Shown: positions 1-64,000 of the stretch, piece by piece
Numbering within the stretch: the stretch's first letter is position 1
Layout: each line of letters opens with the position of its first letter
Source of the DNA: Amoebophrya sp. A120
Lineage: Eukaryota; Protista; Dinoflagellata
DNA: 64,000 bases
Assembly: GCA_905178155.1 (NCBI GenBank)
Contig: CAJINV010000017.1
Location: 922,722-986,721, forward strand
Direction of reading: 5' to 3'
Notes under the pieces: model-generated
The model's input: only the letters and a program-made list of their open reading frames with translations
Database searches by the model: none
What the model was told of the DNA's origin: nothing
Program-made: the position numbers and the translations under genes

Positions 1-1609
1 CCTCAGCGCGTGCCGGTCTCTCTTCTAAATGTGTCAAATCTTCTTGTTACGCATCGAGCTTTTTGGTCTTCTTCGTTCCGTCAGCAGAGATAGCGTCGCT
101 CCATGACCACGATGCTATCCGAATGTCCAGATAATGCTAGTATTCAGTGAAACACCACCCAGCGTAGTTTCTATCGTGCAGATTGTATGACTTTCACGAG
201 ATAAGCATGAATTTGAATTCTTTGGAACACGACAAGATTCGGGGATATTCTGCTTGTAAGGATTGCAAAAAAGACCAGCAAATAATTGAGCACAGGCAAG
301 ACCGCGCTGCATGAAAATGAGTGAAGATTTCACCTCCTTGTCCTTGACCGCGCGGGTGCAAGAGGACTGCTCTGGCTTGATCTCCTGTGCTACCTGTGTT
401 GCAAATATGAATGCTTGGTGGAGGTATAATTTGCGAATTATCGTCGTGATGATCGTCGTCTTTAGTAAGTTGCTACATACACGGCTGGAGTTCTCTTTCG
501 TTGCTGACAAAAAGGAAGTATCATGTATGTCCGAGTCCGGGTGAGCAAGCGCAAGCGCATGCGGACATCAGCCTGTCGCGACATGGGATAATCCAGGACT
601 CGTAACATCTCCATCGTGCGACTATGTTTGTATGATTAAGACTATCATCATGATTTTGTTTTTGATCTCCATCATGAAAAGTGCTTCGGTCATCTGCTGC
701 AATGTCACTGGAAAGTATGAGAGCCAGCAACATAGAAGTAGCGGAAGTTGTCTTCAGAAGGAATCCTCATTATTACTTACTTGTATGTCGGTGAAAAATA
801 ATCTGAGACTATTCGCTGTGAGTCGGTTCGTTTTTTTTTCGTTGCGCTACAAGAAACCGACCTAGCTAGAAACAACCCTCGTCCTTGCGTTTGATTTTCG
901 TACAACAAGAAAAGCAGTTACAGTTGAACACGTGCATACCATCAAAACAAGTCGAGACACGACAGAGGTGTACTTTTATGCGACCAACCTCGTGCGGCAC
1001 CACTGACGAATCGTACGTTCTTGAGCCCACCGCTCTCTTCTTATACATAGCCAAGAAACAGCTCGAGGTGGATGATAGTACATGTGTAAATCTAGTACGA
1101 CCAACAACATGATGTCACAATTACAGGAGGAGTCCTATCGGTTGATTCGTTCCATGCAAGGACCAAGCATCTGAATCTGTATCTGACGGAAAGAGCATTC
1201 GAATAACATGAATTTCATCGGTCGACGACGCAGAAAACAACAAAGCATGATGGTTCGCAAGAGCTTTATCCAGCAGTGAAAATGTTTTAGAAAGCCATGA
1301 GCTTCATTAGCATTCACAATCTCAACACAACAGGACTCTTGTGGTCCCCGTTATTTCTAGAAAATTTCTTCCCCTTTTATTGAGGTGAGAGATTTTTAGA
1401 ATAGCGAACTTTTTTCAACAACTTTTTTTTCTGCTTTTTGTAGTACAAAAAGACAAAACATTACGAGTAAACAGACACTACTTGGAGTTTCTCCTCTTTA
1501 AAAATCTACAGTAAGTACAAGTCGGAAGTTTCCCGATTCAAAAAAATAGTTTGGCACGGCGGCCCCGCGACCTCGTACATTTTTTTTGGTCAACTTGTCG
1601 TAAAAAAAG

Positions 1610-4600
1610 ATGTCGCCGCCATCGAAGCTTAAGGTGAAGGCATACACCTACGAGGAGATCGCGAAGCACAACAGGGAAAATGATTGCTGGGTGGTGATCA
1701 ACGGGAATGTGTGCGATATGACCCAATGGCTCCCGGAGAATGAAGAGGACAGAAAGATTTGCTTGGCGGGAGCGGGTATTGACTTTCATACGGAACAAGA
1801 ACTATTTTGTGGCAGGATTTTCATTTTTTGCAACGATCTGTGGAACAGCGGTTCATTGAAGATATTGCTGCAAATGCAAACTAAGGCTAAGCAAATTTAT
1901 TATTTCGGAATCAACAACAATTTTGATTTTCTATTCCCAGTTTGAATTTAGAAGTAGCGAAGAAAAACCGAAATCACCACCAGGTACCGACATCTCCGAG
2001 AAGTGGAATAAACATAAGGGACCACAGGGGCGCGACTACCTTCTTATCAGGTGCAACTGTTGTGTCTGGGTCTGGAAGAGGATAATCATAATTTCATGGG
2101 TGTTTTGTCCATGTCCTGCCCTTTTCGGGTCACGCCGAAGATGGGCCGCAATGCATGCCACAGCACCACAATAGGGCTTGCGAAGGCTGCCTGCTGATGC
2201 GTATTTTGGATGCTGAATTCACATCCACTCTAGCAGGCGCGACGTTGACGTGGAGCCGCAAACTTCTACTCCCTGAGAAAATGCATGATACTATATGGAT
2301 TTTGGTGTGAGGACCACCATACAAGCCACGGGACGCATCGAAATTGCACCTCTTTCCAGACTGAGACACATTTGCAATGCATACCTCTTGTCAAGTGCCC
2401 ATGGACGGTTATTGGAACGGTGGACACCAGTGATGAAAGCAGCAACATCATCGCAAGTATCATGTCTTTTAGATCATGTGGTGTGTGCTGCAGAAAAAAT
2501 ATTATATGAACATGCATCGAGACGAAAATCAAAATGAAAACCGGAATCAAAATCATAAACATGAGACATTTGGTGAAAAAGCTGACACTTCTTCTTTTGC
2601 CGCAGCGTCGCAGCCTATGATCCGCCAGCAGACGAAATTTTTGAAACTCTGACTCACAACTTGTACACAGATTTCAACGCGAAAGTCAACGCAGAGGTGA
2701 TGGCAAACAAGAAGAAGGCGAGTTATTCTCTGGAGGAGATCCAAAAGCACAATAAGGAGGGCGACGCGTGGGTGACGATCCAGGGGGACGTTTTGAACGT
2801 GACCGATTTCATCTACGAGCACCCCGGCGGCAAGCTGGTCATTTTGAATCTGGCAGGGAAGGACGCCACAGAGGATTTCTTGTCTATCCACCCCGCGGAG
2901 GTCTACCGGAAACACGCTCCTTACCTGATTATCGGCTCCCTCGAGGATAAGAACAAGCCGGGAAAGGCGGGTGGGTTGAACGCCCCCCTGCTGGACAAAG
3001 CCCCGGAACCGGAGGACGAGGGGGACTTCCCGGGCATTGTGGGCTCGGTGTTCTACGCCCTGCGCGCCGTCTTGACACAGATCTTCGCCACGCTCTTCTC
3101 CATCGAAAATTTCAAATTATCAAACGACAGAACCGGGCTCACAAGGTATAGTTAGAGCCCGAGTCGTTCTATTCATTCATGTTGAATTTTTTCACTTTAT
3201 GCATGGTTATGCTAATGCTGTAATATGACATATTACAGCATTAGCATAGGCAAGGGAGTGATTTTATAGGCAAGGGAGTGAAACTTCGAAGGGAGTTAAG
3301 GGAGCCAAGGGAGGAAAATAAAATTTGTACAAATTGCCTCCCCTTAAAACATCGCCAAAATGCATGCTATGGACGCGCTTACCGGTCGCCGGTTTGCGCC
3401 CTGCTGCCCCCCCCCCCCCGCTGCGGCCCCAGGTTTGTCCGCGTTTAGGCATTGGCTCGCTGCCGAAGGCCCTGGCCTCTTGAAGAAGGTGAGGGCTTCT
3501 AGAGTCGCCCCCGTCAACAGGAGTCGCCGGGGCGGCCTGGCCTCTGCCTCGCAACAAAGAGCGTGGAGCCGAAGGAACGCGTAAACTGTTGCCGTGACCA
3601 TGTCGAGTTTCCGTCGTCCGGGGGAAGTCGCGGCAGCCACTTCAGCAATTTGCTTGTCGAGATCTTTCGGGCGAGGTTCTGCGTGACCAGATTCAACGTC
3701 ATGCCGAACAGAGAATACGAAGTGGAAACGTTGAAGCGGCCACTTCGACTTTCTCCAATCGGGAAAGAGTTGCAGTGACCGCCGGAACGCGCAGCAAGTT
3801 TGAAGCCCACACGCGTAGCATATGCAGCCTGCTTCGCGCTGATGCTTCGCAACATTCCCACACGTGGGCGCATGTCCTACATGTTGCACGTGCCTCGCTG
3901 CGCGCGCGCAGGGCGCGGCCCGCAAAATTTTTGCTGTGTGCGCACAGATGTCGATCCGCGCGCGCGCAGCGCGCGCCGCGAGAAATTTTTGCTCTATGCC
4001 GTTCGCATTGGCGCGCTCGACTGCTTTTTTATCTTACTCCCTTGACTCCCTTGAAAAGTTGCGCTGTACTCCCTTGGCTGGCGCCAGACACTAATAAACC
4101 TAATTATGTTCAAGCTCCTGTTCTTAGTTGTTCTTGGTTGTAGTGAGCAGGATCATGGATGCGCATCATGTAAGTAGTTGCTCGGAAGATGCCACCATGT
4201 AGAAACATTCACACGAAAAACAAAACAAAAGCAACATCACTTCCACCAACAACTCACATCTCAGATCCGCCATCTTCATGATGTTTTTCATGGTGATCCA
4301 CGCGGTGGGCAACCTGCACATTTTTCTGGGGCCGGACGATTTTAACGGGTACGGGTACTTCTACGTGCGGCTGTACTGGACCATGGGCGGGCTGGTGAAG
4401 GCCAACATCGTGGAAGTCTACCTCATGCTCGCCGCCATCCTGCACGTCACCATCGCCCTGAAGCGCACCTGGGACATCAACCGCAACTACACGATCACGA
4501 GCGGCAAATTGAATCTCGCACTCTCCGGCTCCGGTCTCCTCATCTTCATGCTCATCCACCTGAACCAGTTCCGCTTCGGCGACACGCAAAAGTACTTATT

Positions 4601-5419
4601 GATCTAGACGAGAGAAAGTAGAATTTTTTACTTTTTTTCGTGTACACACTATCGCCGCATCTAGTTGTTGACATAGCTGCGCGTCATGATGATTCCCACC
4701 CTGTAGCAATACAAATCCAAAAATGCCATCAATGCCATTTTTGCACTAACTCAAAAGAAAGAATTCTCATGCAGACCTCCTTTTTTTATAGCAGCTCGCT
4801 GTACAAAAATTGTATTCAACACAGGTACTACGTCCGCCCGCCGCCTGTCTACTATGGGGGTATCAATTGGCCGGGTGTCACGCAGTTGAGGCTCTTCTGG
4901 TCTCAGGATGAGAGCATTGAGCCGGTGCCAGTCAGGGACATCTACAAGTTGGAATTCGACCTGTTTCAGGACGCTGGTATGGTTTTTGTTTTTTGTTCTT
5001 GCCATACGGTTCTTTCTCGCATTTCGTTTGCAGCAGCTTGGGGGTGCTATTTCTATTCAAAAGCGAGAGCCAGTACAAGAAACTCAAAGACAAACAGAAA
5101 CATCTTCAGAAGGCAACTGCATCAAGTGCGGTACTAAAAACACAATCACCGACCACCTAAAAAAAATATCCGAAAAAAAACACTTGCAGTTTGGGTGGTT
5201 TTCTACCTGCTGGCAACATGCGCGTTCATGGGGCACATGATCTGGGGGTGGCAGAAGGTCGTGCCCTGCTCGGCGTTCGCGATTCCGAAGAAGCAGATCA
5301 ACCGGGTAACTTGGTACGGCTGGATCTGGATGGGGTTGGTCGCCCTCTGCTACGTCTCCTTCCCGCTCTACTGCTACACGCAGCCCATGAAGACCGGCGC
5401 CCTCGGGCAGGTCGGGTAA
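1610..5419 (+). CDS. Two cytochrome b5-like domains fused to a succinate dehydrogenase/fumarate reductase cytochrome b558 (SdhC/FrdC, diheme type) membrane domain; 7 exons
   Basis: Exons ~1610-1775, 1984-2044, 2389-2429, 2671-3145, 4265-4591, 4825-4976, 5190-5419 join in frame. b5 #1: EEIAKHN..DCWVVING..VIGTV. b5 #2: EEIQKHN..DAWVTI..YEHPGG..AGKDATEDFLSIH. Membrane part has 4 His in helices (IHAVGNL..GPDDFNGY, ILHVTIA, LIHLNQFRF, MGHMIWGW). Confidence 0.8.
2045..2383. mobile_element. Introner-like TIR insert, family A-like (diverged)
   Basis: tatcaggtgcaactgttgtgtctgggtctggaa...ttccagactgagacacatttgcaatgcata; flanks cttct/cctct; removal gives YLLVKCPWTVIG. Confidence 0.8.
3208..3248. repeat. 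Perfect 20-bp palindrome/hairpin in intron
   Basis: tatgctaatgctgtaatatg-a-catattacagcattagcata. Confidence 0.9.
3250..4076. mobile_element. Putative non-autonomous TIR element inside a GT-AG intron, with a GC-rich core
   Basis: AAGGGAG x5 at left end (3252-3313), CTCCCTT x3 at right end (4037-4075); aagggagccaagggaggaaaataaaa is inverted relative to tttttatcttactcccttgactccctt. Confidence 0.55.
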
Positions 5420-7852
5420 GCAAAGAGGAGGGATGAAACGAAGAATGGGAATGGTTCTTGAACGACATAACGAGGATGATAAACAGATTTGATAAAAACC
5501 TTTTCCACGACGAGAGCGGCAAGCGATTGTACCGATGCAGCTACTTCTGCACCGTGAAGATTAGGACACCCTGGGGTGGATTTTTAGCTGTGGTGAAGCA
5601 AGAAGACTGTTGTAAGATGCGTAGTATCAAGATCGACGTTTCTGCTTTGTTGCCTACCTGATTTTTCGAGTTGTTTCTAAATGGACTGCTTACGTCAAGT
5701 TACACATGATTCATATTTTTTTACATGTTTCTGAAATAGTACGAGAATAAAGCTCTTGTTCCCAGTTTAGTTTCTTAATGTTCGCCTCCCAATATATGCT
5801 TTTACTACTTTTTCTTCTTTTTCACATTTTTGCAGATTAGATTGTCTTGTATACAGGGTACCTCAATACTAGGCCAGCAGCGTAGTTTACGTTATAGCCT
5901 GACAGTGAACATCAACATCAGAGGAACTTCTTGTTCTTAGTACGCGGCGTTGAGCCAGAAGGAGGTGAGCAAAAGGATTAATGTCTCAGAATTACGCCAG
6001 AAAAAAATCTTGTTTTGAAAGAAATGGTCGGCGACTAGAGAATGAGAAACAAACTTAAACTACGAAGCGAAGAGAAAGACCAGAAGCGAGACACGAATAA
6101 GAAGACCAGCGACCGAAATTATATCGCCATATCAGCATAGCGACACATCACTTGTACATACTCACAAACGTGATAACGACGAAACAAGCATTTGTAGGAT
6201 TTTTATGTGCTGGGCTAACAAGAAAGCGAGAAAAATTCTGATATGTTTCTACCACATCTGTAAGATACTTCTGAAGGAGGTTTTACAGGTTCAATCCCCT
6301 AGAAAGAAGGCGAAAGCCAGTGGACAACGACGAAACTAGTACGACAAGCACTCCTTTGTCTATTGCTATTCTCGCGCCGATGCACACGCGATAGTAACGT
6401 CCGCTCTTACGACTATTCTGCGACTGATTTTTTTTAGGACACCGGGATATGATAGCGTTAGCGACGAGAAAAAATAGAATTAGGCAGTCTCGATATCCAG
6501 ACGAGATGCGAGTTGAAGTTGAAAACACATTGGAGGAAACAAATTTCGAAAAAACGCCGGAAGATAGACAAAGTACGTACAAAAGTAGAACCGGAGGCTC
6601 AACAAGCTGGCAAACTATAGGATGCTATTCCTTGCTGTTTTGTATTCCCAAAACAAGAAAAGTAGTAGAATAAACGCAGCAAAAATTTGAAATGCAGCCC
6701 CTGTGAAAAGTATTTTGACATCTCAGTCACCCATCTACCTTGCTGCTGTTTACAATTTTTATATTTTTAGGGCAAATCGAATTTTCCTGCCGACTGATGA
6801 AAGGATGTCCAGAGCGTTCTAAAATTTTCCACAAGGAGAATCGCGATTTTTCACAACTGTTGGCTCCACAGACTGGGAGGAGTAAAAAAGCTGCACAGGA
6901 ACAGAAGGTGAGGGTTAACGCCGGATGGTTAAAAACGAAAAAGCTCATCGTCCTCACGAGGCAAGGAAAAAATCAAATCAACGGAAAGCGAAGTTTTAAC
7001 GTCTTCGCTCTCGGTGACGACTCGCACGGGCGGTCGTGTTGGTGTCTATCTCTCCATCTGCGCCCGACTATGAGGTGAGTCTGAATTATGTTCGACGACA
7101 TAGTTGCAACGCATTCTATCAGATAAAAAGGGCCTAGTACCAGTGCACGCCCCTGCAGGGTGGGCATAATCCACTTCTGTAGCTGTACACTCGCCCCCTG
7201 GCCCTGGCATGATAGTACTCCTGTCACGCATTACCGGCGAGAACGACAACGGCCCCACAATTATCAATCAATCCATCTGTTCCCCGAGAGAGAAAGAGAT
7301 ATAATTCTTTCTGTACGTTTTTTTGTTGAAGCTGAAAAATAAAAACTCTCTTTTTTTGAGCTGGTAGGCAATTATGCCGTCAGCACGTGAAAAAGACACA
7401 TGTAGGTAGAGGTGAACCATTGTAGGGCTACTTGAGATGTTTTTTTTTCTTATCCATGCAGGCAACACTGATAGCCATTTTCTATGAGAGAGAGACGGAG
7501 CATACATTTCTAACAAAGTAAATTGAGACGCACACGCAGTGACGTTTTTTTGCAGACCATCGCTCCTTAGGTGTGACAATACCGATATAAACTCGCACTC
7601 GGACAACTTTTCAGGCGATAGACAACACTGGGACTTATTTTTTTTCGGTGGCCGCGTTCGCGTTGCACGAAGCGACGTAGACGTTAACACTTCGGCTTTT
7701 TTCGCTGATTCTATCCAAGAAAAACAACTATAATAAAATTCCGCTGCTTTCGTGTTTCGTGCACTTGTAGATCAAGCGTGCCTAGAAGTTCCTCGAGGAC
7801 GCGCTTTTTGGTTTTGCCTCCTATCTAGGAATCGACAACAGAAAAAATCAAG

Positions 7853-10800
7853 ATGGCGAAGAAACCGCTCGTCGTTTGCGTTACCGGTGCCGCGGGGCAG
7901 ATCGGATATGCGATCACCCCGATGATCTGCAACGGGGACATGTTTGGTAAGGGTTTTTCTTGGGAGATTGATGGAATTATGCAACCAGCACAAGCAGTTC
8001 ATCTGTTCCTGTAGTACTCTACCTGGCATGAATATTAAAGCCGGGATGATGTTGATGAATTGTGTTGTCACATGGATCATCAAATGCTATATAAATTTGC
8101 AGGTGCGGACCAGCCTGTGATTCTTCATCTACTCGACTTGCCATTCGTCATGGAGTCTCTGGGTGGAGTGGTAATGGAGATCGAGGATGGCAATTACCCT
8201 CTGGTGTACGGGGTCGTTGCCACCTCCGACCCAGCAAAGGCCTTCACTGGGGCAGACTGTGCGGTGCTGCTTGGCGCCTTCCCAAGAAAACAAGGTATAT
8301 AGCACAGATAGAACACTGAAAGTGAACATGAAGCTTTTTGTGAAGCAAAACATGAAGTGATAGCTGCTTCTGTCATGCTGGACCTCGCTCTGGTGCTGCT
8401 GCTGCACAGAGCCACTGAACAAAACAGATGAAGAATTGTCGATATAGGAAGATTTTCAGGAGGTATTCTTCTAGAATGCTATTTTTTGCATGCGCAGCAA
8501 CGTGGAGTCAAAGGCCCACCCTTAGACGCGCCGTTTCCTTAAATCAGGTATGGAGCGCAAGGAGCTTATGGAAAAGAACATCGGGATCTTCAAGGCCATG
8601 GGTGAAGCCGTGGAGAAAAACGCGAACCCTAACATCAAAGTCTTGGTCGTCGGATATCCTGAGGAAAAACGTTCCCAGCACCTCATAGTCAAGGTTGAGA
8701 CTTTGCATCACAGACCCTGAATTTTTGGAATTCACGCATCATGACAAGTTTCTCTCTGTATTGTAGTGCAGATTAGCAATGACAGCCGTATCAGTCGTAA
8801 AGCCCTCGTCCCGTTATCCTGTCTGCAGCATCACAAATGCCAAACCACTACTTGGAATGCCTCAGGCTCAGCCTCTAATTGGGATGTACGTTACAAAGTT
8901 TTCTGTGGATGCAAATCCGCATGAAAGCTCTGGGATGCAGACGCTTTTACTCAGGATATGGGAAACCCAGCAAACACCAACGCCCTGGTCATGAGCAACT
9001 TTGCTCCCAAGGTAGATGAAATGGATTTTTTTTTGCGCTTTTTGTCATGCAAATTTATGCTAATATAATATCTCTACTTTATGTCATTTGGTCTTTGCAT
9101 GATGAAAACGAAAAACAACACCACGACTTCAATGACAAAAGGTGCCGAAGAAGAACTTCACGGCCATGACCCGATTGGACCACCATCGAGCGCTGGGTCC
9201 TATCAAAATCAAACCAAAAAAAACATGTTCGCATGAACAGTTCTGCATTAAGGAGTGCATAGTTTCTTTTGCACGAAATCACATTCAAAACGCGACCCAG
9301 AAGATTGAACCAGTGTAATTCTGCTCGTTCTTGCTCAAGTCTAGAGCAACTTGGTTTTTCCTCATGATGCGGTCTTGATAAATTCGAGAATGTAGGTAGC
9401 GCTACAAAAATCAACGACAACGTGTACTAGCACAACTTGAGAACCAGTGGTACGGAAGAAACTGGCTGCTGTAACGAAGTTAACGCGACTGATGTTTTCC
9501 CCATCCATACCTTAAATCGCGTTGAAAGCGGGCTGCAGTGTGAGGGACGTGCAGAATGTGATTATTTGGGGAAACCACAGCAGTACGCAGTATCCGGATG
9601 TGAATCACGCGACCGTGAGCGGCAAGCCGGTGCGACAGGTGTTGGGCGATGACAAATACCTATCGACAAGGAAAGTGAAGGTGCGTCGTCAACAGAAACT
9701 ATGGCTGAGTTGTGACTGTGAGACATACGCATTTCAAATTCTGTTTTGAAAGCCAAGTCAAAATATTTTCCCACGTCGACGTGTAGCAATCTTCTAGCTG
9801 GTCGTACGACAATAACGTAAAAGCAATTTGAGATGGTGCGTTGTATCATGAGGATGATCATCTTCGCGGCAACATTGGGTCGGCATGTAGTAGTTCATTT
9901 GCATCTTGGTCATCACGGTTTCATTTCTAACGCACTACTTTCCTTATCCTTAGATAGCAACTCAATGGGGAATTCATCGAACTGATTCAGAAGCGAGGCG
10001 CCGCGATTATCTCAGCACGTATTCTTATTTGAAAAAAAATGATATATGTTGACTTTTTGATGTGTTACGCCGGTCGCATGATAGTCCAGGCTTTTGATGT
10101 CACTTTGGCTTTTCTCTTCGGATTCGGAAAAACAACAATGAGAATACAGAAAGATGACTCTGCTCCAAGATGAACATCTAGATGTAGATCTACATCAAAC
10201 ACAAAGTAAAGTTTTTGGTCTCAACAGGTAAAGCATCCTCCGCACTCTCTGCCGCCCGGATATCACAACGAAAAAAGCTAGCCGTAGCTGCGTGCAATGT
10301 TTATTAAACTGCTTTATTTTCATGATGCAAAAATAAATCGGCGCCCGAAATGCGAGTGCGTCTTTTTTTGCATTTTGAAGGTGTGTGTCTCGAGTTTGTT
10401 GCAGCATGTTGATAACGGACACAGATGTTAATTCCCATTCCGAAGGTCCGCGCCGAGTCCTCTGCTGTTTGTGCATCTTGTAGGGGCGAGTGATGGTGCA
10501 TAGAAATAAATATGATGCGCAGCTACAGCTAGCAATGAGTTTCCGTGTGATAAAGTGCTGCGGTGACACACATGCGGTCGTGGTTCTGTGGAACGCAGTA
10601 TCAAGTGAAACAAAACTGCTCGCACCTTCGTCCCCATTTGCGATTTTTAAACCCGCTTGTGCTGGTCATAGTCAACCAGATTAACGGGCTCCTGCTCTTG
10701 CTGGGGTCAATAAAAAAGACAAGCAACAAGCTTATTCTTAAAAAAGTCCAGCACCTGGATGTGCGGCGCGCGGTATTTTGCCTTGCACTTGTAGTCCTCG

Positions 10801-11326
10801 TTTTTTGTATGCCTCATGAAACATATTTATACCCATATTGGATTGCCAGCCTCACAGTAGGTCACGAAAGGGACGACCTCACACACGAGTGAGAAGTTTT
10901 GTCAAAACTTGATACCGAGCCGGGGGAGTACGTGTCTATGGGGGTTTTGTCCGATGGAAACGAATACGGCGTCAAGCCCGGTATAAAGAATTTGTGTCAA
11001 CATTTCTTTTCTTTCTCTCTACAGATGCATGTTCGTCAGCAGTATCCACCGGCAAGTAGAAGAAGTTCAAGGTTGTCTCTGTGGCTGTTCTACTTCAGCA
11101 CTGGAAGTACCTAGGTGTCTTCACGACGGCAGTTTGAAGTAAGTACCTGACTGCTCCGCATCAACTTCACTACGCAGGTTTGATGTACTCCTTCCCCTGT
11201 GTGTGTAAGGAGGGACAGTGGTCGATCGCAAACGGGCTCAAACTGGACACTTTTTCGAAGGACAAGATGAAGGTGACCGAAGCCGAGCTCCAGGAGGAGA
11301 AGGATCTGGCCTTCTCGCTGATCTGA
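7853..11326 (+). CDS. MDH1: Cytosolic-type NAD-dependent malate dehydrogenase, multi-exon
   Basis: [94 protein letters not shown]; stop TGA 11324-11326. Confidence 0.95.
8655..8958. mobile_element. Introner-like TIR insert, family B
   Basis: tatcctgaggaaaaacg...cttttactcaggata; DR tcgga/tggga; restores VVGNP. Confidence 0.85.
9201..9509. mobile_element. Degenerate TAT..ATA insert/intron
   Basis: Element plus 5 nt removal restores RALGQIALKAG; TIR and DR decayed. Confidence 0.55.
9661..9956. mobile_element. Degenerate TIR insert/intron
   Basis: tatcgacaaggaaagt...actttccttatccttagata; +5 nt removal restores DKYLNGEF. Confidence 0.65.
10261..10552. mobile_element. TIR insert/intron, decayed DR
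   Basis: tatcacaacg..gctagccgtagctgcg / cgcagctacagctagc..cgtgtgata; restores SAA(S)AAVTHMRSW. Confidence 0.7.
10599..10914. mobile_element. TIR insert/intron
   Basis: tatcaagtgaaacaaaact...agttttgtcaaaacttgata; DR cgcag/ccgag; restores GT(Q/E)PGEYVSMG. Confidence 0.75.
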
Positions 11327-13116
11327 GCATGGCTACTTACAGTGCTGTCGAAGCGAAGATGCCACAGCAGCGATTGCGGACCACTACGACACGACCCCGC
11401 CATTGAAAATGTTTAATGTGAGTACTTCTACACAGAAAAAAAAATCGTTCAGATTCCCTTCATCATATAATTTTCCGCTCGTGTAAACAAAGCTTTTCGA
11501 CAAAAATGAAGAGGAAATCATACGACAAGCGCAAGTGAAATTATAATCTATGACAGACTTCAAGTTTTTCAACCTATACCAATACCTACCGTCAAGTTAA
11601 TTACCTAGACCTACCACGGGAAGTATGTAAGTACCTATTCGAGATCCAGGTCATATTAAAGTTCGATTGCGATTTTAAGGGAGGACTCGAAATGTTACGG
11701 ATAAAAGCACAGCATAGACAAGGTCCAAAGAACTCACCTTGTTCGGCTGTGGTCTTTGCTATATTCGGCGCGATTATTTTTTGACGCACATGAAGTGATG
11801 TCAGTCCGCTTATTTACTTAACATTCTAGCTGTAAGGGACGAAAGAATAAAGAGAAAGTTCTAATTCAAGCACTGCCACTTTTGCGACGGTGCTTCTCTT
11901 CAGCACGACCGCGGCATGTAAGGGACCGCTGGTCGTTATCTTCGTTTGATATCCGCAGCCGGACGGAAAAAGAGATGAACGCCGCCTCTTTATATACATA
12001 GGTGTCACTCCACATGAATCAGCATGAAGATGATCATGGCCAGACCGACTTGCCTATAGAAGCATAATGATGAAGTGTGGTCGCAGACAAGCGTAAGGGC
12101 AATGGAAGAAGATAGCATAGCACTACGGGAATGAAAGTGAAAGCAAGGCTGTACAACATGACGAAAGTTGTCACTTACCTGCCGCCTGGAAAAACAAAAT
12201 GAAGCCGCGTGAGCTTTTGCGGTACTGTTCTTCTTGGGAGTGACACGTTCGCGAAGAACTACGAAAACAACAGGCCACGACCCTCGAACTTGTTCGTCTT
12301 TCTCTTCGTCTATACGCTAAATGAGTGCAGCCACTTTTACTACATCCATGCAATTCCATGTCGTGCTTTCTCGTAGGAGCAAATTGAAACAAATCTTCCC
12401 AGATGAAATCGTAGTACACGTGGTGGACTAAAGAACCAGTTTTGTCGTCTTCCTTCGTACACCGCTGCATAGTGCTGATTTCTGTGGTTCTTGAATAAAT
12501 CGCATTGCAGTTGGAATCCTTTTCCTATCGGTCCTCGTCGTTGTCGTTGTTGGATACTAGTAAACGTCGTCCTCCCTGCGTCCAGACCGTCCTCCCTGCA
12601 AGATCGTTCGGTTCGTCGCCGTCCAGGATTTTACGAGCTTTGGATTTGGAAATAAAAATTAAGATACCGTAGGGTAAAAGGTACTACACAAGTAGATGAA
12701 GATTGTATACGTAAAAGACGTACGTGTACGACCTCCATCAGTCAGCTTCATCATTCAACAGCATCACATCAGCCTCGAAGAATGCGACACCAACACGACC
12801 ACGCCGGGAAAGAACGTCTTCGACCTTTCGCAAGTAGGAGAAATTTCTCAAAGTAGTTTGGTACAACTTCTTCACCGAAAAGAGTAGCTTTCTTCTAGTA
12901 CTTCATCTTTCCCCGCATTATTTTTTGAGGTAGTCTTTCTGCTGCGCTCTTCACTGACGAGCTTGCTAGAAAGTCAGACATCATCTACTCCGAACTTTTT
13001 ATCCCGAAGAAAAGCTCCAAAAAGTAGCTTGGTTGTTCCCGCCCAATACTAATTGTATGCGCAAGTATTAGTACTATTGGTACTAGAGTTAGTGAAGGCT
13101 CGACGAACGCAGCCAC

Positions 13117-14028
13117 ATGTCGTTGCGCACACCAGTCTACCACGGCTCCGTTCCGTCGATGGACGAGGAGCTCAGTGGTAGTCGCCGGTACGGGCGATCC
13201 AGGAAGACCGCGGGCGGTGGGACCGCGAAAAACCGCACAGCGACCAGCGCACTGCGGCGAGCAACTAGCAGAGCCACCACGTCGATTGCCATTTTTTACT
13301 GCGCCATGAACCAAAACTTGCAGTGTGCTGTTTCCGGCGTTTCGATCGGAAGTGCAGGAAGTCGTCCAGCCGCGTCATCTAGTACTATTCCCTCGGTGAG
13401 TGCTACCATTAAGAAGGCTCCTGCTCGTGGTACCACGGTGGAGCCAATTTCCACTGATTCGTTTTTAGAAAACAAAAAGAAGAAAAGCAAGCATGGTACT
13501 AACGAACAAGGCAGAGAGGGCATCAAGCTGAACGGCAGGAAGACTGCCACTGAGACGACTAGAGCGAAAGCGACCACTGCAGACGCTGGTGCTGGCTTGC
13601 AGTGTTGCGCAGCAAATGAGGCAGTTGATGTCGCGGACCCGAATCCCGCCCCCTCTACGGACGATGGAAAAGATGATCCAGCTCTTTGCGTGGCCCACGA
13701 GCGGTGCATCGCCCATTTTGCAAGCAGAGTCCAGGAGGTCGGGCTGAAAGCGTTTGGCAAAGACAAATGCTGCCCCTCAGTGTATAAAAATAAAAATAAA
13801 TGCAAAATCTCCATTATTTTTGCACTGTATGTTCGTCATCTGTACCTTTTTTATTTTTTTCACTCCCTCTTGATAATGATGTGCACCACTGATTTGTTCG
13901 CCAGTTTTCAGGTTTCACTTTCATTTCGATTTCTATCTTAGGCACAGGAGCCATCCATTGCAACAAAGAGCAGCTGTATTCTGTCAACGCGCGACTTTAC
14001 TTACTTACTTATTATCTGAGGGGGTAAT
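13117..14028 (+). CDS. Hypothetical protein, Cys-containing C-terminal part; last exon uncertain
   Basis: ORF 13117-13941 looks coding up to ~13780, then AT-rich intron-like sequence with acceptor ttag at ~13941. Confidence 0.45.
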
Positions 14029-14872
14029 GCAAATACTTCGATGTGGTCGCGACGAATAGTTCTTGATCTTGTTCAGGGCTGAGATGAACTTAGCATTAGC
14101 ATGCTCTGAAAAGTTTGTCGTGGGGATTATCTTCCGTTTTTTATTTTTGAGTTTAGTCGACTTCCTTCCAAACAAGTATTAGAGGTTTGCTTTTGGCAAA
14201 AAGAAGCAATTGATGGCTCTTGATGAGTTGTAGGATGGAAGATGCAGAATAATAGCAAACTAAGTTTTGCCTTGACTGTCGCAGTCTCTGTGTGTCCTGT
14301 GCTTCATGTGATCGATCGGTAGAAATTCGTGCTTCGTGCGCGTCAAGCATTATTGAATTAATTATATGAGCGTTGTAAGTTCTACTACTTGTTAATAAAT
14401 AAAAGTGCACCGATGCACTTCGTTCTGTTTTTCGTCTTCTCGTGCAATTTTCTGGCTTCAATCATCGTCCGCTTTTACTATAAGTATAACGTCGTTTTCG
14501 TCTATCTGTCGTCTCTCAAATTCGTATTCTCGTCGTCTATCGTCTGTGTTTCAATTTCTTTTTGATCTGGTTTATTTCAATACCATTTGCTTCTCCAGGG
14601 TGCTACTAGAAAAAATCCATTCCAGAAGCAAACTGATTTATTTCGTCCAATCAACATACTGCTTGTGTTTTCTCCTGTCACCCACAGGGGCCGTAACGAA
14701 GGCTACTAAAGAGTTTTCAATTTTCCCAGTAGATAGTTCTTCCACCAGCAGCGGTCGCCACATTGAGTTGCGCTCCGTTGCAGTGTTAGAAGCGTCCTCC
14801 TCTTCCCCAGCCTCGTTGTATCAAATTCAGAAAACCGCAGCACATCTGTAAGCAAATAAAAAATATCAGTCG

Positions 14873-17550
14873 ATGGTGAAGCCGGTCGACTACCGTCCGG
14901 GGTCGCTCCCCGACTCGCGCGCGGTGGAGGACTTCCAGAACCAGGAGATCGGTAGCTCCCACCGCGGCTCGATTCAGTACAACCGGGACATCTTCGCGAA
15001 GCAATGGCCCAGGACCACGGGGAAGTCGCAGCGGCCGTCCGAGGGGAAATTCCACTCGCAGATGGGCAAGAAAAATGCAGACGGCGTGAGCGGCTTGTCT
15101 GCTTTCGAGCTGGAAAAGCACCTGTTCAAAGAGAAAATGCGGCGGCTATCAAGATAAAAAGTGCCCCACCACCGACAGAATTGCAACTTTGTTTTGCAAC
15201 TTTGTTTTGTTCCACACGAATGGAACTTCTTCTTGTATTACAACAACAAACATGAAGAAATAGATATTGCGATTCATTTTGGACCTATGCCAGTGATGCA
15301 ACTTCAACATGACAGACATCGCTTACTACACTTTCCCCCTGTGGTGCATGAACACAAACCTTCGCTCCTCTGGCTTGAGAATTTCTCAAGCTGATAAGTA
15401 CATGCAAGGTGAAGAGAAGGTGGCAAGAGTTTCCATCGAGAGCGTTTAAGTACTTATTGCAATGCAAACGCTTGCACACAATTCGGGGGTGGTCGTGGCA
15501 CTTTTCGCTAGGATACCGGGGCATCATCTCCGAGCAGGACCCCTCCGTCTGCACCGTGAAGCCGGACCTGATCCTGCCCTCCGAGAAGCAGCGGCGCGCG
15601 CTGACCGCAGCGAAGTGGCGCAAATCCACGCAGAAGGTCACGCGGGCGGCCCGCATGCTGGGCGGGTGGGCGGAGTTCGCCGGCGTAGACAACATCGAGG
15701 AAGTCAACGACGAGCAGAAGCCGGAGAAGTCCGCGTTTCTCCGTACGGGAGACGTATTCCCGGAAGAACAGATCGTGGAACCGCTGTTCCTATCAACTGC
15801 AATAATTTTGTCTGGGACTGGGTCGTCATCTGGAAAAAGCTAGAAGTAGTTTCTCATGCACGTTTTGTCGATGTTGAACAAGAAGTGACGAGCCTCACAT
15901 GATGCAGCCGGGCGTAGCTGCATCTGCATGTTGATCACAGGTCCTGCGAGAGCTCGAGCTGTGCGATGCGTACTCGCTGTGGTCCAGAGATCCTCACTAG
16001 CAAAAAGTAAAAAGTACAGCTCTAGCGACTGATGCATGACTTTGCGTGACTGGCTCTGGCACCAGAAAGCATCACAAGTTTGCCTTTGCACCTGTCCGGG
16101 CCCACCAGCAGGCAACATCTTTGCATTTGATAGCTCCCTGGGAAAAACGAAAAGCCACGGGTGATGGATATTACGTTCACGAAGACGGGGAAACTGCAGA
16201 AGGAAGCGGTGGCCAACATCCCAAATTTGATGGCGGGGTTCGACAAAACCTTCCACGGGCCCATGGTGAAGAACAAGGCGGGGCACAAGTTCCTCCAAAG
16301 GTACAAGGTAAAGAAGCCCGAGCCTGCGCGGGCCCAGTCCGCTTCGGGGTACGACGACGAGGGCCCGGCCATGCGGTTGCCCTGCAAGTTCGAAGACCCC
16401 TCGATTCAGGATGTGGTGGCGGCGCTGGAAGACATGCATTACGATCAGAGGTAGGAAGTTGATGATTTCAGTGTTTTTACGATCGCCGAAGACTAAATAA
16501 CCGACTATAGACTTAAGTAGTACAATTAAGTATGTTTAGTGCTGCCGCTGGAGCTGTTATGGGCTTCTAGAGGTATTGACACTGTACCTAACACCTTGCG
16601 TGTTAATAAGTATAATAAGAAATAAATGTTCAAGTAGTATCCAAACGAAACCTCCCAGGACCCGCGGGCAGCCGGGTGAGGACTTGGAGAAGTTGATGAA
16701 GGCGGTGTTTGCGGACCGACCGGAGTGGCGGCAGCGCATGGCGGTGCTGACCAAGTCGCAGGTGCTGCGGCGGAAAATACTGGACACCCTGCCGCCGGGC
16801 GGCCGCCAGGTCGGGTCCGCCGTGCTGGGCGCCACCCACCCGTGGCGGTCCGCCGTGAAAACGGTGGAGGGGCGGGTCTACAAGTTTGAGGAGCAGAACA
16901 TCTGGCCGAGGTACGCCACGGACGCGGGGCGGTACAGCAGCGATCACAACTGGCCGAAGGCCGATCCGGTCACGGGGAAGCTCGCCCGGGACGTGCTCCC
17001 GTCGCCGTCGGAAACCATGCCGCAGCACCCGAAACTGACCAACTGCCCCTCCTACTCCTTCGGGAAGGGGCTGCGCCGCGTCGTCGCCGACCCCATCCAC
17101 GACATCTGGACCGAGGTCTGGAAGCCGCAGGACAAAAACTCCACGCCCGGCCCGGGGGACTACACCGAGGCGCTGGGCACGACGAAAACCCCGTTTACGT
17201 TGCAGCACAACCAGGAAATCGTGGTGCTCGGAGCGAACGACAAGTACGCCTGCAAGGGGATGCTGTCCCCGGAGATCACGCGGCTCGCGCAACACACGTG
17301 CAAGCCGGTCTACTCCTTCCCGTTGCAGCGGCTGCCGGACGTGGCGCAGGGGAATCTGGCGCAGGCCACCGCGGTCAAATCGGACCTGGGAAACCTGTCA
17401 CCGGGGCAGATTTACACGCAATACGGGGGTTTCCGGGTCAAGGACAAGAACTACGGCAACCGCCCGGCACGCACGGTTTCGCTAAAAACCATCGACAAAG
17501 CGTTGTCGGCGGGCCGGAAGTACGAGGTCGGCGGGAAACCGTATCGGTGA
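14873..17550 (+). CDS. Hypothetical protein with an STPGPGDY (PG-rich, SHIPPO/STPG-like) motif; 4 exons
   Basis: GC3-rich exons ~14873-15146, 15521-15790, 16138-16450, 16659-17550 join in frame; PSYSFGK and STPGPGDY motifs resemble axonemal PG-rich repeats. Confidence 0.7.
15147..15515. mobile_element. Introner-like TIR insert
   Basis: tatcaagataaaaagtgcc...ggcacttttcgctaggata; DR gcggc/ccggg; restores MRRGIISEQ. Confidence 0.75.
15791..16132. mobile_element. Introner-like TIR insert (ends related to family A)
   Basis: tatcaactgcaa...ttgcatttgata; DR gttcc/gctcc; restores LFPGKNEKPRVMD. Confidence 0.8.
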
Positions 17551-18755
17551 GACAGTCTGCGGCGGAGTTGAAGACGCACAGAGGGATAAAAAAAGCCGTT
17601 GTCATTTTGTTTAATATTAATCTGTTATTTCACATCCATGTAGTATTCTAAGAAAACCATAAACCATTATTTTGAACATCAACAACGCTCATACATCAAG
17701 TACTCATCATTTTTACAGTACATACTAACTTTTCTTTTGAATGCAACAACTCAAATTTCCATTTTATACGCATAACATATCATAGGCACATGCTGCTTCA
17801 GCTTTGTTGTCCTCGTTTCAGTAGGGCCGCACCCCGGCCAGAACTTCCTCTTAGTGTTTCTTGTCGATAGCAAACACTTTTTCGTCTACCCTTTTTTGAT
17901 CCAATCGACAGATCCAAAGAAAATGACAAATCGGGTGTACCCCCTCCGATGATGAATTTGATTCTTACATTTAGTAAAGCACTGGTTTGATCATGGAAGA
18001 CCCTGCACACGAAACATTCATCCCGGACGAGAAATGTTTCAATCGAATCGCCGAGCTTGTTCTACGGAATATTTCTAAGTGAGCTGAACATCCACCACGA
18101 CAGTTTTGGTTCAAAAGAGGATCTTCTGCCTGGGATCATGCCTTTTGCTTTTCAGTAGAAGTGCGGCCACGATCATCGCCGGTCGTCTAACATCAAGGTG
18201 ATCTTCATGATGAGACCCGTTTAGATCAAAGTAGAAACAGATCTTCCACCCGTCCGTGAAAACGAAATCAAAATTGCTTGTACGTCGTAGTAGCTTCTCC
18301 GAAGCAAGTTGATCGCTGAACTGGAAGTGGTTTTTTGGTATTTGTGCTGATGCTCGTGAAAACGAGCAGGAGGGTCCACGTGCAGTGCAAGAAAGAGATC
18401 TGCTTCGATCCTTTGCTTGTAGATGTAGATCTCCATTTTTTTTGCTGGTCTGTGTTGAAATAAAACCACGACGCTTCAGTAGCCTGGCAATCTCTTTTTA
18501 TCTGTCGACTCAGCGACCATACAACTACGACCGACGAAATATTTCGAAGAAGTATACAGCGACATGATCTAATATTAGGCTCGTAGGACAACAACAGATC
18601 CAGGAGATCCACTTTGTGCTTTACTTGCTGGTTTTATTTGAGATGGATTTTTTTCTTTTTCTTCTTTCTGAAAGAGGATCGGTTTCACCTTCGACTTATT
18701 AAGGTGTCAACATCGCAAGAATTCGATTTATTATATTCCCGCGACAACTTCCACA

Positions 18756-20393
18756 ATGGCACGTCGCGAGGCTTTTGCGGAAATGCGTCGGCGACTCGAC
18801 GAGCACGGGCTGGTTCGCCGAGTTTGTGATGCAGAAACCGGAACCGAGCGACTCGAGGTCGATTTTAGAATTGATCCAAGAAGAGGTGGAACAATGAGTG
18901 GGGGCGAAGCTGCATTGGAGGAACACCAAAGTTGCAGTGGTACTAGCAGAGCGGGACAAGAACGACAAATTCATGCTGCGACCAACAGCACAACACGAAG
19001 CCAGCCACCTGCTGATGTCGTGCGACACCAGCTCACGATTCCACTTACGCAGCACCTTTTACCAGGAGCGGGGGAGAACAGAAATAATACCAAGCGCCCC
19101 AGTTCTTCTACCGAGCATGATGTTGAGCAACACGTTTATGAGCACGACGGAACCGGTGTGGTGTTGTGGCCTGCCGCAGTGCTGCTGTCCGAATATTTGG
19201 TGAAGCAGGTGAGAAACGAATACGGAGCACTAGTACCTGTCGTCGGCGCCGCAACGTCACCAGGTCATCCGACGAGAGCGACGACTTCTACTAACACGAC
19301 TTCTGGCCCTTGCTCGAAGAAAATGAAAATCCTCGAGCTGGGTTGCGGCATCGGGCTTCCGGGAATCACCGCGGCGTATCTGAATCCGAGCGCCGAAGTT
19401 ACCCTGACCGACCAGTGCGTCCGAGCGGCGCAGGCGAATATTGCAATGCAAGAACATCAACGTGTAGAAGTACTTATGAACTGCAAAAGTGTCGTACTCG
19501 TGTAAATGCATTACAAATTTCCTCAGCGTGAGAAATGAAATTTGTAATGCGGATTTACCTTAGCAAAAGGATTTGCAATGCACGATTGCAATACGAGTGC
19601 GATAGTACTTTTGCACAGGATAGTACCAGTACCGAGGACATCTTCACGATCGGAGGTCCTCGAGGAGGCGACAAGAACTCCTCCTCCCCAGAGCTCTACC
19701 TTTTATCCTTCCGTGTCAAGCCGTCTCCATGCCGAGACGTTGTCGTGGGGAAGACAGGAGCTGGAGGAGAAACAAAGACAACTGAGCAGTAAATCATCTT
19801 GTGGTCATCTCCCGACATCATTTTCGACTTTGCAGTCGCATTCCTTCGACCTGATTCTCGGCGCAGACCTGCTCTACAACCAGGAGACGCCGGTTATCAG
19901 GAAACTGGTGGAATCGATCGATCAATTGTTGAAGCTTGAAGGAGGTGTTGACCTCCAAGGGAGTAGCGACAATGCAGCTTCCACTGGCTCGACGTCGCCG
20001 TCGGCAAGTTGGGGTGACCGCGACTGCAATGCTGCTGCTGACAAAGACGAAGGGTTGAAAGGTGCGATAGGACAACCGAGAGCCCTGATCGCCTTTGAGA
20101 TCCGTGGGACGTGGTTCACGCAAGCCGACTTTTTGGAGATTTGCACCGAGGAATTCGCGTTCGATGTGGAGACCGTGGATCTGACGAGTAGGATAGGAGT
20201 ACACGCCGTTGAAGATGCAGGGATGGATAAGGAGGAAACGAAAACAAGAAGAGCCGACGTGCAAGAGAGAACTGAGGGAGTAGAGCAAGCAGAAGTGGAA
20301 ATAAAAGACGAGCATTACGATGATCCATCGCGAAACGACATTTTTCTGTTCATTATCAAAAGAAGGACGAGGACCATACGACCAGGCAAATAA
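18756..20393 (+). CDS. Protein-lysine methyltransferase, METTL21/Methyltransf_16 family
   Basis: TGVVLWPAAVLLSEYL, ILELGCGIGLPGI, VTLTDQ, LSWG, FDLILGADLLY; two ORFs joined after removing 19475-19622. Confidence 0.9.
19475..19622. mobile_element. Introner-like TIR insert, family C
   Basis: tatgaactgcaaaagt...acttttgcacaggata; DR gtact/gtacc. Confidence 0.85.
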
Positions 20394-21019
20394 TCTGCAA
20401 GCACTTAACGTTAACCATAAGGGCGACAAATTGAACGACCGCAAACAGAATCAGAGATGAACCACACGACACCGTCGCGATCTGTACCTTGTTGTGTGTA
20501 GTTCTAGCAGGACGTCAAGTCCTTGTTAATGTCTGCGACTGTTCGTGGTCCGCGTGTTCGACATTTTGGCAGGGGCGTAGTCCTTCGGTCGGACTCTACT
20601 TTCAGAGCCGCGAACGATATTATGACTCCAGAAGATGAAGATCCCAAAAGATCAAGATGATGGATGTTGATGTTATCGCATGCACTTCTGCAGCAAGCAC
20701 CGATGTTAGAAGCCTGTAGCTGAAGTTGACTGACAATCAAGATAGAAAACTCGGCGACTTTGATTTGACAAGCTCACAGGCACTATGCATTGCGATCGAT
20801 TTGTTCGATGATCCAACATCATCAGCGAAAAAAACGTATAAATCATATACGTGCAACATCAAAAAGTTAAATCAAGACTCAGAACGGCGACACTGACATA
20901 TTTTTCGAAATGAGCAAGCCGCGCAAACATGATCAGATCGCTGAATGTAGTGACAAGGACAAAAACCGCTCCCCTGGCGCATTGAACAATCGTAAGCAGC
21001 AGAAGTGAATAAGCCAACT

Positions 21020-21454
21020 ATGGAAGCGACCACGTGGGTTTCTGATACGGACACTTCTGTCCTGGAAGACGTCGATGATGTGGGTTACTTCCACGAAGAA
21101 ATGGCCACCTGGCTCATCATATGCATTGCAAAAGTATCGCACTAGTATAAATCGCATGACAAATTTCCTCAGAATGTAAAATGGAATTTGTCATGCTGAT
21201 TTACCTTTGGAATCAGATTTGTCATGCATGTCTGCGATTACTTAGTACGATGCTTTTGCATTTGATACACCAACGGCTCCTACTACACCATGCTGGTTTT
21301 GCTGTTTCTCATCGCGCTCGCCTGGCTGAAATACCGGGGAGACATTCTTCGTTTTGCCCAGAGCCAGCGACCCCATGTCGGTGCTGCTGCGGTTAGCAGT
21401 GGCACGGCCGGGGTTGTGGTTCAGCAGCAACAGCAGGTTGCTAGTACTAGTTAG
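21020..21454 (+). CDS. Small single-pass membrane protein (not in ORF track); may extend past the TAG
   Basis: MEATTWVSDTD...MATWL(I/T)NGSYYTMLVLLFLIALAWLKYRGD... appears only after removing 21120-21267. Confidence 0.6.
21120..21267. mobile_element. Introner-like TIR insert, family C
   Basis: tatgcattgcaaaagtatcg...cgatgcttttgcatttgata; DR catca/cacca. Confidence 0.85.
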
Positions 21455-23218
21455 GGGGCCGGAGCAGGAGTGTCGAGTGGGAGCGGTGGTGCTGGTGCAG
21501 CATCAACAACATTGAGCGCTTCGGGGAACGCAACGCCAACGCCCACGCACATATCCGCGAGCTTCAGCGGTGTAGCGGGGGCCAGTAGCACCGGCTCTTC
21601 GTCTTTTTTCGGACACATTAGCGGGGGAGTCGTGCCAACTGGTGGTGGAACTGCCGGAATCAGTGCAGCCAATGACGGGAACATCAAAACGAGTAAGGGA
21701 TGATGAAGATAACGAGGCCACCCGGCGCAACGGCAGGAGCGCCGCCGGTTGCAGGTGCAGCGGGTCAGCGTTATGTCCTCGGTGCAGCGGGTCAGCGGGT
21801 CACCGACGAGATGAAGAGACGAACATCTTCGAAATCGACGTCACTGCAATTTGGCGTGGCGTGGACCGATGAATGGCATCGCGTTGTTGAATGCCGTCGG
21901 TGCTGCTCCTGCGAAAGCTACTTTGTGTGGAAGTGGAATTTGGCACGAGTACAACAAGGAACAAAAACAAGGTAGTAAGTTCGGCTGTTGACCATTGATT
22001 GCACACAACAACGTTGAAGAAGGAGGGCGGACGACACTGAAGGCAGAATGGACGAACGGCAGCGAAGCGTGTTGGTGGGCGAGACCCGCTGGGGCTTTGA
22101 TGTCCTCCACGCCAATTACGTATCACGATGCGAGTTGAAGGAGCATACCCCTTCTACAAAACTGCAACATGCAACAAGAGCCAGGGCCACGCAGCGCGCC
22201 TTTCCAAGCAGAACCTCTTTTTCGACGCGCGCGTTGCGACGGAGAAAAGGTTGCTAAACTGCACTCTGAAACTACGAAGACGATCACGATGCCAGCGACC
22301 AGCATTACGTAGCAACACTTCTGCAACTAGTGAGTCGTTGCTATCCGATTTTCACATCCTCCTCCAGAGACGAGCTTCTTGTACGAGATCATCGCGAACA
22401 TGCAATCACGAAGATGAAATTGAAAAACAAATACAAAAAATAGACGGGAGTCCGAATTTTTCTAATTGGATAATATTCTCGCGATGAAGCTCAAGCTGCG
22501 CCTCCAGCTGCGTCGGCTGAGTGAATTTGCATAAGTCGAGTCGATGTCGATAACTGGTAATAAATCTTCAAAATTGAGTAGACCCAATCCTAGCACAGCT
22601 GGTCTCATGATGTTGTGCGTTGTTCAGTTTTGCTGTTCAAATAGGTTTACGTATGAAATGTATGTGTATGGTGCACATCCTGATCCTTCTCGTTCACGTT
22701 TATGTTGAATTTGTCCATGGATGATGAGCCGAATCTTCGTATGAGTGTGAGCGATTCTTTGTTGTATCCCCACTTCGTGTGAGAAAGTGTGCCGTGGTGT
22801 AACTTTACCGAGCTGTACGTAGGGTCGTATTTGTTCTTGTGTTTTACCTTCTGTTACCCGTGACTGGTGTCATGCTCCTACCTTTCCGTGAGGTGAGTGA
22901 TGTGAATCGTAAACGACGTCGTGGTAAAAAATGTGTCTTAGAACAACTACACTTCTGCCTCTATTTGCTTCTACTTGTTCGTAAAACCGTGAACGTGTAC
23001 GTGAGAGAAGACTTGTGATCCGGTGGTCGTAGTCGTAGTTCGAATTTTACGAGCTCACAAAATTTTTTACCCAATTTGAATTTCCAATAAATCTCCAGGT
23101 ACTTCTTTTTTTTTCGGGGGGAAAAAGGGAAGTACATTCTAGCTCTAGTAGTAGCTTGTGTTCACGCACTGATGCTGAATGTAGTACTCTGTTGAACTGA
23201 AGCGAACAACCTGTAAAA

Positions 23219-26200
23219 ATGGCGATCACGCAGCCCGCGAGCATGAACGCGGGCAAAACCCAGATGACTCCGGAGGAGCAGCTGGAGGACCTGACCAGGA
23301 GGTTTCAGTTGCTGGAGGGGGAGAGAAAAGCCACGTATGAGACCGCCCAGCTCAACATCCGACAAAATAAAGAAATCATCAAGCAGATGAAGGTAAGTAC
23401 AACGGGCACCAGTTTTCGTCTTCTCTTTGTTTGTAACTTGATCATGTTTTGCATTTCCATCAAAATATTTCTTGTATTCCATGCGCCGATGAAAGTTCGA
23501 CGGTGCCACCAATGCAAAAAAAACCATTTCACTTTCAGGATGAGTCCAAGATGTTGCGACAGCAGATAGCGCTCCACCGCAACGAATCCGCTCCAAGTAC
23601 GGAAAAGCAGGTCGAGGAGAAGACCGCCCACTGTACTATTTCCTGAATCACATCAGTAGGCTTTTGTGATGCAGCATGAAGTATGTATGTCTATGTTTAT
23701 ATGGAGTGGGTTTGATGAGAAACAAACAGAAAGCCAGTTTCTGATGCGATTATTTGCAGAACGGAAGGAACAATGATGCACATGTTTTTGTCTTGAGATA
23801 CATAAGGGTAAAAATCCTAATCGTATATTCAAGCTACAAGAATGGATGCTGCAACTGCATGCGAAAAGGAAATAGCAAAAACACTATGATCACGAACCGC
23901 GAATATAACAGGCAACACCCTGAAGCGGCAGTTGGATAACTTGAGACACGAGACCTCCACGAAAAAGCAGTACATGGAGGACATGAGGTATGGAAGCGTC
24001 AGGATGGAAATCATCAAAGTTGAAATAGTTTGTCATGCATAAAATGCAACCTACAAAATGCCTGTCTTGCAGAGTAGGCAAGGGGGGCAGATTGTAAGCC
24101 TGTTGCGGGGTAGAAATAGTAGCATTACAAAAGCCGCCTTCCTTGCCCAAACAGCATGACAAACTGGATTTCGGTTTTACCCAAATTTGTCACGCACCGC
24201 TTGGAAATTGGGCTTCCAACTGGTATCCGTGTTATGCATCACAAATCATTTCAACTCTGACGATTTCGATCCCGACACTCCCATATGAGGTCAAAGCTCG
24301 AGGACTTGGAGGATGCCAGTAACAGCCAGAACATTGGTAGCACCGCACAGTCGAGGCAGATCCGAGTGCTGGAGAACCGCCTAGACAAGGCAATGATCAA
24401 ATACAACGAAGCCCAGACCATCCGACGAACGTAGTTCTAGTTTGTGGTCTATTGCGATGCATTCTGAATTCTGATGAAGCTCCTCTTTCTTACTTCTACT
24501 AGGAATGCGACTGCCTGTACCTCCTGTCGCAGTGAAAGTGTTGCATGACTTTCATGAGTGGTTCACTAAAACAAGCATGTGGAAGTGAGATGAAGTGCGA
24601 ACCTAGTCTCGAGAACCAATGATCCTACAAAATTCAGTGACTTCTAAAATCAGATACGAGCAAATTGTGAAGCGGTTACGCGAAGAGCGAACGGGGTTCG
24701 ATTCCCAGTTGGCGCAACTGGAGGAGACTTTGAGGGCGAGGGAAAAGGACTACGAGGAGCTGTTACTGCTCAGTCACGACGCCTACCACGCGAAGGAGAT
24801 GGCACAGGCAGAATTGCACCGATTCGAACAAGGGGTTATGGAGGAGAGAAATCAAAGGGATAAGGAGGTACTGCTATTAAGAGTACGTAGCGTTATCCCT
24901 TTCTCCTGTTTTCCATGCAACTCACTGCTGCGAAGAAGGCCGAGACTGTGATGCAAATAATTTTTCATGATCGTTCCGCATAAATCCTATTACAGGTGCA
25001 AGAGAAGAAAGCGCTAGTCCAACAGCGAGTCGAGATGAACCAGAGGCTGCAGCAGCGGGAAAGAATGCTGAAGCAGCAGCAGGATCTGGACCGAGCAGGA
25101 GAGATCGCATTGAAGACCACCAGCGCCATGGCAGATTTGGCCGCTGGTACACAAGAAATTGAAATTAGAAATAGGATGAAGATCATGATCTATCTCTTAG
25201 AAGTGTTTTTTGGCATGCATAGTTGTGCAAGATAGGCTTCATTTTCTCCCTATGCATGAGGAAGGGGCCGGCACTCCTGGACCTTATGTTCCTTTATTTT
25301 CCATTGCATGAAAAAAAAACAGGTATCAGCAGCACGCAAGCTGAGGAGGAGAGGCATCGCCTGCAGGACTACGAGGAAGCGTTCCGAAGAATCAAGGAAG
25401 CAACGGGCGTGTACTATTTTTGTACTTAGTTCAAGACGAAGTGTCAGTGTGGCCTCCTCTTGCTTCTTGGAGCTGCACCGCGTTTAAAAGTTTAGTTTGC
25501 ATGCCAAATATCTACATAAATTAAAATTTAAATCCCCAATCAGGTCCGACGTGAACGAAGTCATCCAGAAATTCCTGACGCAAGAGGACACACAAAACCA
25601 GCTCCTCAAGCTCACCGTCGAGTGCCAGGCAAAGATCGATAGTTTGGCCGAGCAAAGGCGGCAATTGAAGGGCATGGTGGACGAGCGCAAATTCAGCTCG
25701 GCAGGAAACATCGGGAAGCGGCAGGTATAGATAGTGCCGGACGTCTTGTTTTGGACAAAGTTTCAGTTTGACTTCGATCAAGATCGGTAATGCGCGATAA
25801 AGTTATCCTTACTTCTTGGTAAGCAGTAAGTACTTACCTGCTGCAACTCCTAGCGCAGCACTTGCAGTTGCAGGCCCATCGCACGCTCGAGGAGCCACGT
25901 ACTTTTACGCTCTTCTGTGATGAAGACCGAACCTACTGGTGAACAAATGAAACCATCAGGTCGTGGACGATTTCGAGACCCACCTCTCCGAGGCTAGTGC
26001 CAAATGCTCCAGAAACCAGGGCAAATACGAGCGAATAGCGAAGGTCTTGATCGACCTAAAGACCGGTGTGGACCACCTTGCCACGAAGTTAGTCAGCATC
26101 AAGCTCGACGGTATTATACATGATTTTTCGCTTTGATTTATTTTGCTTTTGGTTTTCAACATCATGTCACCGAACATGCATGGCGTCATCGAGAAGAAGA

Positions 26201-26964
26201 TCGGGAAGCAGAGGCTATTGTGCGTTGCAGTAGGGTGGCCTATCTCGGTAGTCAAACAACCCTGAAGTAGAAACGTGATCATATTGCAGGCGAATCTCCG
26301 ATCGAAGTGACGGACGAGACGGTGGAGGATGTGCTTTCGCAGTGTGAGTTCAAGTTGAGCAATATCAAACAAAAAAGTGTTAACGTTAACGGTTTTCATA
26401 GATTGCAAATATGCATCACAAATCTTGCCTAGCATGCATGCTATGCATGACAAATTTGGGCACGTTTTGTGGTGCGTTACTGCATCACAAATTCCGTTAA
26501 CGTTAACACTTTTTCCTGTGATAAGCAAGCTGATGTCAATCACGCACTTGGAGGGCGCCAAGATGGGCAAGGCACAAGCAGCGAAGATCGATCTGGCATA
26601 GTACAAGAACCTTCTTGAAGATGACTGCTACTCCTACTGCTTTGATGATTCGGGATACTATATACGTCCTTTATTTTTTTTGCATGCTGTGCACCTGCAG
26701 GGAGCAACCAATGCAAAGTTCTTTCGCTTTCCAAAAATTGTTCACAACATGAAAATCAGTTATGAGGAGAAGATGATGCAGAAGTCGCAGTCTGACATTC
26801 GGGTCCACACCCACGACCAGGATGATGAGGAGCTCGATGATGACGAATTCGAAGACGACGTCGAAGAGGACGTCTGGAACCGCCGGTCTATCAAGCACAA
26901 CTCGCAGGTCATTCACGACCAAAACACCAAGCGCAAGAAGCGCGCTGCGGGCAAGAAGAAGTAA
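23219..26964 (+). CDS. Coiled-coil outer dynein arm docking complex protein (CCDC151/ODAD3/DC1-like), multi-exon
   Basis: RFQLLEGERKA, IRVLENRLDKAMIKYNEAQTIRRTYEQIVKRLREERTGFDSQL, YEEAFRRIKEATGVSDVNEVIQKF. Confidence 0.85.
23989..24285. mobile_element. Introner-like TIR insert, family D (GT-AG register possible)
   Basis: tatggaagcgtcaggatggaaatc...gatttcgatcccgacactcccata; perfect DR tgagg. Confidence 0.9.
26363..26523. mobile_element. Introner-like TIR insert, family E
   Basis: tatcaaacaaaaaagtgttaacgttaacgg...ccgttaacgttaacactttttcctgtgata; perfect DR agcaa. Confidence 0.9.
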
Positions 26965-27069
26965 GTTGATAGTTCTTCAAAAAGAAAAAGGTCTCAGAAC
27001 TTCGAGAAGTAGGTATGAAAGTGGCGGAAATGATTCGGAGTTTCTCGGAACTTGAGTGAGTTATTTCAT

Positions 27070-27700
27070 CTTCTTGAATCAGACGTACTTACTTTTGTGT
27101 AGTTTTCTGCACAGCAGCAGCGAGAGCTGCAAAAAATCAGACTTAGCAGACCAGAAAGACAAACGGTTCAGACATTATATCAGACACAACTTCTTGTTCG
27201 GATTCAGATTAATAAATTATTCGTGAGAGCAAGCGGTGTTAATACGCAATTTAGAAAAATCAGACTAATAGCAGAAAACAAGAAATTTGAATTTATTAGC
27301 AGAGTGAACAGCAGCCTGTTCTTGTCTCAATCGACGACGCCATCGTGTAGGCAGAAGATGGTAAGCCGCAGAGTTTGGCTGTACCAGCAGGAACTACAGG
27401 CAACTCTTGATTAAGAAATGGTTTTATCAGACTCACCCTTTACCTTTACGAATCAGTATCAGACAGCTTTTTACAGTGAATCAAAAATATATACGCAGAA
27501 AATGTTTTACTAAAGTTACAGTCACAGCAGTTTTATGGTAATTTGTTCAGGAAGAATGTTCTTGTCAGACCAGAGTTCAATACCATTTTAGCAATTGTTT
27601 ATCAGGACAGCATTAACCAGACTTCGTTTTATAGCTTAAGAACCAGACTTCAGAAACTAGTGTTTAAATTTGTCAGACAATACAGCAAAGAGCCAGTAGC
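27070..27700 (+). repeat. Intergenic region enriched in dispersed (T)CAGAC motifs
   Basis: About a dozen cagac occurrences, all on the + strand, in ~630 bp. Confidence 0.55.
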
Positions 27701-28683
27701 TTTAATTGCCTGGAACTTCATCTAGTCGGTCTCAGCTGCGTGGTGACTACAGCACCAACTTTCGTGTGAGTCTTACAAAATGGATTTGTATACTATCGTG
27801 AGAACTCAATCTCGTTTCAGCGTTTTCTAGCGTCATGATTAAGTTTGGTATTCTCGTAGTGTCCGTCCCGTCAACGACGTGGAGGTGAACTAAAATCGAA
27901 GCGGTTTAATGTTTCTCCCGTCGTAGTTCGGTCTCGTCTAGAGAAGCTGCCTACACGCTGCACAGGAGTACTGCTCGTGATTCACATGGAACCTACCTCC
28001 AGAGCTACCGAGTTACTAAACCTTATTCATCCATATCGCTCTCGCTAAACGCTTTGTAGAGCTGATGTATCGAAGATGTCAAAAAATCGTGATGTATTTT
28101 CAACTATCCTCGAGCAGGACGACAGACTGAGGCCTCTGTTTCGGAGAGAAGTTTCAGCCGCGAAGATACAAAAACGAAGACGAAGAGGAAGGAACAACGC
28201 CTGCTGCTGTACGATTTCACGATTCGAAACGAAATGGAAAAGATGAAGAGGTACTAGTAGAAACGCTTCCCTGGTGTCCTGCTTATCAATTACCGGGGTT
28301 CTCACCCAGGATTTGTGTTTTGCAATTGTGCAAAAATTTCTGGAAGTCCGGCCTCGGTTGGACAAGCATTAGCAGAGAGACTGGGACAGCGACGTCGCAG
28401 ATGGTGGCGTCGTTTGCCTGTATTGTGTGGTCGTGTGAAGAGAGCATTTTCATTTATAAATCTTTCGTACGTGTTGTTGTTGAGATGGCTATCGTAGAGA
28501 GACTTGTGCAAGAGCTAGCTTTTCATGCGTAATGCTGCTACTAGAAAAGAAAACAAAGTGAGGGCGGGAGTCGCACGATAACTTCAGCGCATCGTACCTA
28601 TTTTAGTTTATTTCGTGGACCCGTCACGTAGTCGTGCTCGTGACTTTCGATAAGCAAAATCCAAGACTTGTCTTGGAAACAAC

Positions 28684-30843
28684 ATGAGTCCCCCGGCTTT
28701 CAACGACGTTGCTGCGACCGGCGCGTCCTCAGCAGCAGAGCAGGACGACGGAGAAATACTAACCCGCACAGCCTTCAAAAAAAACAGCCCTCTGTTTGGA
28801 AAACGGCCTACGCCGCACGTATTAAGCGCGTCGCAGGATGAGGACGTCAACCACGCGGACACGCAGGACGATAAGAGTCAGGATCTAGAAGCCGCACTAC
28901 TGGCGGAGAATGCAAGACTGCAAGCGGAAGAGGACTCCAAGATTCGGACGATAAGGGAACTGAAGTCGCAAATCGACAAAGTGAAGGCGGGACTTCTTGC
29001 TTCACACACGACTTCGACAGGGTCGTCAACTGCGGGCGGGTGGGGTAATGCCGCGGCGAAACATTTATCGCCAAGAGAAGGTGTTGACTTTCTCTCTTCA
29101 TCCGCAACCACTCTCTCCCCGAACAAACAGCCAAGTGGTAGCACTTCGCCTCCGAAAAAGAGGAAAGTCAAGAAGCGGCTGGTGCGAAAGGTGAAGAAAA
29201 AAGTGGATCGAGGCAGCGCGACTGGAGTTGCTGGAATTGTATCTGCTGACACCGGGGGCGCAGCTGACGCAGCCGCGTTTGATGGTCCTCCGTCGCACAC
29301 AACTACACAAAAGGGAGTCACCTGCTCTTCGCTCGGCGACGATGCGCGCGCGCTTTTAGAGAAGGCAAGGGAGCGGCGGCACCTGGAGCGACGAGGAGGA
29401 GAAGGAACTCCAGAAGGAGCAAGAAGTCCAAGTCAAGGTGGAATCGAAGCAGCAACAAACGCGAACAACAAAATAACCACCAGCTCGACCGCGACGATGG
29501 CCGAGCGTGTGTTGCTGTTTCAGGCCAACGAGGGTGGATCTTGGACGATGGATGAGGCGGAGTATGACGTCGAAGGTGAAGCTTCTCATGCAGGACGACT
29601 TCACGAAGCTGAAATACACGACCTGGAGGAAGAAAAAGAAGACGTGGCGTCAAAAGCCGCCCGAGGCGTCTACACACTCGATGGAGTTTTGGTGCCTGCG
29701 ACTCGTAGTCCGCGACTAGTACCTGCCGGACGACAAAGTGGAGGCACATCAACTCCTAGACAACATCCGTGGCACGAGGAAAACGAAAAAGCGCGCGAAG
29801 CAAGCCAATACCAAATCGTAGACGCGATTTCACCAGAGCCTGATCCTGTTCGTCCTTGGGGGTCCTCGCACAGTATTAACCGGAACAATTATCTGCCACG
29901 GGCCATCGGCGCCAGGAGAGAGGACGATGGCGACGCTGTAGTTGCAGCGAATAGATATTCATCTTCATGTAGAAATGACGAAAGCAACCGCGGTACGGTG
30001 CAGGATGATGTCAGCAACGCTCATGAAGACGACGGAGTCGCGCAATCATGTTCCCAAGCCCCTGCTGCAAAGAGGACTTTGTCATCTTCTGTCCCACATC
30101 AGCCCCAATTCCAGCTGGCCAACAGTCCGCAACAGTTCGACCAGATCATGTTTCGAACGCGGAAGACACTGCGGGAAATCACCACCGTTTTCCAGGACAT
30201 TGCGAGGAAGTATGAGAGTCAAGATGTCGACCGGCCGGCGGGAAAAGCACAGGGCGACGAGCTCGATCGGCAAGGCTTTCAAGTTGGACCACGTGGTTGC
30301 CGGGGATTATCAACATCCCCTGCACTTTCATCTCCGCGACACAACAAAGTTGGACCCGCAAAACTGTCCTCGATCCAGCACCAGCCGTTTGTGGGAACAG
30401 CTTTTCACCGGACATTTCGGTTCTATCCAGAAGCCGCAACAAGCGGTATACCGGCGTCTAGTGAAGACGAGGAGCCGATGAGGAACCGCGGTTTTTGTAG
30501 GAGCGTTTCTCTGTCCTCTGCGAACCGAGAAAAACCAAAACGGGACGATGAAGAGAGGGATAGTAAAATGGCACTACAATCGCTGTCTCCCACTAGTAGC
30601 AGGGGCCAGTATCCCGATGGGGATGGCCCCGCTCGTGCGGCCGCTTCACCACCTGTTGCGACAAGGAAGCCGCTCGAGCCACGCTATCAACAAACGGAAG
30701 AAACTGAAGACCAGCAAAGGTCGCCGAACTTTTCGAAGTTGCTTGCGAAGTGGAAGCAGCGGGATTCAGATTTTTCCGCCGTTTCTCCAGCGATTGGTCC
30801 TCATTCGAACTCCTTTCAGAGAATACAAAGTGAACAAGCTTAG
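28684..30843 (+). CDS. Intronless 719-aa low-complexity hypothetical protein (short coiled coil, basic NLS-like PPKKRKV)
   Basis: Long ATG-initiated ORF; no recognisable domain. Confidence 0.7.
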   Translation: MSPPAFNDVAATGASSAAEQDDGEILTRTAFKKNSPLFGKRPTPHVLSASQDEDVNHADTQDDKSQDLEAALLAENARLQAEEDSKIRTIRELKSQIDKVKAGLLASHTTSTGSSTAGGWGNAAAKHLSPREGVDFLSSSATTLSPNKQPSGSTSPPKKRKVKKRLVRKVKKKVDRGSATGVAGIVSADTGGAADAAAFDGPPSHTTTQKGVTCSSLGDDARALLEKARERRHLERRGGEGTPEGARSPSQGGIEAATNANNKITTSSTATMAERVLLFQANEGGSWTMDEAEYDVEGEASHAGRLHEAEIHDLEEEKEDVASKAARGVYTLDGVLVPATRSPRLVPAGRQSGGTSTPRQHPWHEENEKAREASQYQIVDAISPEPDPVRPWGSSHSINRNNYLPRAIGARREDDGDAVVAANRYSSSCRNDESNRGTVQDDVSNAHEDDGVAQSCSQAPAAKRTLSSSVPHQPQFQLANSPQQFDQIMFRTRKTLREITTVFQDIARKYESQDVDRPAGKAQGDELDRQGFQVGPRGCRGLSTSPALSSPRHNKVGPAKLSSIQHQPFVGTAFHRTFRFYPEAATSGIPASSEDEEPMRNRGFCRSVSLSSANREKPKRDDEERDSKMALQSLSPTSSRGQYPDGDGPARAAASPPVATRKPLEPRYQQTEETEDQQRSPNFSKLLAKWKQRDSDFSAVSPAIGPHSNSFQRIQSEQA

Positions 30844-31399
30844 CACAACATTCGTAAAAAATCGAGAACGCTTTCATCTTCCACTTCTGGGATGGTGTAC
30901 ATACGGATAAGTAGGCGGAATTTTGTTCCATGGATTGCCACTTTCGCGTGGTGGTTGTGCGGGGCTTACACGTCCATGGAGAAGTTGCCCAATACTAGGT
31001 CATCTGGCAGAAGATCATAGGCGTCGCTAGTATTTGCCACATAAGATCTCAACGTCAATAGCCAGGTGGTGGAGAATGTTCTTGTTTTGTGTTATTGCGA
31101 GGATCAGGATACTACAACCACTGGATCCCCAACATGGCTATACAACAACTGATGCTTGTCTTTCATGTTGGATCGCCCCGCTTTATTTTGCCTGGTACAA
31201 CGAAGCAGTTCCGTTTGAGCTACCTACTTGACATTTGGATTTGCAAAAAGCAATCGAGGATTTTAGCCGCGTCGAGTATATCAACAACTTCATCTGAAGC
31301 ATAAGCAGGATCCGTGTAAAGCTAAAGTAGGAAATTCCAATTTTCCAACAAGAAACTCGACTCTTATTTTCCATTTGAGTTGTAAGTACTTGTATCGCA

Positions 31400-32638
31400 T
31401 TGTTGAATGACGATCCGGTTGAGCTGGGTCTTGCAGCGGCAAACAAAAGAGCTCTTGTTGCAGCGGCAATTGAGGCAGTTTCTGCGGAGATGGCGCCGCA
31501 AGTTGAACAGCCCCAGGCCGTTCCACCTGTCGCCCCGCGCCCGGCTGTTGCTCGCGAGCCCTTGCCAAACAATTTGCAAGATTGGTTCGCGAAAGTCGAA
31601 AGAAAAGAAGTGAACGCCGCGACGGCTCGCGCTTGGCGGAAGATCCACGGCACTGCGATCCAGGCGGCAGCGGTGTGCTTCGAGAAGAAGCAAAAGGAGG
31701 ACGGGGCAGAGGTTGCAGTCAATTTCCCAGACGACTGCGCGCGAAAAGTGTTCAGCTTTCTCCAGGGGGAACGGCCGGCCCCAAGTGCTACGCGTAATCA
31801 GGCACCGACGTTGACGCACGCGGACAAAATCTTCCGGACTTAGGGTCTCGGGCCGGTGGTGTGTTTTTCGCAGGAAGGAGGCCGAAGCGCTGGGCGATTG
31901 GCTGACCTTCGTGTGCCGGCTCCGCAGCTCTTTAGGTCAGTCAAAGAGACGAGCGGGGCGCATCAAAACCGGCGCTGGGCTCTGCGTTGGGGCAACGCAA
32001 GGTGGCGTGACCGGCCAGATGCCGAAGTGTCGACCATCAATTCACAGACGACCTGCCACAGGATGGTGCCAATCAGTCGCCTGAAGGGAATTGAGATGCA
32101 GATTTCAGGCGCTGTTTTCAAACTGAGGAGCGTGAAAGTGATTCCGCATGGGAGAAATAAAGTGACTCACTTTAGATTCCTTTTCGATTGCCGAACCCCT
32201 CTGATTGGGGATGATCCCCTCTTCGTGTCAGCACTACCACTGGTCGACTTTACCCATGACGCGCAGGCTTTGTCCGTTTTGCCGAAAGGAATGGAAATGC
32301 AATTCTCACTGGCCGCAGTCATCCACGGTGAGGCAACGTTCAACGTTCTGAACGAAAGCGCGCTGCGAAAACTGAAAAAGCCAAAAGCATTCCTTGAAGA
32401 ATGTAGGCGGAACAAGGAAGATGTGAAAATGTCATTCGCGTTCGAGGCGGATTACGCTCCCAGCAATTTGCGCTATAACTTTCGGATTCCTGAAGAACAC
32501 AATCACAATGACTACAACGCTGACGTTCATCTTACCGAAATGCACCAGGTTCGGTCCTTCAATTTGCGACTGGAGCAGATGCTGGAGCAACTCATTTGTG
32601 AAGTGGATACGAGTCTGCCTCTTCTTCTTCCAGAGTAG
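31400..32638 (+). pseudogene. Orphan ORF pair in one frame split by a single TAG (pseudogene, unrecognised intron or two genes)
   Basis: ORFs 31400-31843 and 31856-32638 share a frame; no domain recognised. Confidence 0.4.
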
Positions 32639-33178
32639 AAGATGCTGAGCAGGCTTGCCCTATTTTCTGTCTCGCACAGAAAAAGAAGGAGTAGAAGCTG
32701 GTTCAGAACCAAAATTATGAAAATGAAAATTTCATCAACAAACGCATGCTCATGCTTGCGCACCATACATATACAACAACAAGAACCCATACTTCTTACT
32801 TATTCTTATACTTTTACTTTGCTGCAATTGCAAAAGCAAAAAATAAAAAAAGATGAATGAAAGCGACGCCTGCAATCCAAACGGTATTGGTATTGCAGTA
32901 CCGTGTCCGTGATCTCAGCTGGCGACTGCAAGCGCCGTGGGATCCAGCCCACATCTTTGTGTGGAAATGTAAAACTGAAAGTGTTTGAAAGCAATCGACT
33001 CATCAGTTTTTGAGAGAACAAATTAAAAAAACAATGAGAGAAGTCATCAAGATGAACGGTGGTCTACAACTTCTCATATGGCCATTTTTAGCTTTAGGCC
33101 TTCAATCACTTTACTTGTAGCTTTAGGCCTGCATTCACAGCAGCCGCGTTGTAAAAATCGAAAAAAGTAGTAGCCGAG

Positions 33179-33892
33179 ATGATGCAACAAGAAGAGCCGA
33201 GTCAAGAACAGCAGGCTTTACCGCTTACAGGCATGTCTGAAAACCTAGTAAACCCTGACGATGAGCAGCACGACGACGACCCGGAGGTTCACTGGACCCT
33301 CCTCCTCGAGCCTGGCGACGAGGAAGCTTTGAAGCGTTTTCTTACCACCAGCCACCGCTGGTTTTCCAGCATGTCCTCCCCTCCCTCCCGCGAGGACTTC
33401 AAACTGTTCTTAGAAGGAGGGTTCCAGGCCCTCGCTGACCTCGCCACAACTACATCGACTTCCTCCTCTGGAGGAGGTAAGAATATTAACGCGACGAGTG
33501 ACACCGAAGGAAGCAGTACAGCTGCGCAGCTGCTTTTCCAAAATCCAGGACCGGGACCAACATCATCTGCAGAAGGTGTGGGAGTTGTTGGTGTGCTGGA
33601 CAGAAGCGCAGCACACCAGCAACATGATCCCAGTGTATTTCTTGGGAGCACAACTACATCATCATCGGGCACCAGCTCAACATCTTCATACAAGGCGCAG
33701 TTGCTCCACTTGTTGCAAAAACAGGCCAGAGAGGTGCTGGAGCTGGAGCTTCACGAAGACAGCTGGCAGAACACAACCTTAGAGGATTTCCTCGATGCTG
33801 CAACCGACGTTTCCGGGTTCCGGTCTGGGAACTATGAGCAGTCTTGGAAATTCTTGTTGGACTTCTTTCAGGAAGGACAGACGGCGGAGTGA
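33179..33892 (+). CDS. Hypothetical acidic 237-aa protein
   Basis: ATG-initiated ORF with protein-like composition. Confidence 0.6.
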   Translation: MMQQEEPSQEQQALPLTGMSENLVNPDDEQHDDDPEVHWTLLLEPGDEEALKRFLTTSHRWFSSMSSPPSREDFKLFLEGGFQALADLATTTSTSSSGGGKNINATSDTEGSSTAAQLLFQNPGPGPTSSAEGVGVVGVLDRSAAHQQHDPSVFLGSTTTSSSGTSSTSSYKAQLLHLLQKQAREVLELELHEDSWQNTTLEDFLDAATDVSGFRSGNYEQSWKFLLDFFQEGQTAE

Positions 33893-35368
33893 TAAAGAGA
33901 TCAGTTCTTGGAATGCCTTTTGGCTTTGTGTCTTCAACAAAAAAAACACATCAACCCATACGTATAAAAATTCTACTTAAGTACCTCGGTTATGTAAAGA
34001 TGAGAAATCACCACGGCCCGTATAACAAGTCAACATCGGGCAGCGTTTTGGTCATCATGAAAAATGGTGACCCGTGATCGCCATGAGCAAAAGCTATTTG
34101 AGACTAAGTACGCTAACGCTCCTACCAGCGAAAATTGTTTTTGTCTGTGACGGAAACACAAAGTGAAACGGCCATCACCTTCTAGATATGCCGTAGCAAA
34201 GAGACTGTTGGCACGTGAAATTCCCTTTCCGCGATCTATAAGTATAATCCAAAACTGGAGCGTCGTGATGTTCCTGACATGCAGCTGAATTGACTATGAA
34301 TTCCATATGCTCAAAAAGAAGTGGACAGAAGCGCGCGTGTTTTACTGATCACGAACGTGAGCAACGATCATCCATCTCCGTAGAAAAGAAACAAGACGAG
34401 AAGACACCTAGCTCTACCCTAGAGATGAACTCAGGCAAAGTCCACGTCCAGAGGCTCGCTAGATAAAAAAGATCTACTACATCATCATCACGACCTTTAT
34501 TTTGACTCGCCGCAAAGAACAAGAAACGCAAAGAGCTAACTGCGCACGACGATCACGATCCGTCACTAAAAAGAGTGCAATGGCAACCACTTATATTTTG
34601 TTTTTTTTCTCTTTCTCGGCAGCTCATTGTGGCTGACATTTTCTGATTTTTTCAACTTGATCCGGCTCGCAGTTGAATAAGCAAAAACTGCTATCTAAAC
34701 ACGTCCACGATCTGTTTCCCGCCACTATTTCCTTGGCCCGTGCAAGATCCTATTTTCAAAAAAAAGTTTAGGAGTTGGAGTATCCTTCATCGCACAACGA
34801 ACTATGCTTTCAGGCGACAGCACAGCAACATTTTTGTCACGCGTAAAAATGGTAAAGAGCTTTTATGATGTTGTGTTTTTGCCACCAGTAGTGTAGTAGT
34901 GGCACGAAACACGGCGGTATAGATACCCCTCAAGGAGAAGGGGTCAATCGCTCGAAAGTCATCTTCAGCAACTACAACATCATCATCTTCCGAGTAAATT
35001 AGAAGTAGCTGTGTAGTACCTCTAGTAGGATAAAAAGACCAAATAGAATTAGATCCTGGGCAGACTCACATTCTTCAGCCCCAATTATCAAGTTTTTTGA
35101 CTATCGCTATCCAGCAAGCGACCATAAACTAAGAGGCTACGACGTGAAGAAGAACATGAGAATGCGACGTGTCAAAAGTAGTACTAAGCGGCACTATAAT
35201 TTGTCTAGCAGGAGCACTAGTTTCTTCTCAGCGACTTTTGACGACGACCCGGGCAAAGAGTAAACCAAGAGTCATTTCTGACGAGACGAACTCGAACACG
35301 GACTAACAGGAGCTTCTAAAGCAACGACGACCTACTAAGGGCGACTCAGAAACACAAACAGAACCAGC

Positions 35369-38300
35369 ATGGCGGACCCCGACCAGCCCGAGGTGGCCGA
35401 GGAGCAGGCCTACGAAGTGGAAGCGTTGCTGGAACACAGAATCCTCGAGGGCAAGGACTACTTTCTAATCAAGTGGGTAGGTTACGACGACCCGGACTTC
35501 GTGCCAGAAGAAGACTTGGGCGATGCGTATATATTACTTTAAAAATAACGACCACAGCTGTTGACGTCTTAGTCTTTTTATTACTTTTTGTTTATGATTT
35601 CGTTTCAGCTTTTTCTTTTCAACCAGTATGAGAATGAGTATCTATGATCTTTGCTGAACCACATAAGATGAACAAGAAGTCGTGCCTGCAACAAGTTCAT
35701 CAAAGCGATCTTCATGGTGCATCCAACCATGAAAACGAAAATAAAAATCCAAATCCAAATCATACGACCACTGCAGTGACTGGCTGGTCGCTCAAAAGGC
35801 GGAGTTGAAAGCCCGCACGGCGTCGCTGATCGCCACGGGGCAAATTCAACCGGATGAGGAGGGTATTGACCACGAGTTTCTCGGCACCGCCGGGCTTTCC
35901 CAACAAGAGCAGCAGCGCATTATCTCCCCAGCAAACGCAACTCACGATGGCGACCGTCGTGGTCGGTCCGCACGCCGCAACCAGGAAGACCCGGCCCGGG
36001 CGAGTAAGCGGCGAAAACGGGCAGGGAAAGAAGAAGACGAGGACGCAGGAGAACTGCAACCAGATAACAAGAAGGAGAAAAACCAGAACAAGCAAGCGAA
36101 AAGAGATCGGGCGAAGTCTGCGAGGTCAGTTGTAGAAGAGCATGATGGGGGGCCGTTTGAGCTGCAGAACCAGAAAAACCGGAAGGACAAGTCGAAGAGT
36201 AAAAAACGAGCAGAGTCGGGGACAACTTCTTCGCGTCCTCGCGGAGCAGTAGACGAAGTGGAAGCTGCTTCTTCGAAGCGGGACAAAAAAGCAGATGCTG
36301 GTGGTCAACAACAGCAGAAACGAAAAAGGAAGCAAGAAGACGAATCCAGTTCGTCGGACGAGTCTGCCTCAGAAAGCGAAGATGAGAGCAGTAGCAGCGA
36401 AGAACTTCCGGGTCCAGGGAAAGGGTTGAAGGGGGGAAAACTCGGACCCGGCGGAGCAATGGGGCCCTTTGCTGGGAAGGCTGGTAAAAATCGCTGCTTG
36501 TTGTACAAGCTTTCTCGGATAATGAATTTCAATTTAGACTCTTGGTTCTACATGCAGTATTTGAAAGAACAATGTGTGTTCAGATGCAGGCTTTTCGTTT
36601 TCCTCCAGTTTGAAAGAGAAAAAAACTTCCAGGCGTGTTTGGCAAGGGCATTCCGCCCATGATGGCGTCCGCGGGTATTAAGGGCGGGAAGGGATTCCCC
36701 GTGAAAGGCCTGCCACCCATGATGGGCATGAAAGGACTTCCCTTCGGGAAGTCAGCTAAGGGCATCGCGCCACCGGTACATATGATTTGTGTTTTTTCTC
36801 ACGTCTTCGATTATTTATCCAAGTAATTCGAAGCAGTAGTTCCTCGGGCTTCATCGTTTTTGTAATACAAAGTTGACGCAGCTGGCTCCATGCACCTCCT
36901 GCTCCATTTACATTTTTGATGAATTCCTCCGAAAAAATGTACTATCAGATCGCCGTCCCCCCGGGCCAAGGGCGTGCGCAAGAGGAAGACAAAAACAAAA
37001 TCCAGAACCCCCTGGTCGTCGCCAGCGAAAACTTCGCGAAACGGGAACGCACGCAGCTGAAGGAGTTCGTGCTAAAAATGCGGAAGTTTTACCGAAGAAA
37101 GAAGTACGCGTTTGAAGCCGTCACCGGGATAGCGACGCCGGCGCTGGAAGACAATGTTGATGACAAAGACGGCGCTGACAAGGACATGAACCATGCCGAT
37201 GGAACAACGAATGACGCGGAAGATCAAAAATTTAAGCTCTCTTCTTCTCCAGGCTCTTCTTCCAACTCCGGAAATAATAATGACGGCGGGGGTGACAAAA
37301 ATATGGAGCTCGCTGTGGTGTCCACCAAAAAAGCCGATCTACATATCAACGAGCCGTACTCGCAAGAGAAAAAACAGATGCGGGACTGGTTCGAGAAGAA
37401 AAGGAGCGAGTTTCTAAACGCGATCTTCGACACCAAAGGCTCGATGCTGGAGGGGCAGGAAAAGGAGGCGTTCATGAAAGCGAAAGACATGATGACGCAC
37501 CGAGGAGTCCCAGACATCCTGCCCAGTGAGCATCTGGTGCTGGAAGCGCTCTGGCTCATGGTGTGGGATTGCGTGTTGCCCGACCCGGAAGAGGAGACGG
37601 AGGGGAAAATGCGTATAGAAAATCTTAATATGTTGATTATTTCTCCTGAATTGTTGAGACGTAATGCTGGTGGTGCACTTTTTCTTTTTGCATGTCAAAA
37701 GGGCCGCCTTCGATTTACTTTTGTTGTAGCGCCGCGAGGGCATCATGTGAGTGTTGAGAAAATCAAAATTTTATCTAGAATATCGAAACCTATCAACTCT
37801 TCCACAGTCCAAGCTATGCAGGCCGATCTTGCTTCGCCGCGTGACGCCAACGACCCGATTTTGTCCAAATTGAAGCAGGACGCCCTACCAAAAGGAAAAA
37901 TCCCCCCTCCCCATATCAAAACGAAGTTTCTGATCATGTTGGATTTGCGTACACAAATCAGATTTATCTTGCTGGAGAGGAATCAATGCAGGCCTATAAT
38001 ATACTATGCCTGAGTAGGGAGGTTTTGGGCTAGGCACTGAGCATGGCAGGCGACTAGTCTGTAGGGCCAACCGCATCACAAACCGCCTGCAAAATGCGGC
38101 GGACGCTGTGGAGTTGCGTTCTTGCAAGACAGAGACGATTTGTGGCCACAAATCAGCATTGCAAATTTTCTACGATGTATCTTTTCGGTTTGGGGAGGGG
38201 GATTTTTCCTTTTGATACGCCGAGGACCTGATCAACATGCAGCAGGCGTTGAAGATATCAAGCGTAAAAATGTCTGGGTCTGGAAGAATTCATGTCTGTC

Positions 38301-41300
38301 ATGCTTGTCTGGCATGAATCTTAAATCTGTCATGCACGTTACCCAAGAGCTCCGTTTTTCTGTGATGCAGAAGCGCAGTTTGTCATACAGAATAGGCAAC
38401 ACCTAGGAGCTCAGAAACTTGTCATGCTGAGCCAGCATTTGTAGCCTGGCCCCATCATGAGACGCCACCCAGCATCACAATTTTCCAGACCCAGACACTT
38501 TTACATTTGATAGAAGATCGGGAAAAGCGAGGTCGTCGCCTCCCTGCTCGCCATGGCGGAGGAGGAGCTGCCCGCGTCGGTCTTGTCCGGCAAGGCGTCG
38601 TTGGTCCCCAACATCGAGAGCTCCCCCGTGCGGGGGCAAGCGACTCTCGTCCGGCCGTCCGCCATCGCGAGTCCCAGTGCGGGGCAGTACGGAGCCCGGA
38701 TCAAGCAGTCGCCCGCCCCGAACACGACCAACGCGATGGAAGACAGCGAAGGAGGCGGCGGAGGGAACTACCCGGGGATTAACAGCAAACACGCGTCGAA
38801 GAACTCGCTCAGATCGGACAAATCGAGCGCTGCCAAAAGGAGAAAGTTGATGCAGTTGTCCAGACGGGGGAGTAAATTCAACGAGACGAGTGGTACGAGA
38901 GCAGTAGACAATCATCTTCACGACGCAACAAGGAGCAAGAAAACCGCGAGTGTTTCTGCCTCTGCGCACGACGAATTGTCGAAGCACATCGTGCCCGGGC
39001 GGAAGCAGCCACACCCAGACAAGGATCGGCTTGGGCTGTTGTGCTTTTTGGATGAGTTGTCCGACTCGGATGAGGAAGACCTGGAGCCGGCCGACGCGGC
39101 CGGCCGGGTGATGGTGCAATCCAGTCCGAACATGATTCTCGATAGTCCGAAAATGATGCTTGGTGCGGCCGCGAGTGGTAGAAGTGGTGGCGTAACGACC
39201 GACCTCCGGGACGAGAAACTGCGCCATCCGGATCGGTTTCTCCTCCCACCCGCTTCCAAGGCGCGGGCTCTCGCCGAGGGCCCGGAGAAATTGCTCCAAC
39301 TTCTCGTCGACGTCGCGAAACACCACAAGCTGCGGCCGAAGCAGCCGAGACGGAAGAATTTGCTCCTGACCGCCATGGAATTGCTGTGCAAACGGGCCGC
39401 CGAGCAGATCCAAGCCACTCAGCAGGCGACGAAACTGTTTTCGCCCCTGGAGGGGATGACAAAAATCTACGCGCACCTCATCGCGAAGGAAATCAAGAAT
39501 CTGGACCAGCACCCGGAGGTGAAAAAGCATTGGGGAAACTTGATCGCGCAACTGTACAAGGAGTACAACCCCCAGAAACTTGAATCCGTGCCAGAACTGC
39601 TCGTGAAGTACCACAACAAGGAGCGGCTGCTTTATCTCGGTATAATTATGGTCTAATGCTTATGCTCAGCACAGCAAGGGCAGGACGAGGTTGTCTCCAT
39701 TTATGTCGCAGAAGTGCGATAAAAAACTTTTCTTCGTGATGCAAAAGTTCTTGAGCAGGCGCGTTGATCCTTGTATGCAAAGTGAAAGTTGTCGAAATAA
39801 TATATCAGGTATCTGCGACAAGTACCAGGTGCAACCCCGGTCTGACCTCCCCGAGGAAATCAAGGCCAGGGTGAACGGCGACGCAATTACCCCCGGCATG
39901 GCGAAACCGAACCTGCAGCCGCATTTTCCCTTGAACAACAATGATTATGGAGCGGCTGGGGCACCTCTGGCGAACGGGATGAACAACGCGGGCAACAATA
40001 CCACTTCTGCAATGGCAAACGGCACCGCCACAGGATCGGGGTCCTCTGCGACCTCGGGGGACGACCAAATGAATAACGCGAATGACAACAACGAGCGGAT
40101 TTTCCTGGATGAAATGAACGACGACTATTTCAAAGAGTTCCAAGAACTTTATTTCTCGGAGCTCGTGAAGCTCTACGAGCGGTTCAACCCGATGAAGATC
40201 GACAAGATTCGGCCGATATCAAATGTAAAAATGTCTGGGTCTGGAAGAATACGCGATTTGTCATGCAGCTTTTCCATGACCCATAAGGTCTGGAATGCAG
40301 GACCTACCATGACAGATTCTGCGCGATCTCTCTCATGCCATTCCTGCATGAGAAACTCCCTCCCGACTTGGTCAAAACTGGACGACTTTTGGTAATCATG
40401 CAACACAGATTTTTGCATGCTTCAGATTTAGCATGATAAGTTGCACTCTTCCAGACCCAGACACTTTTACATTTGATAGCCGATGCTGGAGAAGAACAGG
40501 ACCCGGGAACAATTGCTTTTCGAGGGTGTTTATCCTGTGCAAAAGTATCGTACTCGTACTGATCGCATTCATGCATTACAAATTTCATTCTCAGGTTAAA
40601 TCCGCATTGCAAATTTTCTTTCATCTCATGCTGAGTCATGCGATTTATACTAGTACGATACTTTTGCAATGCATAGGGTTTGTGACAAATACGAAATCAA
40701 GCAAACGGACGAGTTTGCGCTGCTGAATTTGCCTCTGCAGCGGAAAATCGCGGTGCTGAAGATCAAGCACACGATAAAACGCATTTTCGAGTTGAAAAAC
40801 CCGGAAAAACTGTCAACTCTTCAGACGGTGATGCAGAAATACCACGGAAAAGAGGAAAAATTGTACACTGCGGTGTGCACGAAATATTCGGTTAGCGAAA
40901 ACGACTTATTGATTCGGGAATTGAAGCAGTGCCGCGACAACGCGGAGAAAAAGGAGAATAATAAAGAAGAAAAGCTGGATAAAGAAATCGGCACTAAGAA
41001 TAAAGACGCAGCTGATAAGGACCCTTTGACCGCGAAAGAGAGGAAAAAACAGGAAAAGCAGCGCACGGAAAAGTTGAAGGCGGCGATTAAGGACATCTAC
41101 AAGCAGAAAAACCCGTCGAAGACAAAGGAATTGTCGAAGACTATTTTTCCGAAGTACTTGAACCGGGAGCACGAGTTGTACACAGCATTGTGCAAGAAGT
41201 ACGACATCCCCGTCGATAAGAAGCTTTTGCCGACTGGTGGTACTAGCTCTTCGAATCAAGACAATGCTGACGGTGACTTCGGTCCCCAGGTCGCGATGAA

Positions 41301-44300
41301 GGCCGCGGCGAACAACAAGGACAACAACAATAAAGCTGGAACAACAACATCAAATCTCCCACCCGATAATTCGGACGAGGAGCATTCCGCCGCGAAGCCG
41401 GACAGTGGGCTGGATTACGAGAAACTCATCTACGATTTGTACAAAGAGCACAACCCGACCAAACTGGAAGATCTTCCTGCTCTGCTCCAAAAATACGAGG
41501 GGCAGCAGGACGAACTGTACGAACGGGTGTGTAAAAAGTACAACGTGGAGCCGATCAAGCCGCAACTACAATCCCCCGCCCAGTCTTCCGTTGCGGACCC
41601 GAGCGAAGCGCCGGAAGACGAGCTGAAAGGGCCGTTTGACGACGACCCGAAGTACTTGCAGTATGCGCTGGATGTACTGTGCATTCTACTGCGGTCCTTG
41701 TCCAACTTGTTTCACATGAACGCAAATCTGCACTTGCCCTACAACCAGTCCGCGACCATGCTGAAGGCTTTGCAGAAACAGAAAGAAGTGGTGCACAAGA
41801 AGAACGGTATGACATTGTTCTTTCTTTGGATACTTGTGCCTGCACTTATAACAGTAAAAACAGGTCGAGGTCATGAGGTGCAACAAGTGCTGCTGCGCGT
41901 AGTAAGTACTACTGCCATCTCGATCTTCTACCTCTGGTGTAATGTAAACCGATGAAAAATGTTGCACATTGTTCTTGCAAAACCGTAGTAATAGTAAATC
42001 ATTTGTATTGACAGACCGGTCCTACAAGTCTCTGTACAAATCCTCCTGGGATCTCTCCGTCCTCCCCCCGGACCAACTCCGCGACCTGCAACTGGCGTTG
42101 AAGCCTCGGAAGATGCGGGAGCTCGAGGACAAACTCGGCAGCCGGGTGTTCCTCAGCTACCAAAATGACGTCCTGGAACTCATATGGATTGTAAAAATGT
42201 CTGGGTCTGGAAACTTGTGATGCTGGGTGTCGTATCATGAAGAGCCCACAAGTGCTGGCTCAGCATGACAAGCTTTTGAGCTTCAAGGTGTTGCCTATTC
42301 TGCATGACAAACTGCGTCCCTGCATGACAGCAAAATCGGGCTATTGGGTAGCGTGCATGACAGATTTATGAGTCATGGCAGACAAGCATGACAAACATGC
42401 ACTCTTCCAGACCCAGACATATTTGCATTTGATAACTCAAAGGGTCCAACAAGCAGCAGATGGACCAGGCCATCCTGCTGGTCTCCCGCCTCTTATGCAC
42501 TGCAAAAGTATCGTGCTAGTATAGATTGCAATACAAATTGGCTCAGCATTACAAGTTGAATTTGTTTTGCAGATTTGCCTTGGGAACTAGATTTGTAATG
42601 CATAAATGCAATTAGTACGCTACGACTACGATACTTTTGCACAGGATACCTCTTGGACGACATCAACGGCGACAGCGACTTGGAGTCCGACAAAGACTAC
42701 GGCTGCGACGAGTCGACCACCTGCCTCTACACCGCTTGCACGGAAACCTACCACGGCGACGACGTGCTCCCCATGTACGTGAACCGCCAAAACATCCTCC
42801 TGGACATCCGGATATGAATTGCAAAAGCATCGCAATAGCATGAATTGCATTACAAATTTGCTCAGCATGAGAAATGGAATCTGTAATGCTGCTTGACGTT
42901 AGGAAAAAGATTTGTAATGCATAACTGCAATTACTACGAGTGCGATGCTTTTGCACTGGATACCGGACCCCCTTCGACCATTTGCGACACAAGTACAGCT
43001 GCAGCATCCGGTTCGACTACCAGGAGCCGGTGCTACCCGCGGAACTCCGCGACAAGCCGGAGGAGGACAGAACCCCGATCGAGGACTTCTTCGAAGACGG
43101 CATCACGCCGGAACGGCTCATGGCGCTGCAGAAGGAAATCCACGAGGACGCTTTGCTACCCTTGTTCAAGGACGAGTGGCTGCGGAACCTGAACGCGAAA
43201 AAGATGCGCATGAAGGGCGGGATCGTTTTCAACCTGGAGTTATGGATTGTAAAAGTGTCTGGGTCCAGCACCTCTGGAAACTTGTGATGCTGGGTGACGT
43301 ATCATGAAGAGGCCACAAGTGCTGGCTCAGCATGACAAGCTTTTGAGTTTCTAGGTGTTGCCTATTTTGCATGACAAACTGCGTTTCTGCATGACAGCGA
43401 AGTTAGTGTGGCTCTTGGGTAACGTGCATGACAGATTTATAAGAGTCATGCCAGACAAGCATGACAAACGTGCACTCTTGGAGACCCAGACATATTTGCT
43501 TTTGATAGGAGTTCGACCGGCGGGCCAACACGTTGGCGTTGATCGCGGTCGCGAAGTCGAAGGTGGCTCTGGACTATGGAAGTGTCAGGATTGAAATCGA
43601 CAAAGTTGAAATGATTTGTCATGCATAAAATGGATGCCAGTTGAGTTGGAAGCCCACTTATCAAGCGGCGCATGACAAATTTTCCGAGCACCGGAATCCA
43701 TTTTGTGATGCTGTTTGGGCGCAGAAGACTGCTTTTGTCATGCGAACTTAGTAGCTCTATTACTATTTCAAACCCTAAACAGGCTCACAATCGGCCTCGC
43801 GTGCTATCCCGGCAAGACAGGCACTTCATGCCTTGCATTTTATGCATGACAAATCATTTCAACTTTGTCGATTTCAAACCTGACGCTTCCATATAGACCG
43901 GATCGCGGATAAGGTGGGGGAGGCCTTGGAGCATGGCGCGAAGTACCAGTATTTGCCCTTCGTGGACCGGGACAAGCTGAAGGAAATGAGTGTCGGGCCC
44001 TTCGGCCCCGCGTGGATCCGAACCGACGTGCACTTTCCGCCACCAGTCAACCAGAAGGCGATCCGCAGTTATCACCAGTCGCAACACCAGCAGGCGGTAA
44101 TAGAATGAAAATTTCGTATATGATTTGTCGTGCTTTATTGGTAGGAACAACCAGTGTCAGTGAAGAACCTATGTGTGGTGCCTCATGTTTATGTTCTCAT
44201 GCATGTTTCCTAATTGATTTATCGACTTCGAAACAAAACAGATCCACCGCGACGTTTCGTACACGTCTGATGAGTTCGAGCCGGAACACGATCGAAACGA

Positions 44301-47300
44301 GGACACGACCGCCCCCGACAACGTAGAAGATGAAACCCTTCTCGACCACCGGCCGTTAAAATTGACCCGGCAGATGATTTTCAACCACATCCAGAAGCAG
44401 AAAGCGCGATATGAAAATACCAATGAGGTTCCCATGGGCGACGACAAACACACGAAGTTGAACATCAGGAACTTAATCGATTTCCAGACTTATCAACTGT
44501 AAAAATGTCTGGGTCTGGAAGAATCCAACTTGTCATGCTGATTTTGGATTCTAAAAAAATCTGTATTGCATGAGCAGCAAAGAGAGTCCAAGTTTTGCTA
44601 CACGGAAAGAGCATTTGTCATGCGGTATAGGCATCAGGAAGCCCTCACAAAATCTGTGATGCTAGGGCATGCATCGCAGACATCAGGAGTCATGCAAAAT
44701 GTGCATGACAAGCCTGGCAATCCCAATCTTCCAGACCCAGACATTTTTACATTTGATAAGACCGACACGCTGCACGACTGGGGCAAGGTGAAGCAGAGAC
44801 TGGACAACGCGGTGTTCGACCCCACGGCGGAGCAGGGGACCAAGCAGTCCATCCGGGAAAGACGAGCCTGGAAGTACTGCAGCAATCCGTGGTTGGAGAA
44901 GAAAATTGAGGAGAACTACCGGGAAAACGCGGTGTGCGTGAACTGCCACGAGTTTGGCCACACCATCGAGGAGTGCGATAAGCCGTGCCGGTTCACGAAG
45001 GTGGACTTGGCAAACGCGGAGCCGGAAGACCGGACGGAGGACGCGCTGTATCGGAGGGTGGAAGAGGCGGTGGAGAAGCTGGCGAGTTGGAGAACCAGCG
45101 ATACGTGTGTCACGACAAGGTTCTCGATGTTCAAAATGCAACAACTACTCCACAAGTTGAAGCAGTGGGGCGGCGTGAGTGTCGAGGCGTTGCGCCGAAT
45201 GCACCTACCGCCGGAGAAAATCACCGCTTTAGTGGATGAGATCACGGTGTTGTCACAGTCGGGGTTGGTGTTTCCGGCCGAAGTCGACCCCTTGTGTCAA
45301 GTATCATTTGTAAAAACGTCCCCACCCAAGAGTTGTAATGCAAATCTGCATGCTGAAAATGTTTCTCATGCAGAGACCCATGAGAAGCAGTCTCTAGTCG
45401 TGTTGTGGGATTTGTGATGCTAGAATCATCATGATATGCTAGAACTGTGATGCTGCTGAACAAGCTAAACAGGATTACACTGCGAGGCCTAACTTGTCAT
45501 GCGCAACAGCAAAAGCTGACAGATTTGTCTAGCAGATTTCCCAGCTTGACTCTGGTGTGGGGACGTTTTTATTCAGGATATCAAGCGCTGTTGAAAAACC
45601 CCATGCTACTCCACGACCAGACGAGCCTGACCAACGCCCAGAATTACAAGGGCCAAAGAGACGCGTTCGGGGGGCGGCAGCCGCCGTTACCAGTGCAGCC
45701 TTTGTCGGAATTTATCGTGCGAAAAAAGTGTTTCACTGTAAGGATTTTGCAAGTTTGGCATGACAAGTTCGTTACACATGACAGGGAAAACTTGCCATGC
45801 GAGGTTCCTAAGGGAAAACACAGCTAAAAATCGCCTGTCTTGCATGTGTAGCAAGACAAACACTTCTGAGATGCAGTTTCTGCATTACAAGTTTACAGTG
45901 AAACAGTTTTTTCTTGCGATAGAATTCCGGAAGGAGCAGGGGATTCCAGACCCGCTGACGACCGCGATCAAGATATCCTGAGTAAAAACGTACCCACACC
46001 AGAGTTGTAATGCAGATTTGCAAAGACAGGAAGACTTGTAATGCGCATCCCCATGAGAGCCATTTCCAGTCGTGTTTTGGAATTTGCGACGCTGTGAACA
46101 GGATGAGCAGATGAATCTGTGATGCGGCTGCACTTGCTAACCTGCACTACACTGCATAGCGCAGCTTGTCATGCGTGACTCACAAAACTCCTAGGCTTGT
46201 GTTGCAAAATCCCCATCCTGACTCTGGTGTGGGTACGTTTTTACTCAGGATACAAGAACGCAAGTCACAGTAGCTCGTCGTCTAGCGGACCAGGAGGTCC
46301 GGCGGGAACCACCACCGCGGCGGCATCAACTGCAAAAACCCTTGCGCCGACCCTATCGCCCACGACAACCGCGGCAGCGGCCTCCTCCGGCGATGTTGCG
46401 ACGGTCCATCCTGACAGTCCGAACAAAAGAAGGGATTCGCTGTTCCCAGATTTCTACAACGACGACGATATGAGCAGTAGCGACGAAGAGGATAGCTTCC
46501 TTATTCCGAGTCTGAGGAAAAAGGAAGGCGAGCCGAGTTCTGCAAAGAATAACAACACATCATCTTCGGGCCAAGTAAATGATCAAAATGCAGGAAACGC
46601 CGACAATAACAACAAGAACACCGGCGCAAATACTAAACCTTTATCTGACCTGAAACCGGAGCCGCCGATTCACGGCCCGCCGCCGGTTCCAATCAGCGAC
46701 TGGAAGCACGTGGAGAAGATCTTTTTAGAAGACTACCTGCAACGGTATCTCTACGGCGCCAATGTGATGTCCCGGATTTTGGGGAGGGGCGGTGGGAACC
46801 ATAAACTAATGGAGCAAGAATCCGGAACCCGGATATATTTCCGCGGGGTCGGGATTTCCCCGGATTTGCGGAAGTTTCCGGAATTGGACCAGTTTTGCAT
46901 ATGCATTGCAAAAGTAGCATCGTACTCGTATACATGCTAGTCTTGCATCACAGATGTAGATTCTGACCCTATGCCGCTCCGGCCCCTGCGGAGGCTTGCC
47001 TCCCCAGCGACGCCGGACAATGGCAATGTCGGCGCGGTTGTTTTAGCATCGCAGAAGATGTAGATTTATACCTGAATCACCATGACACATTCCACTTTTC
47101 ATTTTGGAAAAATTATTTGCCATGCGATTTATACTAGCACGATACTTTTGCAATGCATATTACAACGACAGCAGCAAGATGATCTGGGACGACGACATTG
47201 AGAGGGACCGGCATAATGGCCGGGTCTCGATCACGAGCTCGGTACTACACAGGGACGGGACAATCACGTCGAGAACCCAAACGGAATACGCGGACTCGGA

Positions 47301-50300
47301 GAAGAGGCTGCACATGCTGGTGCGCGCGGAGTCGCCCGAGCAGGTGGTCATCGTGAAGAAGAAACTGAAGGAAATCATGGAAAACATCGACTTGGGGCTC
47401 CAAGTCGACGCCAGAATCCAGGATGTTTTCAACACGAGCAACCAACAAAATCACGACCAGGGCGGGCGAAACTCGGGAAACAACCTCCCCGCCGGCCCCG
47501 AGCACCATCCCTTCTACCCAATGGTCCCCTTCGAGGCGATCTACACCACGGAAGTTCCGGTCCGGGAGATCAAAAAGGACTGGAAGTTTCAGTTCCCGGC
47601 TTCCGAGGAATTTAAACCGCTCGCCGCGAAGATCGACCGGTTCTGCAAGGGATATTCGAAAGAAGTGGACAACTTTGTTCAATTCGCGAAGACCTTCGCG
47701 GAGGAGCAACAGACGTTGACACAGCAACAAGACGCAGCAGCACAAGCACTTCCTGACGTCGATAAAAAGAACCCCAACGCAGAAGTTGATGAAGACGGCG
47801 AGGAAAACGAAAATAATGGCAGCGGCACGACGACCAGCGCGACCGCCGCGAAGAAGATGACGAAGAAGCAGAGGGAAAAGGAGCAGCAGGAGAATCTGTT
47901 GAAGGAACTGGAGGAGCCGAAGGACTTGGTCCGAACCAATTGGTTCGGGAAACCACAACTGAGGTCCGAATTCCAGAACAACATTTTCGAAATCCCGGGG
48001 TTGGACCTGCCGGATTTCGAAGCCTGCGGCGATCCGGAATTCAACGACATCATAAACGCGTTCATCGCCATGCTGTCGGACTGGCAGCTATCCACAGTAA
48101 ATTTCCCGTACACGACGTACAAATGCGGTCTCTGCATGACAAAACATGGCTTCGATCCTACCTTAGCATGACAAGTTTTACGGCGCCCTATATTGGTGAA
48201 ATTTGTGATCCATGCATCTTGTACATCATGTACGGAAAATTTGTATTGCATAGTAGCGCCCGTACTGGTTTGAGCCGAATGAGTTGATCGCCACACAATC
48301 GTTAGTCCACGGTCCGTATGAAATGTAAAAATGTCTGGGTCTGGAAGATTCTGAAATTTCTCATGCATGTTTTGCATGACCCAGGATGTCTGTAATGCAC
48401 GACCGCGCATCACAGATTTTGAGAGGGCTTCCTGATGCCTACTCCGCATGACAAACGCCCTCCCCGCGTAGCACAAACTAGACTCCTCTTGCGGGTCATG
48501 CAATGCAGATTTTTCTAGAGTCCAAAGTTAGCATCACAAGTTGCAATCTTCCAGACCCAGACACTTTTACAGTTCATAGCCCGGTGGAGGTCCCGGAGGA
48601 GGCGAATTTATTGAAATTAATCGACCAGGCGGAGAACGCGAATTCGCCAACAGCGGGTGGCTTGAAGAGAACTGGGTCCTCTAATAGACCCGGTTTGAGC
48701 GGCTCCTTGAAGGGGAAGGCGGCGTCGACGCTACTCGCCGCACTACCCAAGCCGAAAGCAGCGATGGCAAAGCCAGCAGGAGCAGGTGCTATTGTGAAAA
48801 GAAGTAATAAGTTGCCTCCAAATATTTCCGCGATTGTGAAGAAGAAGATGAAGAAGTCGAGGAAAGCGCGGCGAAATCGCTACAGCAACAGCTGCTTCGC
48901 GAACAGTTTGCTCGCCGGGCACCATGTTGCTCTGTCCGACGCCGCGGTGGACCGGTTCGCACGGGTTTTGTTTCAGTCCGGACTTTTACCCTCAACTGTG
49001 ACGAGCTTCAAGCAGGTCGCTGACGGGTTGCGTGCCGCGCGCGGGGTGGTGCGGTGTGAGAAGCACGATGAGGAGTTGTTGATGATGATGAAGTACCCCT
49101 GGGCGGTGTATTCGGATTTGCACAAGTCCCAGTCCGTGAAAGACAAGGTCGGATACCCCTCAGGGCTAGCGGATGTCCACAAAGAGTTGAAAATGCTCGG
49201 CAGGAAAGCGCCCGTGGAGATCGTGGTGGAAGAAGAAGGCGCCTTGGAAACAAATTTCGGCACCGCAGCAAATAGTAAAATCGGCCCCATACCCTCCCCC
49301 CATGCATCCCCGAGACAGTCGCCGAAAACCGGTGCGGTTGTGCCGGCCAAGGCGACAGGAGCTGCGAGCAAGCCGCTGAACTCCCCGCAAATGTCCGCTG
49401 CACCTCAGGTGGATAAAAAAATCACGGCAACCACCATGTCTGAAACCACACTCGCGCTGCAGCGACCGGTGGGGAACAGGAAGACCCAGCTTTGCTACTA
49501 CGGCTACTTGGTCGACTGGCGGTTGCCCAACCCGCCGATGGAACAGAATCTGTACGCGCAAGAGCACGGGCTGGACGCGCTGAAGATCGACCAGCCGGAG
49601 GCGCCGATCATCCCGCAGAGACCCAAACAGCCGGTCATCGATCAACAAGCAGTAGCCGCGGAAAACCTGCAGAAGGCGTCGATGGCAAAGGCAGTGTCGA
49701 AAGCAGCGGTCGTCGACCCGCCGGCAGCTGCCAAAAGTGGTGGCGCGCAGACTGGTCCTTCTGCACCTGCCGGGCTGGTGGCCGCGGGGTCACTACCACA
49801 GCAGGGCATGATGAACAACAATAATCCGATGAATCAACAGCGAATTATGAATGCAAACAACAACCCGATGATGAATCAGATGCAAAATAACAGCGGGCAA
49901 AATTACAACATCAACCAGCCGATGATGATGAACAATCAGCAGACTAGCAACATGATGATGGGCATCAACCCCGCCAACAACAATAGCAACCTGCCGCCTA
50001 ATCCCATTCAAGCGACTTCCGCGAAAGCGCCGGCGTTGCTGATGGTCGAACGCGAGAAGCAGATTGGCGAAAAAACGGGCATCACCGCGAAACTGGTGGA
50101 TGCGGGTGCCGCGCAGAACATCGTCGTGTTGGAGAGCGAAAGAGAGGAGCAACGAAGACGACAAGAGGAACTGGCAAAGAAGCAGGCCGAATTGGAGCAA
50201 AAGAGGAAAGCGGAAGAGGAGAAAAAGCGGAAGGAGCAGGAAGAGGCCGAGAAAAAGAAGCGCGCCCAGGCGGAAATCGCGGCGCTCGCGATGCAGGCGA

Positions 50301-52055
50301 TTAACCCGAATAAGGCGGCGGAGACGATGAATAAACCGTCGGAGACGATGAATAATTCTTCATCGGCAGGTAGTTCTTCCTCCGGTGCTGGGGCAGGAGG
50401 GCCACCAGGTCAACAACAAAATCAGCAGGACCCGACGAACACGGCCGTTTTCCAAATCGAGAAGTGGCTGAACGACGAACAGAAGCAGGAGCTGCAGAAG
50501 ACCATCGAGCTGATCAAGCAGTGCAAGGGGAAACACCAGACGCTGCAAAACATGGGCGTCATGCAGGGCAAGGGCCAGCTGCCCGGTGGCATGACGGGCG
50601 AAGACGCGTTGCGGAAGATCCAGGAGTATTTGGCACAGCAATTCATCAAGCTCCGCACCTTGAAGGGCGCGGCGGCCTCCCGACAAGCGGAGATCGAGAG
50701 GGAAGAGCAGCGGAAGAAAGGGCCGCTGCTGATGAACCAGGGGCCGCAAATGCAACTATTGAAAACTCTCGTCCAGGAGCAACCCGACCGACCCGCGATC
50801 GACCCCCGGCAAGCGGCCTTAGCCGCGGCAAATCCAACGGGTCCGGTATTGAACTTCGGGGGAGGTGGATCCTCGGCGTCGAGCTCCAGTGCAGCAACAG
50901 GTGCAATAAACCTTGTCAACAACCAGCAACCCGCCAGCAGCAGTTCTTCTTCTCGACCCGTTTCCGCCGCGGCCTTGCTGGCCGGCGGGGAACTCGGGCG
51001 GCAGCAGTTCACGGGGAACGTGTTTCTCCCTCCGGAAACCTTCCCGGCCCGGGATCTGCACAAGAAGATTGCGGGGGAGGACGATGCATACTTCAAGCAC
51101 ATCTTGACAAAATGGCCCGGCACCGGCGTCACCTTCCACGGGCTGGCGCACGCGCAGGCGCCGGCGGATAATCGGTTAAAGATCATCGTTTCCTCCACGG
51201 ACCCCGACATGGACAAGTTCAAAGAGGCTTTTTCCAACGTGGTGGATCTCGCCGCCACGGTGACGACGGTGGTCTTACGAGAGCTCGGGGTCCCAGACGA
51301 CGAAAGGGAGAGAATCAAGAAGAGCATGCGCACGGAGATGTTCTCGATTGACGCCAACGGGACTCAGAAAAAGATTACCAAGGCGGATTCGGACGAAGAA
51401 GACACGGTGGAATCCGACGCAACCGTGCAAGGTAGCAGTGATGAAGATGAGTTTTAGCCGATTTTTAGACGATACTAGAAGTGGTGTTACACCACTTTTA
51501 TAGATGAATAAACCCAAATACACCACGTGTATTTGGGTTTATTCATGGTTTTAGTATAGTAGTCTTTTTACCGCATGGTAATATCTATATGGTGACATCA
51601 CATGGACATGGCATACGAGTTGTTTGATTGATTCGCATAATCTCTAGTAAGAACCGAAAGTGAAACATCCCGCACAGAAAAATGGTTACAGCTGCCACAC
51701 ATTTTGAACACATTTGACTACTTTAACATCTGCTACCGCTGCTGCAACAGAAGCTCCCTGCCCCAGGAGGAAGATGCATATCCTGCATGTAAGATGATCA
51801 ATGTAAATTTTTCCTCTGTCTGACACAGATGACGAGAGTCCCGTAGCTGGTGGAAACAACAACACCACCAATGGGATGAACCAGCCTGGTGGACCCCGCC
51901 CAAGTGGAAGTCCGAACTTCGGCCCTAAGGGAGGAGGTGGAAACGCTATGAACAAAGGAGGTGCTAATTATGGCAAAGGTGGTGGAAAACTTGGCGGGGG
52001 CATGATGAATAACAAAACCGGTGGTGGAGGAGGAAAAAAGGGAGGTTGGTGGTGA
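35369..52055 (+). CDS. Giant (~3,700 aa estimated) protein: chromodomain, 5 helical NPxK repeats, CCHC zinc knuckle, KH domains, Q/N- and G-rich tails; ~25 exons
   Basis: YEVEALLEHR..YFLIKWVGYDDPDFVPEEDL (35411-35520); CVNCHEFGHTIEEC (44935-44976); MSRILGRGGGNHKLMEQESGTRIYFRG (~46767-46847); frame is continuous after removing 16 TIR inserts and ~8 other introns. Confidence 0.8.
37886..38217. mobile_element. Introner-like TIR insert (TAC start)
   Basis: taccaaaaggaaaaatcccccctcccc...ggggagggggatttttccttttgata; DR cgccc/cgccg. Confidence 0.85.
38256..38512. mobile_element. Introner-like TIR insert, family A (core a)
   Basis: tatcaagcgtaaaaatgtctgggtctggaa...ttccagacccagacacttttacatttgata; perfect DR gaaga. 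Confidence 0.92.
40217..40478. mobile_element. Introner-like TIR insert, family A (core b)
   Basis: Same TIR; perfect DR gccga; restores IRPMLEK. Confidence 0.92.
40531..40675. mobile_element. Introner-like TIR insert, family C
   Basis: tatcctgtgcaaaagtatcg...cgatacttttgcaatgcata; DR gtgtt/gggtt. Confidence 0.88.
42183..42434. mobile_element. Introner-like TIR insert, family A (core a, reverse orientation vs 38256)
   Basis: Perfect DR actca; restores LELKGSNK. Confidence 0.92.
42494..42648. mobile_element. Introner-like TIR insert, family C
   Basis: Perfect DR cctct; restores SRLLDDIN. Confidence 0.9.
42813..42962. mobile_element. Introner-like TIR insert, family C
   Basis: Perfect DR ccgga; restores LDIRTPFD. 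Confidence 0.9.
43241..43507. mobile_element. Introner-like TIR insert, family A (core a)
   Basis: Close copy of 42183-42434; perfect DR ggagt. Confidence 0.92.
43575..43893. mobile_element. Introner-like TIR insert, family D (reverse orientation vs 23989)
   Basis: tatggaagtgtcaggattgaaatcgacaaagttgaaatgatttgtcatgc...tgacgcttccata; DR tggac/tagac. Confidence 0.92.
44491..44758. mobile_element. Introner-like TIR insert, family A (core b)
   Basis: DR agact/agacc; restores DFQTDTLH. Confidence 0.92.
45302..45580. mobile_element. Introner-like TIR insert, family B
   Basis: tatcatttgtaaaaacgtcccc...ggggacgtttttattcaggata; perfect DR tcaag. Confidence 0.9.
45713..45921. mobile_element. Introner-like TIR insert, family F
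   Basis: tatcgtgcgaaaaaagtgtttcactgtaa...ttacagtgaaacagttttttcttgcgata; perfect DR gaatt. Confidence 0.9.
45974..46252. mobile_element. Introner-like TIR insert, family B
   Basis: tatcctgagtaaaaacgtacccacaccagagt / actctggtgtgggtacgtttttactcaggata (32-bp perfect TIR); perfect DR caaga. Confidence 0.95.
46900..47159. mobile_element. Introner-like TIR insert, family C, enlarged
   Basis: tatgcattgcaaaagta...tacttttgcaatgcata; DR ttgca/ttaca; extra GC-rich core. Confidence 0.85.
48089..48252. mobile_element. Introner-like TIR insert, family G
   Basis: tatccacagtaaatttcccgtaca...tgtacggaaaatttgtattgcata; DR gcagc/gtagc; restores DWQRPYWFEP. Confidence 0.85.
48317..48578. mobile_element. Introner-like TIR insert, family A (core b, reverse orientation vs 44491)
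   Basis: DR gtccg/gcccg; restores VHGPVEVP. Confidence 0.92.
51504..51546. repeat. Perfect 20-bp hairpin in last intron or 3' region
   Basis: atgaataaacccaaatacac-cac-gtgtatttgggtttattcat. Confidence 0.9.
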
Positions 52056-53120
52056 GCAGAGAAATGTTGTACATCATGGTTAATTTCAGCTCTCGCAGAA
52101 AAATGAAACTGAAACGCGACACGACATCTAAAGTTGTACATGCGGTGGAAAACTATCAAAATGAAGATCATTCGGCACTAGTAGTGTCATACTGATCGTC
52201 GACAACATGAACATGTATGTGCTCCCCACACTTGAGAATATGACTACTTCATGATCCACTTCTTGGAAAGAATAAAGTAAGAAAAGTTAAATCAAAAAGT
52301 TACCGGAAGCTGATCACGAACCAATCTGACCATCGGATGAAGAAGCAAGAAAATAAGTTAGGACTTTCTTCTGTGTTACTATACGAGTTCTTTGTAAAGT
52401 TGTGAACGAAAAGCGGAAACAAAGGCAATGAAGAGTCACATCGCTAGTGGAAACGACTATACGCCATAGACTAATAATTCCTGCAGAAAATTTTTCTGAG
52501 TTGATCGTATGAATGAGATGAAATTTAGAGAATGCACACGACACCGCGACCGCCTGCATGCCGTGGGAGCGTCGGTGACAAGTAGTTTATTGCGATTCTC
52601 TCGCCTGCTCTAATTGTTCTCCACTTCCGATCTCGTTTATTTCGCTGTAGCAGGAAAAGGAATGGGAATCAAAAAAAAACAAGAAAAAGATTGTTAACAG
52701 TTTTCTTGTTGGTGGGCTTGTTGGTCTACTTTTTTCAAACAATATAAACTCTGACTCGTCGGCCGACCAATTCGCCGAAGATCTGCTCTATCACCCAGCG
52801 TCTGCGACAGCGTCAATCATCTTGCACTTGTAGGTACTAGGACTTTTTGTGCCCGCTGCTTCTGCATCTGCGGTCACGGTCTTCAGTCGTTAGTGTCATT
52901 GCGGCGCGCGGCTCTTTTCTTCTTTCTTTTTCTTGATCTTGTGTCCTGAATCTGAGCAATTTGATGCCAGTATTACGAAGACCGTGGTGAGAAACGAAGA
53001 ACCCAGCATTTTCACACCATCTTCAAGAACGTCTTTTTAATGCATTTGTTTAGTTTTCCGCCGACGGCTTGATCTTGAAGACCACGACGAACTGGCAAGA
53101 CAAACAGGACTATACGCCGT

Positions 53121-55595
53121 ATGGGACAAGCGGCCATGAGCTACCCTCTCCACCAGCGGAAGATGTTTGCATTGGTCGCTTCGTCTTCGTTTTTTGCCCC
53201 CGTCGTGATACTACTCTTCGGGTGCAGCTGCTTCTTCCAGTTCGACCTTGCCGCGTCGTCCGCTGCCACCACTAATCTTCCCGAAGTTTACAACGACAAG
53301 GGGCAGCTGAAGTGCTACATTGACAGCGACACCTCGCATCCGAAGTGCAACCATGCCTTGGAAACGGACATCGATTTGTCGTTCGAACCAAAAACCATGT
53401 CGGTCGTCCTGCCCTGCGCGAACGAACACGAGTACGCCAGGAAAACGGTGCAGGCGGTGTTTAAGTCCTTTCCCAAGGCGGAAAGGGACAAGCTGCTAGA
53501 AATCATTGTCGTTGACGACGGCTCAAGCCCGCGGCTGGACGAAAGGTGGATCAACAAGAAAGTGCAGCGAAAGTTTAATACGACGGTGGTACGGCACGAC
53601 ACCACGCACGGTTTAATCGGGGCGAAGAAATCTGGCGGAGACGCCGCGAAGGGAGATATTGTTGTGTTTTTTGATTGCCACGTCGCGCCGCAGAAAGACT
53701 GGTACACATGTTGAGTGAAGTTCATCATTTTCATTTCGGGACGTAAATCTGAATATGTATATGAATATCATGAAGTTTCTTTCGCGCCTTTCGCCGACCT
53801 GTTGAGTTTGATGGCTTGCAGGACGAGATTCCGGTGCTGAAATATGTAAGTAATATGACGAAACCCTTTCCCATGCACTGAAAATATTAAATCTAGGTAC
53901 AAGCCGTTCTTCTCGAAAATCGGGGAGAACTTCAAGCGGATCATAGTCCCCATGATCACCGACCTGGACATTGACACGTGGACAGAACGACTACGCAACA
54001 ACGGACAAGCGAAATGCTATCTCACCTTCGACGCAGATTTTAAATGGTTCAATTCTGCGGACGACGATGTTCCTGTTCTCTCCGGGGGTCTACTAGGGAT
54101 GTCGCGCCGGTGGTGGCACATGACGGGCGGGTACGACCCAGTGATGCGGGGGTGGGGCGGAGAGAACCTGGACCAGGCGTTGCGGTCGTGGCTCTGTGGA
54201 GGCGAAGTGAAAAACGCGCCGACCAGCTACGTGGCGCATATGTGGCGGGTACCGCACGACTCGAGGACGACCGCCAGATTTACCACGCCGCCGAATAGTG
54301 TCATGGTTAACAGGTAGAAGTTGATTTATTTTCGTCGATGTTGTTGGAGATTGAACTTGTGAAGAAAGAGATCAAACGCGACGAAGCTGTGTCTTCTATG
54401 TGAAATTCAAATGGAAAAAAAGCTTCATCCGCCGTCGTGAATGTTAAGTACGTACGAAGATCATGATAAACTACATCACATGATGTTGAAAAAAGAAAAT
54501 CAGATTCCGCGCAGCAAAGGCTTGGACGGGGCTTTACGCCGACAAAATGTCTGAAGAGTTCAAATACGGCCCGTACGCGCGCGGCGTGAAAGATCCGGAC
54601 GAAGCCAGCGGCAAAGCCCCGTGGTACGGGAATATCAGCAACATTCTGGAGATCAAAAACAACCTCCAGTGCCGCGACTTCTCCTGGTTTATCTGGCGGT
54701 TTGGTTTGGTCTACCTGAAGGGCGGATTGGTTCCGGAGTACACTTTCATGCTGCGGTGGGACCACCGAACGGCTGTCACGAAAATCGAGCCGGAGTCGAA
54801 CTTCAAAAAGGATAAATCGCTCGGGGTCGACGGCTTCAAATCCATCGCAGAGCGGGAGGAGCTGGTGAAGTCGACGGACTACAATAACCGGCAGTACAAC
54901 CCGAAGAAGAATGATATGTGCTTGCAGTACATGAAGGGACCGGGGACCAGTGGGGACGGTCGGGGGCACGTGGAGATGAAGCCGTGTGACAGCGACAACC
55001 ACCGACAGCGGTTCCACTGGGCGAATAAGTCGAAGTTCCCCGGGATGCGGGGCATTCGGGCGTGGAACACGGACCAGTGCTTGGACGACATTCCGAACAA
55101 CGGAAAAGTCACGACGTATGTCTGTGACGTCGCTGGGGAGGCAATGGGGCAGCAATGGTAGAGGATTTCGATTGATTTTGAGTCGAGGTAGCAGTAGTTA
55201 CAGGCACTGGAACGTGAAGTAGGCTGTACGAGCTAGTAGAGACTCATAAACATAATCCCCTTGCGCTTTTGCATGACTCACATTTTGTTTCCCGCAAGTG
55301 CAAGGGGTCAGCGTCAAATTATCCAAACAGGGGCTTCGATCTTTTCGGCAATTTGATCAAGAATGCGCACCCGGGCAGCCACGGTAACCGACACCGGTGC
55401 ATGGACGGCGGGAAGTTGAACGAGGGGACTTGTCGGGACGCGAACACCAAAGCCCGGGGCTACTGGCGCATGGAGAATTACAACATTCCAAAAGAGCGGG
55501 AACTCTACGAACGAGCATGGATCGACACACCGGAGATTTTTCAGGGCGGGAAGGCAGAAGGACGGGTTGGAACAGGGCTGGATGATGAGTTGTGA
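53121..55595 (+). CDS. Polypeptide N-acetylgalactosaminyltransferase (GT27) with ricin-type lectin domain; 4 exons
   Basis: N-terminal hydrophobic anchor, SVVLPCANE, EIIVVDDGS, GLIGAK, VFFDCH (DxH), GGYD..MRGWGGENL, VAHMWR, ricin QRF/QQW motifs; GT-AG introns. Confidence 0.92.
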
Positions 55596-55859
55596 GGGAC
55601 CCGGTTCTCGATTTTGCACGATTAACTTCCTTGCTACTAGTGATGTCATTCTTGCCGATTTTCATTTTTTTGCAGGCGAGACTAGCACTTCCAAGAAGAA
55701 CACCGCCCCTGCATGGCGATCCACACAGGGCGGGAGCCCCAGCTGCAATTACAGAATACAGCACTGCTACTTCGGCACAAGCCGCATCTCGGCGGCGGCC
55801 GCAGCGTGCAAGAATAAGCTTGGTGTCACGTAGTTGGCACATGTCTCGCCTCTGTAAAT

Positions 55860-57700
55860 CTGGGCGGGCGGATCATATTCGCGCGCGTTGATGTTGTGCG
55901 ATGTTGTTCCTGTATTCTCAATCTTACTACGCCAGTCGTGGCATGAAGATGCAGTGGGGTTTCGCCTGAGCGCACGGGCGGCGCGTCCTCGCCCCGACGA
56001 TTTTTAAAAAAAGACGAAGATCCCAATAGCACAAATAGCGCGCGCAAAGGCGCCAGGCCCTGCCGCCCGGATGTGGAAAGGATGCGCAGAGGTAGGGCAG
56101 CAGCCTCCGGGCTGGAGAAGTGGGCGCGGAAGAGTGTCTGCACCTCCGCGCGGCCGTTTAAGTACAACCCCCGCAACGCGGAGAGCTGGCCACCGCGCCA
56201 CGAATAAACGAAACAAAGGCCCGCAGCGCGGGGATTGTTTTCAGAAGCGCGGCCGTCGTCATCGTTTGCGCCCGGGACCTTTCTTGGGGCTGCGCCTGGG
56301 TGGCGCTAGAAACGGCGGGCCAACACTGCGCCCGGACGTTGGGCACGAAGGGGGGCGCGCCTTGTTGTTGGCCTCGCAGTCACTTCCTTGGGCCCCGCAT
56401 CCGGCCCGCCGCCGCGGGTCGGCTTCCTTTCGTTCTTTGCAGTTGCCCCGGCCTGCTGGTGGGGGGCCACGGAGGGAGACAGAGCCCCCCGGCGCAGATG
56501 CCGCGTTTAGTTCGCGGCGGGCCTGTGAAGCAAGAGCCCGGCGCGGCCTTGGAGCTAACGCACGACGCGAAGGCCCTCGCTGCGCAGCCCTCCGCGCGGG
56601 CCCTTCGCTTGGTCGATCAAGGAAGAGGGCACGAAGGCCGGGGGGGGGGCGAGCCGCGTACATTGGGGGCCTCGCCCCGAGCTTTTTGGGCCGGCTAGGC
56701 GCCAGATTGATAGATCGGCCGCGGCCGCCTCTGGCGCGCGCGCTTCGTTCTTTCTTTCCGCCCGCGCGCGCCTCTGGCGCTTCTTTCTTGGCGCGCGCGG
56801 GCGGAGACGGCGCGCGCGCGCCAGAGGGCACTAAGGTGACGCGTGCGCGCGGCAACGGTGTGGGTGAAGCATACCTCTGTGGGGGCATCGAGACGCCGCC
56901 GGTGTATGAAATGGAAGCGCCGACGCCGGGGCAGCTCACTCCGCCCCCCCTTCGCCGCGGAAGCGAACAGCGAACAAGGAAAGAAGCGCGCGCGCCGCCT
57001 CTGCCCGCGCGCCGCGCTTGCTTTGGCGAATGCGCCGCATCCCGGGAGGCGCGTGCGAGGAGCAGCAGCGCCCCCCACCATTTGGCGCCCTGACGCCCCC
57101 TCCCCAGCCCGGGACGCCCCCGTGCTCGTGCAGCTTGGAGGGCCCTTGTTTGGCGCCTCTGTTTCCCGCCGGGGGCGAGGGGGTGTGGATGGACCTTAAT
57201 TGGCGCAGGCGCCGGCCGGGGCCGGCTCGCCGGCTGCTGTGTTTTCTTTGGTGGCGGGGCCCTTCGGCCCGCCGCGGGCCCAGCCCCCGGCCGGCGGGCC
57301 TTCCTTGGTTGCGTCGGTGCTTGGTTGCGTTCGTTCGCTGTGTCGCTTGGGCCAAAGGCCCATGATGTTTGCGCGGCCGCCCGCCGTTTGTTGTGTTTTT
57401 TGTTGGTGTGGGCCGGAGTTTCTATCTTTGATTGACGACCCATCCCGCAGCAGGTCCTCGGACCTTTTTCGGCCTTCGGGAGAAGGCGGAGGGGCCTGGC
57501 TGGTGCCTACCTTGTCATGGATGCGAGTCAAGTGCTGTTCATTTTCTCCCACATCGCGGAACGCGTCTGGCGGGTGTTTGTGTCGATACAACTGCCCCCC
57601 CGGCCCTATTTCTATTCGCGTCACCCATTCTAGTATGGAAGCACTGCCTTTCACCGTTGGTTCTATTTTTTTGTTGTTGTTTTGCGCCGCGGCAGATCAT
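55860..57700. other. GC-rich intergenic island, probable decayed repeat
   Basis: Abrupt GC rise; overlapping R/A/G/P-rich ORFs in many frames without domains. Confidence 0.5.
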
Positions 57701-58062
57701 CTACCAGTACTCATATTGTTGAGAGACGCAGGTGTAGCTGGCTACTAAGTTACAAAGACGCCCTAGCTTCTTCGCCGTAATAGATGGCATGATGTGCTTT
57801 TCTACTAAACAGCCCGGGGAGGGCTCTGAAAGAGTTCGGAGAGCGTAGTCGTGTTCGTCTTTTTGACGCCAACAAGAAGAAGCTTCCTTCCTGGCTCTCT
57901 CATGGCTTGTTGGTGATCGAGTTCTTTCTCGGCTGTCACGAAGATGTTGCATCTCAGTACTGCATTCTGAAGACGAGGAGAAGGCGGGCGCGCTGCCTCT
58001 CCTCTCCTGGCGCGATTCGACACTGGTATAGGAAACCGGCGCATTCTGGCTAACGCGTCATC

Positions 58063-60994
58063 TTGCGTTGCCAAAAAGCTGCGACGAGCACCGCAATGCG
58101 ACATGCCGCAGTCAGAAGGCGGGCGAGTCGATCATTGTTACGACGACCGGAAAGGACGACAGGAGCCCACGGAGCGGGTACTTCTCTTCAGCCCTCAGCA
58201 AAGCCGTCACAAAATCCGGTCCCTCCAAATGAAGCAAGTGGCCGCTGCTGGGAGTCTTCTTCATCTGCAGCTTCGGCTGCGTTCTCTTCGTCCAGTTCAC
58301 CGTGTCCGTCGTCCACGACGAAAAAATGCAGCACCCCGGCGTGGTCGACCTCGAGAGTCGCCTCCTTCAGAAGACGTGGCACAAAAAGAACCCCACCAAC
58401 GTCGACGCCGCTCGACAAGGTGGACGCAAGAACAAGATTGGACATGAAGGTGGCTTTTTTGCCGAGTAGTAGAAACCCCCGTCCGAAGCTCCTATGGCGT
58501 CTCCAGCAGACACAGACGGGCGCCACTACTCAACCGCTCCACCACCTGTTCGAGCGGTGGCGACAGAGCAGCGCGTTGTCCATGTTGTTTAACTCGGTCG
58601 GGCATTTGAGCATGTGCCTGTCCGTCGCGCCGATTTGTCCGCCGAAGCTGTTTTGGATCATGCCACTGCTGCTCCTCCGGTCTGCCTTCCGGACCCATCT
58701 GGTGACAAATATGACGGCGCTGCGAAACGCGGTGACGAGACAGTGCAGCAGCGTGAGTTGCAGGAGAATCATTGCGCATGATTCCACGCCGATGTTGGGG
58801 GTTGCAGAAGGTACTAGCACAGGACGAGGCGAAAATCTAATGGCTGGAACACAAACGACGACGGTGCTGTCGGTGCCCTCCAATCAGGATCTTGCTGCGT
58901 CTTCACCATCATGTTCTACAACTTCTTCTGCTGCATCCTCTTCATCCTCCAGAAGTCCACGCGATCGGCCGACCCGCACTCCACTACCACCACGTTACGA
59001 GCTCACTCTGCGTTACGCGGGGGGCTTCCGCCGCATCCTGACGATTGGGAAACTCACGGAAAACGAGCTGCGGCAGCAGGCGACTGAGAGCACGCGATCC
59101 CGGGCTGTGGAGATCTTCGGTCCTGTGTGGGCGAAGAAGCTATTTCCGACTTTGAGGAGGCTGCCGGAAGTAGGGGAAGTAGGGGACGAGGAGCATGGGG
59201 ACATCGAGTCGCAACGACCACACTCGTTTCGGTCTTCCTCTAGACCTACGAGTGGCAGCACGTCTTCATCTTCAACAGCACACGCACACGACAACGACGG
59301 CTGCAACAGCATCAGCTTCAGCAACAGCGTCATCTCCGACACGAACCTCGCGCCCCTTTCCGCCGTTTTGGATTCCACGCTGATCTCCTTCGATCTGGAC
59401 AAATGTACGATCCCGAAGCAGCTCCGCAAGCAGAAGTTATCCTGTGCAAAAGTATCGCACTCGTAGTGCAGGCATGTGCATTACAAATTTTTTTCTTGAG
59501 GGAAATCCGCATTACATACGAGTACGATACTTTTGCAATGCATAGAAGTGGTTTCGCGACGAGGAAGAGCCGTACTTTGTGCTCGAGGAGCGGACGGAGT
59601 ACGACCGAACGCGGAAGCAAACCATCGCCGCGGAAGTGAACTGCATGGGTGTGCGCCGGAGCATCGCCCGGGCGTTGGCGATCAGGATGCTGGCGGAGCG
59701 GGCAATGAGTAAGAAGTGCATCCGCTGGTGTCACGACGGAAGGATCTTTCGCAGGAAAAGCGTACGGCGGATTTTTTCGAGAAAGGCTAGGAGGAGAAGC
59801 GGGCGGGCCGATGGAGGTACAGCTGATCGAATAGTTGTGGAAAGCGACAAGAAAACTACACATACCCACGTGGCAACTCCGGCTGCGGCGCATTCTTCAA
59901 GCGCTGAAGCTACTCCCACTGGCGCATGCGCGTCCTCTTCCTCACCACCGACATCATCAACAGGAGGTCGGGTATTTTCATCAGCGAGCGATATACAATT
60001 ACAACAACGAGGACAACGACAACCACAGCACGACCATGAGCCGAAAGCTCGCTGTTCGGTGGAGCGAGATCACGCGAGTACCAATCAGAACACAGGACGT
60101 GCAGCTGCAGCGCCATCAGCGGGTTCAAAAGCGAACGTGCCTCCCTTCGCAGAGCAGCTCAGACTAGTGCGGAATCGCGTCGATTTTCTTCTGCAACGCC
60201 GGCTTCAGAGGTACAAAGCCTCTTTGGACAGCTTTCTGCGAAATTACCATCCGGCGTTTCTACAGGGCGAGTTAGAAGTGGATGTGTTTCGAAAGGATAA
60301 GGCGAGTGATTGGAAGGTACGAGGAGAAGAAGCTGAAGCGCCCACGGCAACAAGTGGTGATCACGAAGGTTCACGTCCATCTTCATCATTCTCCTTATCA
60401 CGAATCACCCATGAGGCACCAAGAAGTGTTGGTGACGTGACTCTTCCAGGTCCGACATGTGAATATTCGGCAGAAGCAGACGTTGGCCAACAGGAAACAA
60501 GTCGCAAAAAGAATGAGGGCCATCTTCGCGAAGATCCTAAGCGGCGATACCACATGCGCACGAAAATGAAACTGCCGATCGCAAGGATACCCGCGTCTGT
60601 CATCGGCAGACCGTGGCACCACATGACGCTGAACGACGTCCGTGACTTTACAAGGAGCCGAACTTTGCTGAGTAATCTTACAGGCACATCTTCAGTGAAT
60701 CGCTACGGCAACGGCGGCGCCACGTGTAATTCCGGACAGCACGAAGATGGCCATGGCGCTGAAGGCGCAGCCAGAGGAGAAAAGAACGCTGACGATGCAA
60801 CCATCATCGAGATCGGCCCCTTTGTGTTTCACATCGTCACACCACACGCGAAGGCAGACCGAGTTAAGAGGGTCAGCTTGCAGCGGGAACTGCAAACCAT
60901 GTTGAAAAAGGACAGAAGCGACGCGCTGCGAACCTTTTTTGGTGGATTGTTGCTGCTGGGTGTGAGCCAGACAATCTTTGAGGACCTTCTGTGA
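58063..60994 (+). CDS. Hypothetical S/R-rich protein (~900 aa), C-terminal hydrophobic segment
   Basis: ORFs 58063-59466 and 59579-60994 fuse in frame (QKWFRDEEEPYFVLEE) after removing 59438-59544; first ATG ~58096. Confidence 0.65.
59438..59544. mobile_element. Introner-like TIR insert, family C, shortest copy (107 bp)
   Basis: tatcctgtgcaaaagtatcg...cgatacttttgcaatgcata; perfect DR gaagt. Confidence 0.92.
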
Positions 60995-61239
60995 AGATCT
61001 TGGTCAGTTGCAAAAAAAGAACTGCAGAACGCACGTTGCGAAAAATATTTTTACTAGAGCTACCTCCTTCGAGTTTTACGGTTCATGTTCGAGTCTTGTG
61101 GTATCGGTATGTCTATGTGGAAGCCAAAGAGCAAGCGAGCTGTCCGTAATTAAGGCCAGCTGTGGCTTTGATGCCATCAACGTGTTCTCCTTTTTGTGAT
61201 AGATTGCGGTTGGATTTGGAAGAGATACCATCTTGGGCT

Positions 61240-62500
61240 CCTGTAAATGCCTGCGCCTCTCGCTAATAGTCGCGACAGCATTGGCGGGGATCAGCAGGGA
61301 CGGGCGACCAGCTGCCCGCCGCGTTGCCCCGCGCCGGTTCGCGGGCTTTCGATTGTTCGGCGCTGTTAGTGCCCGGGCGCGTGGGGCGGGGGCCCCTTCT
61401 CTATTTTTTACGAGACTGGACGAGGCCGCGCCGGCGCTGTGGGATGTGAATACTTTGGACAAATGGGGATCGTGCCTGTTGAATTTTCGAAGATAGAAAG
61501 AAGAGTAGCAATCTTCTTCGCCCTTTGCAGCGACGGCCTGGGGCGCCGCACTCTGCCCCCTTATCTATGTGCCAAGGGGTGGCGCTGCGGCCGTGCTGCG
61601 ATTTCGCCGGGCTTTGGGTGCTTTATGCTCCGACCGCCAACGCCGACCCCCGGCACCGCAGGGCAGCGCGCTGGCTTGCTTGCTCGGCCGGCCGGGCGCA
61701 GGGTCCGTCGCGAGGGCGCAGGGCCGGCCGGGCGCAGGGCCCGCGCGTGAGGCGCCCGGCTGCCTGGGCATTGCCCGGCGCCCGCGTTGTCCCTTATGTG
61801 ATGCCTGCGGCCCGGGCCTGGGCCCCGGCCCGCGCTTCGCCGCTGCGCCCGCGCGCGTAGGTATTTTTTTCGCGGCGCCCCGCCCGGACGCGCCGGCCGG
61901 GATTCAATCACCCGGCTCCTGGAGTGGTACCCGTGGCGCTGGCAGCGGGCGCGCCTTCTCTGGCGAAGCGGAGGGAGCCAGCGCGCCGCGCGCGCTTTCC
62001 TCTTGCCACCTATTCGACGACCATCGCCGCCGCCTTTCGATATTCCGCGCGCGCCTTGGGCGCGCTTGTGCTGCCCAGCCCCCTGCGCCGGCCCGCCATT
62101 CCTTTGGCCCGGGCCCGCTCTCCGGCTGGCGCCCGTATCGCGCCCCCGCGGGAGCGGGTGGCGTAGGCGGCGGGCCGCGCCCTCTTCGGCCCCGCCCGCA
62201 AACTGCCGCGGCGGTACCGGCTTCGTTCCGTAATCACTTGGAACTGTTAGCGCCCGGCGTGGGAGAGTGTCTGCGCAGGGTGATGTCCCCTCGAAGTAGC
62301 GGCGGGGGCCGCTTTGGGCGGCGCGGTGCGTGGGTGACAGCCGCCCGCCGCTTGCTTCGCCTGTTTTAGCTTTAGGACCGCCCGGTCGGCGCGCACACAG
62401 AGACACGGTGGCGCTGCCCCCCGGCCCCATTGCCTGGTGGTTCGCGAGCCGGCCCCGCCGCGGCTCCATTGATTCTCCCTCATGTTCTTTGTGGCGTGGT
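61240..62500. other. GC-rich intergenic island, probable decayed repeat
   Basis: Same character as 55860-57700. Confidence 0.5.
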
Positions 62501-63409
62501 GCGCGTTTATTATTTTCCTTGATTCGCCACAGTTGTTGGCACAGCTGTTGAGCATAGTTAGTGTCTGTGTTCTTCTTTATGGAGGTTGGTGCTGCCGCTT
62601 CTGGGTCAGCTTGTAGTATTTACTTACTTTTTGTTCATGATGCATTCTTGACAAGTTGTGCAATTCCAAGTTATTGCGCCGCCCCGGCACGGGCATTCAT
62701 TGCATCTCGTCAAGGCGATACAGCAAGTTTCATTTTTTTCCGCCAATGTTATAGGAAGTAGAATTTTTATGGTGCAAACCAAAGAACAACCAAGCTAGGT
62801 AGCAGGAGCAAAGAAAGGTATAGATATTTGAAAGGAAGTCCAAATCTCGCGGTGGGGCGACCGTCGTTCGCCTCCTAGAACTAGAAGCAGAAGAGTTTCT
62901 TGAGTCCTTTTTCTGAGATCGTTAATCATATGTATCAAAGATCACGAGCTCGAGTCGTTCCTGACTGTGATTTTGATGCTATGCATCGTTTTCATTTGAT
63001 TATATGTATATCAATCTGGCTCAGGGTTCCCCCGAAAGCAAAACCCAGCTAGGCTGTATTAGCATGAAAATACAATATAGAAAGTGCGGCTTATAAAAAA
63101 AGAAATCCGCTTCTGACAGAGACAGGAGTAACTATAACTACAGTAGCTAGTTTTAGTTACAAACACGCTTTTTAGAGGACTTCGATAATTCTGAAACTGG
63201 ACGCAGAAGCTCAAGAAGCTACGGCAGTTTTACAGAATGTACGCGCGCAAGCGAAAAACGGCATTTTATGAATACCACTTACTGTTTCTCCTTCTTACAG
63301 ATTTACAACCCGCGTGAACATTTCCAGTGTAATATTTGGTTCGGAATAAAGGATCATTTAAGAAGTGTAACCCAGCACCACCTCCCTCAACGAACACGCT
63401 TCCCCAACC

Positions 63410-64000
63410 ATGACCACCTCACCCCCCACGAACCCGAACCCGCCCGTCACCGCGGCCCCCAAGTCGCCTGTTGCGGAGGAGAAGCTATGCCGCTACTGTT
63501 TTGACGACGAAACCGCCGGTCCGTTGATTGACCCGTGCAACTGCGCCGGCGGGCAGAAATGGGTCCATCTGGAATGTTTGCGGAGGTGGCAACGCACGGT
63601 GCTGGTCACGCAGCCCACCCACCCAGCGTTCTACGACCGCGACCTGCGGCACCAGACGTGCAACGTGTGCAAAGCGGCGTTTACCTGTCCCCCGCCAACC
63701 CGGCACGAATTGATGCAATCCTTCACCGGCGGAGAGCTAGCAGCGCTCATACAGGAAAAGAGCGTTATCGTGTAAGCGATTATGTTTGTCTTTGTTGCTT
63801 TTAATCAAAAATCATCTGGGCTGCACTCGCCGATCGTGTCTTCCTCTTGTCTGTGGAGTTGAAGTTCGAACTTCACTTGAAGAGCCCTTGCCTCAGCATA
63901 CTCAACGTTTCCGTGCTACTAGCATCTTGTGCGTGTTGCTGTGGAGCCTGCTATCTTTTGATGAAAGCGAATGATAATTCTGATCGCACCTCACCACAGC
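63410..64000 (+). CDS. RING-CH (C4HC3, MARCH-type) E3 ubiquitin ligase, first exon to ~63770; continues beyond window
   Basis: CRYCFD..PLIDPCNCAGGQKWVHLECLRRWQ..TCNVCK. Confidence 0.88.

Follow-up and report, generated by a model that had tools for sequence, protein, structure and literature searches.

The closest described system is that of the introner elements of Amoebophrya sp. A120, reported by Farhat et al. 2021 (PMC7789003). These elements are ~240 nt in length, belong to many families, carry TAT+7+AAA inverted repeats and short direct repeats, have non-canonical borders and are removed at the RNA level. According to that account the splicing signature was not clear, the borders being variable or unknown; a nearly full spliceosome was reported for A120, and general mobilisation by transposase was ruled out. 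Most A120 families were classed as TIR DNA elements by Gozashti et al. 2025 (PMC12130899), as the elements described here would be; in supplementary file 8 of that study, 7/58 A120 families are listed with a TSD of 5 and the others with 2-6, 11 or none, and no common register is stated.

Similar systems have been described in other organisms. The MITE-derived introns of the tunicate Fritillaria borealis likewise combine TIR and TSD, lack GT-AG and are handled by an altered U2 spliceosome, although they favour AG-AC/AG-AT ends whereas neither the first nor the last base is constrained here (PMC11282704; bioRxiv 10.1101/2025.08.15.670264). Euglenid nonconventional introns also have conserved triplets, paired and at a fixed distance from either cut, a hairpin and a MITE-like origin; their triplets, however, are CAG/CTG at +4..6/-8..-6 and their products are circular (PMC11282704), whereas the elements of this locus possess TAT/ATA at +2..4/-7..-5 and a strict 5-bp repeat, and do not show the CAG/CTG triplets. 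The introners of Micromonas, Aureococcus, Symbiodinium and Polarella resemble them in TIR/TSD, in restoration of the mRNA and often in occurring in both orientations, but carry or co-opt GY/GH and AG, which are here neither carried nor required (PMC9860276; bioRxiv 10.1101/2020.10.14.339549).

The window (the whole stretch of 64,000 nucleotides analysed) was found to contain 29 elements of 107-369 bp (mean 251), between 2045 and 59544, in 8 host genes (Table 1). An end profile, together with manual reading of the malate dehydrogenase (MDH) gene, confirmed the first-pass annotation in number, lengths, host genes and termini: the 5' end is TAT in 28/29 elements and TAC in one (37886), and ATA stands at the 3' end of all 29. 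An alternative start for the TAC element at 37914 was dropped, having 13 rather than 19 of 20 complementary bases. A gene-blind scan for TAY…RTA pairs (flanking 5-mer with at most one mismatch, at least 13/20 complementary end bases) returned 23 pairs, where five Markov controls averaged 1.0. The TIR ends follow the pattern TAT, seven variable bases, AAA, with TA in 44/44 profiled ends, the third T in 43/44 and A at positions 11-13 in 40, 40 and 42 of 44. Flanking repeats are perfect in 12 elements, have one mismatch in 12 and are decayed with 2-4 mismatches in 5, exactly reproducing the earlier classes; flank identity averages 0.81 at k=5 compared with 0.20-0.36 at k=2-4 and 6-8. Four multi-member families hold 17 elements and 12 are singletons. 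Same-family copies lie in both orientations, the 43575 element being an opposite-orientation member of the 23989 family. Of the features of a MITE, the elements show TIR, TSD of constant length, short size, non-coding sequence and both orientations. In the DNA-like run X1, from which the assembly may derive, summed contig depth on the elements is very high.

Table 1 Elements and principal host genes in the window (all on the + strand; repeats given as left/right copy).
Feature	Position	Strand	Host gene	Repeats	Predicted intron	Remarks
element	2045..2383	+	cytochrome-b5-domain gene 1610-5419	CTTCT/CCTCT	2044-2387	
element	8655..8958	+	MDH	TCGGA/TGGGA	8654-8962	
old element	9201..9509	+	MDH	GGTCC/CCTTA	9200-9513	invariant Gly-Gln only with 4|1
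old element	9661..9956	+	MDH	ATACC/GCAAC	9660-9960	stop if cut after base 2 or 3
old element	10261..10552	+	MDH	CCGGA/AAGTG	10260-10556	base-5 cut alters invariant Ala
old element	10599..10914	+	MDH	CGCAG/CCGAG	10598-10918	absent from public A120 gene model
element	15147..15515	+	gene 14873-17550 (no family)	GCGGC/CCGGG		
element	15791..16132	+	gene 14873-17550 (no family)	GTTCC/GCTCC		
element	19475..19622	+	lysine-methyltransferase-like gene 18756-20393	GTACT/GTACC		
element	21120..21267	+	small gene 21020-21454	CATCA/CACCA		
element	23989..24285	+	ODAD1-like coiled-coil gene 23219-26964 (weak Pfam match)	TGAGG/TGAGG	23988-24289	4|1 register = GT-AG
element	26363..26523	+	ODAD1-like gene 23219-26964	AGCAA/AGCAA		
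element	37886..38217	+	chromo-domain gene 35369-51457	CGCCC/CGCCG		TAC start
element	38256..38512	+	35369-51457	GAAGA/GAAGA		~260-bp family
element	40217..40478	+	35369-51457	GCCGA/GCCGA		spliced contig without element + 5 nt
element	40531..40675	+	35369-51457	GTGTT/GGGTT		left-copy base 2 kept in contig
element	42183..42434	+	35369-51457	ACTCA/ACTCA		
element	42494..42648	+	35369-51457	CCTCT/CCTCT		~150-bp family
element	42813..42962	+	35369-51457	CCGGA/CCGGA		
element	43241..43507	+	35369-51457	GGAGT/GGAGT		
element	43575..43893	+	35369-51457	TGGAC/TAGAC		
element	44491..44758	+	35369-51457	AGACT/AGACC		right-copy base 5 kept in contig (right border only)
element	45302..45580	+	35369-51457	TCAAG/TCAAG		missing in spliced contig
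element	45713..45921	+	35369-51457	GAATT/GAATT		missing in spliced contig by length account
element	45974..46252	+	35369-51457	CAAGA/CAAGA		missing in spliced contig
element	46900..47159	+	35369-51457	TTGCA/TTACA		contig gap exactly 265 = 260 + 5 nt; left-copy base 3 kept
element	48089..48252	+	35369-51457	GCAGC/GTAGC		left-copy base 2 kept in contig
element	48317..48578	+	35369-51457	GTCCG/GCCCG		left-copy base 2 kept in contig
element	59438..59544	+	ORF 58054-60994 (no family)	GAAGT/GAAGT		
cytosolic MDH gene	7853..11326	+				5 canonical + 5 element introns
chromo-domain host gene	35369..51457	+				16 elements, 7 modelled canonical introns; single open frame of 3,620 codons after removal

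One exon of the MDH gene matches a protein of Amoebophrya sp. A120 at 100% identity, and the gene model is identical to that protein over the first ~259 aa; the public A120 MDH model misses one element intron (10599). Because of this exon identity and the match to the description in PMC7789003 (TAT+7+AAA TIR, families, non-GT-AG removal from RNA, seen fully for 8/29, and a direct repeat of 5 bp with at most one mismatch in 24/29, within the published 3-5 nt), the elements are the published A120 introners. The system is thus already known, and the likeness to Amoebophrya introners recognised earlier proves to be identity. Overall, we propose with a probability of about 0.65 that these introners were placed, likely by a cut-and-paste transposase, and that they exit together with one repeat copy, likely via a relaxed spliceosome acting at a fixed position.

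Removal was assessed on gene models whose introns were set by hand, the automatic gene finder having skipped short exons (the acceptor at 16658 in gene 14873-17550 is one among several frame-keeping choices). As had been claimed, deletion of the element plus 5 nt leaves an open frame in 29/29 cases, in agreement with MDH conservation, while retention leads to truncation or frameshift in 29/29; at the protein level, orthologous MDH proteins possess no extra residues. The frame test is not unique to 5, since +8 opens 29/29 and +2 opens 26/29. The length of 5 nt is fixed by repeat, MDH alignment and RNA contigs and not by the frame alone. In run X3, taken as RNA though not recorded as such, loss of element + 5 nt was observed fully for 8/29 elements and on one side for another, the other 20, among them those at 7700-21500, lying outside contig coverage; four length accounts drawn from the spliced contigs equal element + 5 exactly (49, 174, 0 and 59 letters). 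The raw RNA runs X11 and X12 gave no coverage of the exons. X3 contigs without elements also end at the canonical intron borders 39808 and 41805, and are therefore spliced RNA rather than element-free DNA, which bears out the nature of the run. Precise removal by the host thus holds at the RNA level for these 8, while the spliceosome is the agent we infer.

Ciliate IES ends are TA-bounded, and the TA-bounded ends of the elements resemble them. Nevertheless, we give next to no credence to excision from DNA in the IES manner, or to editing of the borders to GT-AG in RNA: X1 contigs run from element through exon to the next element without differences at a depth of 38-44 (though X1 may be the assembly source), the element-free contigs lack the canonical introns as well, and possible editing was reported by Farhat et al. 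at 2-4% of borders only (PMC7789003). Across the six slid registers, a GT-AG pair is available for 1/29 elements, that at 23989, as first noted; the others do not show canonical U2 ends. Most elements have, within ~20 nt, in-frame GT/GC-AG pairs whose use would lengthen or shorten the protein, and no use of them was seen at the RNA-covered junctions, where spliced contigs lose the inserts.

The place of the cut was sought in the mismatched repeats. X3 contigs keep left-copy base 2 in 3/3 cases, left-copy base 3 in 1/1 and right-copy base 5 in 1/1, jointly permitting only cuts that follow repeat base 3 or base 4, with no single element pinned by RNA; this reading of contig polarity presumes a leftmost joint shift by the tool, which is seen in 3/3 perfect-repeat cases. 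Applied uniformly to MDH, cuts at 0-3 produce stops and a cut at 5 alters a Gln and an Ala, both invariant in 26/26 orthologs, whereas cutting at 4 yields a clean protein of 328 aa with 293 identities to A25 MDH. Protein conservation at two MDH elements would accordingly leave only the cut after base 4. We infer an intron of the form N-TAT…ATA-NNNN, the first cut following base 4 of the left copy and the second preceding base 5 of the right one (4|1). A codon-score polarity test on 12 mismatched elements of a relative was uninformative.

Farhat et al. report repeats of 3-5 nt with shifting position, whereas here they are strictly 5 bp, with the cut placed at 4|1 (PMC7789003). That removal is exact in length with a cut place differing between elements, as the published description has it, appears improbable, since the 8 informative elements (5 by RNA, 3 by MDH) all fit 4|1 and 7/8 exclude 1|4, and since the 272 elements of the relative show repeat length 5 and no other (exact 5-bp repeat in 218/272, 0 at k=6-10). 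The uniform 5-bp duplication across many families first proposed for the window extends to that assembly. A single fixed cut position is likely, determined by the element ends and not by the usual GT-AG signals, a boundary rule already suggested by the first-pass annotation, and the repeat does not appear to set it either: in the five oldest elements TAT/ATA terminal pairs are kept in 15/15 cases, despite an inner TIR only 42% complementary and decayed repeats. In Table S4 of PMC7789003, T is the second base of each of the nine commonest non-canonical sites of A120. In the published annotation of family 2, AN acceptors (67.9%) are about as frequent as NT donors (68.8%), a pattern not expected from 4|1 alone; we read this as aligner placement, though we cannot show it.

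At 4|1, all 29 elements read an NTA donor, and T and A at +2 and +3 correspond to those of the modelled canonical introns (GTA start in 30/30, GTAT in 13/30), with +1 and the last four bases free. In the relative, elements so cut have G at +1 in 28/69, terminal AG in 7/69 and both in 3/69. No branch-site consensus at a fixed position fits the window elements (T two bases before A-7 in 12/29). The intronic repeat copies showed no drift toward GT-AG, an intron-side G occurring in 0/6 base-5 mismatches. Derivation of canonical introns from aged introners was unsupported, with ATA at -7..-5 in 2/30 and TIR scores at background.

The same elements and the same fixed cut could instead be served by a hairpin-reading nuclease and ligase outside the spliceosome, as proposed for euglenid nonconventional introns, whose fixed triplets close to either end pair and which exit as circles (PMC11282704). 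In its favour, the elements do without G+1 and AG; an end-to-end RNA hairpin with terminal pairing probability of at least 0.5 is predicted for 24/29 elements, and no U1 snRNA was detected in A120 (PMC7789003). We nonetheless regard it as unlikely, given that the register brings T and A to the very positions, +2/+3, that they hold in host canonical donors, that the 9201 element, one of the 5/29 without predicted end pairing, must still be removed exactly, and that in Fritillaria transposon introns lacking GT/AG are removed by a changed spliceosome (PMC11282704; bioRxiv 10.1101/2025.08.15.670264). These five elements and the U1 result also count against our own proposal.

In the mechanism that we propose, a transposase supplied in trans would recognise the TAT-S-N6-AAAA ends together with internal GCATNACA repeats and would insert the element either way round with a 5-bp staggered cut; one transposase type may stand behind all families. 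The pre-mRNA then sheds element + 5 nt and the original codons are recovered, as observed for 8 elements. With cuts at 4|1, the symmetric ends would present an identical signal in either orientation. A U2-type spliceosome would accept the donor without +1 G by virtue of the element's T and A, as in GTA donors; the 3' cut would be measured 4 nt beyond the terminal ATA, needing neither AG nor an intact repeat, and is probably aided by the end-to-end hairpin.

The strict 5-bp repeat and both orientations were counted for DNA transposition. No transposase family was found among the 24 window ORFs, no Rfam family was found in the window, and Farhat et al. found no transposase in A120 (PMC7789003). 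No empty site was found either, the compared loci of the relative having no overlap with the window genes. The search for an autonomous copy returned 6 paired spans >450 bp among 279, plus 27 unpaired ends; of 63 listed ORFs, the 37 scanned, from 7 long or unpaired copies, gave no Pfam match, the 26 ORFs of locus L063 being excluded because it carries ordinary elements. A 2,992-bp candidate on L025 proved to be an ordinary short element. As regards Ginger, the window elements end in TAT…ATA and no integrase was found in the scanned ORFs; PMC12130899 notes A120 family 38 as Ginger with 5-bp TSD and TA/TA termini, and describes the A120 family as lacking Ginger termini and TSDs.

All 29 elements lie within exons, which form 52% of the non-element DNA; plain MITE insertion does not predict this, and it was counted against our proposal. 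Together with coding-like flanks in 199/258 elements of the relative and the missing transposase, it would suit spread by reverse splicing into mRNA followed by reverse transcription. Such an RNA route is very unlikely, however, as family members lie in both orientations, the strict 5-bp duplication and TIRs mark a staggered DNA cut, and gene-biased insertion is common among DNA introners (PMC9860276).

Placement of the cut by means of mismatched repeats is what is added here; a known system is refined, and no new one is described. The result bears on the excision mode of A120 introners, a question left by PMC7789003, where borders are given as 'unknown'; no fixed cut rule was found in the literature searched, which did not cover the figures of that paper. 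We lean slightly towards a single geometric code for the ~30,000 'signature-less' A120 introns, with TA at +2/+3 and at -6/-5, cuts 1 nt to the left and 4 nt to the right outside the element, and the first base and last four free. This would imply a machine that has given up both G+1 and the 3' AG, taking its measure from transposon ends, with the same geometry in A25 (TTA ends, TT- donors). One register would reduce 16 x 16 seemingly random splice-site pairs to one rule, show where branch points and snRNA pairing should be sought, and mend gene models such as that of MDH. It would also explain harmless insertion anywhere in exons: if true, any 5-bp-duplicating TAT…ATA element would be a ready intron wherever it entered an exon and whichever way round.

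A gene-blind scan of the window for TAY…RTA pairs (flanking 5-mer with at most one mismatch, at least 13 of 20 end bases complementary), a search that the first-pass annotation had proposed for the genome, returned 23 pairs against an average of 1.0 in Markov controls (n = 5). Addition of an end profile and a reading of the cytosolic malate dehydrogenase (MDH) gene brought the number to 29 elements, each a TAT…ATA (in one case TAC…ATA) inverted-repeat insert that is AT-richer than its surroundings and lies inside a + strand reading frame. The flanking 5-base repeat is perfect in 12, carries one mismatch in 12 and is decayed in 5, the same counts as in that annotation, and identity of the flanks peaks solely at k = 5. 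A retained element ruins the protein in all 29 cases. As had been claimed, deletion of the element plus 5 nt leaves the frame open every time (four of the eight gene models carry a homolog check), though the frame criterion alone also permits +8 (29/29) and +2 (26/29).

Coordinates of the elements and other structures discussed
Feature	Position	Description
All elements	2045-59544	29 elements, 107-369 bp, 8 genes
MDH gene	7853-11326 (+)	elements 8655, 9201, 9661, 10261, 10599
Last MDH element	10599-10914	
Chromo-domain gene	35369-51457	16 elements
Region of the element matched by run X11	40208-40608	
Exon	48583-51457	2.9 kb, no element
ORF	28684-30843	2.1 kb, no element
GT-AG intron	3146-4264	long; no Pfam match
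Hairpin in this intron	3208-3248	perfect, 20 bp
Insert in this intron	3289-4052	GC-rich, ~760 bp, AAGGGAG inverted arms
Intergenic stretch	55800-57500	GC-rich (64%); no Pfam match in three long frames
Nested inverted repeats in this stretch	56733-57012	
Long copies in relative	L027:632-1465; L059:3400-4030; L056:571-1051; L029:4314-4770	457-834 bp, perfect 5-bp repeats

An Amoebophrya sp. A120 protein is 100% identical to one MDH exon of the window. In the accessible text of Farhat et al. 2021 (PMC7789003), A120 is credited with 29,850 repeated introns, whose inverted repeats open with TAT, followed by seven variable bases and then three or more As, and whose direct repeats measure 3-5 nt; the ends of the window elements agree with this TAT + 7 + AAA description. 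The identical protein and matching ends thus identify the elements, previously referred only to an introner class reported in Amoebophrya, as the published A120 introners themselves, and rule out a look-alike. The spliced MDH model agrees with the A120 protein as far as element 10599, which the public model (P0002) reads through into an unrelated 97-residue tail; the conserved MDH C-terminus is regained once this element is removed.

Contigs of run X3 over 37000-49000 skip eight elements and also stop at canonical intron borders, and therefore represent spliced RNA. Between contig pieces, 49, 174, 0 and 59 letters remain for groups of 2, 3, 1 and 2 elements, exactly as predicted if every element leaves with 5 nt, although such sums could mask offsetting shifts at hidden inner exons. 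Contigs of the DNA-like run X1, possibly the source of the assembly, start inside one element and continue into the following one at the depth of the exons, which shows that DNA retains the elements. The precise removal proposed from sequence is thereby borne out for these eight, and the competing outcome, use of nearby GT-AG sites, was not seen: in-frame GT/GC-AG pairs near the elements are unused at the junctions covered by X3 contigs. About 50 reads of X11, an RNA run labelled as the same species, align to one element at 90-95% identity and to no exon; the family is therefore present in another strain.

A query built on the end pattern of one young family recovered 161 loci, skewed to young families and all from a single other assembly, which a protein 90% identical to its A120 counterpart marks as a relative. 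Pairing of element ends without reference to flanks gave 279 elements before filtering and 272 distinct ones once a minimum TIR score of 24 was applied. The exact repeat is a 5-mer in 218, a 3-mer in 5, a 4-mer in 1 and 6-10 bases long in none, which upholds, with the k = 5 peak, a 5-bp duplication common to many TIR families. Five kept bases, modulo 3, are implied by 69 of the 75 elements with confidently coding flanks (258 have full flanks). In the 58 A120 rows of supplementary file 8 of Gozashti et al. 2025 (PMC12130899), family 38 is annotated '5-bp TSD, TA/TA termini' and, as we interpret the entries, six further families have a TSD of 5, and others 2-6, 11 or blank; there, the length is in print for some A120 families, not as a general rule. 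Four long copies in the relative have ends matching short families and middles of extra DNA, in which no Pfam match was found.

The borders of A120 introns have been called variable or unknown (PMC7789003, in part), because a perfect repeat cannot place the cut; mismatched copies can. X3 contigs keep left-copy base 2 at elements 40531, 48089 and 48317, left-copy base 3 at 46900 and right-copy base 5 at 44491, so the cut falls after base 3 or 4; this reading presumes leftmost joint placement, observed in 3/3 perfect-repeat cases. Comparison of MDH with 26 full-length orthologs (of 30) narrows the choice. At 9201, any cut from 0 to 3 introduces a stop codon, and cut 5 gives Pro instead of a Gln present in 26/26. 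For 9661, a stop results from cuts 2-3, and with cuts 0-1 an aromatic residue that all 26/26 share disappears. For 10261, an Ala that is invariant among the orthologs is changed by cut 5. A 4|1 register (bases 1-4 from the left copy, base 5 from the right) is the sole cut compatible with all eight informative elements, five contig-based and three in MDH, base 4 being placed by protein conservation at two MDH elements. The intron would then read N-TAT…ATA-NNNN. Counting against this register, published figures for family 2 (n = 9,716) list AN acceptors at 67.9% and NT donors at 68.8%, a near-equality that may reflect aligners placing the cut either at 4|1 or at the mirrored 1|4. Base 2 of the repeat, which is intron position -3, accounts for 11 of the 27 mismatches; in six of these the intron-side base is C, matching canonical CAG, and five lie at third codon positions, exon drift also being possible.

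Modelled canonical introns of the window start with GTA (30/30; GTAT in 13) and end with CAG in 28; at their acceptors an A-rich, G-poor stretch replaces the pyrimidine tract. In the 4|1 register all 29 elements supply T+2 and A+3, while the +1 base is A in 10, T in 8, C in 7 and G in 4, and 12 different dinucleotides close the intron. In the relative, 28/69 have G+1, against 30% G in coding sequence, and 7/69 end in AG, against a background of 7%. The five oldest elements retain 15/15 terminal pairs with a decayed repeat and 42% complementarity at positions 5-20, which suggests that selection after insertion acts on the terminal triplets, not on the repeat. These patterns accord with the earlier proposal that the element, not GT/AG, sets the boundary. 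Phases 0/1/2 number 17/5/7 for elements, 6/14/7 for canonical introns and 35/12/22 for the relative's elements.

All 29 elements are exonic, exons making up 52% of non-element DNA; gene bias is frequent among introners (PMC9860276, in part). Canonical introns and intergenic DNA of positions 1-61000 hold none, and the spread among genes is uneven.

Most likely, a transposase acting in trans would spread many families with common ends and an internal GCATNACA repeat, in either orientation. This repeat has 68 matches in 23/29 elements and fewer than 0.1 per kb outside introns, and families occur in both orientations within the window. Unrelated families have internal GCATNACA/TGTNATGC repeats in common (23/29 elements), which could be a transposase binding site or an intronic splicing signal. 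Canonical introns, too, carry CATG at 10 per kb, compared with 4 per kb for exonic and intergenic sequence. A search for long copies encoding a transposase had been proposed at first pass; long copies exist in the relative, and no transposase was found in them or in the window.

For removal, the chief alternative would be a nuclease that reads the hairpin, together with a ligase, as proposed for euglenids; terminal pairing is predicted for 24/29 elements, 9201 having none. We consider most likely a relaxed U2 spliceosome that would use N-TA as donor and cut 4 nt beyond the last ATA. No fixed branch motif was seen in the elements. The A120 spliceosome is described as near-complete, U1 being without detection (PMC7789003, in part), and work on Fritillaria indicates that a spliceosome can be retuned toward such introns (PMC11282704; bioRxiv 10.1101/2025.08.15.670264, both in part). 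A fixed splice register for A120 introners is not stated in the literature searched, two reviews included, a body lying outside subscription journals and Farhat figures 3 and S19-S23, which may bear on it. The system and the genome are both known already; the fixed register is a real and testable refinement.

What the first reader, a model, noticed from the sequence alone, without database searches (positions are those of the whole stretch)
42183..42962. Three adjacent inserts with neither GT nor AG in any frame-preserving register
Seen: with DRs actca, cctct and ccgga, none of the six sliding junctions gives a GT donor or an AG acceptor, yet the protein reads through (LELKGSNK, SRLLDDIN, LDIRTPFD). 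Inference: excision is guided by the TIR stem, through a modified spliceosome or a non-spliceosomal endonuclease/ligase route (analogous to euglenid nonconventional introns). Excision at DNA level is not excluded.
Basis: partly seen in the sequence, partly recalled or inferred. Interest (0 to 1): 0.8.

Follow-up and report, generated by a model that had tools for sequence, protein, structure and literature searches.

The report
Hairpin transposon introns without splice signals
Three hairpin-shaped mobile elements interrupt a giant gene of the marine parasite Amoebophrya and belong to an already described class of introns that lack the usual splice signals; decayed copies in neighbouring conserved genes indicate that they are likely cut out of the RNA at one fixed position measured from the element's own ends, probably by a modified spliceosome.

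Summary
The three inserts are real: TAT...ATA elements (252, 155, 150 nt) with terminal inverted repeats and perfect 5-nt duplications. No product-identical junction offers GT or AG, though shifted in-frame GT/GC-AG pairs exist, so the title overstates. They are 3 of 16 such elements in one 3602-codon frame that stays open only if each is removed with one duplication copy. A window exon is 100% identical to a protein labelled Amoebophrya sp. A120, whose non-canonical introner elements are published (PMC7789003). The class is known, and lacking GT and AG is ordinary (40 of 124 siblings). New here: elements with decayed duplications in malate dehydrogenase fix the cut at N|TAT...ATA-NNNN, 1 nt before and 4 nt after the element. 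Related elements lie in both orientations, and old copies keep TAT/ATA after the long stem has decayed. This points to strand-aware RNA splicing from a terminal motif. A modified spliceosome is my best guess (about 0.5) over a euglenid-like separate machine (about 0.37). No RNA read covering these junctions was obtained. The scan has noted similar hairpin introns in other genomes.

The parts
42183..42434 (+). Element 1, 252 nt, TAT...ATA with about 30-nt terminal inverted repeats; predicted intron 42182-42438 (AT...TC, 257 nt)
   Evidence: 38 of 287 sibling elements cover at least 80% of it, best 90% identical
42178..42182 (+). 5' copy of the ACTCA target-site duplication (3' copy 42435-42439)
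42494..42648 (+). Element 2, 155 nt; predicted intron 42493-42652 (TT...TC, 160 nt)
   Evidence: 31 full-length relatives at about 80-83%
42489..42493 (+). 5' copy of the CCTCT duplication (3' copy 42649-42653)
42813..42962 (+). Element 3, 150 nt, same family as element 2 (79% over 86 interior nt); predicted intron 42812-42966 (AT...GG, 155 nt)
42808..42812 (+). 5' copy of the CCGGA duplication (3' copy 42963-42967)
42439..42492 (+). 54-nt exon between elements 1 and 2 (boundaries under the inferred register)
42653..42811 (+). Exon between elements 2 and 3
35745..51457 (+). Host gene: one 3602-codon open frame after removing 16 TAT...ATA elements (each plus 5 nt) and 7 GT-AG introns; five internal repeats of about 40 aa; weak KH-domain hit
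40217..40675 (+). Two sibling elements (40217-40478, 40531-40675) inside one of the host protein's repeats; removal plus 5 nt aligns by eye without a gap to the uninterrupted upstream repeat
48089..48252 (+). Sibling with imperfect duplication: the 3' copy would put an in-frame TAG, so the cut lies after position 2 or later
7853..11326 (+). Cytosolic malate dehydrogenase gene with 5 GT-AG introns and 5 TAT...ATA elements (8655-8958, 9201-9509, 9661-9956, 10261-10552, 10599-10914); supplies the register
9201..9509 (+). Old element with 1 of 5 duplication match and decayed inverted repeat; only a cut after position 4 gives the conserved Gln (71 of 73 homologs); positions 0-3 give a stop, position 5 gives Pro

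Best explanation
The three inserts are non-autonomous terminal-inverted-repeat transposons (Amoebophrya A120-type introner elements) that sit in exons between 5-nt target-site duplications and are likely removed from the pre-mRNA together with one duplication copy at a fixed register, one base before the opening TAT and four bases after the closing ATA, most likely by a modified major spliceosome. Shown: anatomy, 5-nt duplication, multi-copy families, insertion in both orientations, no sequence preference in the duplication, and the need for exact removal to keep the reading frame. Inferred from protein homology at sibling elements: the register. Inferred from the asymmetry and from published RNA-seq support for the class: removal at RNA level. 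Least certain, the enzyme: in this register the element's N-UAU lies exactly on the +2 to +4 positions of this genome's ordinary donors (all 12 checked are GUA, 6 GUAU). I propose that a spliceosome relaxed at +1, -2 and -1 reads UAU at the 5' end and measures the 3' cut from the UAU/AUA closing helix, so that any insertion site and either orientation is rescued. Class membership about 0.95, RNA-level removal about 0.92, fixed register about 0.8, spliceosomal chemistry about 0.5.
For: Frame: one 3602-codon ORF only with all 16 elements removed plus 5 nt; +0, +3, +4, +6 or retention truncates it in every case. Precision to the codon at siblings: RPB1 exons on both sides of L065:3001-3262 each carry the same Lys (yeast 830), so exactly one copy must go; L024 beta-oxidation enzyme is gapless to P0001, P0002 and P0004. 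Register: the malate dehydrogenase model is stop-free and best at position 4 (298 of 328 and 293 of 326 identities to P0126 and P0127, no gaps), has 1-2 stops at positions 0-3 and two fewer identities at 5. 9201 allows only 4; 10261 excludes 5 (Thr in 0 of 70 homologs); 9661 and L024:1778 need 4-5; 48089 needs 2 or more; L024:3305 needs 1 or more (Gly in 18 of 18). All 5 non-canonical introns of malate dehydrogenase, located by homology, have TATC at +2 to +5 and [C/G]ATA at -8 to -5. Orientation: 7 of 12 related pairs within the one + strand gene are inverted. Duplications show no base preference. Canonical donors GTAT 6, GTAA 4, GTAC 1, GTAG 1 of 12. Literature: A120 repeat motif 'TAT + 7 nt + at least 3 A', U1 snRNA not detected, nearly all other spliceosome parts present; all 9 A120 'predominant' motifs in Table S4 have T at +2 (PMC7789003). 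A spliceosome handling mostly non-GT/AG introns is reported in tunicates (PMC13326754, abstract).
Against: No RNA read or ortholog covers the three junctions themselves; their register is extrapolated, since their duplications are perfect. Position 4 versus 5 rests mainly on two elements of one gene. A codon-usage test over imperfect duplications gave no support, and at position 3 favoured the 3' copy in 6 of 6 (p = 0.03 uncorrected; the set includes probable false pairs). 17 of 29 mismatches are synonymous, more than I would naively expect if one copy were free (not formally tested), which could mean some sliding. For the spliceosome: ends in this register are arbitrary (24 different dinucleotide pairs in 28 window elements), with no clear AG or G enrichment in the sense direction (AGG 5 versus mirror CCT 3 of 160). 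From general knowledge (recalled), G+1 and the 3' AG are normally needed for the second step. No branch point was identified. Element 37886 starts TAC, not TAT, and still must be removed.
Confidence: 0.5

Rival explanations
1. Same elements and same fixed RNA-level register, but removed by a dedicated non-spliceosomal machine (endonuclease plus ligase, or a second spliceosome-like complex) that measures from the UAU/AUA helix, as proposed for euglenid nonconventional introns.
For: Total freedom at +1, -2 and -1; orientation independence; terminal pairing predicted (UAU/AUA pair probability at least 0.8 in 17 of 28 window elements). The Euglena code N3CDG...CH'GN5-6 is likewise a paired internal motif with a 3' spacer 2-3 nt longer than the 5' spacer (PMC12501133), and those introns are reported as circles without lariats (PMC11282704).
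Against: The register places UA(U) on the canonical donor positions (about a 1 in 6 coincidence). Element 9201 is not predicted to pair its ends at all. No candidate enzyme was looked for or found. A120 keeps U2, U4, U5, U6 and 83 of 89 spliceosomal proteins (PMC7789003), though its ordinary introns need these anyway.
Confidence: 0.37
2. The spliceosome uses shifted canonical sites near the ends (for example GTAAAA at 42191 with CAG at 42456), losing or gaining a few residues.
For: Stop-free, frame-preserving GT/GC-AG pairs exist for all three inserts; no ortholog was found to exclude them at these sites.
Against: At every sibling that could be tested against homologs or internal repeats, removal is exact to the codon. 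Published RNA-seq% of A120 introns non-canonical.
Confidence: 0.05
3. Elements are excised precisely from the DNA in some life stage or nucleus (like ciliate internal eliminated sequences), so transcripts come from empty alleles.
For: Inverted repeats and target duplications are DNA-transposon features; the joint table of run X1 was cut (15 shown, 595 not shown), so empty alleles are not excluded.
Against: The cut is asymmetric (1 nt and 4 nt) in the direction of transcription although element ends are symmetric and relatives lie both ways round. X1 has flat depth of 45-56 in element-free bins, and none of its 15 best-supported joints joins exon to exon.
Confidence: 0.04
4. The inserts are not removed: the gene is a pseudogene hit by miniature transposons.
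For: No expression data were obtained for this gene; no homolog was found among proteins of 159-2000 aa (the product would be longer).
Against: A 3602-codon frame is intact around 16 insertions; siblings sit in malate dehydrogenase and in the bridge helix of RNA polymerase II RPB1.
Confidence: 0.02

Closest known systems
Introner elements among the non-canonical introns of Amoebophrya sp. A120 (Farhat et al. 2021, PMC7789003)
   Same: TAT + 7 nt + A-run inverted repeat, short direct repeat over the exon borders, hairpin, about 240 nt, many families, non GT-AG, mixed with canonical introns in one gene; a window exon is 100% identical over 47 aa to a protein labelled A120. These inserts are very probably among the 29,850 elements counted there.
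   Different: The paper reports 3-5 nt repeats and calls the splice position relative to the hairpin variable or unknown (Fig. 3 legend). Here the duplication is strictly 5 nt (241 of 366 at 5 nt; 4 at 4 nt; 0 at 6 nt) and the register appears fixed. The figures themselves could not be seen and may already show part of this.
Euglenid nonconventional introns (PMC12501133, PMC11282704)
   Same: No GT-AG, paired internal motif at fixed spacers from both borders, longer 3' spacer, likely origin from miniature transposons, coexistence with spliceosomal introns.
   Different: Motif is TAT[C/G]...[C/G]ATA with spacers of 1 and 4 nt rather than CDG...CHG with 3 and 5-6 nt; unrelated lineage; circular products were not tested here.
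Introners with target duplications in Aureococcus, Symbiodinium, Polarella and Florenciella (PMC9860276)
   Same: Transposon with target duplication whose splicing removes one copy, leaving the mRNA unchanged.
   Different: Those carry or co-opt GY/AG sites; here only 6 of 124 elements have GT-AG in one register and the duplication has no base preference.
Non-canonical introns of the tunicate Fritillaria borealis (PMC13326754, abstract only)
   Same: Mostly non GT-AG introns coexisting with a conserved spliceosome core.
   Different: Those have specific alternative ends (AG-AC, AG-AT per PMC11282704); here the terminal dinucleotides are arbitrary.

Membership tests
Amoebophrya A120 introner elements | Terminal inverted repeat of 8-20 nt or more, starting TAT, 7 variable nt, then at least 3 A | tested here: met
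   (A at positions 11-14 in 85-95% of 150 oriented elements); definition
Amoebophrya A120 introner elements | 3-5 nt direct repeat overlapping the exon-intron borders | tested here: met
   5-nt repeats at all three; 241 of 366 across the sample
Amoebophrya A120 introner elements | Repeated in the genome as families | tested here: met
   38, 31 and 31 near-full-length relatives among 287 sampled elements; about 500 stored stretches estimated to hold the family-1 end
Amoebophrya A120 introner elements | Borders other than GT-AG | tested here: met
Amoebophrya A120 introner elements | Host is Amoebophrya of the A120 type | tested here: met
   Window malate dehydrogenase exon 100% identical over 47 aa to P0123, labelled Amoebophrya sp. 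A120; 85% to the A25 protein
Amoebophrya A120 introner elements | Junction supported by RNA-seq reads | tested here: inconclusive
   The three raw RNA runs laid gave 4, 0 and 0 reads, so no test; no other RNA was laid
Miniature inverted-repeat transposable element | Short, non-coding, terminal inverted repeats, constant target duplication, many copies | tested here: met
Miniature inverted-repeat transposable element | Cognate autonomous transposase element with the same ends | tested here: inconclusive
   Only one distinct element over 700 nt in 472 kb sampled (L065:4024-4995), with no long coding segment; no whole genome available
U2-type spliceosomal intron | GT/GC donor and AG acceptor | tested here: not met
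U2-type spliceosomal intron | Branch point and lariat intermediate | not testable with these tools
   needs lariat sequencing
U12-type intron | AT-AC ends with extended consensus, and minor snRNAs | tested here: not met
   No AT-AC in product-identical registers of the three; 6 of 124 siblings; U11, U12, U4atac and U6atac reported absent
Euglenid nonconventional intron | N3CDG...CH'GN5-6|R code | tested here: not met
   Ends are N-TAT[C/G]...[C/G]ATA-N4; code
Euglenid nonconventional intron | Excised as full-length circle without lariat | not testable with these tools
   needs RNA of this strain
Self-splicing or other catalogued RNA family | Rfam match | tested here: not met
   0 matches at gathering threshold in the 64-kb window

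The most novel reading that the evidence does not exclude
Amoebophrya A120 has a second, spliceosome-independent mRNA splicing system with a minimal symmetric code (N-UAU[C/G]...[C/G]AUA-NNNN) that ignores all exon and terminal bases, works on either strand of the insert, and so makes any insertion of this transposon family harmless, even in RNA polymerase II; it would have arisen independently of, but in parallel to, the euglenid system.
Probability: 0.35. Interest if true: 0.85.

Novelty: already known. Interest (0 to 1): 0.42.

Why it matters
The elements are known, but how tens of thousands of them are spliced without GT-AG is an open question. A fixed register (1 nt before TAT, 4 nt after ATA), orientation independence and survival of the terminal motif after stem decay turn it into specific tests: where to look for a branch or circle junction, which bases to mutate, and what rule to give gene finders (the public malate dehydrogenase model reads through one such element). 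Either outcome, a spliceosome indifferent to both terminal dinucleotides or a separate splicing machine, would extend what is known of mRNA splicing chemistry.

Tried and rejected
RNA: no RNA holder listed on record. Three raw RNA runs with the same species label gave 4, 0 and 0 reads on 39900-48700, which is no test. No whole genome is held, and the loci's records could not be searched, so no empty-site ortholog and no transposase search. Protein search with the exon after insert 3 found nothing among 159-2000-aa proteins; the length-free search did not complete, and the Atlas gave no usable hit for another exon. So no ortholog tests the three junctions. Codon-usage tests of the register over imperfect duplications were uninformative or slightly contrary; products with a stop by register 0-5 were 2, 1, 1, 1, 0, 0 of 26. 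The idea that duplications are selected for AG or AGG was rejected: AG at positions 3-4 in 18 of 160 (background 6.4%) against mirror CT in 13, AGG 5 against CCT 3, and codon phase can explain the excess. The genome-wide orientation count (851 same, 888 opposite) depends on noisy strand calls and non-independent pairs, so I lean on the single-gene count instead. No shared 3' motif between canonical acceptors and element ends was apparent. No Rfam family. The family-1 end has 0 exact matches in viral contigs. My first malate dehydrogenase model had coordinate errors and was replaced. RPB1's imperfect-duplication element appears to lie inside a canonical intron and was dropped as uninformative.

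Full report
OBSERVATION. The three inserts are at the stated place: 42183-42434, 42494-42648 and 42813-42962. Each begins TAT and ends ATA, is flanked by a perfect 5-nt direct repeat (ACTCA, CCTCT, CCGGA), and has 20-21 of 26 terminal positions complementary. There are 7, 7 and 6 product-identical registers, none with a GT/GC donor or AG acceptor. The title's wording is too wide: stop-free in-frame GT/GC-AG pairs exist at shifted positions (15 of 42, 22 of 33, 12 of 40 pairs within about 60 nt). The inserts are AT-richer than the exons, closed in all frames and fold better than shuffles (z -3.4, -2.8, -6.3).

CONTEXT. The inserts are 3 of 16 such elements in one gene. Removing all 16 with 5 nt each, plus 7 GT-AG introns, yields a single 3602-codon frame (35745-51457); changing any one removal to +0, +3, +4 or +6 nt, or retaining the element, truncates it. 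Two siblings interrupt one of five internal protein repeats, and their removal aligns it by eye without a gap to the intact upstream copy. A pattern for the family-1 end returned 147 loci from metagenome contigs; the 80 listed all come from one assembly prefix. In the window plus 145 loaded loci (472 kb), 366 TAT...ATA inverted-repeat pairs were found without any repeat condition: 241 have a perfect 5-nt repeat, 4 a 4-nt one and 0 a 6-nt one (shuffled mean 1.0, max 6). The repeat has no base preference and the two element ends have the same profile.

IDENTITY. A malate dehydrogenase exon of the window is 100% identical over 47 aa to P0123, labelled Amoebophrya sp. A120; an exon of locus L024 is identical over 93 aa to another A120-labelled protein. 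Farhat et al. 2021 (PMC7789003) report 65% non-canonical introns in A120, 29,850 introner elements with inverted and 3-5 nt direct repeats, the motif TAT + 7 nt + at least three A, no detectable U1 snRNA or minor spliceosome, and an unknown mechanism and border position. I saw its abstract, passages, sections 10 and 11 whole, supplement passages and supplement part 3 of 5, but no figures. The finding is therefore a known class in its known host.

PRECISION AT SIBLINGS. In RNA polymerase II RPB1 (L065) the exons on both sides of an element each align to the same bridge-helix lysine (yeast 830), so one repeat copy must be lost; three further RPB1 elements also leave an open frame at +5 nt (not aligned to homologs). 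In L024, removal plus 5 nt is gapless against a transcript-derived homolog and the A25 ortholog.

REGISTER (new relative to the text I could read). The window's malate dehydrogenase gene has 5 GT-AG introns and 5 elements whose repeats have decayed to 1-4 of 5 matches. Cutting all five after repeat position 4 gives a stop-free 328-aa protein, gapless to P0126 (298 of 328) and P0127 (293 of 326); positions 0-3 give 1-2 stops and position 5 two fewer identities. Element 9201-9509 alone allows only position 4: Gln, found in 71 of 73 homologs, against stop or Pro. Element 10261 excludes 5 (Thr in 0 of 70), 9661 and L024:1778 need 4-5, 48089 needs at least 2, and L024:3305 at least 1. The intron is thus N-TAT[C/G]...[C/G]ATA-NNNN, which for the three inserts means 42182-42438 (AT-TC), 42493-42652 (TT-TC) and 42812-42966 (AT-GG). 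All nine 'predominant' A120 motifs in the paper's Table S4 have T at +2, as this register predicts. Four of the five old elements have lost most of the long inverted repeat (5-9 of 22 matches) but keep the terminal four bases. Against: codon-usage tests over imperfect repeats gave no support, and position 3 favoured the 3' copy in 6 of 6; 17 of 29 mismatches are synonymous; element 37886 starts TAC. Five literature searches showed no paper stating this register, but subscription papers, figures and the journal version of Roy et al. 2023 (listing only) were not seen.

MECHANISM. Related elements lie in both orientations in the same + strand gene (7 of 12 pairs inverted), yet the cut is asymmetric in the direction of transcription, which argues for a strand-aware RNA process (inference). 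The DNA-like run X1 shows flat depth in element-free bins and no exon-exon joint among the 15 joints shown, with 595 not shown. All 12 canonical donors checked are GTA, half of them GTAT, so the element's TAT falls on donor positions +2 to +4. With U1 undetected and the rest of the spliceosome present, and with tunicate precedent for a broadened spliceosome (PMC13326754, abstract), I put a modified spliceosome first (about 0.5). Arbitrary terminal dinucleotides (24 pairs in 28 elements) and the parallel with the Euglena code and its circular products keep a separate machine close behind (about 0.37); for these I saw the abstract, introduction and discussion of PMC12501133 and passages of PMC11282704. 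Transposition is presumably DNA-based. PMC12130899 (passages) describes A120 introners with inverted repeats and homology to Copia/Gypsy elements, reminiscent of Ginger transposons, but no autonomous partner was found here. PMC12005148 (passages) notes that other Amoebophrya strains use GT-AG; PMC9860276 and PMC11453091 were read as passages.

LIMITS. No RNA read and no ortholog covers the three junctions, so their removal and register are inferred from the reading frame, from siblings and from the published class. Earlier scan notes describe similar hairpin introns in other genomes, including Prorocentrum; I did not test them.

VERDICT. Real, already known as a class, unremarkable as a trio. 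The fixed register and minimal terminal code make the open mechanistic question more directly testable. Interest 0.42.

Noticed in passing
window:10599-10914: The public protein P0123 reads through this element and ends in a wrong C-terminus; removing it restores a 328-aa malate dehydrogenase gapless to orthologs.
   Followed up: yes
window:35745-51457: Host protein of up to 3602 codons with five repeats of about 40 aa (NP..K...KY.....LY..VC.KY), a CCHC-like knuckle near 44935 (seen by eye), and a weak KHDC4/BBP-like KH hit (E 1.2e-5, below cut-off) next to element 46900. Function unknown; possibly RNA-binding.
   Followed up: partly
window:37886-38217: Element whose left end is TAC rather than TAT but must still be removed to keep the frame.
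   Followed up: partly
L065:4024-4995: 972-nt element with 26 of 26 terminal matches in RPB1; it carries about 700 nt of extra sequence between two copies of a roughly 19-nt stretch (seen by eye), suggesting a nested insertion.
   Followed up: partly
L065:5540-5779: An element apparently sitting just inside a canonical GT-AG intron of RPB1, 7 nt from the donor.
   Followed up: no
window:8295-8547: Canonical malate dehydrogenase intron that begins G-TATAT and contains element-like CATGA motifs; possibly a decayed element turned canonical.
   Followed up: no
loci L001-L147 and window: The first base of the duplication falls on codon positions 3, 2 and 1 in 68, 51 and 31 of 150 oriented elements, a phase bias that may reflect target-site preference.
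   Followed up: no
window:1604-3128, 19140-20390, 35363-35527, 53130-54311, 63374-63772: Pfam hits for neighbouring genes, all on the + strand: cytochrome b5-like (two), lysine methyltransferase, chromo domain, glycosyltransferase family 2, RING-variant.
   Followed up: no
window:46900-47159: Member of the 150-nt family enlarged to 260 nt by a GC-rich internal stretch.
   Followed up: no
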